This document shows, in pieces, positions 1 to 48,913 of a stretch of 48,913 nucleotides of DNA (positions are counted from its first letter, which is position 1; each line of letters begins with the position of its first letter). A program made the position numbers and the translations under genes. The stretch is taken from positions 1 through 48,913 of the forward strand of contig CAIJUJ010000029.1 in assembly GCA_903823865.1 (NCBI GenBank), given 5' to 3'. This DNA is from an uncultured bacterium. GTDB lineage: Bacteria > Patescibacteriota > Minisyncoccia > Phycocordibacterales > GWA1-40-21. The notes below the pieces were generated by a model. That model searched no databases, had not been told where the DNA came from, and was given only the letters and a program-made list of their open reading frames with translations.

Positions 1-17
1 CCCGCCCTCTTTGTATT

Positions 18-935
18 TTATAGTAATTCTTTTAACCCCTTTTCTAAATCAATTTTTGGCTCCCAATCCAATAAAAATTTCGCAAGTGAAATATCTGCCA
101 AAGAATCTTTTGGTTCTATCCTAGGTAATAAATATTCAATCGGTCCTCCAATAATTTTTGCAATATCTTTTACAGAATATCTTTTACCGGTACCAATATT
201 AATTGACTCCCCTTTTCCAATCATTTCACTTTTCGCCGCTAAAATATTTGCATTTACAACATCTGAAACATGAACAAAATCTCTTGTTTGCATACCATCA
301 CCAACTATTGTAAGTTTTTTACCTAGCTTTTTTTGCTCTAAAAATACAGAGACGACTCCAGAATATGGGCCTGTTACACTCTGACCCTTCCCATAGGCAT
401 TGAAATATCTCAAACAAACTGTTTCAAGTCCATAAATTTCTGAAAACATTTTACAATAAAGTTCCCCCATATATTTCTGCACTGCATATGGACTTTTTGG
501 ATCTGCAATTTTCGTTTCCATAATTGGAAGTTTTGTTACATCACCATATACAGAACTTGATGCAGAATAAATTACTCTTTTAACACATGCGTCCTTTGCA
601 GCTGTAAGCACGTTTAAGGCGCCGTTAACATTTACATCATTTGTAATTCCAGGATGTTCAATTGAAAACTGCACTGATGGAATTGCGGCCAAATGAAAAA
701 CATATTTTGCTCCTTTAAATACTGGTCTAATTTTATCTAAATCTCTAACATCTAAATTAAAAAATTTTGCTTTTGGATGTACATCTTTAACTTTTCCTGA
801 ATAAAGATTGTCAATTACAAAAACATCAAAACCAAGTTCTACAAGTTTTTTTACTAAATGTGAGCCTATAAATCCCGCTCCACCAGTGACCACAACTTTT
901 TCTGAGCCCTTTTTTATTTTTTTTGTTTTTTTCAT
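18..935 (-). CDS. NAD-dependent epimerase/dehydratase (extended SDR, GalE/WbpP-like)
   Basis: 305-aa ORF with GGAGFIG Rossmann motif, YAVQK (YxxxK), LRYFNAYG and RDFVHVSD. Confidence 0.9.
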   Translation of the reverse strand: MKKTKKIKKGSEKVVVTGGAGFIGSHLVKKLVELGFDVFVIDNLYSGKVKDVHPKAKFFNLDVRDLDKIRPVFKGAKYVFHLAAIPSVQFSIEHPGITNDVNVNGALNVLTAAKDACVKRVIYSASSSVYGDVTKLPIMETKIADPKSPYAVQKYMGELYCKMFSEIYGLETVCLRYFNAYGKGQSVTGPYSGVVSVFLEQKKLGKKLTIVGDGMQTRDFVHVSDVVNANILAAKSEMIGKGESINIGTGKRYSVKDIAKIIGGPIEYLLPRIEPKDSLADISLAKFLLDWEPKIDLEKGLKELL

Positions 936-936
936 T

Positions 937-2289
937 TTATTTTCCTTTTCTTGAAATTAATGTTCTTAAAGTTTTTAGTCCGATTTGTAAATCAAGCATT
1001 AATGATTTATTTTTTAAATAATATAAATCATATGAAAGTTTGGTTTTTGTGTCTGTAAAATTTACACCGCCTTTTGGTGGATTATCCTGACAAATCTGCG
1101 CCCATCCAGAAAGACCGGGCTTAATAATGTGTCTAATACTATAATACGGTATTTCCTTCTCATATATGGCCACAAATAAAGGCAGTTCTGGCCTTGGACC
1201 AACAAGAGATAAATCTCCCTTGATAACATTCCACGCCTGTGGAAGTTCATCAAGACGAGTTTTTCTCAAAAATTTACCGACAGTTGTAAGTCTATTTTTC
1301 TTTTTCAATTCTTCATCTCCTTCATCATCAAAAAACATGGTTAAAAATTTATAAATTTGTACAACTTTTCCACCCTCACCAATTCGTTTTTGTGAAATTA
1401 AAACTTTTGTATTTTTTGTATTTAGCATAATAGCAATAGAAATTATAGGAAAAAGTGGAATTAAAATAATTAAAATAATTAGTGATGTCAAGATATCAAA
1501 AAATCTTTTTAAATATATATACGCGAAATCTTGTCTCAAGGAAATGTTTTCCAAAAACCAATCATATTGCAAAAAAGATAGCGGGACTCTATCAAAAACA
1601 TTTTCATAAACCTTATCCATATCTATAAATTTTACACCAGCAAAAATCTGGTTGTATAAAATAGGCAAAATTGGCTCTATTCTTTTGTCTTTTAAATCAA
1701 TAACCACCACTGATATAGAATCTGATTTTATTTTTTCAATTATTTTTTGCACATATGAAGTCCCCTCTTCTTTGTCTAAATCAATGTCTAATCCAAATTT
1801 TAATTCGGACCTTGGATTTCCATTTATTTCTTTTAAAACATTCTTCATCTCTTCACCACTACCTATGATTATTGCTGGCTCCTTTTCTTTTAAACCAAGA
1901 ACAGAATGTATATAAAATCTCCAAGCATAAAATAAAATAAAAGTGATTATCAAATTTAAAAACAAAATCGTCTTTGGTGTAATGCCAAAATACGGAATTA
2001 AGTAAAAAAATATGACCGCAATAGCACTGTTTACTAATTGTGCGTTAAATATTATTGAAGACATGCTATCTTTCAAAATTGTCCTGTATTTATCATAAAG
2101 ACCAGCAATAAAAAAAATAATGAGCCAAGCAATAAAAATAAACATGAAAGGCACAATGTGTACCTTGAAATTTGACCAAAGGGAAACACTGTTATCTCTT
2201 AAAGCAAGAGAAATCCAAAGCGACAAAATAAATATTAACAAATCTCCAAGAAGTAAGAAAAAGGTTTCTTTTCTGCTTGATATTATCAT
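937..2289 (-). CDS. Polyprenyl-phosphate glycosylphosphotransferase (WcaJ/WbaP-like sugar transferase)
   Basis: N-terminal TM helices; C-terminal motifs KRFFDI, IYKFLTM, LRKTRLDELPQ, LVGPRPE, KPGLSGWAQ and DLYY. Confidence 0.9.
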   Translation of the reverse strand: MIISSRKETFFLLLGDLLIFILSLWISLALRDNSVSLWSNFKVHIVPFMFIFIAWLIIFFIAGLYDKYRTILKDSMSSIIFNAQLVNSAIAVIFFYLIPYFGITPKTILFLNLIITFILFYAWRFYIHSVLGLKEKEPAIIIGSGEEMKNVLKEINGNPRSELKFGLDIDLDKEEGTSYVQKIIEKIKSDSISVVVIDLKDKRIEPILPILYNQIFAGVKFIDMDKVYENVFDRVPLSFLQYDWFLENISLRQDFAYIYLKRFFDILTSLIILIILIPLFPIISIAIMLNTKNTKVLISQKRIGEGGKVVQIYKFLTMFFDDEGDEELKKKNRLTTVGKFLRKTRLDELPQAWNVIKGDLSLVGPRPELPLFVAIYEKEIPYYSIRHIIKPGLSGWAQICQDNPPKGGVNFTDTKTKLSYDLYYLKNKSLMLDLQIGLKTLRTLISRKGK

Positions 2290-2402
2290 AGTAGACCATA
2301 TATTAGCACTTTTACAAAAAAATGAAACCTTTAAATTTGGGCATAGTTTTTTTCCAAATAAGCCAATACGTCTCTTTCATTTAAGCTATTTTTATATATA
2401 AT

Positions 2403-3560
2403 ATGACTACAATGTATTTTGCAAAAAAGAAGCTTTTTATATGTATCACAAAATCAAATTGGGGGGGTGCTCAAAAATATGTTTTTGATATTGCAACAAA
2501 TACACCGAGAGACCAGTTTGATACGACCGTACTTTTAGGTGGAACCGGAGACTTAAAGAATAAGCTTGAAGAGTTTGGAGTAAAAATTTTATTACTAAAA
2601 AATTCACAGAGAGACATCAACGCGAAAAAGGAGTTTTACTTATTATTTGAACTAATAAAATTATTTAGAAAAGAAAAACCTGACATTATACACTTGAACA
2701 GTTCAAAAATGGGGTTAGTTGGTGCACTTGCAGCTAGAATCGCTGGAATAAAAAAAATAATCTTTACGGCACATGGCTGGGCTTTCAATGAAGATAGAAA
2801 TTTTATTTCAAAATGTTTTTTTAGAATACTACATATATTTACAATTATTCTTTGCCATGAAGTAATTTCTGTTTCTGAAATAACAAAATTACAAATTGGT
2901 AAAATGTTTGGTAAAAAGATTACCATAATAAGAAACGGATTGAGAAATATTGAATTGTTAGATAAAAACCATTCAAGAGAGTTTTTGCGTAATAAAATCT
3001 TGGAAAAGAATAGAAAAATAAGTAATGTTTTAGCGAAAAATCCATCGTGGATTGGTACAATTTCGGAATTGCATTCAAATAAAGGTCTAACATATGCAAT
3101 AGAAGCAATCTCAAAAACTCAATTAAATGTTATATTTATTGTTATTGGTGATGGTGAAAAAAGGCAACAGCTCGAAGAACTAATTATCAAACTTGGGTTA
3201 AAAAATCGAGTTTGTTTACTTGGCAAAATAGCTGAGGCTTCTATTTATTTAAATGCTTTTGATATCTTTACACTAACTTCTATAACTGAAGCCCTGCCTT
3301 ATGTATTACTTGAAGCTGGATTTGCCTCATTGCCTACTATCGCGAGCGACGTGGGAGGTATTCCGGAAATTATTGATGATGAAAAAACAGGCCTTTTGGT
3401 TTCACCAAGAAATTCGGAGGAAATTAAACACTCAATTGAATATTTGATAAATAATCCATCAAAATTAAGCTCATTTGGGAACGCATTACATTCAGTAATA
3501 ACAGAAAACTTTACTCAAAAAAGAATGTTGGAGGAAACTTTTTATTTGTATAGAAAATGA
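2403..3560 (+). CDS. Glycosyltransferase family 4 (GT-B)
   Basis: GGAQKYV, HLNSSK, TAHGW, KGLTYAIEA and EALPYVLLEA (EX7E) motifs. Confidence 0.9.
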   Translation: MTTMYFAKKKLFICITKSNWGGAQKYVFDIATNTPRDQFDTTVLLGGTGDLKNKLEEFGVKILLLKNSQRDINAKKEFYLLFELIKLFRKEKPDIIHLNSSKMGLVGALAARIAGIKKIIFTAHGWAFNEDRNFISKCFFRILHIFTIILCHEVISVSEITKLQIGKMFGKKITIIRNGLRNIELLDKNHSREFLRNKILEKNRKISNVLAKNPSWIGTISELHSNKGLTYAIEAISKTQLNVIFIVIGDGEKRQQLEELIIKLGLKNRVCLLGKIAEASIYLNAFDIFTLTSITEALPYVLLEAGFASLPTIASDVGGIPEIIDDEKTGLLVSPRNSEEIKHSIEYLINNPSKLSSFGNALHSVITENFTQKRMLEETFYLYRK

Positions 3561-3616
3561 TATAATTATTGTATAGTAATATTTTATTAATTTGTATTAT
3601 CTAAGAAATTTAAAAA

Positions 3617-3763
3617 ATGTATATGGATAATAATTTAGTTACAGGATTAGCTGGTTGGTTAATTAAAATAGGTCTAGCGAAAGATGAACATTGTGCAAAT
3701 GTTATTATGATAATATTCATAATAATAGGATTTGCCTACACAATATACTCGTTATTTAAATAA
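3617..3763 (+). CDS. Small putative membrane protein (48 aa; not in the ORF track)
   Basis: Hand translation MYMDNNLVTGLAGWLIKIGLAKDEHCANVIMIIFIIIGFAYTIYSLFK*; C-terminal hydrophobic helix; fills the gap between converging genes. Confidence 0.55.
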   Translation: MYMDNNLVTGLAGWLIKIGLAKDEHCANVIMIIFIIIGFAYTIYSLFK

Positions 3764-3764
3764 C

Positions 3765-4964
3765 CTAGAGCCCTAAAAATTCATTTCTTACAAGATCTTT
3801 GTGAGCGTCTCTTCTATATCTACGCATTCCCATCAATATCCCTAGACCAACAAATGATGATAGTAGGTTTGTCCCGCCGTAACTCATAAACGGAAAAGTG
3901 ATTCCTGTTACAGGCATTAGTCCTAGTGCCATTCCGGCATTAACCAAAAAATGACTCATAAATAATATTGCCAACCCTAAACCAAAAAGTATTTCAAAAT
4001 TCGTTGCCCCATAATATGCATTCGTAACAATTCTCCAAATTAAAATACCAAAAACCAAAAAGAGTATAGCTACACCAACTAGACCCCATTCCTCAGCAAA
4101 AGTTGAAAATATAAAGTCTGATCTATATTCTGGTAAGAATTTTAATTTTGATTGAGTACCATAACCGATTCCCTTTCCTAGAATTTGTCCGGAACCGATT
4201 GCTATTGTTGATTGATATGCATTATATCCAGAGCCTCTAATGTCAGAAAGTGGGTGTAAAAAATTTATAACCCTACTTTTTTGATAATCTTTCAAGCCAT
4301 AAACCCATAAGATTGAAAATGCGGTTGCGCCAATAAGAAACACAGCGAAAAGATGTTTTTTTGAAATTCCTGATACAAGAGTCATTCCAAACCATATTAA
4401 AAATATAATTAATGCGGAACCAAAATCTGGCTGAAAATATACTAGTACAAAGATGGAAAGGGCATAAAATCCAGAAACCAAAATATGCCTAATATTTGCA
4501 ATTTCAACGTGTCTTTTTGAAAAATATTTTGCAAGCAAAATGACAAGGACTAATTTAATCGGGTCAGATGGTTGAAATGATAATCCCCCTATTTGAAACC
4601 AGCTTTCCGCGCCCTTTGCAGTATGTCCCAGCACAAATAAAACAAACAAAAGTCCAAGAGAAATAAAAAATATTGTAGTAACCACTTTTGTTTTATTTAA
4701 AAATCTATAATCAAAAAGACTTAAGATAAAAAAAACAATTACGGAAATAATAAGCCAAATGACTTGCTTTTTTACAAAAGTATCATCGCTTACATAAGAG
4801 GCCATTGTTAAAAGTCCTAAAATCGCAATGACAATAACAGAGGAAAACATTATCCAATCAATTTTTAGACTAGAAAATATAGACAGTATACCCTCTCTAT
4901 TCTTGTGTTGAGAATCAGACAACATGCGTTTAGTTTGGTAAAACCCCGTAGTAGATTTTGACAT
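3765..4964 (-). CDS. rodA: SEDS peptidoglycan glycosyltransferase RodA/FtsW
   Basis: Multi-TM protein with GAESWFQIGGLSFQPSD, GYNAYQS..AIGSG, LPEYRSDFIFS, P(V)TGITFPFMSYGG. RodA versus FtsW is not fully resolved. Confidence 0.8.
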   Translation of the reverse strand: MSKSTTGFYQTKRMLSDSQHKNREGILSIFSSLKIDWIMFSSVIVIAILGLLTMASYVSDDTFVKKQVIWLIISVIVFFILSLFDYRFLNKTKVVTTIFFISLGLLFVLFVLGHTAKGAESWFQIGGLSFQPSDPIKLVLVILLAKYFSKRHVEIANIRHILVSGFYALSIFVLVYFQPDFGSALIIFLIWFGMTLVSGISKKHLFAVFLIGATAFSILWVYGLKDYQKSRVINFLHPLSDIRGSGYNAYQSTIAIGSGQILGKGIGYGTQSKLKFLPEYRSDFIFSTFAEEWGLVGVAILFLVFGILIWRIVTNAYYGATNFEILFGLGLAILFMSHFLVNAGMALGLMPVTGITFPFMSYGGTNLLSSFVGLGILMGMRRYRRDAHKDLVRNEFLGL

Positions 4965-5061
4965 TAAAAATGTTTTTTTGTTTCTTATAAATCATTTGGG
5001 GTTTATTTAATATATTAATTTTTTAAATCATAGTAATTTGACACATTTTTAAAAAACAATG

Positions 5062-5835
5062 TCAAAATTCACTACCGGGTAAAACTTTTGAGACAATATC
5101 TACTCTTACAATTTTTCCTGGAAATGGCTCTGGCCATGTAAACACGATATCAGCTGTACCGTCTGCATCTATCGAGTCGATTTTTGTTTTTGAAAAAGCG
5201 ATAGCATTGCCATTTATATCATAGAGAATGGCAACTTCTTCTATATTTGAAATTGGATTAAGTGTAGAGTTTCTCATTGTTACAAACAGTTTTGGTTTCG
5301 TGTCTTCGTTAGTCAAGTTTTTCGATACAGCAGTAATATTTGATTCTTGATTTTCAATTTTTTGCCAAACTGGATTTCCAATAAATTTAAACTCTGTCCT
5401 TGCTGGGACTTTATCATTCAAACTAATATTGTCTTCGAAAATAACAAAATTATTATTTGGCGGAAGGTATGTGGTACCAGTTTTTTGATAAAGCAAAATA
5501 TTATTTTTATCATAAACTTTAAAATTATACTGGGCATTGTAAGCCCCAACTCCAATATTTGGATTCTGTATATAAGTCAAAAAATTATACATTCCACTAC
5601 TCAAAACCTTTGACCATCGCGGTCCCCAAATAACAACTGGGTCACTAAATTGTGCACGACACAAATTTACACATGGCCCACCGCAATCAATTCCAAATTC
5701 GCCTTGATTTTGTACGCCATCACTACAACTTGGTGCTTTATTAAATGTAGTAAATAAAATTATTGCCAGTATGATAACAAAAATAAATAATATTGAAACT
5801 ATATAGGTTGTTTTTCTTCTTTGTGCCCAAGACAT
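5062..5835 (-). CDS. Membrane-anchored hypothetical protein with Cys-rich motif and beta-rich body
   Basis: N-terminal TM helix, then CSDGVQNQGEFGIDCGGPCVNLC. Confidence 0.75.
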   Translation of the reverse strand: MSWAQRRKTTYIVSILFIFVIILAIILFTTFNKAPSCSDGVQNQGEFGIDCGGPCVNLCRAQFSDPVVIWGPRWSKVLSSGMYNFLTYIQNPNIGVGAYNAQYNFKVYDKNNILLYQKTGTTYLPPNNNFVIFEDNISLNDKVPARTEFKFIGNPVWQKIENQESNITAVSKNLTNEDTKPKLFVTMRNSTLNPISNIEEVAILYDINGNAIAFSKTKIDSIDADGTADIVFTWPEPFPGKIVRVDIVSKVLPGSEF

Positions 5836-5875
5836 GTTTTTGTTTAAGATTAATTTTAACTGCTTTTATTATAAC

Positions 5876-5897
5876 AAAAAACTGCCAAATTGGCAGT
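5876..5897 (-). terminator. Probable intrinsic terminator of the 23S-5S transcript
   Basis: ACTGCCAA/TTGGCAGT hairpin followed by a T-tract on the minus strand. Confidence 0.65.
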
Positions 5898-5909
5898 GTT
5901 TGTAAATTA

Positions 5910-6070
5910 AAAACTTAGTTCGGTATTTACTTTCCCCAACAGAGGGAGTTGGAGTTTGGGTTGGGACCAAAACTTCAAAGACAGACTGAGCGAAGGCGAA
6001 GGAGTCGGGGTCGCGAGATTTTTCAGCAGAAAAATACTCGTGACTCATCGCCTAAACGGTATCAAATTTA
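5910..6070 (-). pseudogene. Degenerate 5S rRNA 3'-half relic interrupted by inserted hairpin DNA
   Basis: Minus strand ACTCCCTCTGTTGGGGAAAGTA matches the intact 5S ACTCTCTCTGAAGGGGAAAGTA. GGCGATGA (6045-6052) matches GCCGATGA, about 100 bp away. Confidence 0.55.
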
Positions 6071-6090
6071 ATTTGGGGTGGGACCCAAAT
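5948..6090 (+). repeat. Two partial copies of the mini-element terminal hairpin
   Basis: GTTTGGG-TTGGGA-CCAAAAC (5954-5973) and ATTTGGG-GTGGGA-CCCAAAT (6071-6090). Confidence 0.65.
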
Positions 6091-6196
6091 TTAATTTCTT
6101 ACATAACAAAAAAATACTCGTGAGAGCGTTTTTAGTATTAAAAACTTAGTTCCGGCGCCTAGCTACTTTCCATTTAAGTTGAGAGTAATTCATCCC

Positions 6197-6292
6197 CTTA
6201 CAGGGGCAGTACACCTTTTGGATATTTTATTTCTTTTCAATCATAAAATATCTCAAAAGGTCTTTCGGTCGGGTCCCAATCCCGACCTCAAC
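6197..6292 (-). mobile_element. 96-bp hairpin mini-element, copy A
   Basis: Aligns by eye with 38169-38264 and 6504-6584: GTTGA, stem with TTGGGA loop, ACCTT...AAGGT stem, TACTG, CTGTAAG. Mobility is inferred. Confidence 0.65.
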
Positions 6293-6334
6293 CTCAACGG
6301 GCTTAAATTTAAAAATAATTTTAATCAAAAACTT

Positions 6335-6449
6335 TGTTCTGGCGACTACCTACTTTCCCCTTCAGAGAGAGTATCATCGGCACTACAAGGCTTAACTTCT
6401 GAGTTCGGAATGAGATCAGGTGTGACCCCTGCGTCAAATCACCAGAACA
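6335..6449 (-). rRNA. rrf: 5S rRNA (intact copy)
   Basis: TCTGGTG...CACCTGATCTCATTCCGAACTCAGAAGTTAAGC...GCCGATGATAC...GAAAGTAGGTAGTCGCCAGA. Flanked by a perfect 16-bp IR (6311-6326/6458-6473). Ends approximate. Confidence 0.95.
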
Positions 6450-6503
6450 AAAACTTCGATTAAAATTATTTTTTGAATGAACTTCTGATTCGGAATGAAT
6501 CAG

Positions 6504-6584
6504 GTGAGATTTGGGCTGGGACCCAAATCGCAAGACCTTGAACATCTTGTTCTCGTGATGTGAAAGGTGTACAGCGTCTGTAAG
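6504..6584 (+). mobile_element. 81-bp hairpin mini-element, copy B
   Basis: ATTTGGG-CTGGGA-CCCAAAT, ACCTT..AAGGT, GTACAG, CTGTAAG. Confidence 0.6.
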
Positions 6585-7003
6585 AAGGAACACCCAAGAC
6601 TTTGCACCAGAACTAAATTTTCAATTTTATCATGTGAAAAATATTCAAAATATTTTTTGAATTAATTTCACATAACAGGTTAAAACAAACGATTTGTGTA
6701 TTTTTAAATTTCCTAATAAGAATCGGATAATTAGTATTGCTCGCCTGAATCGATTACTCGACTTACAGCTGCAACCTATCACCTGGTCATCTCCCAGGGT
6801 CCTCAATTGAATTCTAATCTTGGGGACGGCTTCACTCTTAGATGCTTTCAGAGTTTATCCGTTCCGAACATAGCTACTCTGCGTTGCCCTTGGCAGGAAC
6901 AGCAGATAGACCAGAGGTTCGTTCAACTCGGTCCTCTCGTACTAGAGTCAAATCCCCTCAAAATTCTACGCCTGCAGTAGATAGGAGACCAACCTGTCTC
7001 ACG

Positions 7004-7364
7004 CATGTTATCACTCATTACTAAGTGCATTGGACTATAGCTTCATTAAATCAGTATATGGTATGTAGTATACAGTATACTGTATACAAAATACTTAATA
7101 CTCACTCAACTGTTGGTGTTTAGTCTCTACGGGCATATATAATAAATTATATATTTCCCTCGGTATAATCCACTTTCATGGAGTCCACCGATACTAACCA
7201 ACTTGATCGTAATATTTTTTAAATATTAGACCGCCGTGATTTGATTGTGTCTTCTTTCTATTTATACTCAATAACAAAATTACTCACCTTGTTCATTGAG
7301 TTTGTTTAAACGAAAATTCCTCATGGGATTCAAACTATTAAAAAGATAATTCGTTATCTTCTTA
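7004..7364 (-). ncRNA. Group I intron in 23S (361 nt, no homing endonuclease ORF), inserted after U2593 (E. coli numbering by eye)
   Basis: Interrupts GGGTTCAAACCGT|CGTGAGACAG; ends in G; P7 strands GTAGAGACTA and AAGCTATAGTCC; P3-like AACTCAA/TTGAGT. Confidence 0.85.
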
Positions 7365-8021
7365 ACGGTTTGAACCCAGCTCGCGTATCTTTTTAAATGG
7401 CGAACAGCCATACCCTTGGGAGCTTCTCCACCCCCAGGATAAGATGAGCCGACATCGAGGTGCCGAACTCCGCCGTCGATATGAACTCTTAGGCGGAACT
7501 AGCCTGTTATCCCTAGAGTAGCTTTTGTCAGATAATCCCGGGCCGCGTCTAAAACGGGCCGTCGGTTCACTTTGCTCTGCTTTCGCATCTGCTCGACACT
7601 TACGTCTCGCAGTTAAGCCGGCTTTTGCCAATATGCTATCGGCACGGTTTCCATTCGCGCCTAGCCGACCTTAATAGGCTCCTCCGTTACTTTTTAGGAG
7701 GATAGCGCCCCACTAAAACTACCCACCAGATACTGTTTCTATGAGTTTTTTCCTCAAAGATTAGAATATATATTCAAAAAGAACGGTATTTCACTTGCGG
7801 ATCCATCTTCCCCGAAAGAAAAACTTCAAATCCTCCCGTCTACGCTACGCATCCAAAACATATACTCAATACCAAGTTGCAGTAAAGCTTCTAGGGTCTT
7901 TTCGTCTAACTGCAGGTAACCGGCATCTTCACCGGTATTGCATTTTCACCGAGCTGATCTTCGAGACAGTCCCCCACTCATTACACTATTCAAGCGCGTC
8001 TGAACTTACCAGACAAGGAAC

Positions 8022-8062
<41 letters not shown>

Positions 8063-9409
8063 CAGGGCTTACAGCAATCACCACTACCCTTGCGGATAGC
8101 AACGTCGCTGGTTGACCTTCTGGCATTGGTCAAGTGTCACCTCCTATACATCGTCTTACGACTTCGCAGGAAGCTGTGTTTTTGATAAACAGTTGGCAGA
8201 GGTACTTTTGATGCTACCCATATAAATATGGGCAAGCCTTATTGCTAACTTACGGCTGATATTTTGCCGAGTTCCTTGAAGATCTATCACTCGTTCACCT
8301 TACTCTACTCGAGCTAACCACCTGTGTCGGATTACGGTACGGTCTTTACATATTTAAGTTTAGGGAATTTTCTCGGAAGTTTGCTTTGATAAATTCACCA
8401 CGGCGAACCGTAATGTTTATGCTGCACTTTCGCTCATCATTAAAGAAAGAATTCCGGATTTACCTGGAACTCGCAATTATGCTACAAACGCAAATCCATT
8501 AATGCGCTTATCATACTAATCTTCGTCCTCCCATCACAATATATAAAGGTCATGGAATATTAACCATGTGTCCATCGTGTGCGGCTATCGCCATCCACTT
8601 AGGGCCGACTAACCCTTCGCTGATTGTCATCGCGAAGGAAACCTTGGTTTTTCGGTGTGTGGGGTTCTCACCCACATTGTGGTTACTTGTGCCAACATTC
8701 TTACTTCAACACGCTCCACCATGGGTCACCCCTTTGGCTTCATTGCAGAGTTGAATACTCTCCTACCAATATAAATATCCGAAGATATCTATAGTCCTAA
8801 GTTTCGGTATCATGTTTAACCCCGATTATCTGCGGCGCAAAATCTCTTAGTAAGTGAGCTGTTACGCTATCTTTAAAGGATGGCTGCCTCTAAGCCAACC
8901 TCCTTACTGTCTGAGAAAAATTACCACCTTAAGTGTACTTAACATGAATTTAGGGACCTTAAATTTAGATGCGGGCTGTTTCCCTTTTGACCATGGGGCT
9001 TAGCCTCCACAGTCTAACTGCTGAACAATTTACTTCTCGGTATTCGGAGTTTGATAGGTCCTGCGATATTTCTATCTGTCAGGACCTTCCAGTGCTCTAC
9101 CCCCGGAAGGTACATTCAACGCTAGCCCAAAAGCTATTTCGGAGAGAACCAGCTATTACCAGGCTCGATTAGCTTTTCACTTCTTATCTCAAGTCATCCA
9201 AGACTATTGCACGGGTCACTGGTTCGGACCTCCCCTCTGATTTCTCAAAGGTTCATCCTGCTCAAGATAAGCTCGCTCTGGCTTCGGGTCTGATCTGTAA
9301 AATAAACGCACTATTAATACTCGGTTTCCCTATGGCTCCACCCGGTAAAGGGCTTAGCCTACTTCACAGATCAACTCGTTGGCTCATTCTTCAATAGGCA
9401 CGCCGTGAC

Positions 9410-9550
9410 GGACATCACACTACAAACGATATTTACAAAATAAAAATTAAAAAATATATAGCAAAAATTACCGCATCAAAATGACACTAGTATTTTTGGT
9501 TTTAGAGTTTTTAATTTCAACTTGCAAACATCACATGCAATGTGATGCCC
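9410..9550 (-). other. Expanded 23S helix 25 / intervening sequence (141 nt)
   Basis: Replaces the ~28-nt helix between ACGCCGTGAC and GCTCCGACTC. AT-rich and folds as one long imperfect hairpin. Confidence 0.75.
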
Positions 9551-9608
9551 GCTCCGACTCCTTGTAGGCGCACGGTTTCAGGTCTATTTCACTGCCCTCA
9601 CCGGGCTG

Positions 9609-9645
<37 letters not shown>

Positions 9646-10239
9646 ATCTCTAACAATATTTAGCCTTACCGGTTAGTTCCGGCAGATTCCCTCAAGCTTT
9701 TCGTGTCCTGAGGTACTCAAGAATAATAACGGAAAAGATATTTTATTTTCACTTACGGGACTATTACCCACTAGGGTTCTGCTTCCCAGCAGATTCTGTT
9801 AACAAAATATTTTGTAACTTTTCTCATTTATAAATAAATGACGTCACCATCTTACTACACCGATCATAAACTTTATGTACAAAAATTTTATACACAAAGT
9901 TTATGATCGGTTTGGGCTACTTCCTTTTCGCTCGCCGCTACTAGGGAAATGTTGTTACTTACGTAACATTGTTTTCTGTTCCTCCAGGTACTGAAATGTT
10001 TTACTTCCCTGGGTGTGCATCTTACATCAAGTGCAAGATAACCAACAAAGTTGGTTGAGTTTCCTCATTCGGAAATCTCCGGATCAAAGGTTGCTAAGCA
10101 CCTCCCCGAAGCTTATCGCAGCTTTACTACGTCCTTCATCGCTTATTAGAGTCAAGGCATCCACCATGCGCCCTTAAATTTCCCATTAGGAAATTTAAAA
10201 ACCACAATCTTTAATTAGTTTACATCGTAAACTAATAAA

Positions 10240-10257
10240 TTTGTTTTAACCTGTTAT
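10240..10257 (-). promoter_or_regulatory. 5' arm of the 23S processing stem (pairs with 6672-6689)
   Basis: Perfect 18-bp IR TTTGTTTTAACCTGTTAT/ATAACAGGTTAAAACAAA bracketing the 23S. Confidence 0.8.
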
Positions 10258-10501
10258 ATGGAATCAATTCCTTATAACAGTCTTATCAAAATTAATTGAT
10301 AAAATTATTTTAAATCATATCATCTCTCTCCAAGAAAAATGATTGATTCACCTGCCTGCCTATAATACCTATAAAAGACCCAATCCACTTCGCGTGGAAA
10401 ATTGGTGGTACTATGACAGAATAAAGATTTAAATTTAAATAATCATCAAGAGATAATCACTGAAATCTTAATCTTATTTTTCAAGTTTCAATCTTTCTGT
10501 G

Positions 10502-10524
10502 AAAAAAACCGCTTACTGCGGTTT
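10502..10524 (-). terminator. Terminator-like hairpin inside the 23S upstream region
   Basis: Minus strand AAACCGC-AGTAA-GCGGTTT followed by further Ts. Confidence 0.55.
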
Positions 10525-10603
10525 GTAGTGCCAACATTAAAAATGCCGACTATACTTTCCGCTGTAATAATTGGTTTTTTATAAACATATCTGTGTAAGA
10601 ACG

Positions 10604-10632
10604 AGTATATAGGAAAGGGTATGTAAAGTCAA
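10604..10632 (-). promoter_or_regulatory. Sigma70-type promoter upstream of 23S
   Basis: TTGACT-17 bp-TATACT. Confidence 0.75.
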
Positions 10633-10730
10633 GGAATTTTTGAGGAAAAATCTAAATCATTGTAAAACCAAAAAAGACCAGCAAAATGATAGTCTTTTTC
10701 GTATTTTTTGGGCTTATAATTTTAGATAAA

Positions 10731-11327
10731 TTATTCAAGAATTCCATCTAAATTTACATCATACAAAATAGCTTCTTGAATATGCTTATATTTTATTATC
10801 TCATCTTTTTTAAACCACAAATCAATTTCCTTATGAGCTTCATCCACACTTCCAGATGCGTGTATTAAATTTCTAATTGATCTCTCGTCTTGGTCAGACA
10901 TTCTGTATGAATCTAAAACAAAATCACCTCGTATCGTACCGGTATCAGAAGAAAGTGGTTCAGTGCCACCAACAAGTTTTCTAACAATTTGTATTGCGTG
11001 TGCTCCCTGCCAAACCATAGTAATGACTGGCCCGCTTGAAAGGTATTTTTCTAGCCTCAATAAAACCTTATTTCCTATTTCTAGTGGGTCGTCAGATGGT
11101 GGAACAAACCCTTTTGATTTATAATTATCAATAGATTTTTGCCCAGCTTTTCTTACCCACTCAGGGTCAATAGTGTAATGTTTCCTTGCCATCTCCGGAT
11201 TTGGAAGACACATTCTCATTGCAATGAGCTTTAGGCCAATTCTTTCGAATCTTCCTATTATTTCTCCAATAAGTGACCTTTGTACACCGTCTGGTTTTAT
11301 GATGATAAATGTTTTTTCTGTTTTCAT
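10731..11327 (-). CDS. ndk: Nucleoside diphosphate kinase (long form)
   Basis: EKTFIIIKPDGVQRSLIGEII, PGTIRGDF-like TGTIRGDF, and RNLIHASGS with the catalytic His. Confidence 0.95.
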   Translation of the reverse strand: MKTEKTFIIIKPDGVQRSLIGEIIGRFERIGLKLIAMRMCLPNPEMARKHYTIDPEWVRKAGQKSIDNYKSKGFVPPSDDPLEIGNKVLLRLEKYLSSGPVITMVWQGAHAIQIVRKLVGGTEPLSSDTGTIRGDFVLDSYRMSDQDERSIRNLIHASGSVDEAHKEIDLWFKKDEIIKYKHIQEAILYDVNLDGILE

Positions 11328-11350
11328 TTTTTTATTATTTTATTAAATTA

Positions 11351-14128
11351 TTATTCAATCTCCGGTTCAGTCTTTTTATACTTTTCTAAAATCTCATTTT
11401 CAACCTCACCCTTATCGCGACCGTACTTAAGATAAGATAATTCTTTAATTTTATCAAGTAGAATTTTATTTCCTCTTGGTGGTAAGTTTGTTTCCATACT
11501 AAATGGCTTTACAGGCTTTCCATTTGCAAGCATTTTTACATACGAACTGTGATTGTCTATATTCATTAAATCTTTTGCCGAAAATACTGGAGTAAATTGT
11601 TTTTCTAAATATTCTGCGTCTTCAGAGCTTACACGAAATACTGACATAGAACCAACGTTACCAAAAACAGAATTCTTTATTTTTTCATCAAGCTGTGCGA
11701 TAAATTGGTGCGCCACAGTAAGCGCAAGTTTATATTTTCTTGCTTCTGATAGTATTGTAGAGATAGAATCAGTTGTGACATTTTGAAATTCATCAACATA
11801 TAAATAGAAAGGTGGAAAATCTTTTCCAAAAGAATCCGTTCTTGAAAGTGCTGCCATTAATAATTTGCCTACAATAATAAGACCGATAAGATTTGAGTTG
11901 ATGTCTCCAAGCCTTCCTTTTGCAAGGTTCACTAGAAGTATTTTTTTATTATCCATAATGTCACGAAAATCAAAAGATGATTTTTCTTGAGAAACAATTG
12001 GACGCATAATTTCATTTGAAAGAAACACGTCAAACTTTGAGGTAATATATGGCACTATATTTGCAAGAGATGCTTCACCTCCAGCTTTTCCAGCAATTTC
12101 TCTCCAGAATTGTAGAACAATTGGGTTTTTACACCTTGAAAGTTTAAGCTCTCGGTATATTTTATCTGATAGAACTCTTGATACATCCAGAAGAGTTGAA
12201 CCAGAATCTGGATCTTCCAGGACAAGATTTACAGCATTTCTAAAATATTGTTCAAACATAGGACCACCCGTTGCTTTCATATCAAAAAGTTTATTGAAAA
12301 TTGAAAGCATTTCATTAACTACAAATGTTTTTTGTTCTGGGAATCTTGTATCAAACTCGAGCATGTTTAATCCCATTGGTCTTTCTGTATAGCTTGGATC
12401 AAAATAAATTACATCATCATATCTTTCTGGAGGAACAAAAGACAGGACTTCCTGAATATCAGAACCGTGTGGGTCTATCATACAAACTCCCTCTCCTGCC
12501 AAAATATCTTGGCGAATCATTGTTTTTAAAAGTGTGGTTTTACCTGTACCGGTTTGACCTATAACATAAAAATGCCTTAGCCTATCTTCCGGTGTTATTT
12601 TTATTGGTGTTTCCACGTTTCTATATTTATTTGTTCCCAAAAGTATTCCTTCTTTGGGTAGATCGAGTGGTGCTGGTGCGCTAATCGCTTCGGTCTTTTT
12701 TAGTTGTGATGCACTATTAAAGTCCGCCTCAGGTAAATGCATGATTGTTGTTAATTCTTTCAAGTTTGTATTCAATACTTTATTTTCATTAAAAATCCTA
12801 AAAGAATAATCTCGGGCTAATTTCAAGAGATTTTTACCTTCAGCCCTTTCAAATTTTATTTTATTACCATTTGTATTTTCAAATTGGTTAAATGAAGACT
12901 CAATATCGGACAAGATAGCAAAAGCTTCTTCACTTGCTGTAGATGAAGCCATAATTCTAATATTTACACTTGCAATTGGACTTGAAATTTTAGCTTTAAT
13001 ATTTTCGATTGGGGTAGTATTAGAAGAGCTGTTGTCTTCTTTCTTATCATCCTTATCTTTTTTTGTTTCTTTTATTATTTCTTTTCCAATCTGCCTCAAA
13101 ATACCAAAGATTGAAGAATCAGCTTTTGCTAACGCCTCTTTAAATTTTGAACCCTTTTCCATTTCTTTTAATACCTTTTTGTAAAAAGACATTTTTGCGG
13201 CAGGGGCAGGTCTAACAATTATTTGTATTGATGCTCCCTCTCCATCTTTATCAACTTTTGAGAAACTGTTTAGTAGTACATTCAATGGGTCATAGTCAAA
13301 TTGGTCATAAGTTTTTATTGGAAAAATATCATTTTTTGAAAACACGGCTAACGAACCTACGTATTCACCATTTTCATTAAAAATATTATAATCATTTTTC
13401 TTTTCTACAAGTTTTACATTTGGAAAAATAGACTGAACTTGTTTTTCAAAAAGTGAGCGTTTCGAATCTGGAATTGATATATAAAAAATTATTTCATCAC
13501 TATGATTAGCTTTTGAAAGTTCGAGCGCAAAATAACCTGAGCCCTTTTTATCATCCTTGTCTACAGAAAACATCCCAGCATAAAATTGCTCCATTTTTGA
13601 TATTAGTTCTTTTAAATTTTTATTTTTCTGAGCCTCATCTTTTATTGCGCCAGGCAAAGATACCTCGAATAGGGTCATCTTCAAAGCTTTAAAAACTGGG
13701 TTTTTTTCATTAGTGTTAGCGAGTCTAAAACCCGCTTTTATGTATTGAACTAAAAATCTATGAAAGTCATCTTCAATATGCGGATTATTTAGTCTGTCAA
13801 TAATCGCTAGAGTATTCAATACTCCTTTTTCTTGTAAAATATCAATAAGTTCGGCCATTTTGGCATCATGCTCTTCTGGTGCCAAGTCAAGAACGATGGC
13901 CTCAACTTCATTCTTTTTCAAAGCATAATCTTTATCTAAAATATCTTCTAGTTTTTTATCGGCATGGGCATGAATTTCATCATGAATGACTTCATCTTGT
14001 ATAACATCTTTGCCATCCTCAGCCATTTGTCTCTCGTGGTTTGAGACTTTTTCACGTAAATATCTCAACTCCTCATCAGGAGTTTTAAATTTTTGTTCTA
14101 TTCTTTGACTACCAAATTGTTCAACCAT
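11351..14128 (-). CDS. VirD4/TraG/HerA-like P-loop ATPase
   Basis: HFYVIGQTGTGKT (Walker A), IDPHG, LYVDEFQ (Walker B), LSEARKY and AHQFIAQL. Confidence 0.8.
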   Translation of the reverse strand: MVEQFGSQRIEQKFKTPDEELRYLREKVSNHERQMAEDGKDVIQDEVIHDEIHAHADKKLEDILDKDYALKKNEVEAIVLDLAPEEHDAKMAELIDILQEKGVLNTLAIIDRLNNPHIEDDFHRFLVQYIKAGFRLANTNEKNPVFKALKMTLFEVSLPGAIKDEAQKNKNLKELISKMEQFYAGMFSVDKDDKKGSGYFALELSKANHSDEIIFYISIPDSKRSLFEKQVQSIFPNVKLVEKKNDYNIFNENGEYVGSLAVFSKNDIFPIKTYDQFDYDPLNVLLNSFSKVDKDGEGASIQIIVRPAPAAKMSFYKKVLKEMEKGSKFKEALAKADSSIFGILRQIGKEIIKETKKDKDDKKEDNSSSNTTPIENIKAKISSPIASVNIRIMASSTASEEAFAILSDIESSFNQFENTNGNKIKFERAEGKNLLKLARDYSFRIFNENKVLNTNLKELTTIMHLPEADFNSASQLKKTEAISAPAPLDLPKEGILLGTNKYRNVETPIKITPEDRLRHFYVIGQTGTGKTTLLKTMIRQDILAGEGVCMIDPHGSDIQEVLSFVPPERYDDVIYFDPSYTERPMGLNMLEFDTRFPEQKTFVVNEMLSIFNKLFDMKATGGPMFEQYFRNAVNLVLEDPDSGSTLLDVSRVLSDKIYRELKLSRCKNPIVLQFWREIAGKAGGEASLANIVPYITSKFDVFLSNEIMRPIVSQEKSSFDFRDIMDNKKILLVNLAKGRLGDINSNLIGLIIVGKLLMAALSRTDSFGKDFPPFYLYVDEFQNVTTDSISTILSEARKYKLALTVAHQFIAQLDEKIKNSVFGNVGSMSVFRVSSEDAEYLEKQFTPVFSAKDLMNIDNHSSYVKMLANGKPVKPFSMETNLPPRGNKILLDKIKELSYLKYGRDKGEVENEILEKYKKTEPEIE

Positions 14129-14166
14129 ATGTTAAATTATATCACAAAATATTTATATTTTGCACA

Positions 14167-14940
14167 TTAAATCTTTGTGAGTATTTCTGGCTCGCCACTT
14201 GTAATCAAAATAGTATGTTCAAAATGTGCGCTTCTTGAGCCATCTTTTGTTTTAAAAGTATATCCGTCTTTATCTATAAAAACATCCTTCTCTCCAACAT
14301 TTAACATTGGCTCTATTGCTATCACCATACCAGGCTTTAATTTATCTCCCCTACCTCGCTCGCCATAATTTGGTATATATGGATCTTCATGAACGTCGTA
14401 TCCTACACCATGTCCGCACAATTCTTCGACAACAGAAAAACCATTTGCCTTGGCAACCCTTTCCACAGCGTAGCCGATATCTCCAGTAGTTTTATTTCCT
14501 TTTGCAGCTTTTATTCCAGAGTATAGGGCTTCCTTTGTAACTGAAATTAATTTATTTGATACTGGGTCAATTTTCCCAACTGGAACTGTAACGGCAGAAT
14601 CTGTCACAAGCCCTTTGTGAGTAAGACACATATCCAAAGAAACAATATCACCCTCTTTTAATATTTTGGGATTTTCATTTGGTATTCCGTGAACAATTTC
14701 GTCATTAATAGAAACACAAATACTCGCTGGATATGCCCTCTTGGCACCTTTTGGTTTATAGTTTAGAGTTGATGGAGTGTCTCCAAGTTTTTTTGCAAGT
14801 TTATTTACCAAATCATTCAACTCATTTGTTGAAACTCCTGGTTTTACGGCTTTACTAACTTCCTCTAAAATATATGCTAAATTTCTTCCACATTCTCGCA
14901 GAATTACTATTTCTTCTTTTGTTTTAATAGTTACAGCCAT
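14167..14940 (-). CDS. map: Methionine aminopeptidase type I
   Basis: CVSINDEIVHGIP, D/D/H/E metal ligands, GHGVG, IEPM and AHFEHT. Confidence 0.95.
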   Translation of the reverse strand: MAVTIKTKEEIVILRECGRNLAYILEEVSKAVKPGVSTNELNDLVNKLAKKLGDTPSTLNYKPKGAKRAYPASICVSINDEIVHGIPNENPKILKEGDIVSLDMCLTHKGLVTDSAVTVPVGKIDPVSNKLISVTKEALYSGIKAAKGNKTTGDIGYAVERVAKANGFSVVEELCGHGVGYDVHEDPYIPNYGERGRGDKLKPGMVIAIEPMLNVGEKDVFIDKDGYTFKTKDGSRSAHFEHTILITSGEPEILTKI

Positions 14941-14945
14941 TTGGA

Positions 14946-15569
14946 TTATTTTCCAAAAACTTTTTTCGCTAATTCAGCATGAACTTCTTCAATAGTTTGC
15001 TCTCCATTAACATCTATAAAATCACAATTTTTATTTTTTTTGAAATATTCTATTGAGTCGGAAACATTTGTATCAAACCAATCCATTCTGTTTTTTATAT
15101 CTTCTTCAGTATCATCTTTTCTTTTTCTTGCCAAAAGTCTTTCAGTTCCCCATTTTCTACTAACATTTATATAAATAACTTTATAGCTTGAAATGCCATA
15201 AAATTTTAGAGCAGCATCAAGAATCAATGCTTCTGGCAATCTTCTTGCTAAACCATCAAAAACTAGGTTTTCTTTACCAGAATAATTTTCAATAAGATAC
15301 GAACTCCAAAGACCAATAACTAAAGATTCTGGCATAAGTGCTCCTTTATCCAATAGTTTTTTTGTTTTTTCAGCTGTGAATGATGTTTTTGTTGCAAGTT
15401 CACGGAGAAGAGACCCTGTTTCAATTCTTAAAGTTTTTAAACCATTAACTTCTTGTATTTTTTTTATAAAAAGTTCTACTTGTGTACCCTTTCCACAGCC
15501 AGATCTACCAATAAAAAGACAAGCCATTGGGCTCGTAGTTTTTCCTTCTTTTTTTAATGTATTTTTCAT
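14946..15569 (-). CDS. adk: Adenylate kinase-like NMP kinase (short LID)
   Basis: GRSGCGKGTQ P-loop, ETGSLLRE; canonical position between secY and map. Confidence 0.75.
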   Translation of the reverse strand: MKNTLKKEGKTTSPMACLFIGRSGCGKGTQVELFIKKIQEVNGLKTLRIETGSLLRELATKTSFTAEKTKKLLDKGALMPESLVIGLWSSYLIENYSGKENLVFDGLARRLPEALILDAALKFYGISSYKVIYINVSRKWGTERLLARKRKDDTEEDIKNRMDWFDTNVSDSIEYFKKNKNCDFIDVNGEQTIEEVHAELAKKVFGK

Positions 15570-15618
15570 AAAAATAGTATAGCACGATTAGTTTCTAGGT
15601 TCTAGGTTTTAGTTATCC

Positions 15619-15769
15619 AACCCCAGAAATAATTTTTTATGTAAAAATACGACAAAATGCTAAAAAATCAGGATTGACCTATTCGGTCATCGCATTTTGC
15701 TTTTCAAAACAGATATTTATATTTATTTAGCTTTATTTATATAAAATAACAAAAAATTATTACGGGGTT
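15619..15769. repeat. 151-bp long imperfect inverted-repeat element
   Basis: AACCCC..AAATAATTTTT / AAAAATTATT..GGGGTT ends; internal CAAAATGC/GCATTTTG. Confidence 0.55.
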
Positions 15770-15785
15770 AAAATTTTGTAAACAT

Positions 15786-15820
15786 AAAAAAATCACCCAA
15801 ATGCTAGGATGATTTTTTAT
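15786..15820 (-). terminator. secY terminator-like hairpin
   Basis: AAAAAATCA(C)CC...GG(A)TGATTTTTT. Confidence 0.5.
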
Positions 15821-15830
15821 GAACAAAATT

Positions 15831-17102
15831 TTAATATTCTCTCATCGTTATCTGAGCCTGTATTTTCTTTATCAAATCAATAACAACTGATACTACGATA
15901 AGCAAGGCTGTTCCTCCAACCGCGATTGAGCTGAGTCCAGAAGCAGATTGAACTATCAAAGGAAGAACTGCGATAACACCCAAGAATAATGCCCCTACTA
16001 AAGTAATTCTTGTCAAAACTTTTGCCAAATATTCTGAAGTTGAAGCACCTGGTCTTACTCCTGGAATAAACGCTCCGCCTTGCTGAAGATTTTTTGAGAT
16101 TTGGTCTGGGTCAAAAGTAACTGCTGTATAAAAATATGTAAATAAAACAACCAAAACAAAATACAAAATACCATGAGCCCAAGGATTTGTTAGAAAATCA
16201 TTTAGAGATAAGAATATACTTCTCCAAGTTCCACTTGCAACTGCTGTAGATAAAAATTTAAATATCATTTGAGGGAAAAGCAAAATGGACATACCAAAAA
16301 TTATTGGAATAACTCCAGCTTGATTCAACCTCAAAGGCAAATATGTTGAAACGCCACCAGAAACTTTTGAACCAGTAATTCTTTTTGCATAAGTAACAGG
16401 CACAGGTCTTTCCGCCTCTGAAATAAATACGACTCCATAAATAACTGCTAAAAATACTGCAAGAAGAATAATATACATTGGAATCTGATCAATGCTAAAG
16501 GATAAACTCATTTGTGTGATTGTAGTTGGAAGACGAGCTACGATACCAGCAAAAATCAAAAGTGATGTTCCGTTTCCAATACCAAACTCTGTCATGAGTT
16601 CCCCTATCCACATCATGAGCATTGCTCCACCGACGATTATCATAAGGTTGATAAAGAAATCTAGTGAGCTAATATGTGTAATAACTGCAGAATTTTCTAG
16701 AAGTTTAAGGAAAGCAAAACCTTGTACCAAAGCTATCGGCACAGTGAGTGCTCTTGAAATCTGTGTAAATTTTCTTCTACCAATTTCTCCTTCTTCTTGA
16801 TACATATTTTTTATCTTTGAAGACATCATGGTAAGAAGTTGCATAATAATAGAAGCAGTAATATATGGCCCAACTCCAAGCATGACAATAGAAAGTTTGC
16901 TCATTCCCCCTCCTGAAAATACGTTTAAGAAACTTAGAAAATCATTTCCAGAGAAAAAAGTAAGAAGTTTTGCTGGATCAATCCCAGGTATTGGAATAGC
17001 TGCTAAAAGTCTTGAAATAAGTAAAGCACCAAGCACAAAAAGCAATCTATTTCTTAGACCTTTATCCTGAAAAACCATTTTTATTTTATCCCAGAAGTTC
17101 AT
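15831..17102 (-). CDS. secY: Preprotein translocase SecY
   Basis: LGVGPYITASIIMQLL, GIGNGTSLLIF, NQAGVIPIIF, FIPGVRPG and GGTALLIVVSV. Confidence 0.97.
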   Translation of the reverse strand: MNFWDKIKMVFQDKGLRNRLLFVLGALLISRLLAAIPIPGIDPAKLLTFFSGNDFLSFLNVFSGGGMSKLSIVMLGVGPYITASIIMQLLTMMSSKIKNMYQEEGEIGRRKFTQISRALTVPIALVQGFAFLKLLENSAVITHISSLDFFINLMIIVGGAMLMMWIGELMTEFGIGNGTSLLIFAGIVARLPTTITQMSLSFSIDQIPMYIILLAVFLAVIYGVVFISEAERPVPVTYAKRITGSKVSGGVSTYLPLRLNQAGVIPIIFGMSILLFPQMIFKFLSTAVASGTWRSIFLSLNDFLTNPWAHGILYFVLVVLFTYFYTAVTFDPDQISKNLQQGGAFIPGVRPGASTSEYLAKVLTRITLVGALFLGVIAVLPLIVQSASGLSSIAVGGTALLIVVSVVIDLIKKIQAQITMREY

Positions 17103-17217
17103 CCCAATTGTAATTTTTAATTTTTATAATTTATCTCAATTTTTTCCGACCAATTTCTATCCGCCAATGATATTCTTTTTTATATGTCCGTTGAAATTAC
17201 AACGGGACACGTAGGTT

Positions 17218-17649
17218 TTATTTAACCGTTCCTCCAGCTTTTTCAATTTTTGTTTTTGCTTCAGCTGAAACTTTACAATTTGCAATATTTAATTTTTTAG
17301 AAATATCGCCTTGACCAAGTATTTTTACTTTTGGTTTTCTTCCCAATCTTGTTTCTAGTATACCTTTATTTACCAAAGTTGTTGGTGTTACTAAATCTCC
17401 ACTTGAGAAAATTACTTCAAGTTGCCCAACATTTAGAACTACCGGTTTTGATTGAATCGTATTAAAAGAATATCCTCTCAATTTGGGCATTCTTTTGATA
17501 ATGTCTCTCCATTCTGGTCTTATTTTGTGACCAGAACGAGCTGTTTGACCCTTTCCTCCTCTGCCAGATGTTTTTCCTCTTTTTCCACCACGGCCAATGA
17601 TTTGGGTTTTTCTATTTTTTGTTACTCTTTTAAGGTTGTGTATTTTCAT
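17218..17649 (-). CDS. rplO: 50S ribosomal protein L15
   Basis: GRGGKRGKTSGRGGKGQTARSG and KIEKAGG. Confidence 0.95.
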   Translation of the reverse strand: MKIHNLKRVTKNRKTQIIGRGGKRGKTSGRGGKGQTARSGHKIRPEWRDIIKRMPKLRGYSFNTIQSKPVVLNVGQLEVIFSSGDLVTPTTLVNKGILETRLGRKPKVKILGQGDISKKLNIANCKVSAEAKTKIEKAGGTVK

Positions 17650-17658
17650 AGTCGTAAA

Positions 17659-18321
17659 TTATTTTTTAACTTCTTCTTTTGTTTCTTTTTTTGCTTCAAC
17701 TACTACTGTAGGATTTTTCTTTTTATCAAAAGCTGACAAAGCAATGATTGCTGCTCTTGCCATATTCAATTTATTTTTTGATGGAGAAATTATTTTTGCT
17801 GTAACATCTTTTATTCCTGCAAGCTCAATAACACTCTTTAGTGCGCTTCCTGCTGAAACTCCTCTTCCTTTTGCTGGTATCAAAATGACTCTTCCGCTGC
17901 AGTATTTTGCACTAACATCATGAGGAATAGACATTGTTTTTGTAAGATTCAATTGCATGATATTTTTCTTTGCATTTCTGTATGCTTTATCAATAGCAAG
18001 TGATGTATCGTTTGCTTTTCCTGTTCCAACGCCTACTGAACCTTTTTTATTTCCGACAACCATATGTACGCTAAAATTCAATCTTTTACCTCCTTTTGTA
18101 ACTCTGGTAACTCTTCTTATATTTAAAATTTTCTGATCAAATTCTGGTTTGATTCTTTCTGGTCTTCCGTGTCCTCCTCTTCTTGGATTTTTTGCTCTAT
18201 CTCCCCCAAAACCTTGTTTTGGTTTACTAAAAGAAACATTCTTTGATGAAAAAGTTTTTGCTGGAGCGGCAGCTACTGGAGCTGCGGGGGTAATATTTGT
18301 TTTTGTGGTTTCTGTATCCAT
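17659..18321 (-). CDS. rpsE: 30S ribosomal protein S5 (N-terminal extension)
   Basis: RRVTRVTKGGKRLNF and VGVGTGKA. Confidence 0.95.
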   Translation of the reverse strand: MDTETTKTNITPAAPVAAAPAKTFSSKNVSFSKPKQGFGGDRAKNPRRGGHGRPERIKPEFDQKILNIRRVTRVTKGGKRLNFSVHMVVGNKKGSVGVGTGKANDTSLAIDKAYRNAKKNIMQLNLTKTMSIPHDVSAKYCSGRVILIPAKGRGVSAGSALKSVIELAGIKDVTAKIISPSKNKLNMARAAIIALSAFDKKKNPTVVVEAKKETKEEVKK

Positions 18322-18326
18322 AATTA

Positions 18327-18677
18327 TTAAAATTTAAGTCCACCTTCTCTTGCGCCATCGGCAAAAGCTTTTATTTTGCCTGTATAAATAAATCCGCCTC
18401 TATCAAAAACTACTTTTGATATGCCTTTTTCTTGTGCGATTTTTGCCAATTCTTTTCCGGCATTTGCAGATTTTTCTAGAAGTCCTTTTCCTTTTGCTTT
18501 GTCAGCTGAATATGCAGCCAAAGTAATTCCCTTTGAATCATCAATAACTTGTCCGTAAACTGAAGTGTTTGATTTGTAAACACAAAGTCTTGGCATCAAA
18601 GAAGTACCAGAGATTTTTGCTCTGATTCTGTTGTGTCTTACTTCTATTTTTAATGATTTGGTTGGTGATCTTTTCAT
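18327..18677 (-). CDS. rplR: 50S ribosomal protein L18
   Basis: PRLCVYKSN, VVFDRGGFIYTGKIKAFADGAREGGL. Confidence 0.95.
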   Translation of the reverse strand: MKRSPTKSLKIEVRHNRIRAKISGTSLMPRLCVYKSNTSVYGQVIDDSKGITLAAYSADKAKGKGLLEKSANAGKELAKIAQEKGISKVVFDRGGFIYTGKIKAFADGAREGGLKF

Positions 18678-18709
18678 TTTATTAAATTTTTTTGTATTTT
18701 GTGTTTTTT

Positions 18710-18741
18710 ATACTATATACTGAATACTTATACTATATACT
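18710..18741 (-). repeat. AGTATnn heptad array (5 units) after the rplF stop
   Basis: ATACT at 18710, 18717, 18724, 18730 and 18737. Confidence 0.8.
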
Positions 18742-18743
18742 TT

Positions 18744-19277
18744 TTATGCCGTTTTCTTTCCTTCTTTTCTTCTGATGACTTCGCCTTCAAATCTGATTCC
18801 CTTTCCTTTATATGGTTCTGGTTTCTTTATTGCTTTCAAACTTGAAGCAAAACTTGTAACCAATTCTTTATCAATACCATTTATTACAATAATTCCTTTG
18901 TCTGAAGTTATTTTTAGATTTTTTGGAATTGAAACTTTTACTGGATGAGAAAATCCTACCTTGAAAACAATTTCTGCTGGTGTGATATCTGCTTTAAAAC
19001 CAATTCCTTCAACGACAAGCCTGTTTGAGTATCCTTTATTTACTCCTTCCACCATATTTGTAATATGAGAAGAATAAGTACCCCAAAGTGCTTTGTTTTC
19101 CAAAGTATCTTTTACTGGTTTTAATTCAACTTTATTTCCAACAACTTGGATTGTAATGTTTTTCTTGAAAGCTCGTGAAAGTTCTCCTAGCGGACCTTTT
19201 ACAGTAACAACATCACCGTTCACGACAACTGTGGTTTTTGCTGGTATTTCTATTCCTTTTTTACCTAATCTTGACAT
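18744..19277 (-). CDS. rplF: 50S ribosomal protein L6
   Basis: MSRLGKK, VKGPLGEL and PEPYKGKGI. Confidence 0.95.
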   Translation of the reverse strand: MSRLGKKGIEIPAKTTVVVNGDVVTVKGPLGELSRAFKKNITIQVVGNKVELKPVKDTLENKALWGTYSSHITNMVEGVNKGYSNRLVVEGIGFKADITPAEIVFKVGFSHPVKVSIPKNLKITSDKGIIVINGIDKELVTSFASSLKAIKKPEPYKGKGIRFEGEVIRRKEGKKTA

Positions 19278-19295
19278 TGTATTTTATAAAAATAT

Positions 19296-19685
19296 TTACC
19301 AAATTTTGAACAATACTTCCCCACCAACTTTTTGTTTAACAGCTTCTCTGTTTGAAAGAATACCTGCTGGTGTTGAAAAAATTGTTGTACCAAATCCGTA
19401 TTTAAAAGGTTTTATATCTCCTGATTTTTGATAGATTCTTCTTGAAGGTTTTGAAACTCTTTGTACTCCTGATATTTTTGGAGTTTTGTCTGATTTATAA
19501 TTTAAAACAACATCAAGCATTCTGCCTGTGCTATTTATTGAAAATGATTTTACATAACCAGCCCTTGTTAGCGCATCTGCAATTGCAACTTTATTTTTTG
19601 AAGTATAAACAGAAATAGATTCCTTGCCAGCAAGGTTTGCATTCTTAATTCTTATTATAAAGTCTCCGATAATATCTGTTACCAT
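19296..19685 (-). CDS. rpsH: 30S ribosomal protein S8
   Basis: [23 protein letters not shown] and [15 protein letters not shown]. Confidence 0.95.
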
Positions 19686-19864
19686 GATGATTTTTTTACA
19701 CCGGGAATTTTTCCCTGATTAGCAAACTCTCTAAAGCAAATTCTGCATAGATCAAACTCTCTCATGTAGCCGTGTTTTCTTCCACAACGGAAACATCTTC
19801 GCACTACTCTTGATGCGAATTTTACTGGTTTTTTTGATCTAGCTATAACTGATTTTTTAGCCAT
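19679..19864 (-). CDS. rpsN: 30S ribosomal protein S14 (Zn-binding type, 61 aa)
   Basis: MAKKS start at 19864 (the track start at 19897 lies in the promoter region); [15 protein letters not shown]. Confidence 0.93.
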
Positions 19865-19872
19865 AATTAAAT

Positions 19873-20080
19873 AAAAGCTTGAAAAAGCTTGTCGCAATAT
19901 ACTAGCAAGAACCTAGAGGAAAGTCAATGAAATGACGAGTCTTATTCAGATAAGACGACTATATTTCATTGACCCCGTCACTATTTCAGCAAAATCATAA
20001 TAATTACTAAAATTGGCGATAGAAAACTTGTACTAAATTAATAAAAAAATTAACTGATAAAAATAGTGTTGGGGGTCAAC
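19873..20080 (-). repeat. Structured promoter cassette, copy 1 (includes rpsN promoter TTGACT-17-TAGTAT at 19899-19927)
   Basis: Homologous to 24003-24215 with identical blocks of 11, 19 and 12 bp. Confidence 0.75.
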
Positions 20081-20102
20081 AAAAAAACCGCTATTATGCG
20101 GT
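20081..20102 (-). terminator. Intrinsic terminator after rplE
   Basis: Minus strand ACCGC-ATAATA-GCGGT followed by a T-tract. Confidence 0.6.
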
Positions 20103-20672
20103 CTTTTTTCTTTTGCTCTTAATTCTTTTAGCATCCTCTCCTTTTTTGAATGGAAAGCCTAAATATTCTAGGAAAGCTTTTGCTGTAACTTTATCTTTTT
20201 GATTTGTAACGATTGTGATTGATAGTCCAAAAACATCTTTCAATTCTTCGTTTGATGCTTCTGGAAAAACTGAATTTTCTTTCATTCCGATTGTGAAATT
20301 ACCCATATTGTCTATTGCGTGTGCAGAAAGTCCTCTAAAATCTTTTGTTCGTGGCAATGCAACATAAACAAGCTTGTCTAGAAAATCAAACATTCTGTGT
20401 CCTCTTAAAGTAACTTGATATCCGACCGGATCTCCTTCTCTTACTTTGAAAGTAGCAACTGATTTCTTTGCGACTTTAAGCATAACTTTTTGTCCAGAAA
20501 TTTTTGTAAGTCTGTCTTCAACAACTTTGTTTTTGTTTTTATCTTTGAATGAACCGGTGCCAGAACTCAAAACAACCTTCACAATTTTTGGTGTTTGCAT
20601 TTTGTTCTTTAAACCCAAAGTTCCCTTTAAGGATTCAAATGCTTTATTCTGTTTTTCTTTTAATGACATCAT
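20094..20672 (-). CDS. rplE: 50S ribosomal protein L5
   Basis: PKIVKVVL, ISGQK, FKVREG, ALPRTKDFRGL and DNMGNFTIG. Confidence 0.95.
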   Translation of the reverse strand: MMSLKEKQNKAFESLKGTLGLKNKMQTPKIVKVVLSSGTGSFKDKNKNKVVEDRLTKISGQKVMLKVAKKSVATFKVREGDPVGYQVTLRGHRMFDFLDKLVYVALPRTKDFRGLSAHAIDNMGNFTIGMKENSVFPEASNEELKDVFGLSITIVTNQKDKVTAKAFLEYLGFPFKKGEDAKRIKSKRKKTA

Positions 20673-20688
20673 GATGTTTAATTTTTTA

Positions 20689-20720
20689 ATACTGTATACT
20701 AAATACTTATACTATATACT
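20689..20720 (-). repeat. AGTATnn heptad array (5 units) after the rplX stop
   Basis: ATACT at 20689, 20696, 20703, 20709 and 20716; same 7,7,6,7 spacing as 18710-18741. Confidence 0.8.
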
Positions 20721-20724
20721 GATT

Positions 20725-21024
20725 CTATATTTCTTTTCCTGTCTGTTTTGATATTCTGACAAATTTACCACCAATAAGTTTTTTCCCAACTCTTGCTCTC
20801 TTGCCTGCTTCATTTACCATAACGTTTGAAGCGTTGATAGGCATTGTTTTGTTTATTATCTGACCTTTTGAATCAGACTTTTTTGCTTTTTGGTGTTTCT
20901 TGCTGATATTTACACCCTCAACAACAACTTTGTTTAATTTTGGGAAAGCAGCAATAACCTTTCCGACTTTACCCTTGTCTTTTCCTGCAATTACTATTAT
21001 GCTGTCTCCTTTTTTAATTTTCAT
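20725..21024 (-). CDS. rplX: 50S ribosomal protein L24
   Basis: KKGDSIIVIAGKDKGK (KOW), VVEGVN and PINASNV. Confidence 0.95.
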   Translation of the reverse strand: MKIKKGDSIIVIAGKDKGKVGKVIAAFPKLNKVVVEGVNISKKHQKAKKSDSKGQIINKTMPINASNVMVNEAGKRARVGKKLIGGKFVRISKQTGKEI

Positions 21025-21042
21025 TATAATTTTATTACTTAA

Positions 21043-21414
21043 TTAAACAATTTCTGGTGCAAGTGATGCAATCTTTTTAAAACCCAATTCTGCAAGCTCT
21101 CTTGGAATAGGACCAAATACTCTACCTGCTATTGGATCTTTTTTACCCTTTTCAATAATAACAACTGCATTTTCATCAAATCTTATATACGAACCATCTG
21201 CTCTTCTGAAAGGCTGTCTTTGTCTGACAATAACTCCATAAAGAATATCCTTTTTCTTAGCCATTTTTCTTGGTTCTGCTTTTTGTACTGAAAGGACAAC
21301 TACCTCGCCGATTTTTGCCCATCTCTTTTTTGAACTTCCAAGAATCTTAAAAACTCTGCCTATTTTGGCACCTGAGTTATCTGTTATTTTTATAATTGAT
21401 CTTGGTTGTATCAT
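21043..21414 (-). CDS. rplN: 50S ribosomal protein L14
   Basis: DNSGAK, IRFDENAVV and RVFGPIPREL. Confidence 0.95.
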   Translation of the reverse strand: MIQPRSIIKITDNSGAKIGRVFKILGSSKKRWAKIGEVVVLSVQKAEPRKMAKKKDILYGVIVRQRQPFRRADGSYIRFDENAVVIIEKGKKDPIAGRVFGPIPRELAELGFKKIASLAPEIV

Positions 21415-21441
21415 TTTGGTATGTTAATTAAATACTAATCT

Positions 21442-21693
21442 TTATTTTAAAACTTTAAAATTCTTATTCTTTGAAATTGGTTTTGTTTCTATTATTTCTA
21501 TAATTTCTCCTTCTTTACAAGTATTCCCTGCATCGTGAGCCATTATTTTATTTTGTTTCTTTATATATTTTCCATATTTTGGATGTTTCTTAAAAGAATC
21601 GATAGAAATAACTACAGTGTCTTTCATTTTTGTAGAAACGACTACACCTTTTAATATTTTTCCATTATTCTTTTGTACTGTTGTTTTTTCCAT
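21442..21693 (-). CDS. rpsQ: 30S ribosomal protein S17
   Basis: GVVVSTKMKDTVV, HPKYGKY and ETKPISK. Confidence 0.95.
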   Translation of the reverse strand: MEKTTVQKNNGKILKGVVVSTKMKDTVVISIDSFKKHPKYGKYIKKQNKIMAHDAGNTCKEGEIIEIIETKPISKNKNFKVLK

Positions 21694-21710
21694 TTTATAT
21701 TAGTTTAAAA

Positions 21711-21911
21711 TTATGCTTTCTTTTCTTTTTTTGATTCGTTTAAAATTGTAAGTATTTGTGCAATCTCTTTTTTCAAATTTCTTCCAGCTTTAACATTTTT
21801 TGTTTTGCTTCCTGAAGTGCCGAATCTAAAATTGCTCAAAGCTACTGCTTTTTCCCCAAGCTCTTTATCTAGTTCACCTTCTGTTTTTTTTCTTAAATCT
21901 TTTATATTCAT
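21711..21911 (-). CDS. rpmC: 50S ribosomal protein L29
   Basis: LSNFRF, LKKEIAQILT; position between rplP and rpsQ. Confidence 0.9.
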   Translation of the reverse strand: MNIKDLRKKTEGELDKELGEKAVALSNFRFGTSGSKTKNVKAGRNLKKEIAQILTILNESKKEKKA

Positions 21912-21921
21912 TGTATTAAAA

Positions 21922-22338
21922 TTATCTTGCTAGAAATTTTGTATCTACTGGAAGTTTTGTCCCACCTTTTCTTAGCATTTCTTTTGCAGAAATTGCATCA
22001 ACTCCATCAACTTCAAAAAGGACTCTTCCTGGCTTGACGATAGCAACATATCCTTGCAATTCTCCTTTACCCTTTCCCATTTTAACTTCGGCTGGCTTTT
22101 GTGTATATGGATGATCTGGGAAAATTCTTACCCAAATCTTTCCGCTCTTGCTCATTGTGTGTGCAATTGCTTTTCTTGCTGCTTCTATTTGTTGTGATTT
22201 TATTCTACCTGCTGAAGTGGCTTTCAAACCAAAAGAACCGAAAGAAACTTTAGTTCCTCTAGTTTCAACACCAACTTTTTCAGAGTTTTCTCTGAATGTA
22301 TGTGCTTTTCTAAATTTTACTTTTTTTGGCATCAACAT
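21922..22338 (-). CDS. rplP: 50S ribosomal protein L16
   Basis: MLMPKKVKFRK, QIEAARK, WVRIFPD and KMGKGKG. Confidence 0.95.
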   Translation of the reverse strand: MLMPKKVKFRKAHTFRENSEKVGVETRGTKVSFGSFGLKATSAGRIKSQQIEAARKAIAHTMSKSGKIWVRIFPDHPYTQKPAEVKMGKGKGELQGYVAIVKPGRVLFEVDGVDAISAKEMLRKGGTKLPVDTKFLAR

Positions 22339-22349
22339 GACTTTTAAAA

Positions 22350-23039
22350 TTATTTATTTTTTGTATCAGCGGCTTGTCCACTTTTCTTTGCAAAAATATC
22401 TCCTTTGTATATCCAAACCTTAATTCCCAAATCACCGTATGTCATGTGGGCTTTTTCTTGTGCGTAGTCAATATCTGCTCTCAAAGTTTGAAGTGGAATT
22501 CTTCCTCTTTTCAATTCTTCTGCTCTTGCGATTTCGGCACCGCCAAGTCTTCCTCCACAATAAATTCTGATACCTTTTACATCTCTATTTGCCATAACTT
22601 TTTCAACAGTTTGTTTCATAACTCTTCTGAAAGGCAATCTTTTTTCTAGTCCTTCAGCAATCATTTGTGCGACTATTGCAGAATTTGATTCTGGTGATTT
22701 TATTTCTTCTACATCAAGTTTAAAATCTGCTGGAATAGTAAGTTTGTGTCGTGAAGCAAATTTCATTATATCTTTTCGAAGTTTGACTGAGCCTTCCCCG
22801 CTTCTGCCGATAACAACACCCGGTCTTGATGTTTTTAATATCAATCTAAATGTTTTGTCATTTCTTTCCATTTCAATAGCACCAATATATTGGCCTCTCA
22901 TTTTCTTTTCTAAATATTCTCTTAGCATCATGTCTGCTCTTAGAAAATCTTTATATTTTTGGCCAGTTGAAAACCATCGAGATTTCCAATCGCGGATTAT
23001 GCCTAATCTATGTGAATATGGGTGAACTGAATGTGACAT
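22350..23039 (-). CDS. rpsC: 30S ribosomal protein S3
   Basis: VHPYSHRLG, SRPGVVIGRSG, GRLGGAEIAR and PLQTLRADIDY. Confidence 0.96.
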   Translation of the reverse strand: MSHSVHPYSHRLGIIRDWKSRWFSTGQKYKDFLRADMMLREYLEKKMRGQYIGAIEMERNDKTFRLILKTSRPGVVIGRSGEGSVKLRKDIMKFASRHKLTIPADFKLDVEEIKSPESNSAIVAQMIAEGLEKRLPFRRVMKQTVEKVMANRDVKGIRIYCGGRLGGAEIARAEELKRGRIPLQTLRADIDYAQEKAHMTYGDLGIKVWIYKGDIFAKKSGQAADTKNK

Positions 23040-23040
23040 A

Positions 23041-23517
23041 TTATTTATTTGGTTCTGACTTAACTTTTTCTGCTTTTTTTGCCTTTGGTTTTACTTCAAC
23101 TTTTTTTTCTGTTGTTTCAGCTTTTACTACTGGCTTTGCTATAGTTTTCAACTTTGAAAGTTTAGACTTTTTTGCTGGCATATTATCTATTGTATCTAAT
23201 TGTACAAAAACATGGCTTGTTCTTTTGTTGATTGGATAAGCCATTCCTCTTGATCTTGGCATTCTTCTTTTTAGAACTACGCCTGCATCTACTCTAAATT
23301 CTTTTACATAAAGCTGATCGGATGAAATATTATAATTGTGAGATGCATTTGCTACTGCTGAGTCTATCAAGTCTAAAAGTGGCTTTGCCGCTCTCTTTAC
23401 CAAAAAAGTTAGAGAATTTTTTGCTTCTTCTACTTTTTTTCCTTTCACTAGATTGGCAACTAATCTTACCTTTCTTGGTGACTGTCTATAATCATTTAAA
23501 TTTGCTGTAATCATCAT
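23041..23517 (-). CDS. rplV: 50S ribosomal protein L22 (Lys-rich C-terminal extension)
   Basis: RQSPRKVRLVANLVKGK, SAVANA, PRSRG and KRTSH. Confidence 0.95.
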   Translation of the reverse strand: MMITANLNDYRQSPRKVRLVANLVKGKKVEEAKNSLTFLVKRAAKPLLDLIDSAVANASHNYNISSDQLYVKEFRVDAGVVLKRRMPRSRGMAYPINKRTSHVFVQLDTIDNMPAKKSKLSKLKTIAKPVVKAETTEKKVEVKPKAKKAEKVKSEPNK

Positions 23518-23523
23518 TGGTTA

Positions 23524-23865
23524 TTATTTTTTAGCTTCTGTTGATGCTTTAGCTGCTTTTGATGCTGAAATTTCTGATTCCTTTGCTGCGATATCAATAT
23601 CTTTCTGCATTTTACCTCCGTGTTTAGTAAACTTTCTTGTTGGAGAAAATTCGCCAAGTCTGTGTCCAACCATATCTTCTGTTACCAAAACATCTATGTG
23701 TTGTTTGCCATTGTGAACACCAAAAACAAAGCCAACCATTTCTGGAGAAATCTGACTTCTTCTTGACCATGTTTTTATTGAACCTGTTTCTACGGGTTTT
23801 TTACCTTCTATTTTTTTTAGAAGATTTTCATCAACATATGGTCCTTTCTTTAGTGATCGTGACAT
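23524..23865 (-). CDS. rpsS: 30S ribosomal protein S19
   Basis: [23 protein letters not shown] and [13 protein letters not shown]. Confidence 0.96.
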
Positions 23866-24002
23866 CCCAGTTATAAATTTTATTGCTACTAATCTTTAAG
23901 TTTACTATCTTTTTTTGTTTTAAATTTTAACGCTTTTTTTACTATTCACTTCATCTCGTTATTTATAACGGGACAGGTAAAATATTTGCGTAAAATAAAA
24001 CA

Positions 24003-24215
24003 AGAAGCTCCTAAGAGCTCGAGTAAACATATTAGCAAAATCCAAAGAAATGTCAAGAAAATAAAGAGCCCTGTGACAAAACAGGGCGACTATATTTTCT
24101 TGACCCCGTCACTATTTCCACTAAATCAAAACAATCATTAAAATTGGCGAAAAAACATGTTATTTAATAATAATCAATAAAATCAAATAATAAAAATGGT
24201 GTTGGTGGGTCAACA
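24003..24215 (-). repeat. Structured promoter cassette, copy 2 (includes rpsS promoter TTGACA-16-TAATAT at 24029-24056)
   Basis: Homologous to 19873-20080. Confidence 0.75.
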
Positions 24216-24259
24216 GCTAAAACGGTGTATTTGAGCCATACTTTTTAAAATGAGATAAA

Positions 24260-24400
24260 TTACCTTTCAACATTAATACCAGCAGTATTATTTGTACTTT
24301 CTTTTGATTCAAAATAACCGGTAACTCCCATGATCAGAAAGCTGATACCAACAATGACAGCAAAGGTAATTAAAAATTTGAAAAATGTTGAATTAAACAT
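24260..24400 (-). CDS. Small single-TM protein (46 aa; not in the ORF track)
   Basis: Hand translation MFNSTFFKFLITFAVIVGISFLIMGVTGYFESKESTNNTAGINVER*; TGC-TATAAT 7 nt upstream of the ATG. Confidence 0.6.
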   Translation of the reverse strand: MFNSTFFKFLITFAVIVGISFLIMGVTGYFESKESTNNTAGINVER

Positions 24401-24430
24401 ACCTATTATTATAGCACCCGTCTTGGCACA

Positions 24431-25939
24431 TTAAAAATTATAAAATATATGTGCAAAAGCCTTCATCCCATTTATGGGAATATCTATTAGTTTTGTCCAG
24501 AAACTTTTTGTGGATGAAGAAGTTACTGCTTCAGCAACTGTAGCTGTTTCTTGGAGATTGTCGTTTGTGGATAAGTTTTTTGTGTCATTAGTTATTGTGG
24601 TAGTTTTTTGTGGTGTTTGAGATACTGCAATCTGTTTTTTATATTGTTCAGCCAATACTTCCGCTTCAGCAACAGAAATGCTTGGGCTGTCCGATAATGT
24701 TTCGGCCTGTGTGGTTGTTGCAACACTCGATAAAACTGAATTTTCTTGTTCTCTACTTGAAAGATTAAAATACGCCACTTCCCTACCAGATGGATTTGCT
24801 AAAGCGACTCTTTCGGTTGATGAGCTAATATTTAAATCGTCTTTAGATAAAATAATTTTATTATTCGCACTTATTATTGTATCTTTTGGAAAAATAAAAT
24901 CTTTTTCGATACCGCGAATTTTCCAACCACCAATATTAATTTCTGTTTTACCATTATTTTTTATTTCAATATCTCCGCCTAAAATTTGTACTATCGATAT
25001 TTCTGGATTAATTACTTTTACTATAGTTCTAGACACTGAACTTTCTTCTCCGCAAGTGCCATTTAACACAACCTGATATTCACCGGCGTACTTATATGTA
25101 TGTGTGATATTTTTTCCACCTACTTCAAAACCATCTCCAAATGACCAGCTAAAATTTGGTGTGCATTGATTTGTACTAGGTACAGAATATTTTGCATCAA
25201 ATTCTAAAGGAGAGCCAACTAGAGCCATTCTTTCTCTACCAGCGGACATTTGAAAAATTGTTTTTTCTGTATAATTGCTTAGATCTTCTATACCCGAATG
25301 CGCGGAAACGTAAACAGTTCTTGTAACAATTTTTGTTGTTTGAGTATTGGTGCTTGTTGATATCGTACTTGAAGATGTATTATTTTGATTATTTGTATTA
25401 TCTGTTGATGTTGATATTTGTTCTTCTATAAAACCAATGGTTGCAGCAGCAGTTTCCCAAATACCACCAATTTTTTGCAAAGAATTTCCATCTCCCGATG
25501 CACCCATAGAGGAATCATAAGACATCGAATCAATTATTACATTTTTGTCATCCTTAATAGCCACGGTTCCGGAAGCGTTTGTTAGAGTAAAACTGCTATC
25601 GAATACTTTTCCATGATAATTCGGGAAATTGATTTTAAAATTAATAGGATTGTCTACCAAAACCACAGAATCTCCTTTACTTATAGTCGTTGAACCATCC
25701 AAATCTTTAATCAAATGATTGCTATCGTTAATGGTCAATTTAATTTTGGAAATATCTATATCTGATTCATTATCATTTATGATTTTGACCCATTCCTTAT
25801 CAGTGTCAGTGCCTTTGGCATCATACATAACTTCAACAATAGATATTTTAGCAAAAACTTTTTTAACAAAAATAAAATTAGTAATAAAAATTAATAATAT
25901 ACAAAATAAAAAGAACAAATATTGTTTGTTTTTTAGCAT
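24431..25939 (-). CDS. Secreted lamin-tail-domain + PKD-domain surface protein
   Basis: ISIVEVMYD..D.EWV (LTD-like), WSFGDG..ITHTYKYAGEY (PKD) and a second EIKNNG..INIGGW LTD-like segment. Start moved to MLKNK at 25939 because the track start overlaps a terminator and a DnaA box. Confidence 0.75.
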   Translation of the reverse strand: MLKNKQYLFFLFCILLIFITNFIFVKKVFAKISIVEVMYDAKGTDTDKEWVKIINDNESDIDISKIKLTINDSNHLIKDLDGSTTISKGDSVVLVDNPINFKINFPNYHGKVFDSSFTLTNASGTVAIKDDKNVIIDSMSYDSSMGASGDGNSLQKIGGIWETAAATIGFIEEQISTSTDNTNNQNNTSSSTISTSTNTQTTKIVTRTVYVSAHSGIEDLSNYTEKTIFQMSAGRERMALVGSPLEFDAKYSVPSTNQCTPNFSWSFGDGFEVGGKNITHTYKYAGEYQVVLNGTCGEESSVSRTIVKVINPEISIVQILGGDIEIKNNGKTEINIGGWKIRGIEKDFIFPKDTIISANNKIILSKDDLNISSSTERVALANPSGREVAYFNLSSREQENSVLSSVATTTQAETLSDSPSISVAEAEVLAEQYKKQIAVSQTPQKTTTITNDTKNLSTNDNLQETATVAEAVTSSSTKSFWTKLIDIPINGMKAFAHIFYNF

Positions 25940-25986
25940 AATTACAAAATATTTTATCATCCCAAAAAGTTCTCTCCTAATTTTTC

Positions 25987-25995
25987 TGTGGATAA
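25987..25995 (-). promoter_or_regulatory. Perfect DnaA box (TTATCCACA)
   Basis: CTGTGGATAACT, identical to 30512-30523. Confidence 0.6.
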
Positions 25996-26049
25996 CTTTC
26001 ATCCCCGAGGTGGAGCCTCGGGGATTTTTTTTTGATTTTATTGCAAACA

Positions 26050-26075
26050 AAAAACCGCCTTTCGGCGGTTTTTTG
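26050..26075 (-). terminator. Intrinsic terminator of the large surface protein gene
   Basis: AAAAAACCGCC-TTTC-GGCGGTTTTTT. Confidence 0.85.
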
Positions 26076-26121
26076 TAACCTATTCTTCTACGACGAATCT
26101 CGTAGATAGAATCACAAGTGG

Positions 26122-29100
26122 TTAGTTAGACAAGTAGTTTTGATTTGATGTTGAATATGAAGGAATCAAAGACGCATCTAATTGACCTGAATTTCCTTCG
26201 ACATCGTACCATCCTAATGTTGTTGGTGCATCCAATTGTGTTGTAAGAGCATCAGTAGCAACACCAACTGTTACGCTGTCAACACTGCCATATAGTGAGT
26301 AACTATATGTACCTGGAGCTAAATTGTAGTTAGGTACGAATACAACTGATCCTATACCTGTTGCTGTCATTACTGATGATGTCGCTACGACTGTATTACT
26401 GCTGTCTTTAAGGACAAGAGCTGCACCCGTTGTGGTTGCTGTTTTTCCTTGTAGAATAGTAAATCCAATTTTAGACATTTCAACCGTCTTACCAACAACT
26501 GTAATTGATATATCAGCCAATTTAAGTGAAGTGCTTTTTGTCAAACCTGTTCTTGATGCTGAGATCAAAGAAACAAGTGGGTAAGCAGCTACTGGTGACA
26601 TAGCCAATGTTGATTTGTTTGGGTAGAACGTTGTTGTATTATTTCCTGCTTGATATTTAACAGAAGTTAATACTAACTGAACTGGAACTGCAGATGTAAT
26701 ACCTCCAGCTGTTACTCCAACTGTGTTATAAGCAACAGAGACTGGGATATTTGTACCCACATTTGAAACTGGGATTTGAATATTTAGACCAGAAATTGTT
26801 GTTGTAGCACCTGCTGAAACTGGAACTGTGACTCCTCCAACAGAAATTGATGTAATCGCATTTAAGTTTGTAGAGCTTGCCATAAATCCAAGGTCAGTAA
26901 TAACTGATGTACCGATGGTTGATGTAAATGTATATGTTCCAATAACTGAGTTTGCTGATGTTGAACCACCAATAACAAGTTGTGCTGATGTTGGTGTAAC
27001 ACCTGATGCAAGACCTGATGTTGACAATGAACCATTTCCAACTGTCAATACCTGTCCATATATAGGTGTAACCTGTGAAGCGTCAATATTGCTATTAACA
27101 CCTGTAGCTGTAACTGCCAAACTTGTAATAATTCGGTTTGTTGAGCTATGTGTACCGTTTGTAGCTGAAGCTGTAACAACTGGTGTACCAACTACTTTTG
27201 CAACTGCAGTAAGTGTTACTTTTGTAGCATCACTTGTAGCTGTTACTGTGGCAGAAGCGGCTGCGTTTATAGCGGCTGCGAATGCTGTCATTTCAGTTGT
27301 TGTTGCAACTGAAGCGACTTGGTAATTTACTGTCGTTGCGCCGATAACTGCAGTCAAAGTATCACCAACTTCAAGATTTCCTGGAGTCAATGTGGATACC
27401 TGAGATGCTGTATCAACACCACCGGCTAATACTGTTTGTGCAGCAGTTGTATTTGTTCCTCCTGCTGTTGTTGTTATAAGATTACCAACTGTTCCAGCTG
27501 TGTTAGCTGTAAGAGTGATAACTCCTTGGACTGATGAAGCTGCAACAAGAGATTGGGAAGCATTTATTAATGCTGCTAAGTTTGCTGCTGCAGTTGTAGA
27601 AGAAACTATTCCTCCTGCTGTATAAGAAACAAGAACACCGTTAATTGTAGTACTTGCAATTTGTCCAACCGTTAATTGGTTAGAAATTGTAACTGTACCC
27701 GAAGCTTTAGCTCCGGCAGATCCTGCGGTTGTTGTTGCTGAAACTAATGTTTGTGCTGTATCTGAGTTTGCAACTGAAGCAACTGCTCCAATATCTGCAA
27801 ATACATCTACTACGTGTGTACCGTTTGCTGGGATTGTGAAGTTTACTCCAAAGTTGTTTGAACTTTGAGGATTTACAGATGTATTAGCATCTGAAATTTT
27901 CAAATTTGACAAACCTGACAAAGGCAAAGTGCTTGATGATGCAATACCTAACACCAAAGTAGTAATTCTTACTGGCTCTGATGAATTTGAGCTCAAATTA
28001 AACGAACCTATCTTAACACCAGTTGAATTGGCTGTTACAGATGAGTTGTTAAATGAAGCATTTGTAGCAACTGTCAAACCTCCACCAACGATTGTCATTG
28101 TTGGTCCAGCAATTGTAGAAACTACTGTTGGACAACCCTGAATTGTACCTCCCGTTCCAGGGAATGTACACATTTGTGAAGAATATGAACCCTGAGTGTT
28201 ATTTGCATAACCACCCAAAGTTACAATAACTTGAGAAGCAACTGGTGTACTACTACCTATTGAATCTTTCAAATCTCCTTTAACTGTAAGTGTAACTGTT
28301 TGGTTTGCACTTATTACCAAAGAAGAACCTAGGCTAAACAAAGTGCTTGCTGTTGGTAATACATTTTGTGAGCTTGAAATTGCAATACCGTTTGCGTACA
28401 AAGCGACATTTGACAATTTTTGGTTGGCTGAGATGTTAAGATAAGAAATCTTTTCATCCTCACCGTAAGCTTTTAATGTATATTGTGCCAAAGGAACATT
28501 TGTTGAACCGTAAACTATATTTCCAGAACTCAAATTTGAATCCTGAGAGATAGATACGTTACCGACAGTAACAGAAATATTAACTGTGGTTATTGGAAGT
28601 CCTGAAGCCGCTATTCCTACGTTATAGTTTGAATCTATAACAGAAATATCAGCTGCATTCTGAAGTGATAATGAGAATGATCTTGATGAACCATTAACAA
28701 TATCTGCTCTTATCTCAAGAGTTCTTGAGCTGTCTATCTTGTATGGCATTGCAGTAAGATCAAAAGTGATCATACCGTTTGCATCTATACCAGAAGCTTT
28801 AGCTGCTTGAACCCCTGAAATGTATAGGTTCAAATTCTGAAGTGAATTTGATGGGATTGAACCAATAACTTTAACTGCCAAACTCTTTAGCCAAACATAT
28901 CTTGTTATACCAGATAATGTTGCTGACCAAATTGTTTGACTTAATGTCCCTGCTTGAACAGTTGGACTAACTGCTAAGTTTGCAAGACTAAGTGGTGAAA
29001 TATCTCCTGCCGAAGCAACTGTCATAACTGCACCAGATACTGGATATACAGCTGAGACTACTTGGCTTGTTGACCCTAATGTTACACCTAAAAGTGAAAC

Positions 29101-29886
29101 ATTTACTGTCTGGCCTGCTGCTGCTGTAAGAAGAATGTCTGACTTAACAGCGACTGTGACTGAAGAACCTGCTGGGATTGTAAACAATCCTTGTCCAGCA
29201 TTAAATGTTATTTTTCCTGCTGAAACTGTTGCTGAATCTGTCAATCTAACAGCACCTTGGAACAAATAAACATTTGAAAGTGATGTATCTGCTGATACTC
29301 CACCTCTTTGTAATGTTATATTTGTAACGACTGCTGGAACTGCTGATGTGTTTTGGAATGTATATTCCGCAAGATCAGCTGCTGCTTGACCTGCGATGAT
29401 AGCACCTGATACAGGTGAACTTGCAGCCAATGATACTGCAACACTTGAACCTGTTGGGACAACTGTTGTACCTTGTGAAACTGTAGTTCCTGCTGAAGCA
29501 TTTACTACTCCTCTTGTTTTAGCACCAAAGTATCCTGCTGCTGGTGTTATTCCTTTTGACAACTGGAATTGTATCAAAGCTGCTTTTGTAAGCGCTCCGA
29601 AATATCCTGTTGCTGGAGAAATTCCTAGCAAGTTTTGTAATGCTGTAACATCAGCACCTCTTGATCCGACTGTTAAGTCTTTAGCAAAAGTATATCCTGA
29701 TGAAACTGTTACGACTGATGCTGGAGCTATTGAAGCTGTAAGTGATGCGGCTTGTGAAGCATTGATAATCCCTGCGCTCAAAAGCATAGAGATATCACTT
29801 GCTGTCAAAGCTGATGCAACGTTAGCACCCGCCAATGAAAGTACCAATGCGACTGACGCAAAGATACCAATTAATTTTTTACTCAT
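26122..29886 (-). CDS. Large secreted S-layer-like protein with an N-terminal peptidoglycan-binding domain
   Basis: Signal peptide; FAKDLTVGSRGADVTALQ..TGYFGALTKAALIQFQ (PG-binding-1-like); Thr/Ser/Ala/Val/Gly-rich beta repeats. Confidence 0.8.
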   Translation of the reverse strand: MSKKLIGIFASVALVLSLAGANVASALTASDISMLLSAGIINASQAASLTASIAPASVVTVSSGYTFAKDLTVGSRGADVTALQNLLGISPATGYFGALTKAALIQFQLSKGITPAAGYFGAKTRGVVNASAGTTVSQGTTVVPTGSSVAVSLAASSPVSGAIIAGQAAADLAEYTFQNTSAVPAVVTNITLQRGGVSADTSLSNVYLFQGAVRLTDSATVSAGKITFNAGQGLFTIPAGSSVTVAVKSDILLTAAAGQTVNVSLLGVTLGSTSQVVSAVYPVSGAVMTVASAGDISPLSLANLAVSPTVQAGTLSQTIWSATLSGITRYVWLKSLAVKVIGSIPSNSLQNLNLYISGVQAAKASGIDANGMITFDLTAMPYKIDSSRTLEIRADIVNGSSRSFSLSLQNAADISVIDSNYNVGIAASGLPITTVNISVTVGNVSISQDSNLSSGNIVYGSTNVPLAQYTLKAYGEDEKISYLNISANQKLSNVALYANGIAISSSQNVLPTASTLFSLGSSLVISANQTVTLTVKGDLKDSIGSSTPVASQVIVTLGGYANNTQGSYSSQMCTFPGTGGTIQGCPTVVSTIAGPTMTIVGGGLTVATNASFNNSSVTANSTGVKIGSFNLSSNSSEPVRITTLVLGIASSSTLPLSGLSNLKISDANTSVNPQSSNNFGVNFTIPANGTHVVDVFADIGAVASVANSDTAQTLVSATTTAGSAGAKASGTVTISNQLTVGQIASTTINGVLVSYTAGGIVSSTTAAANLAALINASQSLVAASSVQGVITLTANTAGTVGNLITTTAGGTNTTAAQTVLAGGVDTASQVSTLTPGNLEVGDTLTAVIGATTVNYQVASVATTTEMTAFAAAINAAASATVTATSDATKVTLTAVAKVVGTPVVTASATNGTHSSTNRIITSLAVTATGVNSNIDASQVTPIYGQVLTVGNGSLSTSGLASGVTPTSAQLVIGGSTSANSVIGTYTFTSTIGTSVITDLGFMASSTNLNAITSISVGGVTVPVSAGATTTISGLNIQIPVSNVGTNIPVSVAYNTVGVTAGGITSAVPVQLVLTSVKYQAGNNTTTFYPNKSTLAMSPVAAYPLVSLISASRTGLTKSTSLKLADISITVVGKTVEMSKIGFTILQGKTATTTGAALVLKDSSNTVVATSSVMTATGIGSVVFVPNYNLAPGTYSYSLYGSVDSVTVGVATDALTTQLDAPTTLGWYDVEGNSGQLDASLIPSYSTSNQNYLSN

Positions 29887-30473
29887 ATCTAATTTGTAAT
29901 TTTTAAATTAAAAGAAAAAACTTTCCCTAACATTAACTAATAAAAAACTAATAACGTTGGAAAGAATTATCTTTATTTTCTCACCAGTAAACTTTTTGAT
30001 AAACAAAATTTTATTTTATTTATCTCGAGCAAAATAAAGTGTTTCGACTAAAAACAATTTTATTTAAATCTGATGAACGTCTATTCTCTCATTGAAATTT
30101 TTAAAATGACCTTCTAAAAATTTCGAGATAACACGTGGCCGACACATTGCACACGCGACTTTCTTTCTACTATTCCTAATTATTTATATTCTCATACACA
30201 CGATCACCTTGAGCAGATGAAAGTTTTTTAGTGTTTGAGTTCGACACAAACAAAAAGGATTAGCTGACGTAAACGAAAACTGAACTTTCTGTGATTTTCC
30301 GAGTATTCAATTGTCAAAGTTCTCGACCACTGACAAATGGGTTTGAGCAAACCCGAATCAGTATTTCTGTATTGGTTTAACCTTTTAAAGTTAAACCGAT
30401 TAGACCGCCTTTAAGCCGTCTAAATCTTGAGAAATATAAAGCGCTTTTAGGCACTTAATAAATCTCAATCTAT

Positions 30474-30521
30474 ATTATATATCTTGTTAGAATATCTAGC
30501 AAAATATATAACTGTGGATAA
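30474..30521 (-). promoter_or_regulatory. Candidate promoter (TTGCTA-17-TATAAT) with an adjacent perfect DnaA box
   Basis: -10 at 30474-30479, -35 at 30497-30502, TTATCCACA at 30513-30521. Confidence 0.6.
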
Positions 30522-30744
30522 CTAAAAAAAGCTTCTACTTATCGCACTTAACTCTTAAAAAATTAAAGGCTTTAAATAAAAACTGCAACTAATTACGACC
30601 ACAACTATATTCTTACATATTATAAGCAAAAAGGCAATTATAAATTTGGTCTATTTTACACATGTATTTAATAATAATTAAGATGAAATTCTAAAAGTTT
30701 TAACATAATGGTGGTGAGCAGAAAGAGAAGCAAATAAAGGACAG

Positions 30745-30786
30745 AAAAATAGCCCTGTTTCCTGACTAGGAAACAGGGCTATTTTT
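30745..30786. terminator. 19-bp perfect hairpin, terminator-like
   Basis: AAAAATAGCCCTGTTTCCT-GACT-AGGAAACAGGGCTATTTTT. Confidence 0.8.
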
Positions 30787-30792
30787 GTCTTA

Positions 30793-31617
30793 TTATTTGA
30801 TAATAAAATATTTTGACCATCTTCTCTCGCCTTCTTTCTTTAGGACACCTTTTGAAACAAGTGATAGGAGTTCTCTTTGGATTGTTTTTTCGCTACAACC
30901 CTTAATATTCTTAGCAAAATCTTTGATTGTTAGCTTCACACCACTTTTTAACATTGATAGTATTATTTCTTGCCTACTATTTTTGTCCTTTACAGTTTTT
31001 CGTGAGACATCATTATTTGTTAAAGACACGTTTCCATCTATCACTGCTTTGTCCGATTGGCTTTGTCCTTTATTGTTGTCCTTTAGAAAATCATTCTTAG
31101 TAATGTCCAGACCCTGATGGTAATTTGGAAAGACCTGGTCTTGCACAAAATTATAATCTCCATCAAAAAGATTTGGTTCAAAAGCAATCTTTGCTGAAGA
31201 ATAATTTGATGCTGAAGTAATCAAAAAATTAGCTAGTTTTGTTAGTTCTGAAGTGATTATATAATGATTGTTTTTTGATATCATTTTTGTGTGCTCTGCA
31301 ATATCAAAAAGGGTTGATATTTCAGTAATAGCTGACAGTAAATTTTTATGATATGTTTCTTCCCCCCAAATTCTATCGGACATTTCCAAAACGTTACCAA
31401 GCATCTTGTGTGAGATATGTCTCGCTCTTTCTTTCATTGGCTCTTTATCAGACATGTGACTAGTAAGTAGGTATATACCTTTGACGAGCTTTTCTGTCTT
31501 TTGAAATATAAAAAGTCCGTATGAGTCACCATCAAACAATATTCCGATATCGGCTTTAACAATAGGGTTATTTTGACCTTGAGGATTAACTAAATTATTT
31601 TGATTCTTGTTTTCCAT
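30793..31617 (-). CDS. Helical N-terminal domain + C-terminal DeoR-like winged HTH protein
   Basis: RQEIILSML...LTIKDFAKNIKGCSEKTIQREL..LV..GVLKKEGERRW. Start at MENK (31617) preferred over the track start. Confidence 0.7.
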   Translation of the reverse strand: MENKNQNNLVNPQGQNNPIVKADIGILFDGDSYGLFIFQKTEKLVKGIYLLTSHMSDKEPMKERARHISHKMLGNVLEMSDRIWGEETYHKNLLSAITEISTLFDIAEHTKMISKNNHYIITSELTKLANFLITSASNYSSAKIAFEPNLFDGDYNFVQDQVFPNYHQGLDITKNDFLKDNNKGQSQSDKAVIDGNVSLTNNDVSRKTVKDKNSRQEIILSMLKSGVKLTIKDFAKNIKGCSEKTIQRELLSLVSKGVLKKEGERRWSKYFIIK

Positions 31618-32011
31618 AATTAAGTTGATTATTGTCTTTAATAAAACGTCCTTTATTTTATTACTGTCTTTTAAATTTTGTCTTTTAAGATTTATTGGAC
31701 AAATAGTTAAGTTAGATAATGATATTATGTCCATTAGGAAATGTAAAGAGCAAATACACCATTGCAAAACATATTCTATTGCTGTAGCAATAGGTATTGA
31801 AATATACATAAGTATTACTAATTTCTTGCGCGCGTGGCGAAGCAACCTAAGTTTTTATTGAATTTATTTGTGAACTATTTCACTACACCGACAACGGGGC
31901 TATATGATTTATTATTACAAAAAAAATCACAAGAAATAATATTGAAAATTTGATATAATTATCAGAAGTTTTTATGTTGTAAATTAAAAGTTTGAACTAA
32001 ATAAATATTAA

Positions 32012-34288
32012 ATGGCTAAAAAAAATAAAGATAAAAAAATAAACCAGAAGTCATCAAAAGAAAATATTTTAAGTGGAATTAAACATCAGACTAGACAAGG
32101 TATTTTTGCGGTAGTTTTTATTGTGCTCGCAATTATTTTTGTCCTTGCATCTATTAGTAATTCTAACGGTGGAAGTTTTGCTGGACCAGTAGGCCAAGAA
32201 CTTTATAAAATACTTTCGTTGCTTCTTGGCATTGGATATTTTCTTTTGCCTGTATTTTTTCTCATGCTCAGTATTTCATTTTTTAAAGCAGAAGAAAGAA
32301 GTTTAAACAAATTAAAAATTTTTGGTGGCCTATTCTTTTTTATTTCAGGACTTGGACTTATAAATTTAATTTCGACACAATATTGGACTGCGCAAGGCGG
32401 ATATGTAGGATGGGTTATCTCCACTCCCCTTTTGAAAATGTTTGGCTTTTACGCAAGCACAATAATTTTGCTAGCTCTATTGATTATTTCTTTCCTAATT
32501 TTATTTGAAACAAAACTTACAATTGATTCGCTCATGTTTTGGAAAAAGAAAGAAAAAGAAGTTGAAGAAAACGATGATGATATCCAAATGATTGCTGACA
32601 AGGCCGAGGAAGATGAAGAAAAAGCAGACGAGGTTGAAAAAGAAAAAGAGGACAAAAAAGAGAAAAAACAATCAAAAGGTTTCTTTGTAAAAAATGGTGA
32701 TGAAGAAGATTCCGGAATTAAATACAATCCTCGAGCTCTCGGTAGCACAAAATATGTTCCTCCCCCACTATCATTGCTTGAAGACGACAAGGGGAGAGTT
32801 GTTTCTGGTGACATAAAAGCAAATGCAAATATTATAAAAAGAACTTTGCAAAACTTTGGTATCGATGTAGAAATGGATGAAGTTTCAATCGGTCCATCTG
32901 TTACAAGATATGCTTTAAAGCCTGCTGAGGGTGTAAAAATTTCAAGAATTTTAGGTTTACAAAATGACCTATCGCTTGCTCTCGCCGCACACCCACTTAG
33001 AATTGAAGCTCCTATCCCAGGCAAATCTCTTGTAGGAATTGAAATACCAAACTCAATAAAATCCACCGTTGGTCTTTCAATGCTTATTGGTTCTGAAGAA
33101 TTTCAAAAATCTGATAAACCATTACTTGTAACTCTTGGAAAAGGTATTTCTGGAAAATCACACTTCGTAAACGTAGCAAAAATGCCCCATGTTCTTGTAG
33201 CTGGTGCTACTGGCTCTGGTAAATCTGTCACGATACACGCAATGATTACGTCGTTACTTTACAGAAATTCTCCTGAAATAATGAGATTTATAATGATCGA
33301 CCCCAAAAGAGTTGAGCTTACTTTGTATAACAAAATTCCCCACCTTCTTACACCTGTTATTACTGATGCAAAGAAAACTATTCTTGCTTTGAAATGGGCA
33401 ACAAAAGAAATGGACCGCAGATATGATATTTTAGAAGCTATGGCAGTAAAAGATATAGATTCTTATCATAAAAATATTTTTAATCCTGAAATTCAAAGAA
33501 TAAATGAACTGAAGAAAAAAGGTACTTATAATCCTGACAAACATATTGCACCTGAGCCTATGCCATTCATTATTATTGTTATAGATGAGCTTGCAGATAT
33601 TATGATGGCTTATCCACGCGAGCTTGAAGCTGGAATTGTCCGTTTGGCACAAATGAGCCGAGCTGTTGGTATTCACCTTATCATTTCCACACAAAGACCA
33701 TCCGTTAATGTTATCACCGGTATAATCAAGGCAAACATTCCTTCAAGAATTGCGCTGCAGGTTGTTTCTCAAATAGATTCAAGAACGATTTTAGATACAC
33801 CAGGAGCTGAAAAACTTCTCGGGGCTGGAGATATGCTTTATATGGGCGGAGAAATGTCAAAGCCAATTAGAATCCAGTCTGCTTTTGTTTCAGAAAAAGA
33901 AGTTAAAGATGTTGTTAAATTTTTGGTTGATGAATATAAAAATGAACTTATTGGTGGAGAAATTGACCTCGCTGAAGTCGCAAAGAGTGGAGAAAGTGAT
34001 GGTGTTGGAGTATTTAATAGTCTAGAAGATGATGGTAGCGATGAGCTTTACGAACAAGCTAAGGAAGAAGTTTTGAGAGCGGGTAAGGCATCTACTTCAT
34101 ACATACAAAGAAAATTACGTGTTGGATATTCTCGTGCGGCGAGACTCGTTGATTTACTTGAAAAAAATGGAGTTATTGGACCAGGCGATGGCGCAAAGGC
34201 AAGAGAAGTTATTGGAGCAAATAAAATTGAAAATGTAGAAGAAAAACCACTTGAAGGAGTTGAACATAATGACGGAGATTACTTATAA
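32012..34288 (+). CDS. ftsK: DNA translocase FtsK/SpoIIIE
   Basis: N-terminal TMs, GPSVTRY, RIEAPIPGK, HVLVAGATGSGKS, IDELAD, TQRPS and a gamma domain (QRKLRVGYSRAARL). Confidence 0.95.
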   Translation: MAKKNKDKKINQKSSKENILSGIKHQTRQGIFAVVFIVLAIIFVLASISNSNGGSFAGPVGQELYKILSLLLGIGYFLLPVFFLMLSISFFKAEERSLNKLKIFGGLFFFISGLGLINLISTQYWTAQGGYVGWVISTPLLKMFGFYASTIILLALLIISFLILFETKLTIDSLMFWKKKEKEVEENDDDIQMIADKAEEDEEKADEVEKEKEDKKEKKQSKGFFVKNGDEEDSGIKYNPRALGSTKYVPPPLSLLEDDKGRVVSGDIKANANIIKRTLQNFGIDVEMDEVSIGPSVTRYALKPAEGVKISRILGLQNDLSLALAAHPLRIEAPIPGKSLVGIEIPNSIKSTVGLSMLIGSEEFQKSDKPLLVTLGKGISGKSHFVNVAKMPHVLVAGATGSGKSVTIHAMITSLLYRNSPEIMRFIMIDPKRVELTLYNKIPHLLTPVITDAKKTILALKWATKEMDRRYDILEAMAVKDIDSYHKNIFNPEIQRINELKKKGTYNPDKHIAPEPMPFIIIVIDELADIMMAYPRELEAGIVRLAQMSRAVGIHLIISTQRPSVNVITGIIKANIPSRIALQVVSQIDSRTILDTPGAEKLLGAGDMLYMGGEMSKPIRIQSAFVSEKEVKDVVKFLVDEYKNELIGGEIDLAEVAKSGESDGVGVFNSLEDDGSDELYEQAKEEVLRAGKASTSYIQRKLRVGYSRAARLVDLLEKNGVIGPGDGAKAREVIGANKIENVEEKPLEGVEHNDGDYL

Positions 34289-34315
34289 ACCCGTTAAAGT
34301 TTTTACTAACGCATT

Positions 34316-34585
34316 ATGCAATACATATATGTTATACAAAGTGCAAAAGATGGTCAATTGTATACAGGTTGCACCAAAAACATTAAGGAGAGACTAAAAT
34401 TGCATAATGCCAAAAAAATTACATCAACAAAAAAACATGCGCCATATGTACTTATTTATTACGAGGGGTATATTAATAGCAAAGATGCATTTAATAGAGA
34501 AAAATATATGAAAACACAATATGGTAGAAATTATATAAAAAAGGTCCTAAATAATTTTTTTATTAGTAAAAATTTTCTCGGGTAA
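34316..34585 (+). CDS. Stand-alone GIY-YIG nuclease family protein
   Basis: YIYVIQS..YTGCT..RL..HN..T..LIYYE..A..RE..MK. Confidence 0.85.
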   Translation: MQYIYVIQSAKDGQLYTGCTKNIKERLKLHNAKKITSTKKHAPYVLIYYEGYINSKDAFNREKYMKTQYGRNYIKKVLNNFFISKNFLG

Positions 34586-34939
34586 ATGACTGACAGACAT
34601 TCAACAAGAAAATTACTTAAAATAATCATCATTTCAGTAATTGCTTTATTTGTTGTAATTTACACTGGATTTGAAATACAGAGAGTATTGTTTGGGCCAA
34701 GAATTACTGTTCTCTCCCCCAAAAATGGGGTTCTAGTATCGGATTCCTTAACAGAGGTCGTGGGTATCGCAAAAAATATTAAAGAGATAAGTTTAGATGA
34801 CAGAAAAATATTTATTGACGAGCAGGGCAATTTTAAAGAGCAAGTTTTGTTATCATATGGATATAATGCAATAGATATAAAAGCGACAGATAAATTTGGC
34901 AGAAATACAGAAAAAATAATTGAGGTTATTTATAAATAA
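34586..34939 (+). CDS. Small membrane-anchored Ig-like protein
   Basis: N-terminal TM; GPRITVLSP..G..IDEQGNF..LSYGYN.IDIKATDKFGR. Confidence 0.7.
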   Translation: MTDRHSTRKLLKIIIISVIALFVVIYTGFEIQRVLFGPRITVLSPKNGVLVSDSLTEVVGIAKNIKEISLDDRKIFIDEQGNFKEQVLLSYGYNAIDIKATDKFGRNTEKIIEVIYK

Positions 34940-34959
34940 AATACAGAAAAGTGTATTCT

Positions 34960-35030
34960 GTCATTCCCGCGAAGGCGGAAATCCAGAATTAATTCAAGAC
35001 AACCTAGATTCCCGCCTTCGCGTGAATGAC
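34960..35030. repeat. Inverted REP doublet (GTC-tagged, dRS3-like ATTCCC-N8-GGGAAT)
   Basis: GTCATTCCCGCGAAGGCGGAAATCCAG ... CTAGATTCCCGCCTTCGCGTGAATGAC. Confidence 0.85.
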
Positions 35031-35089
35031 AACGCAAAAAATATGATATAATTATTTAGAAATAATTTATAAATTTTAATAAGATAATT

Positions 35090-36142
35090 ATGGTAAAGAA
35101 AACAAAAGAAAAAAAACAAGGGTCTGATGAATTGGTTGAAACACCAACAGAAAAAAAGGAAACGAATTCGCACAAAATAGAAGATGCAATTGATGCTATA
35201 AAAACCAAATTTGGTGATGATTCTATTATGATGCTTGGGGATAAACCAAGATTAAACATTAATGTTATTCCTACAGGTTCTATTGGTCTTGACGCGGCGC
35301 TTGGAGTTGGTGGACTTCCTCGCGGAAGAATAATTGAAATTTTTGGTCCTGAATCTTCTGGTAAAACAACACTCGCCCTTCATGCTGTTGCTGAAGCACA
35401 AAAAATGGATGGTGTTTGTGCCTATATAGACGCAGAACATGCAATGGATCCTGAATATGCAAAAAAACTTGGTGTAAAAATTGACCAGCTTTTAATTTCT
35501 CAACCAGACAATGGTGAGCAAGCTCTTGATATTGTTGATAGTTTAGTTCGTTCTGGAAAGATAGATATCATTGTTATTGACTCAGTGGCTGCCCTTACCC
35601 CAAAAGATGAGATTGAGGGAGATATGGGTGCATATCATGTCGGTAAACAAGCGAGATTGATGTCACAGGCGCTACGAAAACTCACTGCTATTGTTGCAAA
35701 ATCAAAAACAATTGTAATATTTATAAATCAAATTAGAATGCAAATCGGTGTGATGTTCGGCAATCCAGAAACAACCCCAGGAGGAAAAGCTTTAAAGTTT
35801 TATACATCGGTCAGACTTGATATAAGAAGAATTGCTCAAATAAAAAAAGGTGATGAAATTATGGGAGGAAGAGTCCGCGTAAAAGTTGTAAAAAATAAAG
35901 TCGCTGCTCCTTTCAAACAAACAGAATTTGACCTTATGTATAACGAAGGTATTTCAAAAGAAGGTGAAATACTTGCCTTGGGAGAAAAAATGTTGATTAT
36001 CAAAAAATCTGGTTCATCTTACGAATACAATGGAGAAAAAATTGGCCGAGGATATGATTCGGCGAGAACATTTTTGAAAGAAAATCCAAAAGTAGCGGGA
36101 ACCATATTAAAAGAAATCAGAGCTAAGCTAAAAGAAATATAA
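35090..36142 (+). CDS. recA: Recombinase RecA
   Basis: [34 protein letters not shown] and GGKALKFY. Confidence 0.98.
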
Positions 36143-36147
36143 AAATC

Positions 36148-36179
36148 AGTATAAGTATCTAGTATTCAATATATAGTAT
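36148..36179 (+). repeat. AGTATnn heptad array after the recA stop
   Basis: AGTAT at 36148, 36154, 36161 and 36175; AATAT at 36168. Confidence 0.75.
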
Positions 36180-36190
36180 ATGCAAATAAC

Positions 36191-36228
36191 AAAAGACGAG
36201 TTTTCGCAAAGCGGAAACTCGTCTTTTT
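36191..36228. terminator. Bidirectional terminator between recA and efp
   Basis: AAAAGACGAGTTT..AAACTCGTCTTTT. Confidence 0.8.
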
Positions 36229-36251
36229 GTGTTTTAATTTTTGTATTTCTT

Positions 36252-36283
36252 ATATTACATACTCATACTGTATACTGCATACT
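36252..36283 (-). repeat. AGTATnn heptad array after the efp stop
   Basis: ATACT at 36259, 36265, 36272 and 36279; ATATT at 36252. Confidence 0.75.
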
Positions 36284-36855
36284 TATTTCCCCGCTCTTCC
36301 CACATAATCTCCCGTTTCAGTATTTACGGTAACAATCTCACCTTCAGTAATAAATAATGGTCCATTTATTATTGCGCCACTTTCAAGTGTAATTTGTTTT
36401 GTTCCACCACTTGATGTGTCTCCCCTCACAGCTCCCGGAGCGTCTGTAACTTTTAAATCAACTTTTGTTGGTAGCTGAACTCCAATAATTTTTTCATTAA
36501 AAATCATGGTTTCAACAAGAGAATTGGCTTTCATAAACTTTGCTGGACTTCCAATGATTTCTCCGTCTATTTCAAATCTTTTTGAAGGATCTTTTGGATC
36601 ACAAAACCAATATTTCCCTTTATTTTCATATAAAAATTTTGCGTCTTTGTATTCAATTTCAGCTTCTTCCACTCTTTCGGATTGGTGAAAAGATATTTCT
36701 GTAACCTTACCAGTGATAAGATTTTTCAACTTTGTTGCGTTAACGGGCTTTCTCATTTGTTTTCTGAATACATGAGAAGAAAGTACTTCAAAAGGTTGAC
36801 CCTCATGAATTATGATTTTTCTGACGACTATATCACTGTAATCTAGCATTGCCAT
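36283..36855 (-). CDS. efp: Elongation factor P
   Basis: KLKNLITG, PGAVRGDTSSGG, LESGAIINGPLFI.EGE..VNT.TG.Y. Confidence 0.9.
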   Translation of the reverse strand: MAMLDYSDIVVRKIIIHEGQPFEVLSSHVFRKQMRKPVNATKLKNLITGKVTEISFHQSERVEEAEIEYKDAKFLYENKGKYWFCDPKDPSKRFEIDGEIIGSPAKFMKANSLVETMIFNEKIIGVQLPTKVDLKVTDAPGAVRGDTSSGGTKQITLESGAIINGPLFITEGEIVTVNTETGDYVGRAGK

Positions 36856-36896
36856 AACAATTTAATTTTAAACTATTACTTATAATAAAATAGATT

Positions 36897-37097
36897 TTAT
36901 CTTGCGACGAAAGGTAAAAGCGCCATAAATCTTGCTCTCTTTATTGCTTCAGAAAGCTGTCTTTGACTTCTTGCTTTGACATAGGTTTTCTTTTTTCCCT
37001 GCATTCTTGCATGAGGATTCAAAAACTTCTTCAAAAGTTCTACGTCTTTGTAATCTACATACTTTATATTATTTTGTGAAAAAAAACATTGTTTCAT
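36897..37097 (-). CDS. rpsR: 30S ribosomal protein S18
   Basis: VDYKDVELLKKF..QRQL..AIKRARFMALLP. Confidence 0.93.
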   Translation of the reverse strand: MKQCFFSQNNIKYVDYKDVELLKKFLNPHARMQGKKKTYVKARSQRQLSEAIKRARFMALLPFVAR

Positions 37098-37123
37098 TTT
37101 TGTATTTTATTAATTATTTTTAT

Positions 37124-37585
37124 TTAAAAAGGTATATCTTCTGGATTAATTTCTTCTGTTGGATATTCTATAGTGTCCATTTGTGGTGCTTTTGCTTTTG
37201 GCTCGGCTGGTGCACTTGGTTGGCTTTTTTTAAAACCTTCCCCACTTCTTCCGCCGGAACTTGGCCCAAACTGGAAATTATCAACTATTATTTCTGTTCT
37301 GTATTTTTTCGTACCATCATTTTTGTCATCCCAACTTCTTGTTTCAATTCTTCCCTCTACGAAGACACTGCTTCCTTTCTTTAGGTATTGAGCCATTATT
37401 TCAGCCTGTTTACCAAAAGAAACTATATTGTGAAAACTTGTACTTTCTTGCTTAACGCCATTTTTATCTTTCCATGTTCTGTTTGTAGCAAGACCAAATG
37501 ACACAACTTTTATACCAGAAGGTAGAGATTTGAGTTCTGGGTCTCTTGTTATATTTCCAAAAAGAAATGCTTTGTTTAAATACAT
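37124..37585 (-). CDS. ssb: Single-stranded DNA-binding protein
   Basis: LNKAFLFGNITRDPE, LATNR, VFVEGRIETRSW and C-terminal DIPF. Confidence 0.97.
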   Translation of the reverse strand: MYLNKAFLFGNITRDPELKSLPSGIKVVSFGLATNRTWKDKNGVKQESTSFHNIVSFGKQAEIMAQYLKKGSSVFVEGRIETRSWDDKNDGTKKYRTEIIVDNFQFGPSSGGRSGEGFKKSQPSAPAEPKAKAPQMDTIEYPTEEINPEDIPF

Positions 37586-37597
37586 GTTTTTAAAAAA

Positions 37598-38104
37598 TTA
37601 AATTTCTTCTGACACCAATGCGTCAATTGATTTGTCTATTTCTTCAATTGTTGCTGTTTTTTCGGCTTTGACTACTTTGTCTTCTTTAAGATTTGTTTTG
37701 ATTTTTGCATCTTTGTCTGAGAACACGGTAATTTTTGGAGAATACATTGTGTTTTCTCTAACTGTTTTGATAACAATATATCTCAAAATTGAATCATTGT
37801 TTTTCATTGCCAAATCAATATTTCTGACATCCCCTTCTTCGGTAAGCTCAAATTTAATAAAACCAAAATATGCTTTGTCGTAAGTTTTATAGATACCACC
37901 AAAACCTTTCTTGATAGAATATGCCAAAGGTCTTAGCTTTGGAGCTTCTTCTGAGATAATAATGGCCTTTTCTTTGGCCAAATATGCTTTGATTTTCTCT
38001 ACTTCTGCCGGAATATTCTCTTCTGCAACAGAGGAAATAATGTGATATCCGACTTCGTATATCTTTTCTTCGCTATTTTTTGCAACTTTTTCCTTTTTAC
38101 TCAT
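37598..38104 (-). CDS. rpsF: 30S ribosomal protein S6 (extended)
   Basis: YEVGYHI, LRPLAYSI and ILRYIVIK; rpsF-ssb-rpsR order. Confidence 0.9.
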   Translation of the reverse strand: MSKKEKVAKNSEEKIYEVGYHIISSVAEENIPAEVEKIKAYLAKEKAIIISEEAPKLRPLAYSIKKGFGGIYKTYDKAYFGFIKFELTEEGDVRNIDLAMKNNDSILRYIVIKTVRENTMYSPKITVFSDKDAKIKTNLKEDKVVKAEKTATIEEIDKSIDALVSEEI

Positions 38105-38153
38105 GAGCGAAATCCTATCATAATACTGGCCTTATTGCAACAAAACGACGCCT

Positions 38154-38314
38154 GTCGTTCCCGCGAAAGTTGAAATTTGGGTTGGGACCCAAATGAAAAA
38201 CCTTTTCAGAATTTTTGTGAAGGAGACGAAACAAAAAATCGAAAAGGTTTACTGTTCCTGTAAGGCGGGAATCTAGAACTCACAAACATGGATCCCCGTC
38301 TTCACGGGGATTAC
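38154..38314. repeat. Second REP doublet; its first REP is split by the mini-element
   Basis: GTCGTTCCCGCGAAA|insert|GCGGGAATCTAG ... ATGGATCCCCGTCTTCACGGGGATTAC. Confidence 0.75.
38169..38264 (+). mobile_element. 96-bp hairpin mini-element, copy C
   Basis: GTTGAA-ATTTGGG-TTGGGA-CCCAAAT-GAAAA-ACCTTTTC...GAAAAGGT-TTACTG-TTC-CTGTAAG. Confidence 0.7.
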
Positions 38315-38341
38315 ACCGAAAAAATTAACCATTAAATTATT

Positions 38342-39610
38342 TTAGAAATGGAGGACACCCTTGAATTCTTTGTTATCTTTAAACTTCCCAACTATAGCCA
38401 AGTTTAGCCCACCATCTTTAAATATTCTTTCTGCGACAAACTTTATTTCATCGGCGGTTACAGCTTTGATTTCTTTTATAATATCTTCCGGAGTTTTTAA
38501 ATCTTTTCTCAAAACTTCTTGACCGCCCAAAAATCCTGCCTGCGAATCTGAAGACTCAAGGCTGAGATTCAGATTACCTATCAAATATTGTTTAACTTTA
38601 TTTAATTCATCTTGTTTTACTAAAACAGTTTTTAATTTATTAAATTCGGAAATAATTGTGATGATAGCTTCATTTACTCTTTTGCTGTCCACGCCTGCAG
38701 CTACTGAAAGAAAACCATGATCTGTATAAGTATCATTACCAGAACCAACATAATAGCAAATACCCATTTCGTCCCTCATTTTCTGGAAAAGCCTTGAGCT
38801 CAAACCGCCAGACAACACACTATCCATTACTCTAATAATTGGGTTGTATTTATTATATGTATTAAATGAGCGGACTCCGAGAATAATGTGTGTCTGATCT
38901 GTATCTTTGTAATGAACAACTATTTGTGGGACTTTTTGGTGTTCTATAACTTTTTCTTTTTCATCTTTTTTCCATTTACCAATATCTTTAAAGGCGGTGA
39001 TGACTTTTTTTGTGACTTCTTTTTCATTTATTCTTCCTGCAACAATAACGGTGGTGGCACTTGCAACATAATGTTTATTTCTATAATCAATAAAATCTGT
39101 TCTTTTCATTTTCTGGATATTTTCTTTTGTGCCAGCAATACTTCTGCCAGCTGGAGTATCGCCATACAAAAGTTTCATGAATTCTTCCCCAACAATCCTT
39201 TGTGGTAAATCATTATACATATTTATTTCTTCAATTATCACACCTTTTTCTTTTTCTATTTCTTTTTCTGGAAAAATTGGGTTTAAGTATAAATCAGAAA
39301 CAACATCTAATATGGTATCGAAATTTTTATAATCAGATTTTGCATAATACCCAGTGTATTCATGGTCAGTAAAAGCATTGTACTGAGCCCCAATACCATC
39401 AAGTTCTTTTGTTATAGCAAAAGCAGAAGGCCTTTTTGATGTTCCCTTAAAACAAACATGCTCAAGGAAGTGTGAGATACCACTATTTTCTTTATTTTCG
39501 TATTTTGAACCTGTTTCGACAAGAACGTATATTGTTGTCGTGGGATTTTCTTTCATTGGAATAGTAATAATTCTCATTCCGTTTTTGAGTTTCTTTTTAG
39601 TATAATTCAT
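38342..39610 (-). CDS. M16 family zinc peptidase
   Basis: GISHFLEH (HxxEH), YNAFT, EKGVIIEE and SSRLFQKMR. Confidence 0.92.
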   Translation of the reverse strand: MNYTKKKLKNGMRIITIPMKENPTTTIYVLVETGSKYENKENSGISHFLEHVCFKGTSKRPSAFAITKELDGIGAQYNAFTDHEYTGYYAKSDYKNFDTILDVVSDLYLNPIFPEKEIEKEKGVIIEEINMYNDLPQRIVGEEFMKLLYGDTPAGRSIAGTKENIQKMKRTDFIDYRNKHYVASATTVIVAGRINEKEVTKKVITAFKDIGKWKKDEKEKVIEHQKVPQIVVHYKDTDQTHIILGVRSFNTYNKYNPIIRVMDSVLSGGLSSRLFQKMRDEMGICYYVGSGNDTYTDHGFLSVAAGVDSKRVNEAIITIISEFNKLKTVLVKQDELNKVKQYLIGNLNLSLESSDSQAGFLGGQEVLRKDLKTPEDIIKEIKAVTADEIKFVAERIFKDGGLNLAIVGKFKDNKEFKGVLHF

Positions 39611-39641
39611 ATGCTAATTTTATCATATAAATCAGACAAAC

Positions 39642-39686
39642 AAAAATAAAGGGCTGGTTCGCCTCGCGAACCCGCCCTTTATTTTT
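39642..39686 (-). terminator. Terminator after glyQS
   Basis: AAAAATAAAGGGC..GCCCTTTATTTTT hairpin. Confidence 0.75.
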
Positions 39687-39691
39687 GTTTT

Positions 39692-41110
39692 CTATAATTT
39701 CTTTGCAAAAAATTCTTTCAGCTCATCAATTTTTACCCTTTCTTGATTTCCAGTATCCCTATCTCTTACTGTCACCATATTATCTTTTTCAATTGTTTCA
39801 AAATCTACAGTGACACAATATGGGGTACCAATTTCATCCTGTCTTCGATATCTTTTTCCGATATTTCCATTATCATCAAACTCACACATAAAATCTTTTC
39901 TTAAAATATCATAAATTTCTTTTGCTTTTTCAACAAGAGTTGGTTTATTTCTCAAAAGTGGAAAAACTGCGATTTTTATTGGCGCCAATTGTTTTGGTAA
40001 TTTCAAAAATAGTCTTTTTTCACCACCTAAATTGTCTTCGGTATAGGCATTGTCCAAAAACATAAGAATGAGTCTATTTAAACCAACTGACGTTTCAACA
40101 ATGTGAGGAATAAACCTCTCTTTTGTCTGATCGTCATAATAACTCAAATCAACACCGGAGAATTTTGAATGTTGTGACAAATCCCAATCGCCTCTTGCGT
40201 GAATCCCCTCAACTTCATCAAACCCACCGAGACTAGAAAAATCATATTTAACATCATAAGCTTCCGATGCATAGTGCGCCAATTTTTCATGTTTATACCA
40301 TTTCAATTTATCTTTTGGAATTCCCTGCTCTAAATACCATTTCATTCTCGCATTTTTCCACATTTCATATTTTTCTTTTGTATCTTTCTTGTGGATAAAA
40401 TATTGCATTTCCATTTGCTCAAATTCTCTTGTTCTAAATATAAATTGTCTCGCTGCAATTTCGTTTCTGAAAGCTTTACCAATTTGTGCAATACCAAATG
40501 GCAATTTTGGATGTAGTGAATCTACAGTATTTTTGTATTGTAAATAAATACCGCCACAAGTTTCTGGTCTTAGATAAACAACATTTTCTTCTTTTAATTC
40601 ATCGGTTGGCGAACCGAAATTTGATTTAATCATCAAAGAAAACTTTTTTGCAGACGTTATATCAGAAAGTCCACAAGTGGAACATTTCAATTTTTTCTCC
40701 TCTCGAAGTTTGTCCAACTCTTTATTTATAAAATCAATTGGCATTTTATCTGCTGATATACCAAAACCTTCAAGAATATGATCTGCTCGCATCCTATTGT
40801 GGCATTTTCTACATTCAACTAAAGGATCATCAAAATTACCAACATGCCCTGAAGCAACCCATGTTGTTGGATGCATAAAAATAGCGCTGTCTAACAAGTA
40901 GACATCATCTCTGTCTTGAATCATACTTTTCTGCCAAGAATCTCTGATGTTGTTTTTTAATAGAGTCCCATAATGACCATAGTCATACACCCCACCAAGC
41001 CCACCATATATTTCAGAGCCCTGAAAAACAAAACCCCTTCTTTTACAAAGAGAAATTATTTCTTCCATTCTTTTGTTATTTTCTACTTTAGCAATTTTTT
41101 CTTTTGTCAT
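39692..41110 (-). CDS. glyQS: Glycyl-tRNA synthetase, homodimeric (alpha2) type
   Basis: CKRRGFV, YLRPETCGG, GKAFRNEI, FRTREFEQME, IVETSVG and YRRQDEIGTP. Confidence 0.93.
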   Translation of the reverse strand: MTKEKIAKVENNKRMEEIISLCKRRGFVFQGSEIYGGLGGVYDYGHYGTLLKNNIRDSWQKSMIQDRDDVYLLDSAIFMHPTTWVASGHVGNFDDPLVECRKCHNRMRADHILEGFGISADKMPIDFINKELDKLREEKKLKCSTCGLSDITSAKKFSLMIKSNFGSPTDELKEENVVYLRPETCGGIYLQYKNTVDSLHPKLPFGIAQIGKAFRNEIAARQFIFRTREFEQMEMQYFIHKKDTKEKYEMWKNARMKWYLEQGIPKDKLKWYKHEKLAHYASEAYDVKYDFSSLGGFDEVEGIHARGDWDLSQHSKFSGVDLSYYDDQTKERFIPHIVETSVGLNRLILMFLDNAYTEDNLGGEKRLFLKLPKQLAPIKIAVFPLLRNKPTLVEKAKEIYDILRKDFMCEFDDNGNIGKRYRRQDEIGTPYCVTVDFETIEKDNMVTVRDRDTGNQERVKIDELKEFFAKKL

Positions 41111-41153
41111 ATCTCCAATTTACTTTAAATATTAATTTTTTGCTAGTCTTTCC

Positions 41154-43076
41154 CTACCTTATAACTTTACCAATACCATCAACATATTCTGGATCGGAAG
41201 TAATCGTTGTTGTCACCGGACTTTTTACCTCACCGATTCTTGCCCCAGAATAAACATCGGTTCCACTGATCGTTGCTTCGTTTAACAAATTTAGTTCCTG
41301 CCCAACTTGAGTAATTGAAGGAGTAATTGCAACCTGAAAAGAAACTGTTCGTGCTGGGGAATTTACGCCTATACCATATTTCATTTCACCTATATTCCAA
41401 TCAACCTCACCCGTTCCTTTGTCATAAGTTATAGTTTCTGAATCTGGGCTAGTGTATCCAGTCCACGTTACGTTTGGGGGTAAAAATGCAGAAACTTTTG
41501 CACCAGTGATATTATTGAATGAATCTGACGCAGTCCATGTAATAGTGTAGGTTGTTTGATTATCAACTTGTGGAGGAAATGGCCCACTATTCTCGAATGG
41601 CCCAACCGTTCTAAATCCACGAGATAACAGTTTTAATCCTGAAGATAATTTGAGTGTTTTTGTATCGGAAAAAAGTAATTCCTGCGTCTTTGATCCGTTG
41701 GCACCAACTACGTTTCCAGTAACACTTATGTCCATTTTTATTGATGAGTTCCCAAAAGGAATAGGTGAACCAATATATGGATATAAAGTACTAAAATCAA
41801 AATGTAAATCTCCCTGGTCTGAGGGATTTACTGTTGAAAAACCTCCCTGTGCTCCTTTATCAAAAATAATAGAGTTATTGGAAGAATTATAAAAACCATT
41901 TACGATACTTACTGATTCTTTATCTAATATTTGACCGCTTAACCCAATTTTTATCACCATGTCATAAACCTGCTCAGTCAAATTATTTTGCCAAGAAATA
42001 TCCGCGGAATTCTTACTACCAACATCAATTGCTGTGCTATCACCTGCTTGTTGATTAATTGTCATGACAAGCCCTATAGAAGATTTTTTTAATGATATTG
42101 TCGAAACATAAGTTGCAAGTGGTGTTGTTACAGCTGTATTGTCATTATTATTTGCAATACCAACAGTAAATTTAATCACTCTTTGCTCACCATCTTGCCC
42201 AACAATAGCACCTGATATTCTTATTGTTCTTTTCGCACCGGGTGCCAAATCTCCGATCGCAAAAACACTGCCGTCAGAACTTATAGATTTTGGATTGGAT
42301 GATGACAAATTAAACCCAAAAGGATATTCTGCTTTTAATATTAAGTTTTTTACTATACTCGTGGAATTTGAACTTATATCAATTGAAAAATCTGTAAGCT
42401 GGTTTGAATTGATATCCGTCGGCCCACTAACGCTTACGTTCACAGGGGAAGATGAGATTAAAACGTTAAAATCTTTTTCTTTACTAAAAACTGCATTTGA
42501 GCCAGTCGTTCTGTATTCAACTGTAATTTTTACAACTTGTTGAGAATTTTCTTCACCAAACAATACTGATTTTACTAATCTTTTTTGGCTTTTACCTATA
42601 TTTATATCACCGAGCAACTCACTATATCTTGGATAGTCCTGAGATTGATCAACCGAACTTTTTGTACCAACAGGATACTCAACCTTTAAAGCCACGTTGT
42701 TCAAATTTACATTGTTGTTATTTATAATCTGAATATCTAAAGGTAGTTCTTCACCGCCAGCAATAGAAACCGGCCCACTTACTAAAATGTCAATATTATT
42801 TCCGGAGACAATATTGCTTCCTAAAAAAAACTTTGAGAAAGTAAAACCTAGAGCTAATACAAAAAATATAAAAGCTCCTAAAAGGATTTTTGAGTAAGGT
42901 AATTGGAAATGACTTTCAACTTCTTCGTCTTTAATATCCCATGAAGTTGGTGTATTTGTATTTTGCCCTTCTTGTAAATTATGTCTTCTTTTTATAAAAA
43001 TATTATCAATAGTCTTTGAGTATAGAGACTCCTCTACTTTTTCTATTTTATCTTTTTTCTCATTTTGATCAAACAT
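41154..43076 (-). CDS. Membrane-anchored multi-Ig-fold hypothetical protein
   Basis: Single TM near the N-terminus, then beta-sandwich-like repeats (GPFPPQV..TTYTITW). Confidence 0.75.
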   Translation of the reverse strand: MFDQNEKKDKIEKVEESLYSKTIDNIFIKRRHNLQEGQNTNTPTSWDIKDEEVESHFQLPYSKILLGAFIFFVLALGFTFSKFFLGSNIVSGNNIDILVSGPVSIAGGEELPLDIQIINNNNVNLNNVALKVEYPVGTKSSVDQSQDYPRYSELLGDINIGKSQKRLVKSVLFGEENSQQVVKITVEYRTTGSNAVFSKEKDFNVLISSSPVNVSVSGPTDINSNQLTDFSIDISSNSTSIVKNLILKAEYPFGFNLSSSNPKSISSDGSVFAIGDLAPGAKRTIRISGAIVGQDGEQRVIKFTVGIANNNDNTAVTTPLATYVSTISLKKSSIGLVMTINQQAGDSTAIDVGSKNSADISWQNNLTEQVYDMVIKIGLSGQILDKESVSIVNGFYNSSNNSIIFDKGAQGGFSTVNPSDQGDLHFDFSTLYPYIGSPIPFGNSSIKMDISVTGNVVGANGSKTQELLFSDTKTLKLSSGLKLLSRGFRTVGPFENSGPFPPQVDNQTTYTITWTASDSFNNITGAKVSAFLPPNVTWTGYTSPDSETITYDKGTGEVDWNIGEMKYGIGVNSPARTVSFQVAITPSITQVGQELNLLNEATISGTDVYSGARIGEVKSPVTTTITSDPEYVDGIGKVIR

Positions 43077-43247
43077 TTACTCGAGAAAATTTTTGCTGAT
43101 GAAAATGTGTTGAGGTTATATGAGTGAGTACCATCTAGTTAGATTTACTCTAATAAAAAAGTATATCCATTAAATCCCCATTTTCAACACGTCAGCAAAA
43201 ACTTTAACGGGTTAATTATACCACAATGTTTTTATAGAAAAATAGAG

Positions 43248-43895
43248 CTATAAATGGGTTTCATTCAAAGCATTATTGATATCTAAAATTGCAGTCTGCC
43301 TATTTTTCTTAAATAAATCTAAAATATCTAAAGACAAATCATAATTTTTTACGAAATCTGATAGGTCAACCCCGACGCCCTTAGCTACCGACGATTCTGT
43401 CGGAGAGCCGACCGCACGCGTCGGAGATGTAGTTTTGAAGTAGCCAAGATAATATAAAATTCGAAGCACAGTAATTGTCTCCAGATTTTTTATATTTTCT
43501 AAATTTAAATTATTTTTGAGTAAAAAATTATAAAAAGATTCTACGCTAACAAAAAGCGCTTCGTTTTTTTCTTCTCCATGAAGCAATCTTGTGAGTAAAT
43601 TGAAAACATTTTTAATTGCAATAAGTTTATTTGTATTTTTTATAAAATCACCAGCCTCAATAGTTTGAACGCTTGTGATTCGCCAAATATCTTTTCCTTT
43701 CACCAAAGAAATTTCAACAAAACAAAAATCTTGCAAATGTCCTTTGAGCTTCGATTTGTCTAATCGCACGCCTTGAGCGGTAGCTCTTATAAAACCCAAA
43801 TCTTCCGTGAGCAAAAAATAGTATTTATTCGCCTCTCCAATAGGAATACTTCTGATGATTATGGTTTTGGTAGTGTAAATGTGGTGCATGAGCAT
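43248..43895 (-). CDS. recO: DNA repair protein RecO-like
   Basis: GEANKY..LTEDLG.I.A.AQGVR...SKL.GHLQ (RecO N-terminal OB fold). Confidence 0.8.
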   Translation of the reverse strand: MLMHHIYTTKTIIIRSIPIGEANKYYFLLTEDLGFIRATAQGVRLDKSKLKGHLQDFCFVEISLVKGKDIWRITSVQTIEAGDFIKNTNKLIAIKNVFNLLTRLLHGEEKNEALFVSVESFYNFLLKNNLNLENIKNLETITVLRILYYLGYFKTTSPTRAVGSPTESSVAKGVGVDLSDFVKNYDLSLDILDLFKKNRQTAILDINNALNETHL

Positions 43896-43947
43896 TAGTC
43901 TATCGAGTTTTTAGCTATATTTCAAATCTTCTGATATAATTTTTTAT

Positions 43948-45129
43948 ATGAAAACGGTAAGTAATATTATAGAAAATGTAAAAAAGAATGGAGATAAAGC
44001 TGTAAATAAATATGCAGAAATTTTTGATGGAGTAAAAATTAAAAATTTTAAGGTAAGCAAAAAAGAAATAAAAGATGCGTATAAAAAAATAGATAGAAAA
44101 ACTCTAGAAACGATAAAATTAGCGGCTGCAAATATAAAAAGATTTGCTAAAGAACAATTTAAGCAATTTAAAAATTTTGAATATAAAAAAGAGGGTGTGA
44201 TACTTGGTCAAAAAATAATACCGATTGAAAATATTGGAGTTTATATTCCAGGTGGAAAATATCCCCTGCTATCAACCGCTTTAATGTGCATAATCCCAGC
44301 AAAAATAGCTGGCGTAAAAAATATTATCGCTTGTTCGCCAAAAATTATGCCAGAAGTTATAGTGGCCGCAGATTTTGCTGGGGCTAATTCAATTTATAAA
44401 ATCGGTGGAGTACAAGCAATCGCAGCAATGGCTTATGGAACAAAAACTATACCAAAAGTAAATAAAATAGTTGGTCCTGGAAATATATATGTGACTCAAG
44501 CTAAAAAAGAGATATTCGGTGATTGCGGAATAGATTTTTTAGCTGGTCCAAGTGAAATAATGATTATAGCTGACAAGTGGGCGAATCCAGCCTTTATAGC
44601 AGCAGATTTACTAGCTCAAGCTGAACACGATTTGAATGCTAAACTTATTTTTGCTACAGATTCTCAAAAACTAGTTGATGAAGTTAAAAAAGAATTAAAA
44701 ATTCAATTAAACAACATAACAACTAAAAGTATAGCTGGAAAAACTCTCAAAAAAATAAAAATAATTAAAGTAAAAAAATTGGAAGAAACAATAGATATAG
44801 CTAACGAATCTGCCCCGGAACACTTAGAGTTGCAAATTAAAAATCCTAAAAGATTTATAGATAAAATTAAAAATTATGGTTCTTTATTTTTGGGTGGCTA
44901 CTCTGCAGTAGCTTTTGGAGATTATTGTAGTGGAACAAATCACGTTCTTCCTACAAACAAAGCTGCAAAATATACGGGAGGTTTGTCTGTTAAAGATTTT
45001 ATAAAAATACAAACTTACCAATATGTAACTAAAAATGGAGCAAAAAAATTAGCAAGGATTGCTGCTAATCTTGCTTCTATTGAAGGATTGGATGCTCACA
45101 AAAAATCCGCCATACTTAGATTAAACTAA
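43948..45129 (+). CDS. hisD: Histidinol dehydrogenase (orphan)
   Basis: GGVQAIAA, KIVGPGNIYV, IDFLAGPSE, DLLAQAEHD, APEHL, GDYCSGTNHVLPT and EGLDAH. Confidence 0.9.
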   Translation: MKTVSNIIENVKKNGDKAVNKYAEIFDGVKIKNFKVSKKEIKDAYKKIDRKTLETIKLAAANIKRFAKEQFKQFKNFEYKKEGVILGQKIIPIENIGVYIPGGKYPLLSTALMCIIPAKIAGVKNIIACSPKIMPEVIVAADFAGANSIYKIGGVQAIAAMAYGTKTIPKVNKIVGPGNIYVTQAKKEIFGDCGIDFLAGPSEIMIIADKWANPAFIAADLLAQAEHDLNAKLIFATDSQKLVDEVKKELKIQLNNITTKSIAGKTLKKIKIIKVKKLEETIDIANESAPEHLELQIKNPKRFIDKIKNYGSLFLGGYSAVAFGDYCSGTNHVLPTNKAAKYTGGLSVKDFIKIQTYQYVTKNGAKKLARIAANLASIEGLDAHKKSAILRLN

Positions 45130-45132
45130 TTG

Positions 45133-45163
45133 AAAAGGGCGGCCACTTCGTGGCCGCCCTTTT
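45133..45163. terminator. Bidirectional terminator between hisD and ileS
   Basis: AAAAGGGCGGCCAC-TTC-GTGGCCGCCCTTTT. Confidence 0.85.
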
Positions 45164-45170
45164 ATATTAG

Positions 45171-48913: not shown

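Follow-up and report, generated by a model that had tools for sequence, protein, structure and literature searches.

How can a bacterium live with a broken 5S rRNA gene? Bacteria of the candidate phyla radiation (CPR), which includes the clade of the organism studied here, possess a single rRNA operon, and breakage of its 5S gene should kill the cell. In the window, that is, the whole 48,913-nt stretch of DNA analysed here, an intact 110-nt 5S rRNA gene on the minus strand (6446-6337) sits within a second 5S-derived sequence (6621-6141). The original 5S gene is in four pieces, cut by two copies of one small repeat and by a hairpin-closed cassette that carries the intact 5S. A first-pass annotation had described an intact copy nested in this way, and all the landmarks it named are present on the minus strand to within 1 nt. 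It had proposed either that an older 5S gene was disabled by insertions and rescued by a precursor-like 5S, or that the whole 480-nt unit is one precursor from which the inner 5S is released. We found no previous report of a nested 5S layout for Parcubacteria-type bacteria.

Operon context

On the minus strand, the 5S-derived unit follows the 3' end of the 23S rRNA gene (6710..10190; 3481 nt, with insertions; RF02541, 2240 bits, model positions 1-2925) at a distance of 89 nt. The spacer contains a hairpin (6632..6673, minus strand), an inverted repeat that occurs in all close relatives with compensating changes. In a terminator scan of the minus strand, the single strong terminator of the tract was at 5897-5881, downstream of all the 5S-derived DNA, with none between the 23S gene and 5897. 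This intrinsic-terminator-like hairpin with its T run (5872..5897, minus strand) is conserved in relatives and would form the end of the rRNA transcription unit. A promoter scan of the minus strand upstream of 6446, within the outer sequence, found no promoter for the inner gene. Among the Rfam matches at E<=10 over 5700-6750 there was no intron family of group I or group II. The 480-nt unit as a whole is predicted to fold as a rod (-186.8 kcal/mol, z -11.2). The distal stem of the cassette resembles the post-23S hairpin (85% over 27 AT-rich nt), both in the window and in the relative L008, and does not in the relatives L014 or L044.

The outer 5S sequence

The outer sequence, or shell, consists of four minus-strand pieces. 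The first (6589..6621) begins with an extended helix I leader (6621-6612) and continues with 5S positions 1-23 (6611-6589), comprising the helix I 5' strand, loop A and the helix II 5' strand; it is collinear with the ordinary 5S gene of the closest relative, L003, up to 5S position 23. The second (6481..6506) is the helix III / loop C hairpin, CACCTGATTCATTCCGAATCAGAAGT, 2 nt shorter than that of a real 5S; a covariance model of the clade's 5S matches it at positions 25-51 (9.6 bits, E 0.048). The third (6292..6306; TTAAGCCCGTTGAGG) corresponds to loop B and the helix II 3' strand (5S positions 52-67) and includes the landmark TTAAGCCC at 6306-6299; it has the clade-type GTTGAGG, unlike the GTAGTG of the inner copy. 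The fourth (6141..6196) comprises helices V/IV, a degenerate loop D, the helix I 3' strand (to 6150) and a trailer (6149-6141), with the landmark GATG..GGAAAGTAG at 6194-6163. It is 81% identical to the inner 3' end and collinear with the 3' part and trailer of the L003 5S. The positions given earlier for these landmarks held, apart from two ends: the loop C piece ends at 6481 and not at 6480, and the GATG piece at 6163 and not at 6162. The diagnostic bases of the shell, GTTGAGG and GTAGCTAGGCGCCGGAA, are both of the clade type.

The two ends of the shell still pair. As had been claimed, AAAATTTAGTTCTGGTG (6621-6605) and CGCCGGAACTAAGTTTT (6157-6141) are paired at 17/17 positions, including 3 G-U; a repeat search extends the inverted repeat to 22 nt with 82% complementarity overall. 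The first-pass annotation had also seen a compensatory change between the shell and the inner helix I (TTAG/CTAA versus TTTG/CAAA). The change is real, and the pair concerned varies clade-wide, being UA in 11, AU in 9 and GC in 2 of 22 loci.

The spliced shell (112 nt) was judged by an nhmmer profile of the relatives' 5S and by explicit pair counts; Infernal in local mode is unable to bridge the three large inserts. It scored 55.8 bits (E 2.7e-17) over profile positions 1-110, whereas the best of 200 shuffled versions reached -0.4 bits with the same profile, so the insert-free sequence passed the comparison with shuffled controls that had been suggested for it. The spliced shell forms 24/32 canonical 5S pairs, compared with 12 +/- 2.7 (maximum 20) for the shuffles. 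In unspliced DNA, an Rfam scan of 5700-6750 gave no second RF00001 match at E<=10, and the clade covariance model gave marginal local matches only, to loop C as above and to the 3' part (6.7 bits, E 0.24).

Once spliced, then, the shell is a full-length 5S homolog, but its core is no longer intact: 8/32 pairs are lost, loop C is 2 nt short (CCGAAC has become CCGAA-T) and loop D is altered. Across the nested loci described below, 6-11 of the 32 pairs are gone from the outer copies. Judged by its sequence, the outer copy is a pseudogene-type 5S remnant beside a normal 5S at the distal end of the operon. It surrounds the normal 5S, rather than lying downstream of it with a terminator before.

The window, L008, L014 and L034 all share the 26-nt variant loop-C hairpin without a single change, though the neighbouring stems are unalignable, and L042 has in its place an alternative hairpin with two compensating pair swaps. 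Between the window and L008, insert B, the repeat nearest the 5' end of the unit, shows 93% identity, compared with 88% for the inner 5S and 69% for insert A. Parts of the shell therefore look constrained, to judge from the invariance of the hairpin and the conservation of insert B.

The inner 5S and its closing stem

The inner gene (6337..6446, minus strand) is an intact 5S. It scored 75.8 bits with RF00001 (gathering score 38) over model positions 1-120 and 129 bits with the clade model. All 32/32 pairs are present, helices I, II, III and IV/V are all able to form, and loop C carries the CCGAAC motif. It differs from the clade type, which is otherwise nearly fixed, at 13/110 positions (12%). 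On the question of divergence in situ versus foreign origin, no closer 5S relative of the inner copy was found among the sequences compared.

The gene is enclosed by a long stem whose 5' arm (6447..6480) and 3' arm (6307..6336), both on the minus strand, form an inverted repeat with a predicted duplex of 35 bp (-40.5 kcal/mol, z -9.7). The closing repeat, put at 16 bp in the first-pass annotation, is in fact 35 nt long (6311-6345 / 6439-6473, 86% complementary) and includes the ends of the gene. Nested cassettes generally have closing stems of 35-46 bp (35 in the window, 42-46 in relatives; z -9.4 to -14). The inner stem is an extension of a strongly covarying precursor helix of ~25 bp that flanks every ordinary 5S of the clade. 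Over 22 loci, helix I with its extension is 94% paired across 25 pairs, 15/25 of which have changed on both sides; slid controls were 34-51% paired with 2-5 both-side pairs, and 0/500 shuffles matched the real value. With this covariation, the predicted leader-trailer pairing of the 5S is that of an rRNA precursor stem. CPR bacteria keep rnc, rnj and pnp (PMC12641178).

Inserted repeats and a third 5S remnant

The two other inserts of the shell belong to one repeat family. Insert B (6507..6588, minus strand) is a ~100-nt repeat in forward orientation at GTT^ACACC, between loop B and helix III (nhmmer 68.2 bits, E 1.4e-19). Insert A (6197..6291, listed on the minus strand) is the same type in reverse at GAGG^CGATGA (nhmmer plus-strand match 6193-6291, 77.3 bits, E 2.2e-22). 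A third copy of this B/A type (38170..38270, minus strand; 78.9 bits) lies between an M16 peptidase gene and rpsF, and B, reverse-complemented A and 38170-38270 match one another as one family (E 1e-19 to 1e-27). The complementarity of A and B follows from their being one ~100-nt repeat in opposite orientations, a kinship that the first-pass annotation had overlooked. By the order of the segments, the B:A helices enclose the 3' strand of helix II and not its 5' strand.

The gap upstream of rpsF measures 237 nt in the window, where it holds the repeat, and 49, 124 and 37 nt in L046-L048, where the repeat is absent. We considered an rpsF leader RNA as an identity for the B-type repeat and rejected it, as the repeat is missing from the orthologous gap in these three relatives and lies upstream of a conserved promoter-like site.

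Downstream of the nested unit, at 6063-5918, we found a third 5S remnant that was absent from the first-pass annotation and is also interrupted by a repeat. Its part a (6045..6063, minus strand; GATACCGTTTAGGCGATGA) covers 5S positions ~54-73 and is orthologous to L003 5170-5184 and L007 620-638. Its part b (5906..5949, minus strand) consists of ACTCCCTCTGTTGGGGAAAGTAAATACCGAAC and the trailer TAAGTTTTTAAT, takes part in direct repeats and gives a local match of 3.6 bits with the clade model. Between the two lies insert C (5950..6044, minus strand), of a second repeat family, at GATGA^ACTC of the remnant (nhmmer 85.6 bits, E 5.7e-25). A short C-type-like element (6064..6124, minus strand), a hairpin of the form CTCACGAGTATTTTT ... 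GGGTCCCACCCC, adjoins the remnant at 5S position ~54 and has a homologous stretch in L005. The third remnant has the make-up of a 5S remnant, and fits only loosely a position downstream of a 5S with a terminator before it.

Copies of the B/A type number 3 in the window and 13 in the roughly 330 kb searched, those of the C type 11 in 395 kb; 23/24 of these copies (13 B/A-type, 11 C-type) lie within 5S-derived DNA. An A-type copy occupies a different 5S site in L042 and L044, L013 has a C-type copy inside A, and at locus 2 of L042 a C-type repeat sits at the same 53/54 5S site as the cassette. The repeats are short and non-coding, have several related copies and are variably present at orthologous sites. 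At their junctions no terminal inverted repeats or target duplications were discernible, and no transposase was seen for them in the sequences compared. We call inserts A, B and C MITE-like because of their number of copies, their orientations, their nesting and a single comparison with an empty site.

The locus in other assemblies and species

An independent assembly from another sample (L001) is identical to the window over 5836-6720, and three more assemblies have the same gene spacing. We counted L001 only as an independent assembly. Its identity was rejected as a sign of selection, because all 157 differences fall in 11.5-12.4 kb, which makes it the same strain here.

Five other species-level relatives (L008, L014, L034, L042 and L044) have an intact 5S nested at the same GAAGTT^AAGC point, in answer to the comparison of 23S-5S spacers that had been proposed as a check. 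The window at 7045-6139 is collinear with L008 at 89% identity. In L014 the outer 5' half and B are lost, and in L042 and L044 B is missing from the shell. At the cassette junction TT or TTA is readable as a target duplication in some loci, though not in L034; as all the junctions may stem from a single event, this reading is uninformative.

The outer copy and the ordinary 5S of L003 are positional orthologs with the same flanks. The window is collinear with L003 around its intact 5S up to 6589 and again from 6207 on, with 381 nt between these points in the window versus 32 nt in L003. Besides L003, the shell-less close relatives are L005, L011, L012, L015, L018 and L021-L023, and second 5S-type copies occur in L006, L007, L013 and L016. 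Related species thus show nested, tandem and "5S plus 3' remnant" layouts, and on the tree of a neighbouring protein the nested and non-nested states are interspersed. A metagenome scan for the variant hairpin gave 7 matches, of which L034 alone was relevant; the others were without a 5S. In L038, L040 and L045, which were found as neighbour-protein relatives, the rRNA synteny was lost.

Discussion

We think it probable that the locus is a pseudogene shell around a working, co-transcribed 5S that is released at a long stem. The 480-nt unit would be the ancestral 5S of the 23S-5S operon, now a pseudogene split into four pieces by three insertions. Two of these are opposite-orientation copies of the ~100-nt MITE-like repeat (B and A); the third is a foldback cassette of ~174 nt at GAAGTT^AAGC, made up of a complete 110-nt 5S and its 35-bp closing stem. 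The inner gene would be the working 5S of the cell. The whole tract would be transcribed with the 23S up to the terminator at 5897-5881, the inner 5S would be cut out at the long double-stranded stem, most likely by RNase III, which these bacteria have kept, and then trimmed, and the shell pieces and the remnant further downstream would be discarded. Presumably the locus is old and unstable, subject to gene conversion between copies, recombination of nested direct repeats and further repeat insertions; such instability would account for the nested and tandem layouts in relatives and for those of the "5S plus 3' remnant" kind.

The first of the two original proposals, an older 5S broken by insertions and a precursor-like 5S inserted, is supported by the shared flanks of L003, the clade-type bases of the shell, the polymorphism of the repeats and the covarying stem. 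Processing of a single transcript to free the inner 5S is compatible with it. Insertion of the cassette alone would have disabled the outer gene, so the "rescue" may have come first. Several observations count against the explanation that we prefer: parts of the shell look constrained, no terminal inverted repeats or target duplications were discernible at the junctions of the repeats, the inner 5S departs from the clade type at 13/110 positions, and nesting has been kept in six lineages, although direct repeats should lead to its deletion.

Alternatively, the nesting may be maintained and not debris, as a 5S-targeting mobile cassette with a replacement 5S or as a 5S-shaped scaffold for maturation; we consider this unlikely, while giving it some weight. 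Under a precursor design, the whole shell, or at a minimum B, outer helix I and the variant loop-C hairpin, would be kept because it aids folding, protection or processing of the pre-5S, perhaps by attracting 5S-binding proteins or by providing further double-stranded sites for cleavage. The invariance of the hairpin in four loci and its compensated alternative in L042, the 93% conservation of B, the pairing of 17-22 bp that survives in outer helix I and its extension, the rod-like fold (z -11.2) and the six nested lineages are what such a design would lead one to expect. Nine relatives, including L003, do without a shell, however; L014 lacks the outer 5' half and B, L042 and L044 have no B in the shell and carry A elsewhere, the B:A pairing is trivial for one repeat in two orientations, and the outer copies are short of 6-11/32 pairs. 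A maintained design therefore seems doubtful to us. Slightly more doubtful is a self-rescuing mobile cassette, in which the stem-closed 5S is, or once was, a foldback element that landed at GAAGTT^AAGC; by bringing its own replacement 5S it would make the insertion tolerable where there is only one rRNA operon. The insert begins and ends where the 35-46 bp inverted repeat does, the 53/54 site has been reused by the C-type repeat in L042 locus 2 and is adjoined by an element in the third remnant, the inner 5S is 12% off the clade type while the shell matches it, and the interspersed states on the neighbour-protein tree, with the closest relative L003 free of the insert, would suit a mobile element. 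Yet all six nested loci have one junction and mostly homologous stems, for which one ancient insertion and recombination are enough. No cassette was seen outside 5S loci, there was no clear target duplication and no transposase, and the arms covary as RNA stems do, unlike transposase-binding ends.

Two further readings have far less in their favour. If the 480-nt RNA were one very large working 5S, left uncut, with three expansion segments of which one is 5S-like by chance, it would extend the known prokaryotic expanded 5S, whose segments measure 13-109 nt (PMC7812874), and the pairing of the outer ends would be explained. This is very improbable: the core is degraded, with a short loop C and 8/32 pairs gone, the inserts total ~350 nt, far above known cases, and the B:A pairing would, from the segment order, form a knot with outer helix II. 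The unit also encloses a canonical 5S that has a precursor stem of its own, and L003 has a plain 110-nt 5S at the site. The suggestion that the outer sequence is an "expanded 5S" at work, in the sense of Stepanov & Fox, was thus not borne out. Misjoining of 5S-related reads from different strains is the least credible reading of all. Repeated 5S segments can mislead short-read assemblers, and contig L002 ends inside the unit at window position 6171; against this, the sequence is identical in the independent assembly of another sample, the spacing recurs in three further assemblies, and the same architecture occurs with diverged sequence in five other species, including on contigs of 550 kb and 606 kb.

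Returning to the pseudogene shell with a working inner gene, parts of it resemble known systems. Integrative elements insert in tRNA and tmRNA genes, carry a replacement gene segment and leave displaced fragments; their DNA includes an integrase gene and cargo measured in kilobases, and what they replace is the 3' part of the gene alone. The present locus is similar in that the break of an essential RNA gene is tolerated and incoming DNA restores a working copy; it differs in that the incoming DNA is ~174 nt, non-coding and brings a whole gene, with no recombinase known. Bacterial MITEs and REP-like repeats are ~100 nt long, non-coding and hairpin-rich, occur in both orientations, nest in one another and vary in presence. 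Inserts A, B and C are like them in size, orientations, mutual insertion and presence or absence, but their junctions showed no discernible terminal inverted repeats or target duplications, no parent IS was seen in the sequences compared, and 23/24 copies are in 5S-derived DNA.

The closest known case is that of the 5S remnants with insertions described at rRNA operon ends in Peptococcaceae and Pseudoalteromonas, which are often preceded by a terminator and for which homologous recombination with the normal gene has been proposed (PMC7812874). The shell shares with them its 5S origin, altered or missing parts, inserted segments and a place beside a normal 5S, and the third remnant fits closely, as do the second copies in L006, L007, L013 and L016. 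Unlike those remnants, which lie downstream of the normal 5S, the remnant here contains the normal 5S, and does so in CPR bacteria, a nesting for which we found no earlier report. That study dropped sequences "with internal duplication" (PMC7812874), a step that would also have removed any nested case. Expanded 5S genes, such as that of Halococcus morrhuae with its 108-nt insertion, have segments of 13-109 nt, an intact core and a function in the ribosome (PMC7530397, PMC7812874). Here too there are loop insertions able to form extended helices and coexistence with normal copies, but the core is degraded and the inserts come to ~350 nt, one of them a whole 5S gene. A 2024 survey of 645 CPR 5S genes found no insertion >=100 bp in any (PMC11270868). 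Our loci share with that survey the group of organisms, the interrupted rRNA genes and the single rRNA operon, and 23S insertions of the surveyed type are present in the window and its relatives. The surveyed insertions are believed to be excised from genes that keep their function, whereas the interrupted 5S here appears to have been replaced, not repaired. Standard annotation detects the inner gene alone, which probably explains the insertion-free result for the 645 genes.

These loci show two small repeat families accumulating in 5S-derived DNA, and their nested, tandem and remnant states form a natural series in which to study how gene conversion and deletion between repeats proceed in minimal genomes. 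From the long covarying stems one can predict the 5S cleavage sites of organisms in which rRNA maturation is almost unstudied. Should function or mobility be shown for the shell or the cassette, it would count as an RNA-gene element of a new kind, and a mobile cassette would be an insertion that repairs the essential gene it breaks. For the organism itself, a complete precursor-like 5S within the broken copy would be one way of tolerating a break in the 5S gene.

Results

On the minus strand, the 23S rRNA gene (10190-6710; Rfam 2240 bits) is followed after 263 nt by an intact 5S rRNA gene (6446-6337, minus; RF00001 75.8 bits, threshold 38), whose 110 nt fit the typical parcubacterial size of 105-110 nt (PMC9297842). 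Four pieces of a second, outer 5S surround this inner gene on the same strand: the helix I 5' strand with leader (6621-6589), the helix III/loop C hairpin (6506-6481), TTAAGCCCGTTGAGG (6306-6292), and the helix V/IV region with the helix I 3' strand and trailer (6196-6141). The pieces listed in the first-pass annotation were all found, with coordinates right within one base, and the pairing that it proposed for the outer ends holds at 17 of 17 positions (inverted repeat I7 of the repeat search, 22 nt). The closing inverted repeat that it gave the inner 5S is also present (I1), but is 35 nt long, not 16 bp. No 16S rRNA gene lies within the 48.9-kb window, and ndk immediately precedes the 23S on its strand (6710-11327 region), so the 16S seems to be unlinked from the 23S-5S in this genome. 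The 23S spans 3481 nt versus 2925 model positions and therefore contains several insertions.

The four outer pieces, joined into 112 nt, were scored against a profile made from the ordinary 5S genes of relatives. The joined sequence covered profile positions 1 to 110 with 55.8 bits (E 2.7e-17), against at most -0.4 bits among 200 shuffles, which upholds the homology proposed in the first-pass annotation. It can form 24 of the 32 canonical 5S pairs, compared with 31-32 in intact genes and 12 ± 2.7 (maximum 20) in shuffles. Because profile score and pair count far exceed those of shuffles, the outer sequence is genuinely homologous to 5S over the full length of the gene. It shows clear decay: loop C lacks two bases, the conserved CCGAAC is gone, loops A and D are altered, and eight of the pairs can no longer form. 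With the inserts left in place, Rfam gave no second 5S at E<=10, and a clade-specific covariance model scored the hairpin at 9.6 bits and the 3' part at 6.7 bits; covariance models are thus nearly blind to the outer copy, which is why annotation pipelines report the inner gene only.

The gene order 23S - 5S - 257-aa protein is kept in 18 species-level relatives, whose records name Paceibacterota, Taylorbacteria and similar. Distant relatives have a plain layout, with spacers of ~75-100 nt ahead of the 5S and 50-90 nt behind it; in the clade of the window, the spacers on both sides are swollen and rich in 5S fragments. The ordinary 5S of close relatives is a nearly fixed 'clade type'. Since the outer copy bears its diagnostic bases (GTTGAGG; GTAGCTAGGCGCCGGAA) and 13 of the 110 positions of the inner copy depart from it, the outer copy is the resident 5S gene of the locus. 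In the closest relative (L003; neighbour protein 93% identical), the leader and trailer of the outer copy flank an intact 5S. The window is collinear with L003 up to 6589 and again from 6207, with 381 nt in between versus 32 nt in L003; the L003 5S and the outer copy are positional orthologs. An intact 5S within an outer 5S was also found in five other species-level relatives (L008, L014, L034, L042, L044), with the identical nesting point, GAAGTT/AAGC at 5S position 53/54. Positions 7045-6139 are collinear with L008 1-902 at 89%, the neighbouring gene being only 71% identical.

The 257-aa membrane-anchored protein encoded beside the 5S (5062-5835, minus) is without a Pfam family, yet conserved, and the synteny 5S - 257-aa gene - ftsW-like gene is fixed across >200 Paceibacteria-type sequences. 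At L040, a diversity-generating retroelement (714-2961; bAvd and reverse transcriptase genes) stands beside the 257-aa gene in place of the rRNA synteny. Near its 3' end, the 23S of L014 is interrupted by ~1.2 kb that include a LAGLIDADG-type reading frame (LAYIAGFLDGDGSIMLQ; 3195-4650); Rfam therefore places the 23S end wrongly at 3195, and the actual 23S-5S spacer is ~125 nt. A tRNA match in L013 (4694-4766; RF00005, 55.9 bits) within the 23S span 1363-5262 is presumably situated in a 23S insertion. Group I introns (RF00028) occur in the 23S of the more distant relatives L020 (221-420, 64.5 bits) and L021 (737-932, 57.8 bits).

At every ordinary 5S in the clade, leader and trailer lengthen helix I to ~25 bp. 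Across 22 distinct loci, this extended helix was 94% paired, with changes on both sides in 15 of 25 pairs. None of 500 shuffles matched this, and sliding the partner by 1-3 columns left 34-51% paired and 2-5 such pairs. The TTAG/CTAA versus TTTG/CAAA change, previously read as compensatory, is real and belongs to these covarying pairs (UA 11, AU 9, GC 2 of 22 loci). The inner 5S of the window has this precursor stem, lengthened to 35 bp; at the other nested loci it reaches 42-46 bp (z -9.4 to -14), and the distal arms differ in sequence but keep their pairing. Because the insert boundaries match the stem ends, the inserted unit is a foldback of stem, 5S and stem.

The two further inserts of the outer copy, B (6588-6507) and A (6291-6197, as its reverse complement), form with 38170-38270 one ~100-nt repeat family (nhmmer E 1e-19 to 1e-27). 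Its core is CCGCCTTACAGG..GTACACCTTTT, a variable hairpin, AAAGGTCTT, and a hairpin with loop GGGTCCCANCCC. As one repeat is present in two orientations, B and A are complementary at long range (inverted repeats I3, I4) and the predicted fold of the 500-nt unit is a rod (-186.8 kcal/mol, z -11.2); an evolved B:A helix was rejected on the same ground. Between rpsF and an M16 peptidase gene, a gap of 237 nt holds the third copy (38170-38270, minus). At the orthologous site, three relatives have only 49, 124 and 37 nt and lack the repeat, which identifies it as inserted DNA; a conserved rpsF leader was rejected. The extra block in this gap measures ~185 nt in all, including a CCCCGTGAAGACGGGG hairpin. 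L042 and L044 have an A-type copy at another site of the outer 5S.

A second family, C, has 11 copies in the 395 kb examined. A C-type repeat splits a third 5S remnant (6063-5918, minus; 5S positions ~54-110), which the first-pass annotation did not list and which is orthologous to remnants in L003, L005, L007 and L011. Within 5906-6124 (minus), this remnant is preceded by a short C-like element. A C copy sits within an A copy in L013, and in L042 a second pseudogene has one at its 53/54 site. By size, copy number, occurrence in both orientations, nesting and one presence/absence comparison, the inserts appear to be MITE-like repeats; no terminal inverted repeats, target duplications or transposase were found for B/A or C. 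A ~130-nt insert in the 5S leader of L006 (5217-5345), directly after the conserved TTGAAAATTTA, has inverted termini TGGAGCGT ... ACGCTCCA and may represent a further small mobile element.

On a tree of the neighbour protein, three locus states are interspersed: nested (the window, L008, L014; L034, L042 and L044 are nested too, off this tree), tandem, that is, intact 5S, terminator and pseudogene with B (L006, L007, L013, tentatively L010, and L016 from its sequence), and '5S plus 3' remnant' (L003, L005, L011). The locus is dynamic in this clade. Exact identity between parts of a pseudogene and the working copy is frequent (86 nt in L006; in L008 and L044, the outer ends), which points to gene conversion between them, and derived bases common to the outer copies of the window and L042 point to an old shell. 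Recombination between the nested direct repeats would convert a nested locus to '5S plus 3' remnant', and the third remnant of the window may be the relic of an earlier round.

Discussion

Misassembly, a concern raised in the first-pass annotation, is a very unlikely source of the nested layout. The 257-aa neighbour protein is recorded in 79 sample blocks, the spacing of 4.9 kb from ndk to its gene is identical in several independent assemblies, and L001, assembled independently from another sample, is 100% identical to the window across 5836-6720. All 157 differences between L001 and the window fall inside 11.5-12.4 kb, so L001 is the same strain and its identity carries no information on selection. 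The ~0.9 kb with these differences (11500-12421), part of a 925-aa DUF8128/DUF87 ATPase gene, is either hypervariable or recombined; elsewhere, over 11.5 kb, the two contigs agree at every base.

No terminator-like signal was found between the 23S and the 480-nt unit, the only strong terminator being at 5897-5881, and a single transcript is therefore expected. From the outer 5' piece, it would continue through B, the hairpin, the cassette (inner 5S with its stem arms) and A to the outer 3' piece. A double-strand cut in the long stem, followed by trimming, would free the inner 5S and leave the shell as a by-product. RNase III, RNase J and PNPase are retained in CPR bacteria (PMC12641178). That the shell is not pure junk but functional is an unlikely alternative with some evidence in its favour: a variant hairpin keeps the same 26 nt in the window, L008, L014 and L034, among which the adjoining stem is unalignable; the hairpin of L042 differs, with two compensated pair swaps; and identity between the window and L008 is higher for insert B (93%) than for the inner 5S (88%) or insert A (69%). 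A cassette that is itself mobile seems to us somewhat less probable still, and a working 5S of 480 nt is very unlikely.

Remnants of 5S at the ends of rRNA operons have been described (PMC7812874). The tandem loci and the third remnant of the window match that description, whereas a working gene nested inside a remnant does not; that study threw out any sequence that was internally duplicated. Among 645 CPR 5S genes surveyed elsewhere, none was reported to have an insertion of at least 100 bp (PMC11270868), and our literature searches found no earlier report of a nested bacterial 5S. Thus, 5S remnants are already known, and we regard a working gene nested within one, described neither in the CPR survey nor in the literature searched, as new. 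Its interest would be much higher if RNA data showed that the shell is used, or if genomes showed that the cassette moves.

Follow-up and report, generated by a model that had tools for sequence, protein, structure and literature searches.

Among the described systems closest to the one reported here, IS200/IS605 PATEs and REP/BIME repeats are mobilised by Y1 HUH transposases (IS608/ISDra2, RAYTs), and to our knowledge IS200/IS605 elements never make long target duplications. Tyrosine-integrase elements target tRNA and tmRNA genes, with attL and attR duplicating the 3' end of the tRNA; a sublocation analysis of tRNA-gene-targeting integrative elements was reportedly carried out by Williams in 2002. 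ERIC, the Correia elements (NEMIS) of Neisseria, the Rickettsia palindromic elements (RPE) and pneumococcal BOX and RUP are structured interspersed repeats, YrlA (a bacterial Y RNA) and the tRNA-like domain of tmRNA are tRNA-mimicking or scaffolded RNAs, and the 5S rRNA of Halococcus carries a large insertion of 108 nt. Here we describe an apparently undescribed family of strongly folded sequences of about 80–100 bases, without a gene of its own, that is common in Patescibacteria (CPR).

The window, a 48,913-nt stretch of DNA from an uncultured member of the Patescibacteriota, had been reported in a first-pass annotation to contain three full copies and two partial hairpins of such an element, and all five were found in the sequence at the positions given for them. 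When the window was scanned on both strands and with filters off using R1, a covariance model built from 123 relatives, exactly these three copies were returned (A, 82.2 bits; C, 66.6 bits; B, 51.9 bits), while the rest of the window scored at most 15 bits throughout; the same search placed no copy inside the 23S rRNA gene (6710..10190, minus strand). The hairpin motif GGGNTGGGACCC, with at most one mismatch, occurs six times in the window against 0.08 expected; five of these are the sites already annotated and the sixth, within an aminoacyl-tRNA synthetase gene, was rejected as a chance match. The 3' motif AAGGTNTACNGNNNCTGTAAG matches at A, B and C only. The layout that had been proposed (GTTGA, P2, linker, ACCTT..AAGGT, GUACNG, CUGUAAG) was likewise recovered, but in A and C the element extends past its supposed limits into closing helices.

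Copy A is a type-I element (6194..6292, minus strand) on the rRNA-operon strand, within the 3' trailer of the operon, and consists of GTTGAGG, P2 (6267–6287), GAAAG, a P3 of the long type (6213–6261), GUACUG and P4 (6194–6212; CCCC-UGUAA-GGGG). The left arm of its closing helix (AAGCCCGTTGAG, 6293..6304, minus strand) corresponds to about positions 56–69 of the 5S type of the close relative L149, and the right arm (CTCTCAAC, 6178–6185) lies inside a displaced 5S 3' fragment; CCCGTTGAGG, in the left arm, matches positions 60–69 of the L149 5S and pairs with CTCTCAAC in the fold, which has a z of −5.5 with the closing helix included. Copy B, a type-I element with a short P3 (6503..6587, plus strand; P2 6508–6529, P3 6535–6568, P4 weakened to 3 of 4 pairs), is antisense to the rRNA operon, and its insertion point is position 26/27 of an old 5S copy. 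Copy C (38158..38271, plus strand; P2 38175–38194, P3 38200–38248, P4 partly degenerate; fold z −3.3) has its own closing helix, TTCCCGC/GCGGGAA, with arms at 38158–38164 and 38265–38271, and lies between an M16 peptidase gene and rpsF on the strand opposite to both. The two partial hairpins, annotated at 5954 and 6071, are present but are not truncated copies: they are P2-type hairpins joined to another conserved module, termed type II. In the first of them, D (5952..6044, plus strand; fold z −4.2), which is antisense to the rRNA operon, an extended P2 hairpin (5952–5976) is followed by a type-II module (5981–6044) containing GGAGTCGGGGTCGCGAG-loop-CTCGTGAC, a module found also in L002, L006, L021, L040, L082, L100 and L155. 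In the second, E (6064..6124, plus strand), a P2-type hairpin (6064–6097) with an orthologue in L149/L166 is followed by a decayed type-II remnant (AAAAAAATACTCGTGAG, 6108–6124). Decay has affected copies B, C and E.

A and B are embedded among pieces of an older 5S gene, between which sits the intact 5S rRNA gene of the window (6327..6448, minus strand; Rfam 5S 75.8 bits over 6337–6446), which is of a different sequence type. The displaced 3' fragment after A (GATGAATTACTCTCAAC...GGAAAGTAGCTAGGCGCCGGAACTAAGTTTTTAAT, 6137..6196, minus strand) is identical over 35 of 35 bases (6171–6137) to the 3' end of the functional 5S of L149, whereas the intact 5S of the window is only 88.5% identical to the L149 5S. 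Abutting B is a fragment of old 5S positions 27–55 (6480..6506, minus strand; 93% over 29 nt), and on the other side of B lies an old 5S 5' end of the L149 type (GTTCTGGTGC..., 6600..6613, minus strand), which matches positions 1–10 of the L149 5S at 10 of 10 bases and is preceded by the same spacer sequence that precedes the 5S in L149. The oldest 5S 3'-end remnant (GGGGAAAGTAAATACCGAACTAAGTTTTTAAT) lies at 5906..5937 on the minus strand, and an additional piece resembling 5S 61–75 lies at 6045–6059. All modules at 5906–6304 are upstream of the intrinsic terminator (5876..5897, minus strand) that closes the rRNA transcription unit. Many of the contigs on which protein look-ups located the neighbour gene of this rRNA operon were short.

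Several generations of 5S fragments are thus present in the region and terminator-like hairpins are abundant, as might be expected if there were no element at all and the repeats were tandem duplication or deletion debris in rRNA and tRNA spacers, or native processing stems and terminators. We give this reading very little credence, as it is contradicted by the conservation of the family: the same core of 80–100 nt occurs in at least 119 species at unrelated loci with compensatory changes, and debris would not covary. The core forms a three- or four-way junction composed of P2, an RAAG linker, a modular P3 arm, a G(U/G)AC junction and P4, and is closed by a helix of locus-specific sequence, whose arms are, depending on the copy, tRNA-derived, 5S-derived or unique and 25–31 bp long. 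The P2 hairpin loop often contains GGA, and the conserved tip of P4, C-U-GUA-A-G, forms a triloop (GUA) whose closing pair covaries. In a free MAFFT alignment of 123 sequences, P4 shows 71, 44 and 36 double changes against 1–3 broken pairs. Among 74 model hits, which include sequences not matching the search pattern, 98.3% of cells were paired against 75.7% in shuffles, compensatory changes were found at all 10 pairs of the two helices and the covariation score was 0.564 against 0.121, a value of 0.564 being reached in 0 of 500 shuffles; this alignment was fitted to the model structure and leans towards it, and the free alignment agrees with its result for P4 only. The covariation originally claimed from the three window copies was based on too few sequences, but it is strong across the family.

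The base of P3 varies from ACCUU/AAGGU to CCCGAUUG/CAAUCGGG, ACUCAUUG/CAAUGAGU and others, the loop-closing U..A of P4 is replaced by G..C in some copies, and tip or loop variants of P4 include GGUAC, GUUAA and G-UGUAA-C. A reading of UGUAA as a T-loop was rejected because its first and last bases covary from U..A to G..C. The sense strand folds better than the antisense strand in 98 of 126 copies (p 4e-11) and contains 91 G-U pairs against 54, and the type-II hairpin has an invariant G-U pair. Structure is conserved more than sequence, and it is strand-specific.

The 21-base search pattern, for which about 8 chance matches were expected, was found at no fewer than 119 genome loci. In these loci, examined as 8-kb pieces of species-representative genomes, R1 detected 151 copies, with 0 to at least 6 copies per 8 kb. 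All named records with the element are Patescibacteria, mostly of lineages labelled Paceibacterota or Parcubacteria, and the unrelated loci at which the core lies include spacers between protein genes (C, L121, L049). In scans of the window and 16 loci at the gathering thresholds of Rfam 15, only 5S, 23S and tRNAs reached threshold, and relaxed scans of 5850–6720 and of a full-length unit in L002 gave no match better than E 0.77, so that the element itself matched no Rfam family. IMG/VR returned 21 matches to a 16-base motif, all of them coding-like and without both stems; with no true element among these, a phage or provirus origin was rejected. Full-text literature searches yielded no description of the element; the sole mention, in one meeting report, was of CPR rRNA introns. 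The absence from Rfam 15, together with the strand-specific conservation of structure over sequence and the wide occurrence, bears out the suggestion in the first-pass annotation of an undescribed structured RNA or single-stranded DNA, and the conserved core is a well-supported new structured motif with more than 150 examples, fit for a covariance-model family.

A same-strand tRNA gene lies at most 200 nt upstream of 43 copies and just downstream of 12, and wherever a tRNA is immediately adjacent it shares the strand of the element. The core is often followed at once, on its 3' side, by a direct repeat of the target gene's 3' part and preceded, on its 5' side, by the reverse complement of that repeat, the two forming the closing helix; the intact target gene is kept upstream of the element and the displaced fragment lies beyond it, so that the cell does not lose the gene. 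Among the 39 upstream cases, the antisense arm matches its own tRNA above the 95th percentile of mismatched tRNAs in 33 and the direct repeat does so in 25. The flanking repeats measure 20–45 nt at tRNA genes and 30–100 nt at 5S genes, and the inserts, of about 100–250 nt, contain no ORF. The 5S insertion points 26/27 and about 70/80 recur in L152, L155, L171 and L172, where each examined stretch contains a second 5S copy or fragment; the 26/27 junction of B is shared by L152, L171 and L172, and in L152 an intact 5S was not seen within the 5.9 kb examined. At 5S genes the element occurs in both orientations, which argues against a purely RNA-level life cycle.

Downstream of tRNAs without a pattern match, an antisense copy was present in only 10 of 99, and when 14 such loci were inspected, most proved to contain modules that are divergent or of another type; native extended terminators were rejected on these grounds. 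A tmRNA or intron-bearing tRNA was likewise discarded: ARAGORN finds only the normal neighbouring tRNAs, no P2 loop is an anticodon loop, and the 5' strands are the antisense of the 3' strand, not tRNA 5' halves. A primer-binding-site role for the antisense arm was rejected as well, because the arm has its partners in trailer bases encoded in the genome and lacks a TGG that would complement a 3'-terminal CCA.

Close relatives differ in the presence or absence of the element, in P3 content and in 5S arrangement. Site C is empty in L125–L127, where the spacer measures 51 nt against 237 nt, and a copy between rpsR and efp is present in L121 only. Copy B is absent in L149, in which the 23S-5S spacer leads directly into the 5S, and at 9 loci with the same 5S type there is no element at that position. 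The orthologues of copy A in L149/L166 have identical P2 and P4 and a different P3. Within one tRNA cluster the element follows Val, Glu or Ser depending on the genome; the copy C subfamily, with its 5' arm, is found at other loci in L013 and L121; element arrays occur in L061, L052, L112 and L004; and L078 contains a nested or recombinant copy.

We searched for a protein linked to the element. Clustering of 1,245 neighbouring ORFs gave no protein cluster present in more than 5 of the 119 loci, no recurrent protein, Y1 transposase or RAYT gene, integrase or reverse transcriptase was found within 2.5 kb of these loci, and the 39 ORFs of the window include no transposase (Y1 or RAYT among them), integrase or reverse transcriptase. 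No mobilising enzyme or intermediate (circle, empty-site read) was seen. A T5orf172/GIY-YIG nuclease gene adjoins the element in L152 only.

The annotation had favoured an IS200/IS605-type miniature element (PATE- or REP-like), that is, single-stranded DNA moved by a Y1 HUH transposase, inserted 3' of TTAC and ending in TCAA. The resemblance is real in that the element, like PATEs and REP/BIME, is a short, gene-less, hairpin-rich and strand-specific intergenic repeat, that, as in PATEs, TTAC occurs close to one end and TCAA close to the other (the opposite strand of most copies starts C-TTAC-AG and ends in a hairpin plus TCAA(C)), and that the 5S target beside B has GTTACAC near the junction. 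This reading nevertheless fails on four defining features and is contradicted, and we consider it extremely improbable. Firstly, the TTAC of PATEs is borne by the target, whereas here CUGUAAG is the tip of P4 and TTACA its loop, the stem covarying on both sides; variants without TTAC exist, and intact tRNA genes have no TTAC at the point corresponding to the insertion. The caveat, entered at the time, that TTAC may belong to the element was correct, while the proposed TCAA boundary (GTTGA/TCAA) proved to be part of the closing or P2 helix. Secondly, the end palindromes of PATEs are similar, but the presumed subterminal pair, P2 and P3, are unrelated to each other, and the end hairpins (P4/P3 against P2) share neither sequence nor shape. 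Thirdly, PATEs insert without target duplication, but here long duplicated stretches of the target gene, 20–100 nt overall, accompany the insertions. In addition, no Y1_Tnp/RAYT gene was found in the window or near the 119 loci, and, again unlike PATE/REP, the closing helices are locus-specific and the targets are stable-RNA genes.

From the extent and covariation of the family, the association with duplicated targets, the turnover between relatives and the lack of linked protein genes, we put at about even the chance that the family is a small, protein-less selfish element, defined by its structure, that takes a duplicated segment of its target along when it enters stable-RNA genes. Such an element would reside in, and spread into, tRNA and 5S rRNA genes, most likely by recombination for which the duplicated stable-RNA segment would provide homology that travels with the element; copies could integrate or loop out in the Campbell manner, cross over unequally or convert one another, and palindrome-correcting template switching would keep the arms complementary. 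The form under selection would be a folded single strand, probably a read-through transcript started at the tRNA or rRNA promoter and less probably single-stranded DNA. Simple homologous recombination alone leaves the exact-antisense 5' arms, interrupted by P2/P3, unexplained.

A cellular function, too, would be compatible with the wide phylogenetic conservation of the core, with the invariant G-U of type II and with the strictly shared orientation of element and tRNA. The core could be a domain of a genuine cellular ncRNA family, a tRNA-like four-way junction or tRNA mini-helix "scaffold" RNA, released from tRNA or rRNA read-through at the closing helix by RNase P/Z or RNase III and serving the host in, for example, regulation, protein sequestration via the GGA loops or RNA stability, its gene copies duplicating and decaying as in any multigene family. 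Consistent with this are the strong covariation and sense-strand bias, the co-orientation of every tRNA-adjacent copy with its tRNA, an order of P1-P2-P3-linker-P4 that mirrors the cloverleaf, a shell that in tRNA-linked copies reproduces the acceptor and T stems of the neighbour, and the stand-alone copies (L049, L090, L007), in which T-runs come after terminal helices of 25–31 bp, as they do in independent RNA genes. We nonetheless hold this reading to be rather unlikely, as positions are not conserved between close relatives, anything between no copy and at least 6 copies is present per 8 kb, the locus lacks the element in 9 genomes that share the 5S type, decay or an antisense position relative to the local transcription unit is seen in many copies (B, C and D/E in the window, and the L155 and L172 types), and a host RNA needs no wrapping in copies of whichever tRNA adjoins it.

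The antisense arms also raise the possibility of a non-autonomous RNA-guided homing element, whose 5' arms, much like IS110 bridge RNAs or the guide RNAs that CRISPR-associated transposons use for homing, would lead a recombinase or nuclease from another genomic locus to the tRNA or 5S gene to which they are antisense, changed arms retargeting the element to another tRNA. The arms are true antisense of the flank and not copies of the tRNA 5' strand (GAGGG in L037, GCTCGAA in L010), are specific to the neighbouring tRNA and are split by conserved hairpins; moreover, the same core subtypes occur with shells for many tRNAs and the position shifts within one tRNA cluster. Against it, there is no candidate protein near any of the 119 loci or in the window, a target copy in cis would compete with the target in trans, subfamily C has its own fixed closing helix at three unrelated loci, and no likeness to bridge or guide RNA families was found in Rfam; we regard it as quite improbable, although if the arms are guides they would represent a new type of sequence-programmed insertion system. 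Somewhat less doubtful, while still unlikely, is a broader version: a programmable, RNA-structured homing unit with its 5' arms as antisense guides on a scaffold of P2/P3/G(U/G)AC/GUA-tipped P4. To the same limited degree we entertain its components, namely that the guides address the part of the tRNA between G53 and its 3' end, or specific points in 5S; that the unit inserts with a spare target copy, so that an essential single-copy RNA gene would never be lost, and is retargeted when its arms are rewritten; and that it might be mobilised by a trans-acting enzyme or by host recombination alone. If true, this would add an undescribed kind of gene-less mobile element.

In Patescibacteria, whose genomes are tiny and usually hold a single rRNA operon, few mobile elements have been recognised. 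Under the selfish-element reading that we prefer, a gene-less element in well over 100 species that inserts into tRNA and 5S genes and leaves an intact copy in place would be a main driver of rearrangement at their stable-RNA loci, and such rearrangement would confound rRNA and tRNA annotation as well as assembly.

With respect to other known systems, the interspersed repeats ERIC, Correia/NEMIS, RPE, BOX and RUP are similarly non-coding, about 100–150 nt long, form long stem-loops when transcribed and are patchy between strains, and they, too, can sit inside genes, in the case of RPE even in RNA genes. They keep conserved terminal inverted repeats and short target duplications, however, whereas here the termini vary, the interior covaries and the stem is formed by partial copies of the host RNA gene; compared with MITEs, too, the closing helices differ by copy and no short duplication was seen. 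The likeness to integron attC sites is limited to the 5S-linked subfamily and has the reverse polarity (5'-GTTGAGG ... CCTCAAC-3', against 5'-RYYYAAC ... GTTRRRY-3' in attC), and the window contains no integrase. A group I or group II intron remnant was discarded, there being no Rfam intron match and most copies lying outside genes or in duplicated fragments; hammerhead, hatchet, pistol, twister and HDV ribozymes, group II domain V, SRP Alu, RNase P and 6S gave no match to their consensus motifs, and Rfam agrees.

YrlA and tmRNA share with the element a long terminal helix around a multi-branched module, and in tRNA-linked copies the shell resembles that of a tRNA; here, in contrast, there is no T-loop consensus and no linkage to rsr or smpB, and the element is multi-copy and positionally unstable. 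The Halococcus 5S offers the parallel of a foreign segment of about 100 nt in a 5S gene, but that insertion is in a single functional 5S and is part of the ribosome, while here interrupted copies lie beside an intact 5S (in the window and in L172) and several are fragments. As to tRNA-targeting integrative elements, a direct repeat of the 3' segment with the intact tRNA at one end, as described for them, stands out from the mismatched-tRNA control in 25 of 39 cases. Both systems show an intact tRNA, the element and a displaced direct repeat that begins at the T-loop or variable loop and extends to the tRNA 3' end, with successive units in arrays, and the same logic applies here to 5S. They differ in that the present insert is only about 100–250 nt long and carries neither an integrase nor any other gene, that an antisense copy of the repeat is present, that a conserved, folded core abuts the repeat and that 5S rRNA genes serve as targets.

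The three full copies and two partial hairpins reported in the first-pass annotation were found at the positions claimed, and they represent a so far undescribed element that is widespread in Patescibacteria, is defined by its structure and resides within or close to tRNA and 5S genes. The full copies A (6194-6292, minus strand) and B (6503-6587, plus strand) and the partial hairpins D (5952-6044, plus strand) and E (6064-6124, plus strand) cluster at the 3' end of the rRNA unit, which lies on the minus strand with 23S rRNA at 6710-10190 and 5S rRNA at 6337-6446 (Rfam scan; Rfam span for 5S) and its intrinsic terminator at 5876-5897; the third full copy, C, is at 38158-38271 (plus strand). The hairpin motif had six matches in the window against 0.08 expected, one of them a chance match within a synthetase gene, and the 3' motif was present in A, B and C only. 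Searching with a covariance model built from 123 relatives scored A, C and B at 82, 67 and 52 bits, respectively, with filters off, and revealed no further copy above noise in the window and none within the 23S gene. At 3,481 nt the 23S gene is longer than its 2,925-position model and so carries insertions of about 550 nt in total; it is unlinked to a 16S gene and has an NDK gene upstream (10731-11327). No tRNA, transposase, integrase or reverse transcriptase genes were found in the window, the rest of which comprises ordinary chromosomal genes (the ribosomal-protein operon, secY, adk, ftsK, recA, efp, rpsF-ssb-rpsR and others), with an S6 whose nearest named relatives are Candidatus Paceibacterota. 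Large ORFs at 26122-29886 (1,254 aa), 41154-43076 (640 aa) and 30793-31845 (350 aa), all on the minus strand, had no Pfam match, the ORF at 11351-14128 (925 aa) weakly matched HerA/TrwB-like ATPase domains, and a small stand-alone GIY-YIG domain protein of 89 aa is encoded between ftsK and recA (34316-34585, plus strand).

Scanning one genome per species for the pattern ACCTT-N15-45-AAGGTNTACNGNNNCTGTAAG, for which we estimated about 8 chance matches, returned at least 119 loci. Among the matches listed, all named records were Patescibacteria lineages (Paceibacterota, Parcubacteria, Kaiser-, Nomura-, Zambryski-, Taylor- and Lloydbacteria, and others), and viral contigs gave chance matches only, in coding-like sequence. 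Within the at least 119 loci listed, the covariance model recognized 151 copies, about two dozen of which break the search pattern. Clustering of 1,245 ORFs within 2.5 kb of copies yielded no family in more than 5 of the 119 loci listed, and literature searches found no published description of the element.

The type-I core consists, in order, of hairpin P2, RAAG, P3, G(U/G)AC-N-G and P4. The contention of the annotation that structure is conserved beyond sequence was borne out across the family: in 74 model-aligned hits (non-pattern ones included), an alignment which, being fitted to the model, leans towards the model's structure, 98.3% of cells in both helices were paired vs. 75.7% in shuffles, compensatory change occurred in all 10 pairs, and the covariation score (0.564 vs. 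0.121) was reached by none of 500 shuffles; in slid controls pairing went down to 28-59%. When 123 copies were aligned freely with MAFFT, the outcome for P4 agreed with the model-fitted result, with 71, 44 and 36 double changes at its three variable pairs and 1-3 broken pairs. Even the "invariant" P3 base, ACCUU/AAGGU, is swapped for CCCGAUUG/CAAUCGGG, ACUCAUUG/CAAUGAGU, AGGUUG/CAACCU and others. At the P4 tip, C-U-GUA-A-G, U..A changes to G..C and C-G to G-C or A-U, and because the tip covaries in this way, CUGUAAG is a hairpin tip rather than a boundary. In 98 of 126 copies (p 4e-11) the sense strand out-folds the complementary one, and G-U pairs are more frequent in it (91 vs. 54), so that one particular strand is the folded form; the active form may be RNA or single-stranded DNA. 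Debris, processing stems and a phage origin are ruled out by the family-wide covariation together with the distribution.

Many type-I copies are a domain within a bigger unit. Its outermost part is a long terminal helix (e.g. 25-31 bp in the comparison loci L049 and L090) that differs in sequence at each locus, followed by GCCGGA, hairpin Pa, GAGGCGG, the type-I domain and hairpin Pz, GGUCGCGAG...CUCGUGAC; in the examples inspected, Pz contains a G-U pair. This unit minus the type-I domain constitutes type II, which has no Rfam match and is found alone, with a type-I domain inserted, or within tRNA/5S shells; it is present in the window at 5981-6044 on the plus strand (GCCGGA, hairpin, GAGGCGGGGUCGCGAG-loop-CUCGUGAC, whose inspected examples likewise contain a G-U pair) and in L002, L006, L021, L040, L082, L100 and L155. 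The partial hairpins had been placed correctly, but D combines a P2 hairpin with type II, and E is a decayed version of the same arrangement. A third module (...CGGCGGAA...GAGCCGGUGCCCAGA...GUCGAGGGAGAAA) lies downstream of tRNA-Ser/Tyr in L014, L054 and L100, and a tRNA-derived shell of the type-I kind also encloses type II and this third module.

Among the loci listed, a same-strand tRNA lies at most 200 nt upstream of 43 pattern copies, 12 pattern copies stand just upstream of a tRNA, and no immediately adjacent tRNA is on the opposite strand. Downstream copies run from the tRNA through a terminator-like palindrome, the acceptor 3' strand (as reverse complement), P2, the T-stem 3' strand with the T-loop (again as reverse complement), GAAG, P3, GUACNG, the P4 5' strand and UGUAA to a direct repeat that covers the tRNA from G52/53 through the 3' end, the P4 3' strand being the tRNA's GGTTC or a covarying derivative. 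The direct repeat takes in the terminator in L114 and the next tandem unit in L112, and begins in the variable loop in L004; in L065 and L060 a 5' tRNA fragment is found ahead of the element. The 5' arms are true antisense, as they track the 3' strand at G-U pairs of the T stem and at asymmetric loops (L037, L010). Antisense arms exceeded the 95th percentile of a mismatched-tRNA control in 33 of 39 cases and direct repeats in 25 of 39.

In L149, a close relative (neighbouring protein 97% and 23S-5S spacer 95% identical), the spacer leads directly into the 5S gene and B is absent, whereas in the window L149-type 5S pieces are interleaved with other material. Along the minus strand, B (as its reverse complement) separates 5S positions 1-10 (6613-6604) from positions 27-55 (6506-6480). 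Next comes a complete 5S (6448-6327) that belongs to another type and shares 88.5% identity with the L149 5S, and then positions 60-69 (6301-6292), A, positions 91-125 (6171-6137, 35/35 identical to the live L149 5S), E and D as reverse complements, and an older remnant of a 5S 3' end (5937-5906). The closing helix of A, GTTGAG/CTCAAC, is built from 5S-derived flanks. As the complete gene differs in type from the flanking fragments, which match the live L149 5S exactly, comparison of these sequences suggests that an incoming copy took the place of the functional 5S of the window. With the L149-type 5S 3' end as query, a metagenome scan yielded 22 loci: 9 have 5S, terminator and next gene and lack the element, and 7 carry a second 5S 3'-end copy about 245 nt downstream with modules in between. 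Insertion recurs at point 26/27 for a reversed type-I element (L152, L171 and L172, as for B) and at about 70/80 for reversed type II (the L155 group). A second 5S copy or fragment stood beside the element in every case, and plain tandem 5S without a module was absent from the 22 loci. In L152 only, a T5orf172/MUG113 (GIY-YIG-superfamily) nuclease gene (1548-2306) adjoins the 5S interrupted by the reversed type-I element. At positions 1-110 of L163 the 5S 3' end forms a perfect inverted repeat with the terminator loop at its centre, and a complete reversed 5S and 23S follow; this arrangement represents either a convergent pair of rRNA units or a fold-back artefact of assembly.

An empty site, of the kind the annotation advised looking for, exists for C in relatives with an 85%-identical S6, where the spacer measures 51 nt vs. 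237 nt in the window. A promoter-like TTTACT-17-CATAAT (38096-38124, plus strand) about 40 nt upstream of C and on its strand overlaps the rpsF start region and is therefore also present in relatives without C, so that its link to C is probably coincidental. The C subfamily, with its own TTCCCGC...GGGAA helix, occurs at unrelated loci in L013 and L121, and orthologous A copies (window, L149, L166) have P2, P4 and flanks in common and differ in their P3 interiors. In L078 a resident P4 is followed by an inserted P2-P3 unit that has a 19-nt duplication on either side, L061 contains an array of four units, and in the tRNA cluster Val-GAC, Ser-CGA, Glu-TTC the element follows Val, Glu or Ser, depending on the genome. 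Unstable positions between near-identical genomes, arrays, nesting and module swapping, together with decayed and antisense copies and a constant coupling to partial duplications that spare the host gene, lead us to favour a selfish structured element, a reading for which we consider the balance about even. A functional RNA family is the other remaining reading and is compatible with a selfish element. Mobilization would probably proceed by recombination via the duplicated segment, which accounts for the direct repeats, the arrays and the exchange of the 5S in the window but leaves the antisense arms partly unexplained. The arms could stem from palindrome-correcting template switching under selection for a closing helix or, though this is improbable, they may be guides.

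Nothing in Rfam 15 matched the element, even at E up to 10, which agrees with the annotation's second option of an undescribed structured RNA/ssDNA. The mechanism it had preferred, that of an IS200/IS605-like mini-element bounded by TTAC...TCAA, conflicts with the observations on four defining features: the hairpins at the two ends are unlike, TTAC is internal to the element and covaries, target duplications accompany the element, and no Y1 gene was found in the window or within 2.5 kb of copies at the 119 loci listed.

Follow-up and report, generated by a model that had tools for sequence, protein, structure and literature searches.

Heptad arrays behind stop codons as probable gene-less arms of an IVS-type PF05635 cassette family

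The window, a 48,913-nt stretch of DNA from an uncultured bacterium, contains four short arrays of AGTATnn heptads at the 3' ends of protein-coding genes. These arrays and their copies elsewhere in the genome are probably orphan (gene-less) arms of the PF05635 cassette family of the intervening-sequence (IVS) type, a family with fast turnover whose arms settle behind stop codons. A first-pass annotation had left the choice between a binding site for a multimeric RNA-binding protein, an all-frame stop trap, a processing signal and a tiny selfish repeat. The last of these is the best supported option, as sister species have at the same sites either no array or one of a different word, and arrays of this kind form the arms of a PF05635 cassette. 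The host genome (677 kb, ~33% G+C) looks like that of a candidate-phyla-radiation (CPR) bacterium.

Four arrays in the window

All four arrays lie where the first-pass annotation had placed them, read AGTAT on the mRNA strand, and consist of five units with one 6-nt step, as it had described. Its gene names are borne out by Pfam matches to L6, L24, RecA, and EF-P, with L18 and L5 downstream. The rplF array (18710..18741, minus strand; mRNA strand AGTATATAGTATAAGTATTCAGTATATAGTAT) starts 2 nt past the stop of rplF (ribosomal protein L6; 18744..19277, minus strand) and ends 32 nt ahead of the rplR (L18) start codon. The rplX array (20689..20720, minus strand; AGTATATAGTATAAGTATTTAGTATACAGTAT) follows rplX (ribosomal protein L24; 20725..21024, minus strand) and ends 16 nt ahead of the rplE (L5) start codon; with a degenerate AGAATC unit included, which overlaps the TAG stop of rplX, it spans 20689..20726. 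These two solo arrays, which had been called near-identical, differ at 2 of 32 bases. The recA array (36148..36179, plus strand; AGTATAAGTATCTAGTATTCAATATATAGTAT) starts 5 nt past the stop of recA (35090..36142, plus strand), upstream of a terminator shared with efp (elongation factor P; 36283..36855, minus strand). Convergent with it is the efp array (36252..36283, minus strand; AGTATGCAGTATACAGTATGAGTATGTAATAT), which overlaps the efp TAA stop.

The shared terminator, a bidirectional intrinsic hairpin at 36191..36227, is a host signal separate from the arrays; it has the form AATACAAAA-hairpin-TTTTGTATT that is general for terminators in this genome. Neither a hairpin nor a T-run was found 3' of the rplF and rplX arrays, which therefore do not resemble intrinsic terminators. 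Single arrays have no self-complementarity, and inverted arms able to pair occur in the recA/efp pair and in an intron hairpin described below, the rplF and rplX arrays being single arms. The earlier suggestion that the recA and efp arrays could pair around their terminator holds in silico (-43.9 kcal/mol, z = -8), but a transcript ending at that terminator would lack one arm. Since RNase III cleaves the stems of intervening sequences, a role as processing signal can be imagined by analogy, but only at sites with two arms that can pair. No ORF lies within any of the four arrays, so we file them as ORF-less derivatives and not as cassettes.

The AGTATnn family across the genome

Genome-wide there are 20 AGTATnn arrays, compared to none in each of 10 dinucleotide-preserving shuffles. 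The unit count is nearly fixed at five (17 of 20 arrays; the other three have six), and 71 of 83 steps between units measure 7 nt. Positions 1–5 of the unit are conserved at 1.5–1.9 bits, while the two spacer positions are free to vary (0.3–0.6 bits). The scan for orientation and distance to stop codons that had been proposed reveals a gene-linked polarity: 13 of the 20 arrays are placed behind a sense-strand stop, at -25 to +11 (12 of these at -9 to +11, behind frames of 80 codons or more), and none is antisense to a stop codon. Random intergenic placement gives 15%. In convergent pairs each array sits behind its own gene, which indicates that polarity tracks transcription and not replication. 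Genes with an AGTAT array behind them include smpB, infC, fusA, rplF, rplX, efp, recA, dnaN, and rny; in smpB and a Mur ligase gene (contig C23) the stop codon lies inside the array. Five arrays end 7–32 nt ahead of the next start codon, and many stand directly ahead of terminators with no downstream gene. Many arrays are located at contig ends.

Other words are present as well (14 AAGTT arrays, three GAATT, and several TAGCT). With ~37 orphan arrays against one cassette and no decayed PF05635 fragments in the genome, erosion of cassettes does not by itself account for the arrays, and some route of copying is required. A 6-nt step at unit 2 is common to several arrays, and the related genome G014 holds at least four identical array copies, which together indicate that whole arrays are copied. 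No target-site duplication could be defined. The arrays of G014 and G026 follow the same rules, with five units in 18 of 23 and a position behind a sense stop in 16 of 23.

The PF05635 cassette and its relatives

The genome's only PF05635 (23S-rRNA intervening-sequence protein, S23p) gene lies between smpB and the tmRNA gene (contig C2 9008-9367; 119 aa, four-helix bundle, E = 7.6e-38). It is bracketed by inverted arrays of about five AGTATnn heptads, at C2 8968-9000 on the plus strand (AGAATAG AGTATAT AGTATGC AGTATTT AGTAT) and at C2 9463-9495 on the minus strand (reverse complement of AGTATAC TGTATTC AGTATTC CGTATAC AGTAT). Word and unit number match those of the four window arrays; arrays and cassette arms are one repeat family. 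The cassette's 3' arm stops 6 nt short of the mature 5' end of tmRNA, and a further arm stops 8 nt short of tRNA-Glu. Purifying selection on the PF05635 gene is strong across three species (dN/dS 0.07–0.10), and the arms are almost invariant while dS is 0.34–0.6. A purely selfish role explains this low dN/dS no better than a domesticated host function does. AGTAT-armed cassettes with the same layout were also found in G021, G003, G053, G007, and G022.

Gene-less AGTAT/ATACT arms are also found paired within an rRNA gene. A two-armed element (7053..7102, minus strand) forms the P8 hairpin (-22.2 kcal/mol, z = -4.2) of a 365-nt group I intron without an ORF (6999..7363, minus strand) in the 23S rRNA gene. 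The intron replaces the loop of a GAACGUC/GACAGUUC hairpin (Rfam model positions about 2621-2626), a 365-nt insert that takes the place of 4 nt; its match to RF00028 (33.3 bits, E = 6e-7) is below the gathering score of 50.

The association of PF05635 with heptad arms extends well beyond this genome. Among relatives, about 22 of 26 PF05635 loci are flanked by heptad arms in inverted orientation, the word varying from cassette to cassette, and one relative (L061) carries a cassette inside its 16S gene. In a set from many phyla, 71 of 101 loci have at least one clear heptad arm, most often of five units (43 arms), then four (30 arms). In the PF05635 tree, sequences group by heptad word, in conflict with taxonomy. 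Several observations count against the cassette-arm explanation, among them these: the AAGTT, GAATT, and TAGCT arrays of this genome stand beside a single PF05635 gene, whose arms are AGTAT; a word is common to just 20% of PF05635 pairs at 60–75% identity; G026 has the most AGTAT arrays, yet its sole PF05635 match has different arms; and PF05635 is absent from G005, G011, and G036 though arrays are present.

Orthologous sites in sister species

The first-pass annotation had called for a comparison with relatives, and orthologous spacers proved to be mostly empty or to hold other words, which indicates turnover. The rplF-rplR spacer is 1–21 nt and lacks an array in G005, G001, G019, G015, G023, G033, G011, and G051. 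Among relatives, only the closest, G003, also has the rplX-rplE array; the spacer of most congeners is 4–20 nt long, G010, G014, and G001 have TACGAA-type arrays, and G024 has a full PF05635 cassette. At the recA site the hairpin stands alone in G007 and G011, TAGGT-type arrays are present in G005, G014, and G001, and TAGCT-type in G017. The efp array is absent from G003, G007, and G011, and other-word arrays lie behind efp in G006, G012, G018, G004, and G024. Where the rplX-rplE, rplF-rplR, and recA-efp spacers are not empty, they contain TACGAA, TAGGT, TAGCT, or AAAGT arrays, or the G024 cassette. The sites are thus polymorphic for insertion, and presence and absence vary as expected of selfish or horizontally moving DNA.

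Taken as copies of single arms or arm pairs of a cassette of the type first described as ORF-bearing rRNA IVS, the arrays would be recent, lineage-specific insertions that settle, or persist, in the gap from a stop codon to whichever signal follows (start codon or terminator), always in sense orientation with respect to the upstream gene. At the four window sites, where the DNA is transcribed but not translated, they are most likely passengers with little or no effect on fitness.

Alternative explanations

We regard a domesticated post-transcriptional regulon as unlikely. The single PF05635 pentamer, encoded in the smpB-ssrA locus, would bind AGUAU x5 in the 3' UTRs and inter-cistronic spacers of housekeeping mRNAs and tune their stability or translation of the next cistron, by analogy with TRAP. 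The selection on the PF05635 gene and its nearly invariant arms would suit such a role, as would the set of genes that precede AGTAT arrays, the five arrays shortly ahead of a start codon, and the conserved word with its free spacers. The emptiness or different words of the same sites in most congeners argue otherwise, as do arrays in genomes without PF05635, the AAGTT and TAGCT arrays that have no cognate protein here, and the many arrays that directly precede terminators with nothing downstream. Very unlikely, in our assessment, is an end-of-gene signal read by the translation or transcription machinery, be it a trap that stops read-through or frameshifted ribosomes in every frame or a site where transcription pauses or ends without a hairpin. 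Arrays do abut or overlap stop codons, a 7-nt period shifts any TAG or TAA through all three frames, and smpB and the Mur ligase gene use a stop inside the array. The rplF array had been said to carry stops in all three frames; the array proper has them in two, the third coming from its 3' junction (AGTAT/AA). As a property of the family the trap fails, since just 4 of 20 arrays have stops in all three frames, and conservation falls on the word AGTAT instead of the junction that creates stops. The rplF and rplX arrays moreover lie inside an operon that needs read-through and have no T-run or hairpin 3' of them, and the same genes do without arrays in sister species.

We give still less credence to promoter-like DNA, in which the ATACT orientation would supply repeated TATACT -10-like hexamers driving neighboring stable-RNA genes or antisense transcripts. 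The arms just before tmRNA and tRNA-Glu are placed as this would predict, the arm near a stable-RNA gene is nearly invariant in three species, and weak 9/12 matches with TATACT occur inside the rplF and rplX arrays. Promoter-like matches are no more common than in shuffles (2 vs. 2.2; 2 vs. 3.6; 10 vs. 8.3), however, no good -35 element accompanies them, and most arrays would aim the promoter back into the upstream gene. Least credible of all is local, microsatellite-like expansion by replication slippage, without kinship to cassettes. Tandem 7-nt units in an AT-rich, slippage-prone genome invite this reading, but spacers differ between adjacent units, unit counts stay near five and do not range widely, an internal 6-nt step and near-identical sequence recur at distant loci, and the same arrays bracket PF05635 genes. 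The arrays are neither terminators, nor promoters, nor a general all-frame stop trap.

Relation to known systems

The known kind to which the arrays probably belong is that of IVS-type PF05635 elements, of which gene-less arms dispersed behind stop codons would be a variant. Both ORF-bearing rRNA IVS and the cassette of this genome have a PF05635 gene between terminal inverted repeats. The helix-45 IVS of Coxiella burnetii encodes S23p, has GACAGAT x3-4 heptamers directly before the S23p start codon, and is cut by RNase III at the first heptamer repeat (PMC4990558). S23p also occurs in Leptospira and Brucella and as a Xanthomonas type, and IVS elements are regarded as selfish and horizontally spread. 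23S_rRNA_IVP ORFs are also on record from rRNA insertions of CPR bacteria (10.1101/2024.02.27.582315). In contrast, the four window arrays have no ORF and, except for the recA/efp pair, no partner arm, and they occupy mRNA 3' regions and operon spacers, not 23S helix 25 or 45, from which classical IVS are excised by RNase III in the pre-rRNA; within rRNA genes of this genome the group I intron P8 is the sole copy, again outside the classical locations. Dispersal as ~37 orphan arrays per genome was not found described in the literature we searched.

Cyanobacterial STRR are heptanucleotide repeats, and a second heptamer class is formed by the TAACTGA direct repeats, which are intergenic in marine Beggiatoaceae, some Cyanobacteria, and Bacteroidetes (MacGregor, 2015, PMC4679880). 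Those sets are suspected to be mobile, their function is unexplained, and PF05635 is not mentioned in that paper, nor are the repeats linked to it (PMC4679880). The present arrays likewise consist of tandem 7-nt units in intergenic DNA with fixed gene-relative orientation (13 sense to 0 antisense), and some sets in both overlap stops. TAACTGA sets, however, mostly point toward a downstream start codon and have identical units, two upward, whereas here spacers are free and the number is five plus or minus one. With non-identical units and a count fixed near five, the resemblance to TAACTGA and STRR is one of class and not of sequence family.

The many short, non-autonomous extragenic copies beside one protein gene, their sites just behind stops and by terminators, and their fast turnover among relatives also recall REP/REPIN-RAYT systems. 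REPs, though, are hairpins moved by an HUH/Y1 enzyme, and the protein of the arrays is a four-helix bundle without known catalytic activity. We rejected membership because single heptad arrays are not palindromic and the only Y1_Tnp gene (IS200-type; contig C33 31469-31831) is flanked not by the same repeats but by unrelated GC-rich hairpins. The genome has a separate REPIN-like family; neither it nor the Y1 transposase is associated with the arrays.

Similar in format are the RNA sites of ring-shaped attenuation proteins: TRAP, an 11-mer, reads 11 G/UAG triplets, and the HutP hexamer reads UAG-N4 repeats. In both, short conserved words stand in fixed phase with free spacers, and word number matches ring subunit number. 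The parallel here is the five units in 17 of 20 arrays and the five chains in each of the PDB relatives 2gsc (E = 2e-16) and 2rld. RNA binding by PF05635 itself is putative, its fold is unrelated to those rings, and the arrays are not confined to 5' leaders. The diversity-generating retroelement accessory protein bAvd is a pentameric four-helix bundle that binds nucleic acid, and the resident PF05635 protein matches bAvd-like PF22296 weakly (34.9 bits, below the cut-off of 40). Unlike bAvd systems, this genome has no reverse transcriptase gene and no template/variable repeats. S23p structures published so far are homopentamers; the Xanthomonas S23p is a homopentameric toroid (PMC4990558).

Implications

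These homopentamer structures, together with five phased units per array, lead us to name PF05635 as candidate reader, and it is plausible that the arrays are candidate binding sites for a multimeric RNA-binding protein, as the first-pass annotation had supposed. A homopentameric ring may read the AGTAT word at 7-nt phase in single-stranded RNA or DNA, each subunit taking one unit, and such putative recognition would underlie array copying or maintenance. A bolder proposal is that PF05635 pentamers are sequence-specific heptad readers (a subunit per unit, five specific and two free bases, on ssRNA or ssDNA) that form an undescribed self-propagating protein-repeat system with the arrays, recruited here also to ~20 AGUAU x5 sites. 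We regard this as possible but on balance doubtful.

The arrays matter for annotation in that they overlap or supply stops and break assemblies, and an annotator could take them for promoters, for terminators, or for sites that regulate ribosomal-protein operons. For decades, both heptanucleotide spacer repeats of bacteria and S23p proteins have been on record with no function assigned to either, and the two are linked here, in a small and clean setting: one PF05635 gene, ~20 cognate five-unit arrays, and sister sites that are empty, filled, or cassette-bearing. A vague problem thereby becomes a direct biochemical question, the binding of a pentamer to a 33-nt five-unit single strand. If the heptad-reader system is real, it would explain an orphan four-helix-bundle family, rRNA intervening sequences, and bacterial heptamer repeats together, and a single protein encoded beside smpB and ssrA, under purifying selection, would act behind genes of translation and repair.

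AGTAT Arrays Across the Genome

The four arrays of AGTATnn units reported in the first-pass annotation are present after the stop codons of rplF (18710-18741, minus strand), rplX (20689-20720, minus), recA (36148-36179, plus) and efp (36252-36283, minus), and Pfam identifies the flanking genes as those for L6, L24, RecA and EF-P, with L18 and L5 coming next. Each array has five AGTAT words at 7-nt spacing except for a single 6-nt step, and the near-identity described for the rplF and rplX copies amounts to 2 differences in 32 positions. We scanned the whole genome (677 kb, 35 contigs, of which the window is C29, approximately 33% G+C; it looks like that of a candidate-phyla-radiation bacterium) for arrays with at least four units, at most one mismatch per unit, at least three exact units and a spacing of 6–8 nt. 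The scan returned 20 AGTAT arrays, a lower bound for a draft genome in which many lie at contig ends, vs. none in ten dinucleotide-preserving shuffles. Because many are within 200 nt of a contig end, the assembly was probably broken by repeats.

Based on gene calls from an in-house ORF heuristic, 13 of the 20 arrays start between −25 and +11 from a sense-strand stop codon, compared with 15% for random intergenic placement; for 12 of those 13, the upstream frame has at least 80 codons and the array starts at −9 to +11. No array among the 20 is antisense to a stop codon, so the orientation and stop-distance statistics bear out the polarity that had been noticed in the window. Genes preceding arrays include smpB, infC, fusA, dnaN, rny, a FKBP isomerase and a Mur ligase, in addition to rplF, rplX, recA and efp. 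Convergent neighbors carry arrays in opposite orientations; polarity therefore tracks the upstream gene rather than replication.

The number of units is five in 17 arrays and six in three. Each of the five bases of the word has an information content of 1.5–1.9 bits, vs. 0.3–0.6 bits for the two spacer bases, and the base 5′ of AG is usually a pyrimidine. Constraint acts on a 5-nt word at a 7-nt phase and on a count of about five units, leaving the spacers free. An origin by slippage was rejected, as spacers are non-identical and unit number is fixed. The all-frame stop trap also fails: in the rplF array, three-frame stops depend on including the 3′ junction, and they are not a trait of the family (4 of 20 arrays). 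Promoter consensus scans were no richer in matches than shuffles, and Rfam places no family over the arrays at gathering threshold. No tRNA genes were found in the window.

Arrays and the Arms of a PF05635 Cassette

On contig C2 of the same genome, an inverted pair of AGTAT arrays flanks a 119-aa ORF (9008-9367) that matches PF05635 (23S_rRNA_IVP, or S23p; E = 7.6e-38). The cassette has smpB on one side and the tmRNA gene on the other, and the genome has no other PF05635 gene. The dispersed arrays and the cassette arms belong to one repeat family. Contig C1 has another pair of arms, located 8 nt upstream of tRNA-Glu. On its 3′ side (C2 9368-9501; 3369-3502 of locus L002), the C2 cassette is 62 nt longer than in relatives G007 and G022, and the additional sequence includes further ATACT units as well as a small hairpin (cccaaatactatatattgatttggg).

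A two-armed, gene-less AGTAT copy (7053-7102, minus strand) forms the P8 hairpin of an ORF-less, 365-nt group I intron (6999-7363, minus; RF00028, 33 bits, E = 6e-7, under the gathering score) within the gene for 23S rRNA. This intron takes the place of the 4-nt loop of the GAACGUC/GACAGUUC hairpin, at Rfam model positions ~2621-2626, the insertion site of organellar introns of the I-CreI type. The 23S rRNA gene (6710-10190, minus) spans 3481 nt vs. 2925 model positions, and in addition to the intron has insertions around model positions 268-312 and another, longer insertion following position 583.

PF05635 Loci in Relatives and Other Phyla

Of 61 related genomes, 12 contain a four-unit AGTAT pattern, with a patchy distribution; a reversed control pattern occurred once. 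PF05635 was found in 29 of the 61, and inverted period-7 arms are present at about 22 of 26 oriented loci. Words differ between cassettes (AGTAT, TAGCT, GTAGTGR, TAGGT, AAAGT, CTGGA, GGTAT, GAATATT), and one relative carries its cassette inside a 16S rRNA gene. In a wider sample from many phyla, 71 of 101 PF05635 loci have at least one arm scoring well above shuffled sequence; unit counts per arm, which are approximate here and in the relatives because they come from an automatic counter, are most often five (43 arms), followed by four (30 arms).

The PF05635 protein tree clusters by word (16 changes vs. a shuffled mean of 19.4, with 0 of 200 shuffles reaching 16) and intermixes organisms of different families, as would happen if each gene traveled with its arms. 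Proteins of higher identity have more similar heptads (rho = 0.22, for pairs that are not independent), and only 20% of pairs of 60–75% identical proteins have a word in common.

Turnover at Orthologous Spacers

Comparison with relatives shows that the arrays at the rplX, rplF and recA-efp sites are insertions relative to sister genomes. The rplX-rplE spacer is 4–20 nt and array-free in most congeners; apart from this genome, only the closest relative (G003) has an AGTAT array there. Elsewhere the same spacer holds TACGAA-type arrays (G010, G014, G001), an ACTTnnn-type array (G039) or, in G024, an entire PF05635 cassette whose arms have the word AAAGT. The rplF-rplR spacer is otherwise 1–21 nt, with a TACGAA-type array in G012. 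Between recA and efp, G007 and G011 have a terminator hairpin alone; a TAGGT or TAGCT array lies behind recA in G005, G014, G001 and G017, and an AAAGT or TAGCT array lies behind efp in G006, G012, G018, G004 and G024. All arrays at these three spacers are in sense orientation and abut the stop codon. Of the 23 arrays in G026 and G014, 18 are five units long and 16 are preceded by a sense stop. G014 contains at least four identical copies, and several arrays of the present genome have their 6-nt step in common at unit 2; therefore, whole arrays are copied.

Other insertions were seen in the ribosomal-protein operon. In three congeners (loci L080 in G019, L086 in G012 and L094 in G009), the rplX-rplE spacer contains a different inverted-repeat element of 130–180 nt, aacgagcaaagcgagtata ... 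tattcactctgttcatt around a second hairpin. The rplE-rpsN spacer is another insertion hot spot: it is 196 nt in the window (19898-20093), with a hairpin and T-run directly after rplE and a promoter-like TTGACT-17-TAGTAT site 5′ of the S14 gene, and ranges in sisters (L070-L076) from a few bases to >1.2 kb (G003).

Other Repeats and Terminators

The genome also contains 14 AAGTT arrays (e.g., C14 14711-14743, C21 2876-2908, C33 30304-30337, C35 4431-4464), ten with five units and ten after a stop codon; most of the 14 are directly behind a sense stop. Further arrays comprise three of GAATT, several of TAGCT (C10 near 13, C21 19755/19793, C18 2353) and one degenerate AGTAT. This genome has no cognate PF05635 gene for the AAGTT, GAATT or TAGCT families. 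A perfect 118-nt palindrome at the start of contig C15 (13-130; AAGTT array, terminator, inverted AAGTT array) may be an assembly artifact or real.

Intrinsic terminators throughout the genome have a palindromic frame, AATACAAAA-GC hairpin-TTTTGTATT, with or without arrays (window 36191-36227; C8 1879, C22 11560/11592, C27 70400/70439), which suits bidirectional termination. The A-rich tail AAATACAAAA found 3′ of arrays belongs to this ordinary frame and was dropped as part of the element; a terminator reading of the arrays was likewise rejected. AATACAAA is enriched ~3x in intergenic DNA. A separate, REPIN-like dispersed element consists of the hairpin GTCATTCCCGCGnAGGCGGGAATC in two inverted copies ~25 nt apart, with 39 hairpins genome-wide (e.g., a pair at 34963-35027 just upstream of recA, C23 1462-1527 and C33 24770-24834); similar hairpins are visible in G006 and G018.

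Origin and Recognition of the Arrays

Unexplained intergenic heptamer repeats have been published previously, and the paper describing the TAACTGA repeat makes no reference to S23p or to intervening sequences (PMC4679880). ORF-bearing rRNA intervening sequences are also already published, as are their heptamers in Coxiella, where GACAGAT heptamers lie directly 5′ of the S23p start codon and RNase III cuts at the first repeat (PMC4990558). The literature searched yielded no account of dispersed orphan arms, nor of a link between the protein and the repeat.

The only transposase-like gene found among those looked for is an IS200/IS605-type Y1 transposase (C33 31469-31831, minus strand; PF01797, E = 6e-29) with G+C-rich hairpins on either side; its ends are unrelated to the arrays, and reverse transcriptase (PF00078) is absent from the genome, so both were rejected as movers of the arrays. 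Against a purely selfish element stands the resident PF05635 gene, with a dN/dS of 0.07–0.10 across three species and nearly invariant arms. The idea of a dedicated protein for each word agrees with only part of the data: an AGTAT-type cassette accompanies the AGTAT arrays in about 8 of 12 genomes, but this genome has orphan families, AAGTT among them, and other array-bearing genomes have no cognate gene or no PF05635 at all (exceptions are G026, G005, G011 and G036).

Spacers of opposite arms show no pairing co-variation; therefore, simple stem formation is not the only constraint. The PF05635 protein is the candidate for reading the word. Two relatives of known structure, 2gsc (E = 2e-16) and 2rld, have five chains per entry, and Xanthomonas S23p is a homopentameric toroid (cited in PMC4990558). 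A promoterless cassette would depend on read-through from its host gene, from which the sense orientation of the arrays and their place behind expressed genes would follow.

Follow-up and report, generated by a model that had tools for sequence, protein, structure and literature searches.

Correia repeat-enclosed elements are non-autonomous intergenic MITEs of Neisseria, about 100-160 bp in length, with 26-bp terminal inverted repeats, a duplicated TA target, an IHF site, and hundreds of copies. ERIC/IRU sequences and the pneumococcal BOX elements are modular structured repeats found in transcribed intergenic gaps of operons with an orientation bias, and they can affect mRNA stability, while some insertion sequences carry outward-facing -35 hexamers that give rise to hybrid promoters. 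The element described here resembles the Correia repeats as a short, non-autonomous intergenic repeat with inverted arms that is located next to or within promoters, can supply promoter hexamers, and folds into hairpins when transcribed. In contrast to them, it is low-copy, its flanking repeat is TTGAC (the -35 itself), and it is a mosaic of a REP-like hairpin (H1) and a long inverted repeat (H2). Similar to REP, BIME, and REPIN sequences, H1 forms a short, imperfect palindrome in which the stem varies with compensation and the unpaired bases are conserved, and the modules occur singly, inverted, or in mosaics, but there is no GTAG-type 5' tetranucleotide and the copy number is far lower. The likeness to ERIC/IRU and BOX fits the symmetric H1-H2-H1' copies of two relatives (L002 and L034), although there is no sequence similarity and both main copies studied here lie upstream of promoters, outside the transcripts. 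As in insertion sequences with an outward -35, the end of the element places a TTGAC 16-17 bp from a resident -10, as the spacing requires; however, the resident promoter already had a TTGAC, so a promoter was preserved and none created, and there is no transposase gene. Elements derived from IS200/IS605 that are associated with palindromes likewise have conserved hairpins rather than terminal inverted repeats, an adjoining fixed short sequence, and an internal segment complementary to the flanking pentamer, but here the hairpin layout is different, the complementarity is an ordinary 10-11-bp Watson-Crick stem, and no TnpA was found. Our literature search found no paper describing the element, which we regard as an addition to an already known class of bacterial repeats. 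With a probability of roughly 0.6, we interpret it as a non-autonomous, hairpin-rich, MITE/REP-like insertion element, specific to one clade of the small-genome Patescibacteria (CPR), which would be located at the -35 box of older promoters.

The window (the whole stretch of 48,913 nt that was analysed) contains two copies of this structured element (Table 1). An alignment of the two regions spans about 260 columns at 83%, and copy 1 aligns with 10 other strong copies. The 19-mer TTGACCCCGTCACTATTTC has exactly two matches in the window (19969-19987 and 24100-24118), even with three mismatches allowed, compared to a chance expectation of 0.01, and TAAAATTGGCGA was also found twice. Every sequence feature that an earlier note on this DNA had listed was present where it had been placed, and the flanking genes were as named there (rplE and rpsN for copy 1, rpsS for copy 2). 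That note had described a duplicated promoter cassette of about 210 bp. The duplication was borne out, but the repeated unit, as delimited by sequence comparison, is only about 165 nt long, lies upstream of and includes the -35, and consists of the two modules H1 and H2, with the -10 and the leader outside it.

Table 1. Features of the two copies and their surroundings in the window; in the + orientation the H1 loop reads AAsGAG...CGACTAT.
Feature	Position	Strand	Details
Copy 1 (H1 + H2)	19918..20081	+	Between rplE terminator and rpsN promoter; covariance model R1, 154.6 bits
H1 of copy 1	19923..19973	+	11-bp stem GTCAATGAAAT/ATTTCATTGAC; loops GACGAG, CGACTAT; inner hairpin GTCTTAT-TCAG-ATAAGAC
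H2 left arm, copy 1	19969..19986	+	TTGACCCCGTCACTATTT
H2 right arm, copy 1	20061..20079	+	AAATAGTGTTGGGGGTCAA; final 5 nt form the distal TTGAC (gene strand)
Copy 2 (H1 + H2)	24047..24215	+	Inserted between small membrane ORF and rpsS promoter; R1, 129.5 bits
H1 of copy 2	24052..24104	+	GTCAAGAAAAT/ATTTTCTTGAC; inner hairpin GCCCTGT-GACAAA-ACAGGGC
H2 left arm, copy 2	24100..24117	+	From 19-mer scan
H2 right arm, copy 2	24194..24213	+	AAATGGTGTTGGTGGGTCAA; one G-T pair, one bulged T; ends in the distal TTGAC (gene strand), native upstream flank beyond
Divergent H2-only relative, rplO-secY gap	17096..17221	-	R1, 34.4 bits; arms CCCGTTGTAATTT/AAATTACAATTGGG, core motif ATTGGCGGATAGAAA
rpsN (S14, 61 aa)	19679..19864	-	
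rpsN leader hairpin	19876..19891	-	AAGCTTTTTCAAGCTT, then U-rich tract; locus-specific, outside repeat
Predicted rpsN promoter	19899..19927	-	TTGACT-17-TAGTAT (TTGACT to 19927, TAGTAT from 19899); TGn extended -10
Terminator hairpin after rplE	20087..20102	.	A and T runs either side; directly adjoins distal TTGAC
rpsS (S19)	23524..23865	-	
rpsS leader hairpin	24005..24020	-	GAGCTCTTAGGAGCTT; locus-specific, kept in relatives
Predicted rpsS promoter	24029..24056	-	TTGACA-16-TAATAT (24056..24029); TGn extended -10
Conserved 46-aa membrane ORF	24260..24400	-	MFNSTFFKFLITF...; marks native upstream flank of copy 2 insertion

H1 is a hairpin of roughly 40-55 nt whose stem sequence varies freely yet always pairs, and its loops are conserved (AAsGAG ... 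CGACTAT), often around a mini-hairpin of the GCGAAGC type. As in REP and REPIN sequences, the imperfect palindrome keeps its stem by compensatory change, with changes on both sides in 10 of the 11 pairs. Overall, 90% of the stem cells were paired versus 63% in shuffles, none of which (0/500) reached the observed value, and stems of at least 6 bp accompanied 16 of 53 core-motif matches versus 0.5% of random positions. The covariation of the outer stem is therefore real and strong, in agreement with the earlier description of a -35 within a covarying inverted repeat around an inner hairpin; both inverted repeats and both inner hairpins are present. The -35 hexamers of both predicted promoters sit in the outer arm of H1, which in the TTGAC subfamily reads TTGAC on the gene strand, and the alternative pairing pointed out previously, of the inner TTGAC with either outer GTCAA, is evident from the sequence itself. 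In H2, a variable, AT-rich core of about 75-85 nt is enclosed by two conserved, inverted arms of 18-19 nt each. These arms are compensated by subfamily (CACTATTT/AAATAGTG versus CACCATTT/AAATGGTG versus TGTAATTT/AAATTACA).

Comparison with relatives made the insertion directly visible. Copy 2 was absent at the orthologous site in L018, L020, L021, and L024, all four of which have retained the leader, the promoter, and the small ORF that in relatives precedes the rpsS -35 by about 50 nt. At this site the element is an insertion of about 165 nt with TTGAC on both sides, the proximal one being the predicted -35. At the distal junction, copy 2 has GTTTTAGCTG/TTGAC, corresponding to the native GTTTTCGTTG/TTGAC of L020 and ATTTTGCTG/TTGAC of L018, and copy 1 has TTTTTG/TTGAC, which matches L024. 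Occupied and empty alleles of orthologous sites were also seen in the rpsH-rplF gap, with a 175-nt copy in L002 and a gap of only 18-19 nt in the window and L018, and in yet other ribosomal protein gaps of L034, which hold three copies. In a strain with an identical L5, the rplO-secY gap is 110 nt shorter than that of the window, as known from gene coordinates alone, and the 110-nt H2-only relative in this gap is probably polymorphic between strains. As is typical of MITEs, the element is short, non-coding, and present at several unrelated loci per genome, with two copies and one divergent copy in the window.

The rpsN and rpsS promoters, predicted from their sigma70 extended -10 pattern (a TTGACA-like -35, a 16-18-bp spacer, TAnnnT, and TGn), have element-free orthologues in at least seven relatives: L018, L020, L021, L024, L025, L034, and L036 for rpsN and the first four of these for rpsS. 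At each locus the -10, spacer, and AGCT hairpin are closer to their own orthologues than to the other copy; on this comparison, the spacers, -10 boxes, and AAGCT/GAGCT leader hairpins are those of the ancestral rpsN and rpsS promoters and lie outside the repeat. All relatives examined, the most distant at 73% L5 identity, share both operon breaks, and the cargo of the rplE-rpsN gap varies among them. The breaks therefore predate the element; the relatives with a contiguous arrangement that the earlier note had hoped to compare were not among them. Upstream of rpsS in L002, the copy is decaying, and L020 and L025 contain possible remnants, so the element appears dispensable at these promoters.

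About 25 further copies or modules were found in related MAGs, differing in position, orientation, and subfamily. The search for more copies that had been suggested yielded, by exact 18/19-mer scans, 10 additional full-length copies from other MAGs and metagenome contigs; model R1 also picked up diverged copies and isolated modules, of either orientation, in further gaps. Copy number is low, with the exact 19-mer found only once or twice in each of the two reference genomes carrying it; L002, one of two contigs of a single MAG (with L003), alone contains four copies or derivatives. A predicted TTGA[CT]-N16-18-TAnnnT promoter adjoins 10 of the 12 strong (TTGAC-subfamily) copies, compared to 10.8% of all TTGA[CT] sites, and seven of the promoter-adjoining copies have a TGn extended -10. 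The genes behind these promoters encode 16S rRNA, tRNA-Leu, S14, S19, S20, and probably Pth; one further promoter of this type, the eleventh, drives the gene of an RRM protein and adjoins a copy of subfamily 2.

These associations are an argument for reading H1/H2 as a host cis-regulatory module, that is, a shared upstream regulatory region of translation-machinery promoters with binding sites for a regulator or RNA polymerase, or an upstream insulator or activator analogous to the UP/FIS regions of rRNA promoters, perhaps dispersed at first by a mobile element and kept thereafter by selection. That all the promoters adjoined serve translation-machinery genes may reflect function, not targeting. 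The arms also present two near-identical 19-bp motifs, TTGACCCC-N2-3-CACTATTT, inverted, with their starts slightly more than 100 bp apart. In the copies at the rpsT locus, the arms and H1 loops have stayed almost the same between genomes that share only about 60% of their third codon positions, whereas the core, at 41-55%, has diverged to a neutral extent; this could equally mean selection for a host function. Nevertheless, we judged a host module unlikely, given that the same promoters run without the element in close relatives, that one orthologous copy is decaying, and that the strong TTGACT promoter upstream of 23S in the window is without one. Other family members lie inside operons, in 5' UTRs, or downstream of genes with no promoter near, and a protein-binding palindrome does not predict stem covariation between copies in one genome.

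The strong covariation in H1, together with the compensated H2 arms and folding z-scores of -3.4 and -3.1, would be expected of a structured RNA, whether an antisense or divergent sRNA from the plus strand of the window, an operon processing or stability element, or a long leader or switch acting through the alternative TTGAC pairings. The five symmetric H1-H2-H1' copies, located inside operons or 5' UTRs, share one orientation relative to transcription and each stop exactly at the downstream ATG. The few G-U pairs favour the plus strand, as the earlier note had argued from the single G-T pair of copy 2, but this bias did not hold up: the L002 copy is biased the opposite way, and the consensus folds equally well on either strand (-22.0 versus -23.2 kcal/mol). 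Moreover, copies 1 and 2 are not in a 5' UTR, as a riboswitch or ribosomal protein leader would be, but upstream of the -35, and so are not transcribed from the predicted promoters. Neither strand showed a consistent promoter inside or beside the copies examined, and the family is multi-copy, present or absent among relatives, and found in either orientation to genes, varying by subfamily, which does not fit a small RNA gene. The AT-rich core is not conserved, and no Rfam family matches the element, even at E<=10. A structured RNA is thus highly unlikely. As for the main proposal of the earlier note, a portable promoter or switch cassette of about 210 bp whose duplication created both breaks and re-wired the S10/spc operons, the good extended -10 promoter and similar AGCT hairpin at both copies might suggest it, but it is scarcely tenable because the -10 boxes and leader hairpins are ancestral at each locus and the breaks are older; the note's MITE alternative is the one that the evidence favoured.

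In the TTGAC subfamily the element meets an older sigma70-type promoter precisely at its -35, with the native upstream flank and a TTGAC displaced about 165 nt to the far end and another TTGAC next to the native spacer, -10, and leader. For an insertion element, the mechanism would be as follows. Insertion may be directed by TTGAC, through either a 5-bp target duplication or an element end carrying TTGAC, and would in this way keep the promoter working. The hairpins may be recognised in single-stranded form by a putative recombinase or transposase, and any effect on expression would be modulatory, for example by replacement of the upstream region or placement of the -35 in a stem. Against mobility, the flanking pentamers are not always identical, so that a target duplication is at best putative: TTGAC is found at both ends in W1, W2, L002, L005, and L014, but TTGAC/TTGAT flanks other copies, and no such flanks were seen on the symmetric ones. 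Inverted ends of about 50 nt occur in the symmetric copies (L002, L034); in the asymmetric copies 1 and 2, H1 is confined to one end, and the outer ends have no clean terminal inverted repeats.

No cognate autonomous element with the same ends, and no transposase, was found in the window, the examined loci of relatives, or viral contigs. RAYT-like Y1 genes (proteins of 39-48 bits versus an NCBIfam cut-off of 80 bits) occur in relatives at the very same hotspots as the element. A REP/REPIN-RAYT system, in which the RAYT gene is flanked by the same dispersed palindromes, was considered and rejected: in L021 and L024 the Y1 genes are flanked by the unrelated GC-rich palindromes CCCCGAGGTTsAACCTCGGGG and ACCAAGGGTAAACCTTGGT.

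A bolder version, which we regard as distinctly unlikely, is that a structured mobile element of the CPR homes specifically to the -35 of the strongest promoters (rRNA, tRNA, and ribosomal protein) and that its arms and loops have been selected as a shared upstream control module. If this were true, bacteria would have an equivalent of promoter-targeting elements, one through which a minimal genome, poor in regulators, could keep its translation genes in step.

All of the sequence features listed in the earlier note were confirmed, with the two regions (copies W1 and W2, upstream of rpsN and rpsS, respectively) 83% identical to each other in alignment A1. The 19-mer TTGACCCCGTCACTATTTC matched the window only at 19969 and 24100 when up to three mismatches were allowed, against a chance expectation of 0.01 for the window. 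The duplicated structured segments are real, and the unit is an insertion element with a -35 junction. Exact scans, followed by a covariance model, uncovered further copies beyond the window: when one genome per species was scanned for exact matches, the 19-mer occurred in two other MAGs (three loci in total), and an 18-mer scan of metagenomes returned 14 contigs, seven with the whole element and seven with chance matches. The covariance model (R1), for which 11 copies served as input, was then used to detect divergent relatives, which are included in the table with the other features. The rplO-secY gap of the window, which holds the weak copy, was 110 nt shorter (from gene coordinates only) in a strain whose L5 protein is identical, suggesting that the copy was recently gained or lost. 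The 18-mer had no match in viral contigs, and eight matches there to the core of the H1 hairpin module were dismissed as chance, being Shine-Dalgarno plus ATG contexts with no flanking stems. Searches of both regions against Rfam (gathering thresholds; E<=10) gave noise only. In proteobacteria and firmicutes, small structured repeats are familiar; our literature searches turned up none from Patescibacteria/CPR and nothing relevant to the element. We concluded that the duplicated unit belongs to a clade-specific, hitherto undescribed family of structured insertion elements, and that the family is of an already known kind, the bacterial MITE/REP-like repeats.

Coordinates and loci of the features discussed (L numbers denote loci or contigs of other MAGs and metagenomes; bare coordinates refer to the window)
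Feature	Location	Strand	Remark
rpsS	23865..23524	minus	
rplV through rplX	between rpsS and rplE	minus	
rplE	20672..20094	minus	
rpsN	19864..19679	minus	
rpsH onward	after rpsN	minus	
46-aa membrane ORF (MFNSTFFKFLITFAVIVGISFLIMG...)	24400..24260	minus	uncalled; under 50-aa cut-off of ORF list
rpsN promoter TTGACT-17-TAGTAT, TGn	19927..19899	minus	among best promoter matches of region
rpsS promoter TTGACA-16-TAATAT, TGn	24056..24029	minus	among best promoter matches of region
Leader hairpins	19876-19891, 24005-24020	minus	
Promoter match TTGACT-17-TATACT	10600-10632	minus	~410 nt upstream of 23S, no adjoining element
Weak H2-only copy	17096-17221	minus	rplO-secY gap; R1
Second, tandem copy	L017		R1
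Symmetric H1-H2-H1' copy	L002, rpsH-rplF		R1
Decayed copy upstream of rpsS, mini-copy in rpsS 5' UTR	L002		R1
Copy downstream of rpsT	L016		R1
Three symmetric copies	L034		R1
Promoter-abutting copy, rpsN downstream	W1, L002		
Same, rpsS downstream	W2		
Same, rpsT downstream	L001, L010, L016		
Same, tRNA-Leu downstream	L003		
Same, 16S rRNA downstream	L005		
Same, probably pth downstream	L014		N-terminus only read
Same, no downstream gene before contig end	L006		tenth copy
RRM-protein promoter	L017		of adjacent tandem subfamily 2 copy, not strong copy
RAYT-like Y1 gene	L024 4982-5647		rplE-rpsN gap
RAYT-like Y1 gene	L021 4257-4910		between PG-binding and PKD genes; interrupted in frame by GC-rich palindromes
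RAYT-like Y1 gene	L034 3971-4717		between PG-binding and PKD genes
Second palindromic insert family	43077-43235	minus	
Second palindromic insert family	L018 6410-6545	plus	
AGTATA-type heptamer runs	18704-18768, 20683-20747, 36265-36285, 36151-36172, 7046-7109		
GC-cored palindromes	5947-5973, 6064-6090, 6502-6528, 38168-38194		around 5S, upstream of rpsF
23S rRNA match	6710-10190	minus	3481 nt vs 2925-position model
23-nt inverted repeat	4943-4965 / 5058-5080		87% complementary, arms 92 nt apart
Diversity-generating retroelement signature	L034 17400-18815		bAvd + reverse transcriptase, adjoining r-protein cluster

In every copy of alignment A3, read in the plus-strand orientation, H1 has the layout (G/A)TCAAnnAAAT - AAsGAG - variable mini-hairpin, often GCGAAGC or GCAAAGC - CGACTAT - ATTTnnTTGAC, and the inverted arms of H2 follow as TTGACCCCGTCACTATTT - AT-rich core of ~75-85 nt with AAAATTGGCGAnAGAAAAC - GATAAAAATAGTGTTGGGGGTCAA. 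The pairing of H1 is strongly supported by sequence comparison. Its stems, 6-12 bp long in 16 modules, are Watson-Crick throughout and comprise at least 10 distinct stem sequences; stems of at least 6 bp occurred at 16 of 53 loop-motif matches versus 0.5% of random positions. In alignment A5, 10 of 11 H1 pairs were changed on both sides, and 90% of H1 cells were paired, versus 63% when shuffled and 38-52% with the partner columns slid. Among strong copies H2 was invariant, which is partly ascertainment, since its left arm was the search query; by subfamily, compensated arms were CCCAGCACCATTTT/AAAATGGTGCTGGG, ACCCTGTGAAATA/TATTTCACAGGGT, and CCCGTTGTAATTT/AAATTACAATTGGG. The two mutually exclusive folds proposed in the earlier note correspond to an internal GTCAA that is able to pair with either flanking TTGAC repeat. 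The bias toward plus-strand folding drawn from a G-T pair was not robust: of the G-U-pair variants, three favored the plus strand but one favored the minus strand, and on both strands the consensus folded equally well, with equal energies. Because the H1 loops are 18-31 nt long, extrusion from duplex DNA appears unlikely, and single-stranded DNA or RNA is accordingly the probable selected state of the element. Two other candidates were rejected: a short peptide (TTG start, 13 codons, MTPSLF...), open in W1, W2, and L003, lacked its stop in L001 and L002 and had no start context, and likeness to parS, dif, attC, or DnaA boxes was dropped with no motif match.

The insertion junctions were examined against relatives retrieved via their L5 proteins (73-90% identical). 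From the small ORF to the -35 box of rpsS the distance is ~50 nt in relatives, and the window is ~165 nt longer (A4). On the gene strand, W2 reads ...CCGTTTTAGCTG-TTGAC-[CCACCAACACC ... CTCTTTATTTTC-TTGAC]-ATTTCTTTGG, and the sequence before its distal TTGAC agrees with the native upstream flank found in L020 (GTTTTCGTTG-TTGAC; 8 of 10 positions, with a roughly estimated fixed-position chance of ~0.002) and L018 (ATTTTGCTG-TTGAC). At the distal junction of W1, the T-run of the rplE terminator and a G precede TTGAC (compare TTTTTG-TTGAC in L024). Because the flanks before the distal TTGAC match native sequence, the element is flanked by direct TTGAC repeats, and by sequence TTGAC would be either a 5-bp target duplication or an element end carrying TTGAC; in some other copies the flanking pentamers are unlike (TTGAC/TTGAT). 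In L020 and L025, ATTTCATTGAC stands at the rpsN -35 box with short, unrelated-looking sequence upstream that may represent deletion remnants.

The element joins the -35 box at an exact point, and this junction recurs. The arrangement TTGA[CT]-N16-18-TAnnnT was present at the H1 end of 10 of the 12 strong copies (nine by script, L014 by eye), seven of these with TGn; across all TTGA[CT] sites of those loci its frequency was only 10.8%. The other side of the element often faces a divergently oriented gene (ruvA or parB) that has a promoter of its own, and in most copies neither the distal nor the middle TTGAC has a suitably spaced -10 box on either strand. Two explanations would account for the promoter association. 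If insertion is directed to TTGAC, copies in a compact genome would survive only in intergenic DNA, where a consensus TTGAC would mostly be the -35 box of one of the strongest promoters, and insertion would regenerate the box. Retention of the module for an effect on these promoters also fits. Some constraint is favored by the three copies at rpsT loci: their core is only 41-55% identical, similar to the ~60% at rpsT third codon positions, but their arms and H1 loops hardly vary; the same pattern, however, is expected from continued mobility of conserved master copies. Against a required function, close relatives lack the element, decay is seen in the L002 copy upstream of rpsS, and no copy occupies the window's own strong-looking TTGACT-17-TATACT promoter upstream of 23S. 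A TATAGTCG motif near that promoter, at ~10550, is possibly chance or an H1 remnant. Comparison of W1 with its L002 orthologue as a test of purifying selection is confounded by the unusually high similarity of rpsN between the two genomes: between rpsN of the window and L002 1492-1677, 0.81 of 4-fold sites were identical, with 0.56-0.58 for the neighboring rpsH and rplF, which hints either at strong codon bias or at a recombination tract that spans both rpsN and the element.

The window (GC ~33%) is low-GC Patescibacteria/CPR DNA; MAGs sharing the element are labelled 'Candidatus Saccharibacteria' in public records, and the closest L5 proteins carry the labels Paceibacterota, Minisyncoccia, or Patescibacteria in their sources. 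Upstream of rpsS, rplB is absent, and a 1254-aa PG-binding-domain protein, an LTD/PKD protein, and the 46-aa membrane ORF are found, the last flanked by the PKD gene and rpsS and kept in all relatives examined. The synteny PG-binding protein - PKD protein - small ORF - rpsS ... rplE - gap - rpsN is common to the relatives, and both breaks in the ribosomal protein cluster were present in every relative fetched. Cargo of the rplE-rpsN gap varies by genome, with small ORFs in L018 and L021, three ORFs (two with Lcl_C domains) in L002, a RAYT-like Y1 transposase in L024, EamA and GrpB in L036, and a 281-aa ORF in L035.

The element was found at neither site in L018-L021, L024, L025, and L036. These relatives all keep the rpsN promoter and leader, TTGACTT..TTCTTGCTAGTATATTGCAACAAGCTTTTTCAAGCTTTTTATTTTA, and, where the contig reaches, the rpsS promoter and leader, TTGACATT..TTTTGCTAATATGCTAA.TCGAGCTCTTAGAGCTT. 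A small AGCT hairpin follows each promoter, and because element-free relatives keep both, the -10 boxes and AGCT hairpins are ancestral and locus-specific. From these comparisons, the likeness of the rpsN and rpsS promoters is a trait of the clade's ribosomal protein promoters, not of the repeat, and promoters and operon breaks predate the element. The suggestion that a duplicated promoter cassette rewired the operons is unsupported, since relatives without the element keep the promoters, the leaders, and both breaks. The leader hairpin, of the form (A/G)AGCT-loop-AGCTT, lies a few bases downstream of the -10 box, leads into a U-rich tract, and is conserved for rpsN and rpsS at orthologous sites in L018, L020, L021, L024, L025, L034, and L036; it could be a 5' stabiliser or attenuator common to these promoters.

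Five symmetric H1-H2-H1' copies lie inside transcripts (L002 rpsH-rplF, the rpsS 5' UTRs of L002 and L034, and L034 rpsC-rplP and rplX-rplE), all five in the same orientation relative to transcription and each ending ...AAAAATCA(A/T)TC directly before the downstream ATG. In L034 (8050-8079) the rpsC frame enters a copy and stops inside the H1 loop, and the element therefore supplies C-terminal codons of S3. The symmetric subfamily behaves like ERIC- or BOX-type elements, and its sequences suggest constraints at the level of RNA or translation.

The window encodes no transposase. RAYT-like Y1 genes in relatives match Pfam Y1_Tnp and, at 39-48 bits, fall under the cut-off of 80 for NCBIfam REP_Tyr_transpos; they occupy the same two hotspots as the element and are flanked by GC-rich palindromes. 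These palindromes match neither H1 nor H2, and the link of the Y1 genes to the element, as candidate mobilisers, is therefore only circumstantial.

Other repeats were also observed. The second palindromic insert family has the arms TTTTTGCTGAcGTGTTGA / TCAACACattttcaTCAGCAAAAA and no Rfam match. It sits between a TGGTATAAT -10 box and the start codon, at a site that is empty in both L020 and L034; a likeness between its 3' arm CTCAACACATTTTCATCAG and the H2 arm CCCAACACTATTTTTATCAG makes it a possible distant relative of the element. The heptamer runs (AGTATATAGTATAAGTATTyAGTATAyAGTAT, gene strand) lie directly 3' of the rplF, rplX, and efp stop codons, with a palindromic cluster inside the 23S region, and an exact 18-mer of theirs occurred in same-species contigs only (L022, L023). 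The 23S match has ~550 extra nt, in which neither a credible ORF nor an intron family was detected, and the 23S-5S pair has no adjacent 16S gene. The GC-cored palindromes (ATTTGGGyTGGGACCCAAAT) look REP-like, and of the 23-nt inverted repeat, one arm falls within the final codons of ORF 5062-5835 and the other within the initial codons of ftsW.

The insertion element accounts for the 'duplicated promoters' without operon rewiring, and CPR genomes of ~1 Mb too carry repeats, apparently mobile recently, within their most conserved gene cluster. The element and its relatives are of practical use as strain markers and call for caution in promoter and ncRNA prediction in CPR MAGs. Exact abutment to the -35 boxes of translation-machinery promoters is unusual and, if it reflects targeting or co-option, would offer a tractable entry to the control of transcription in organisms not yet amenable to manipulation.
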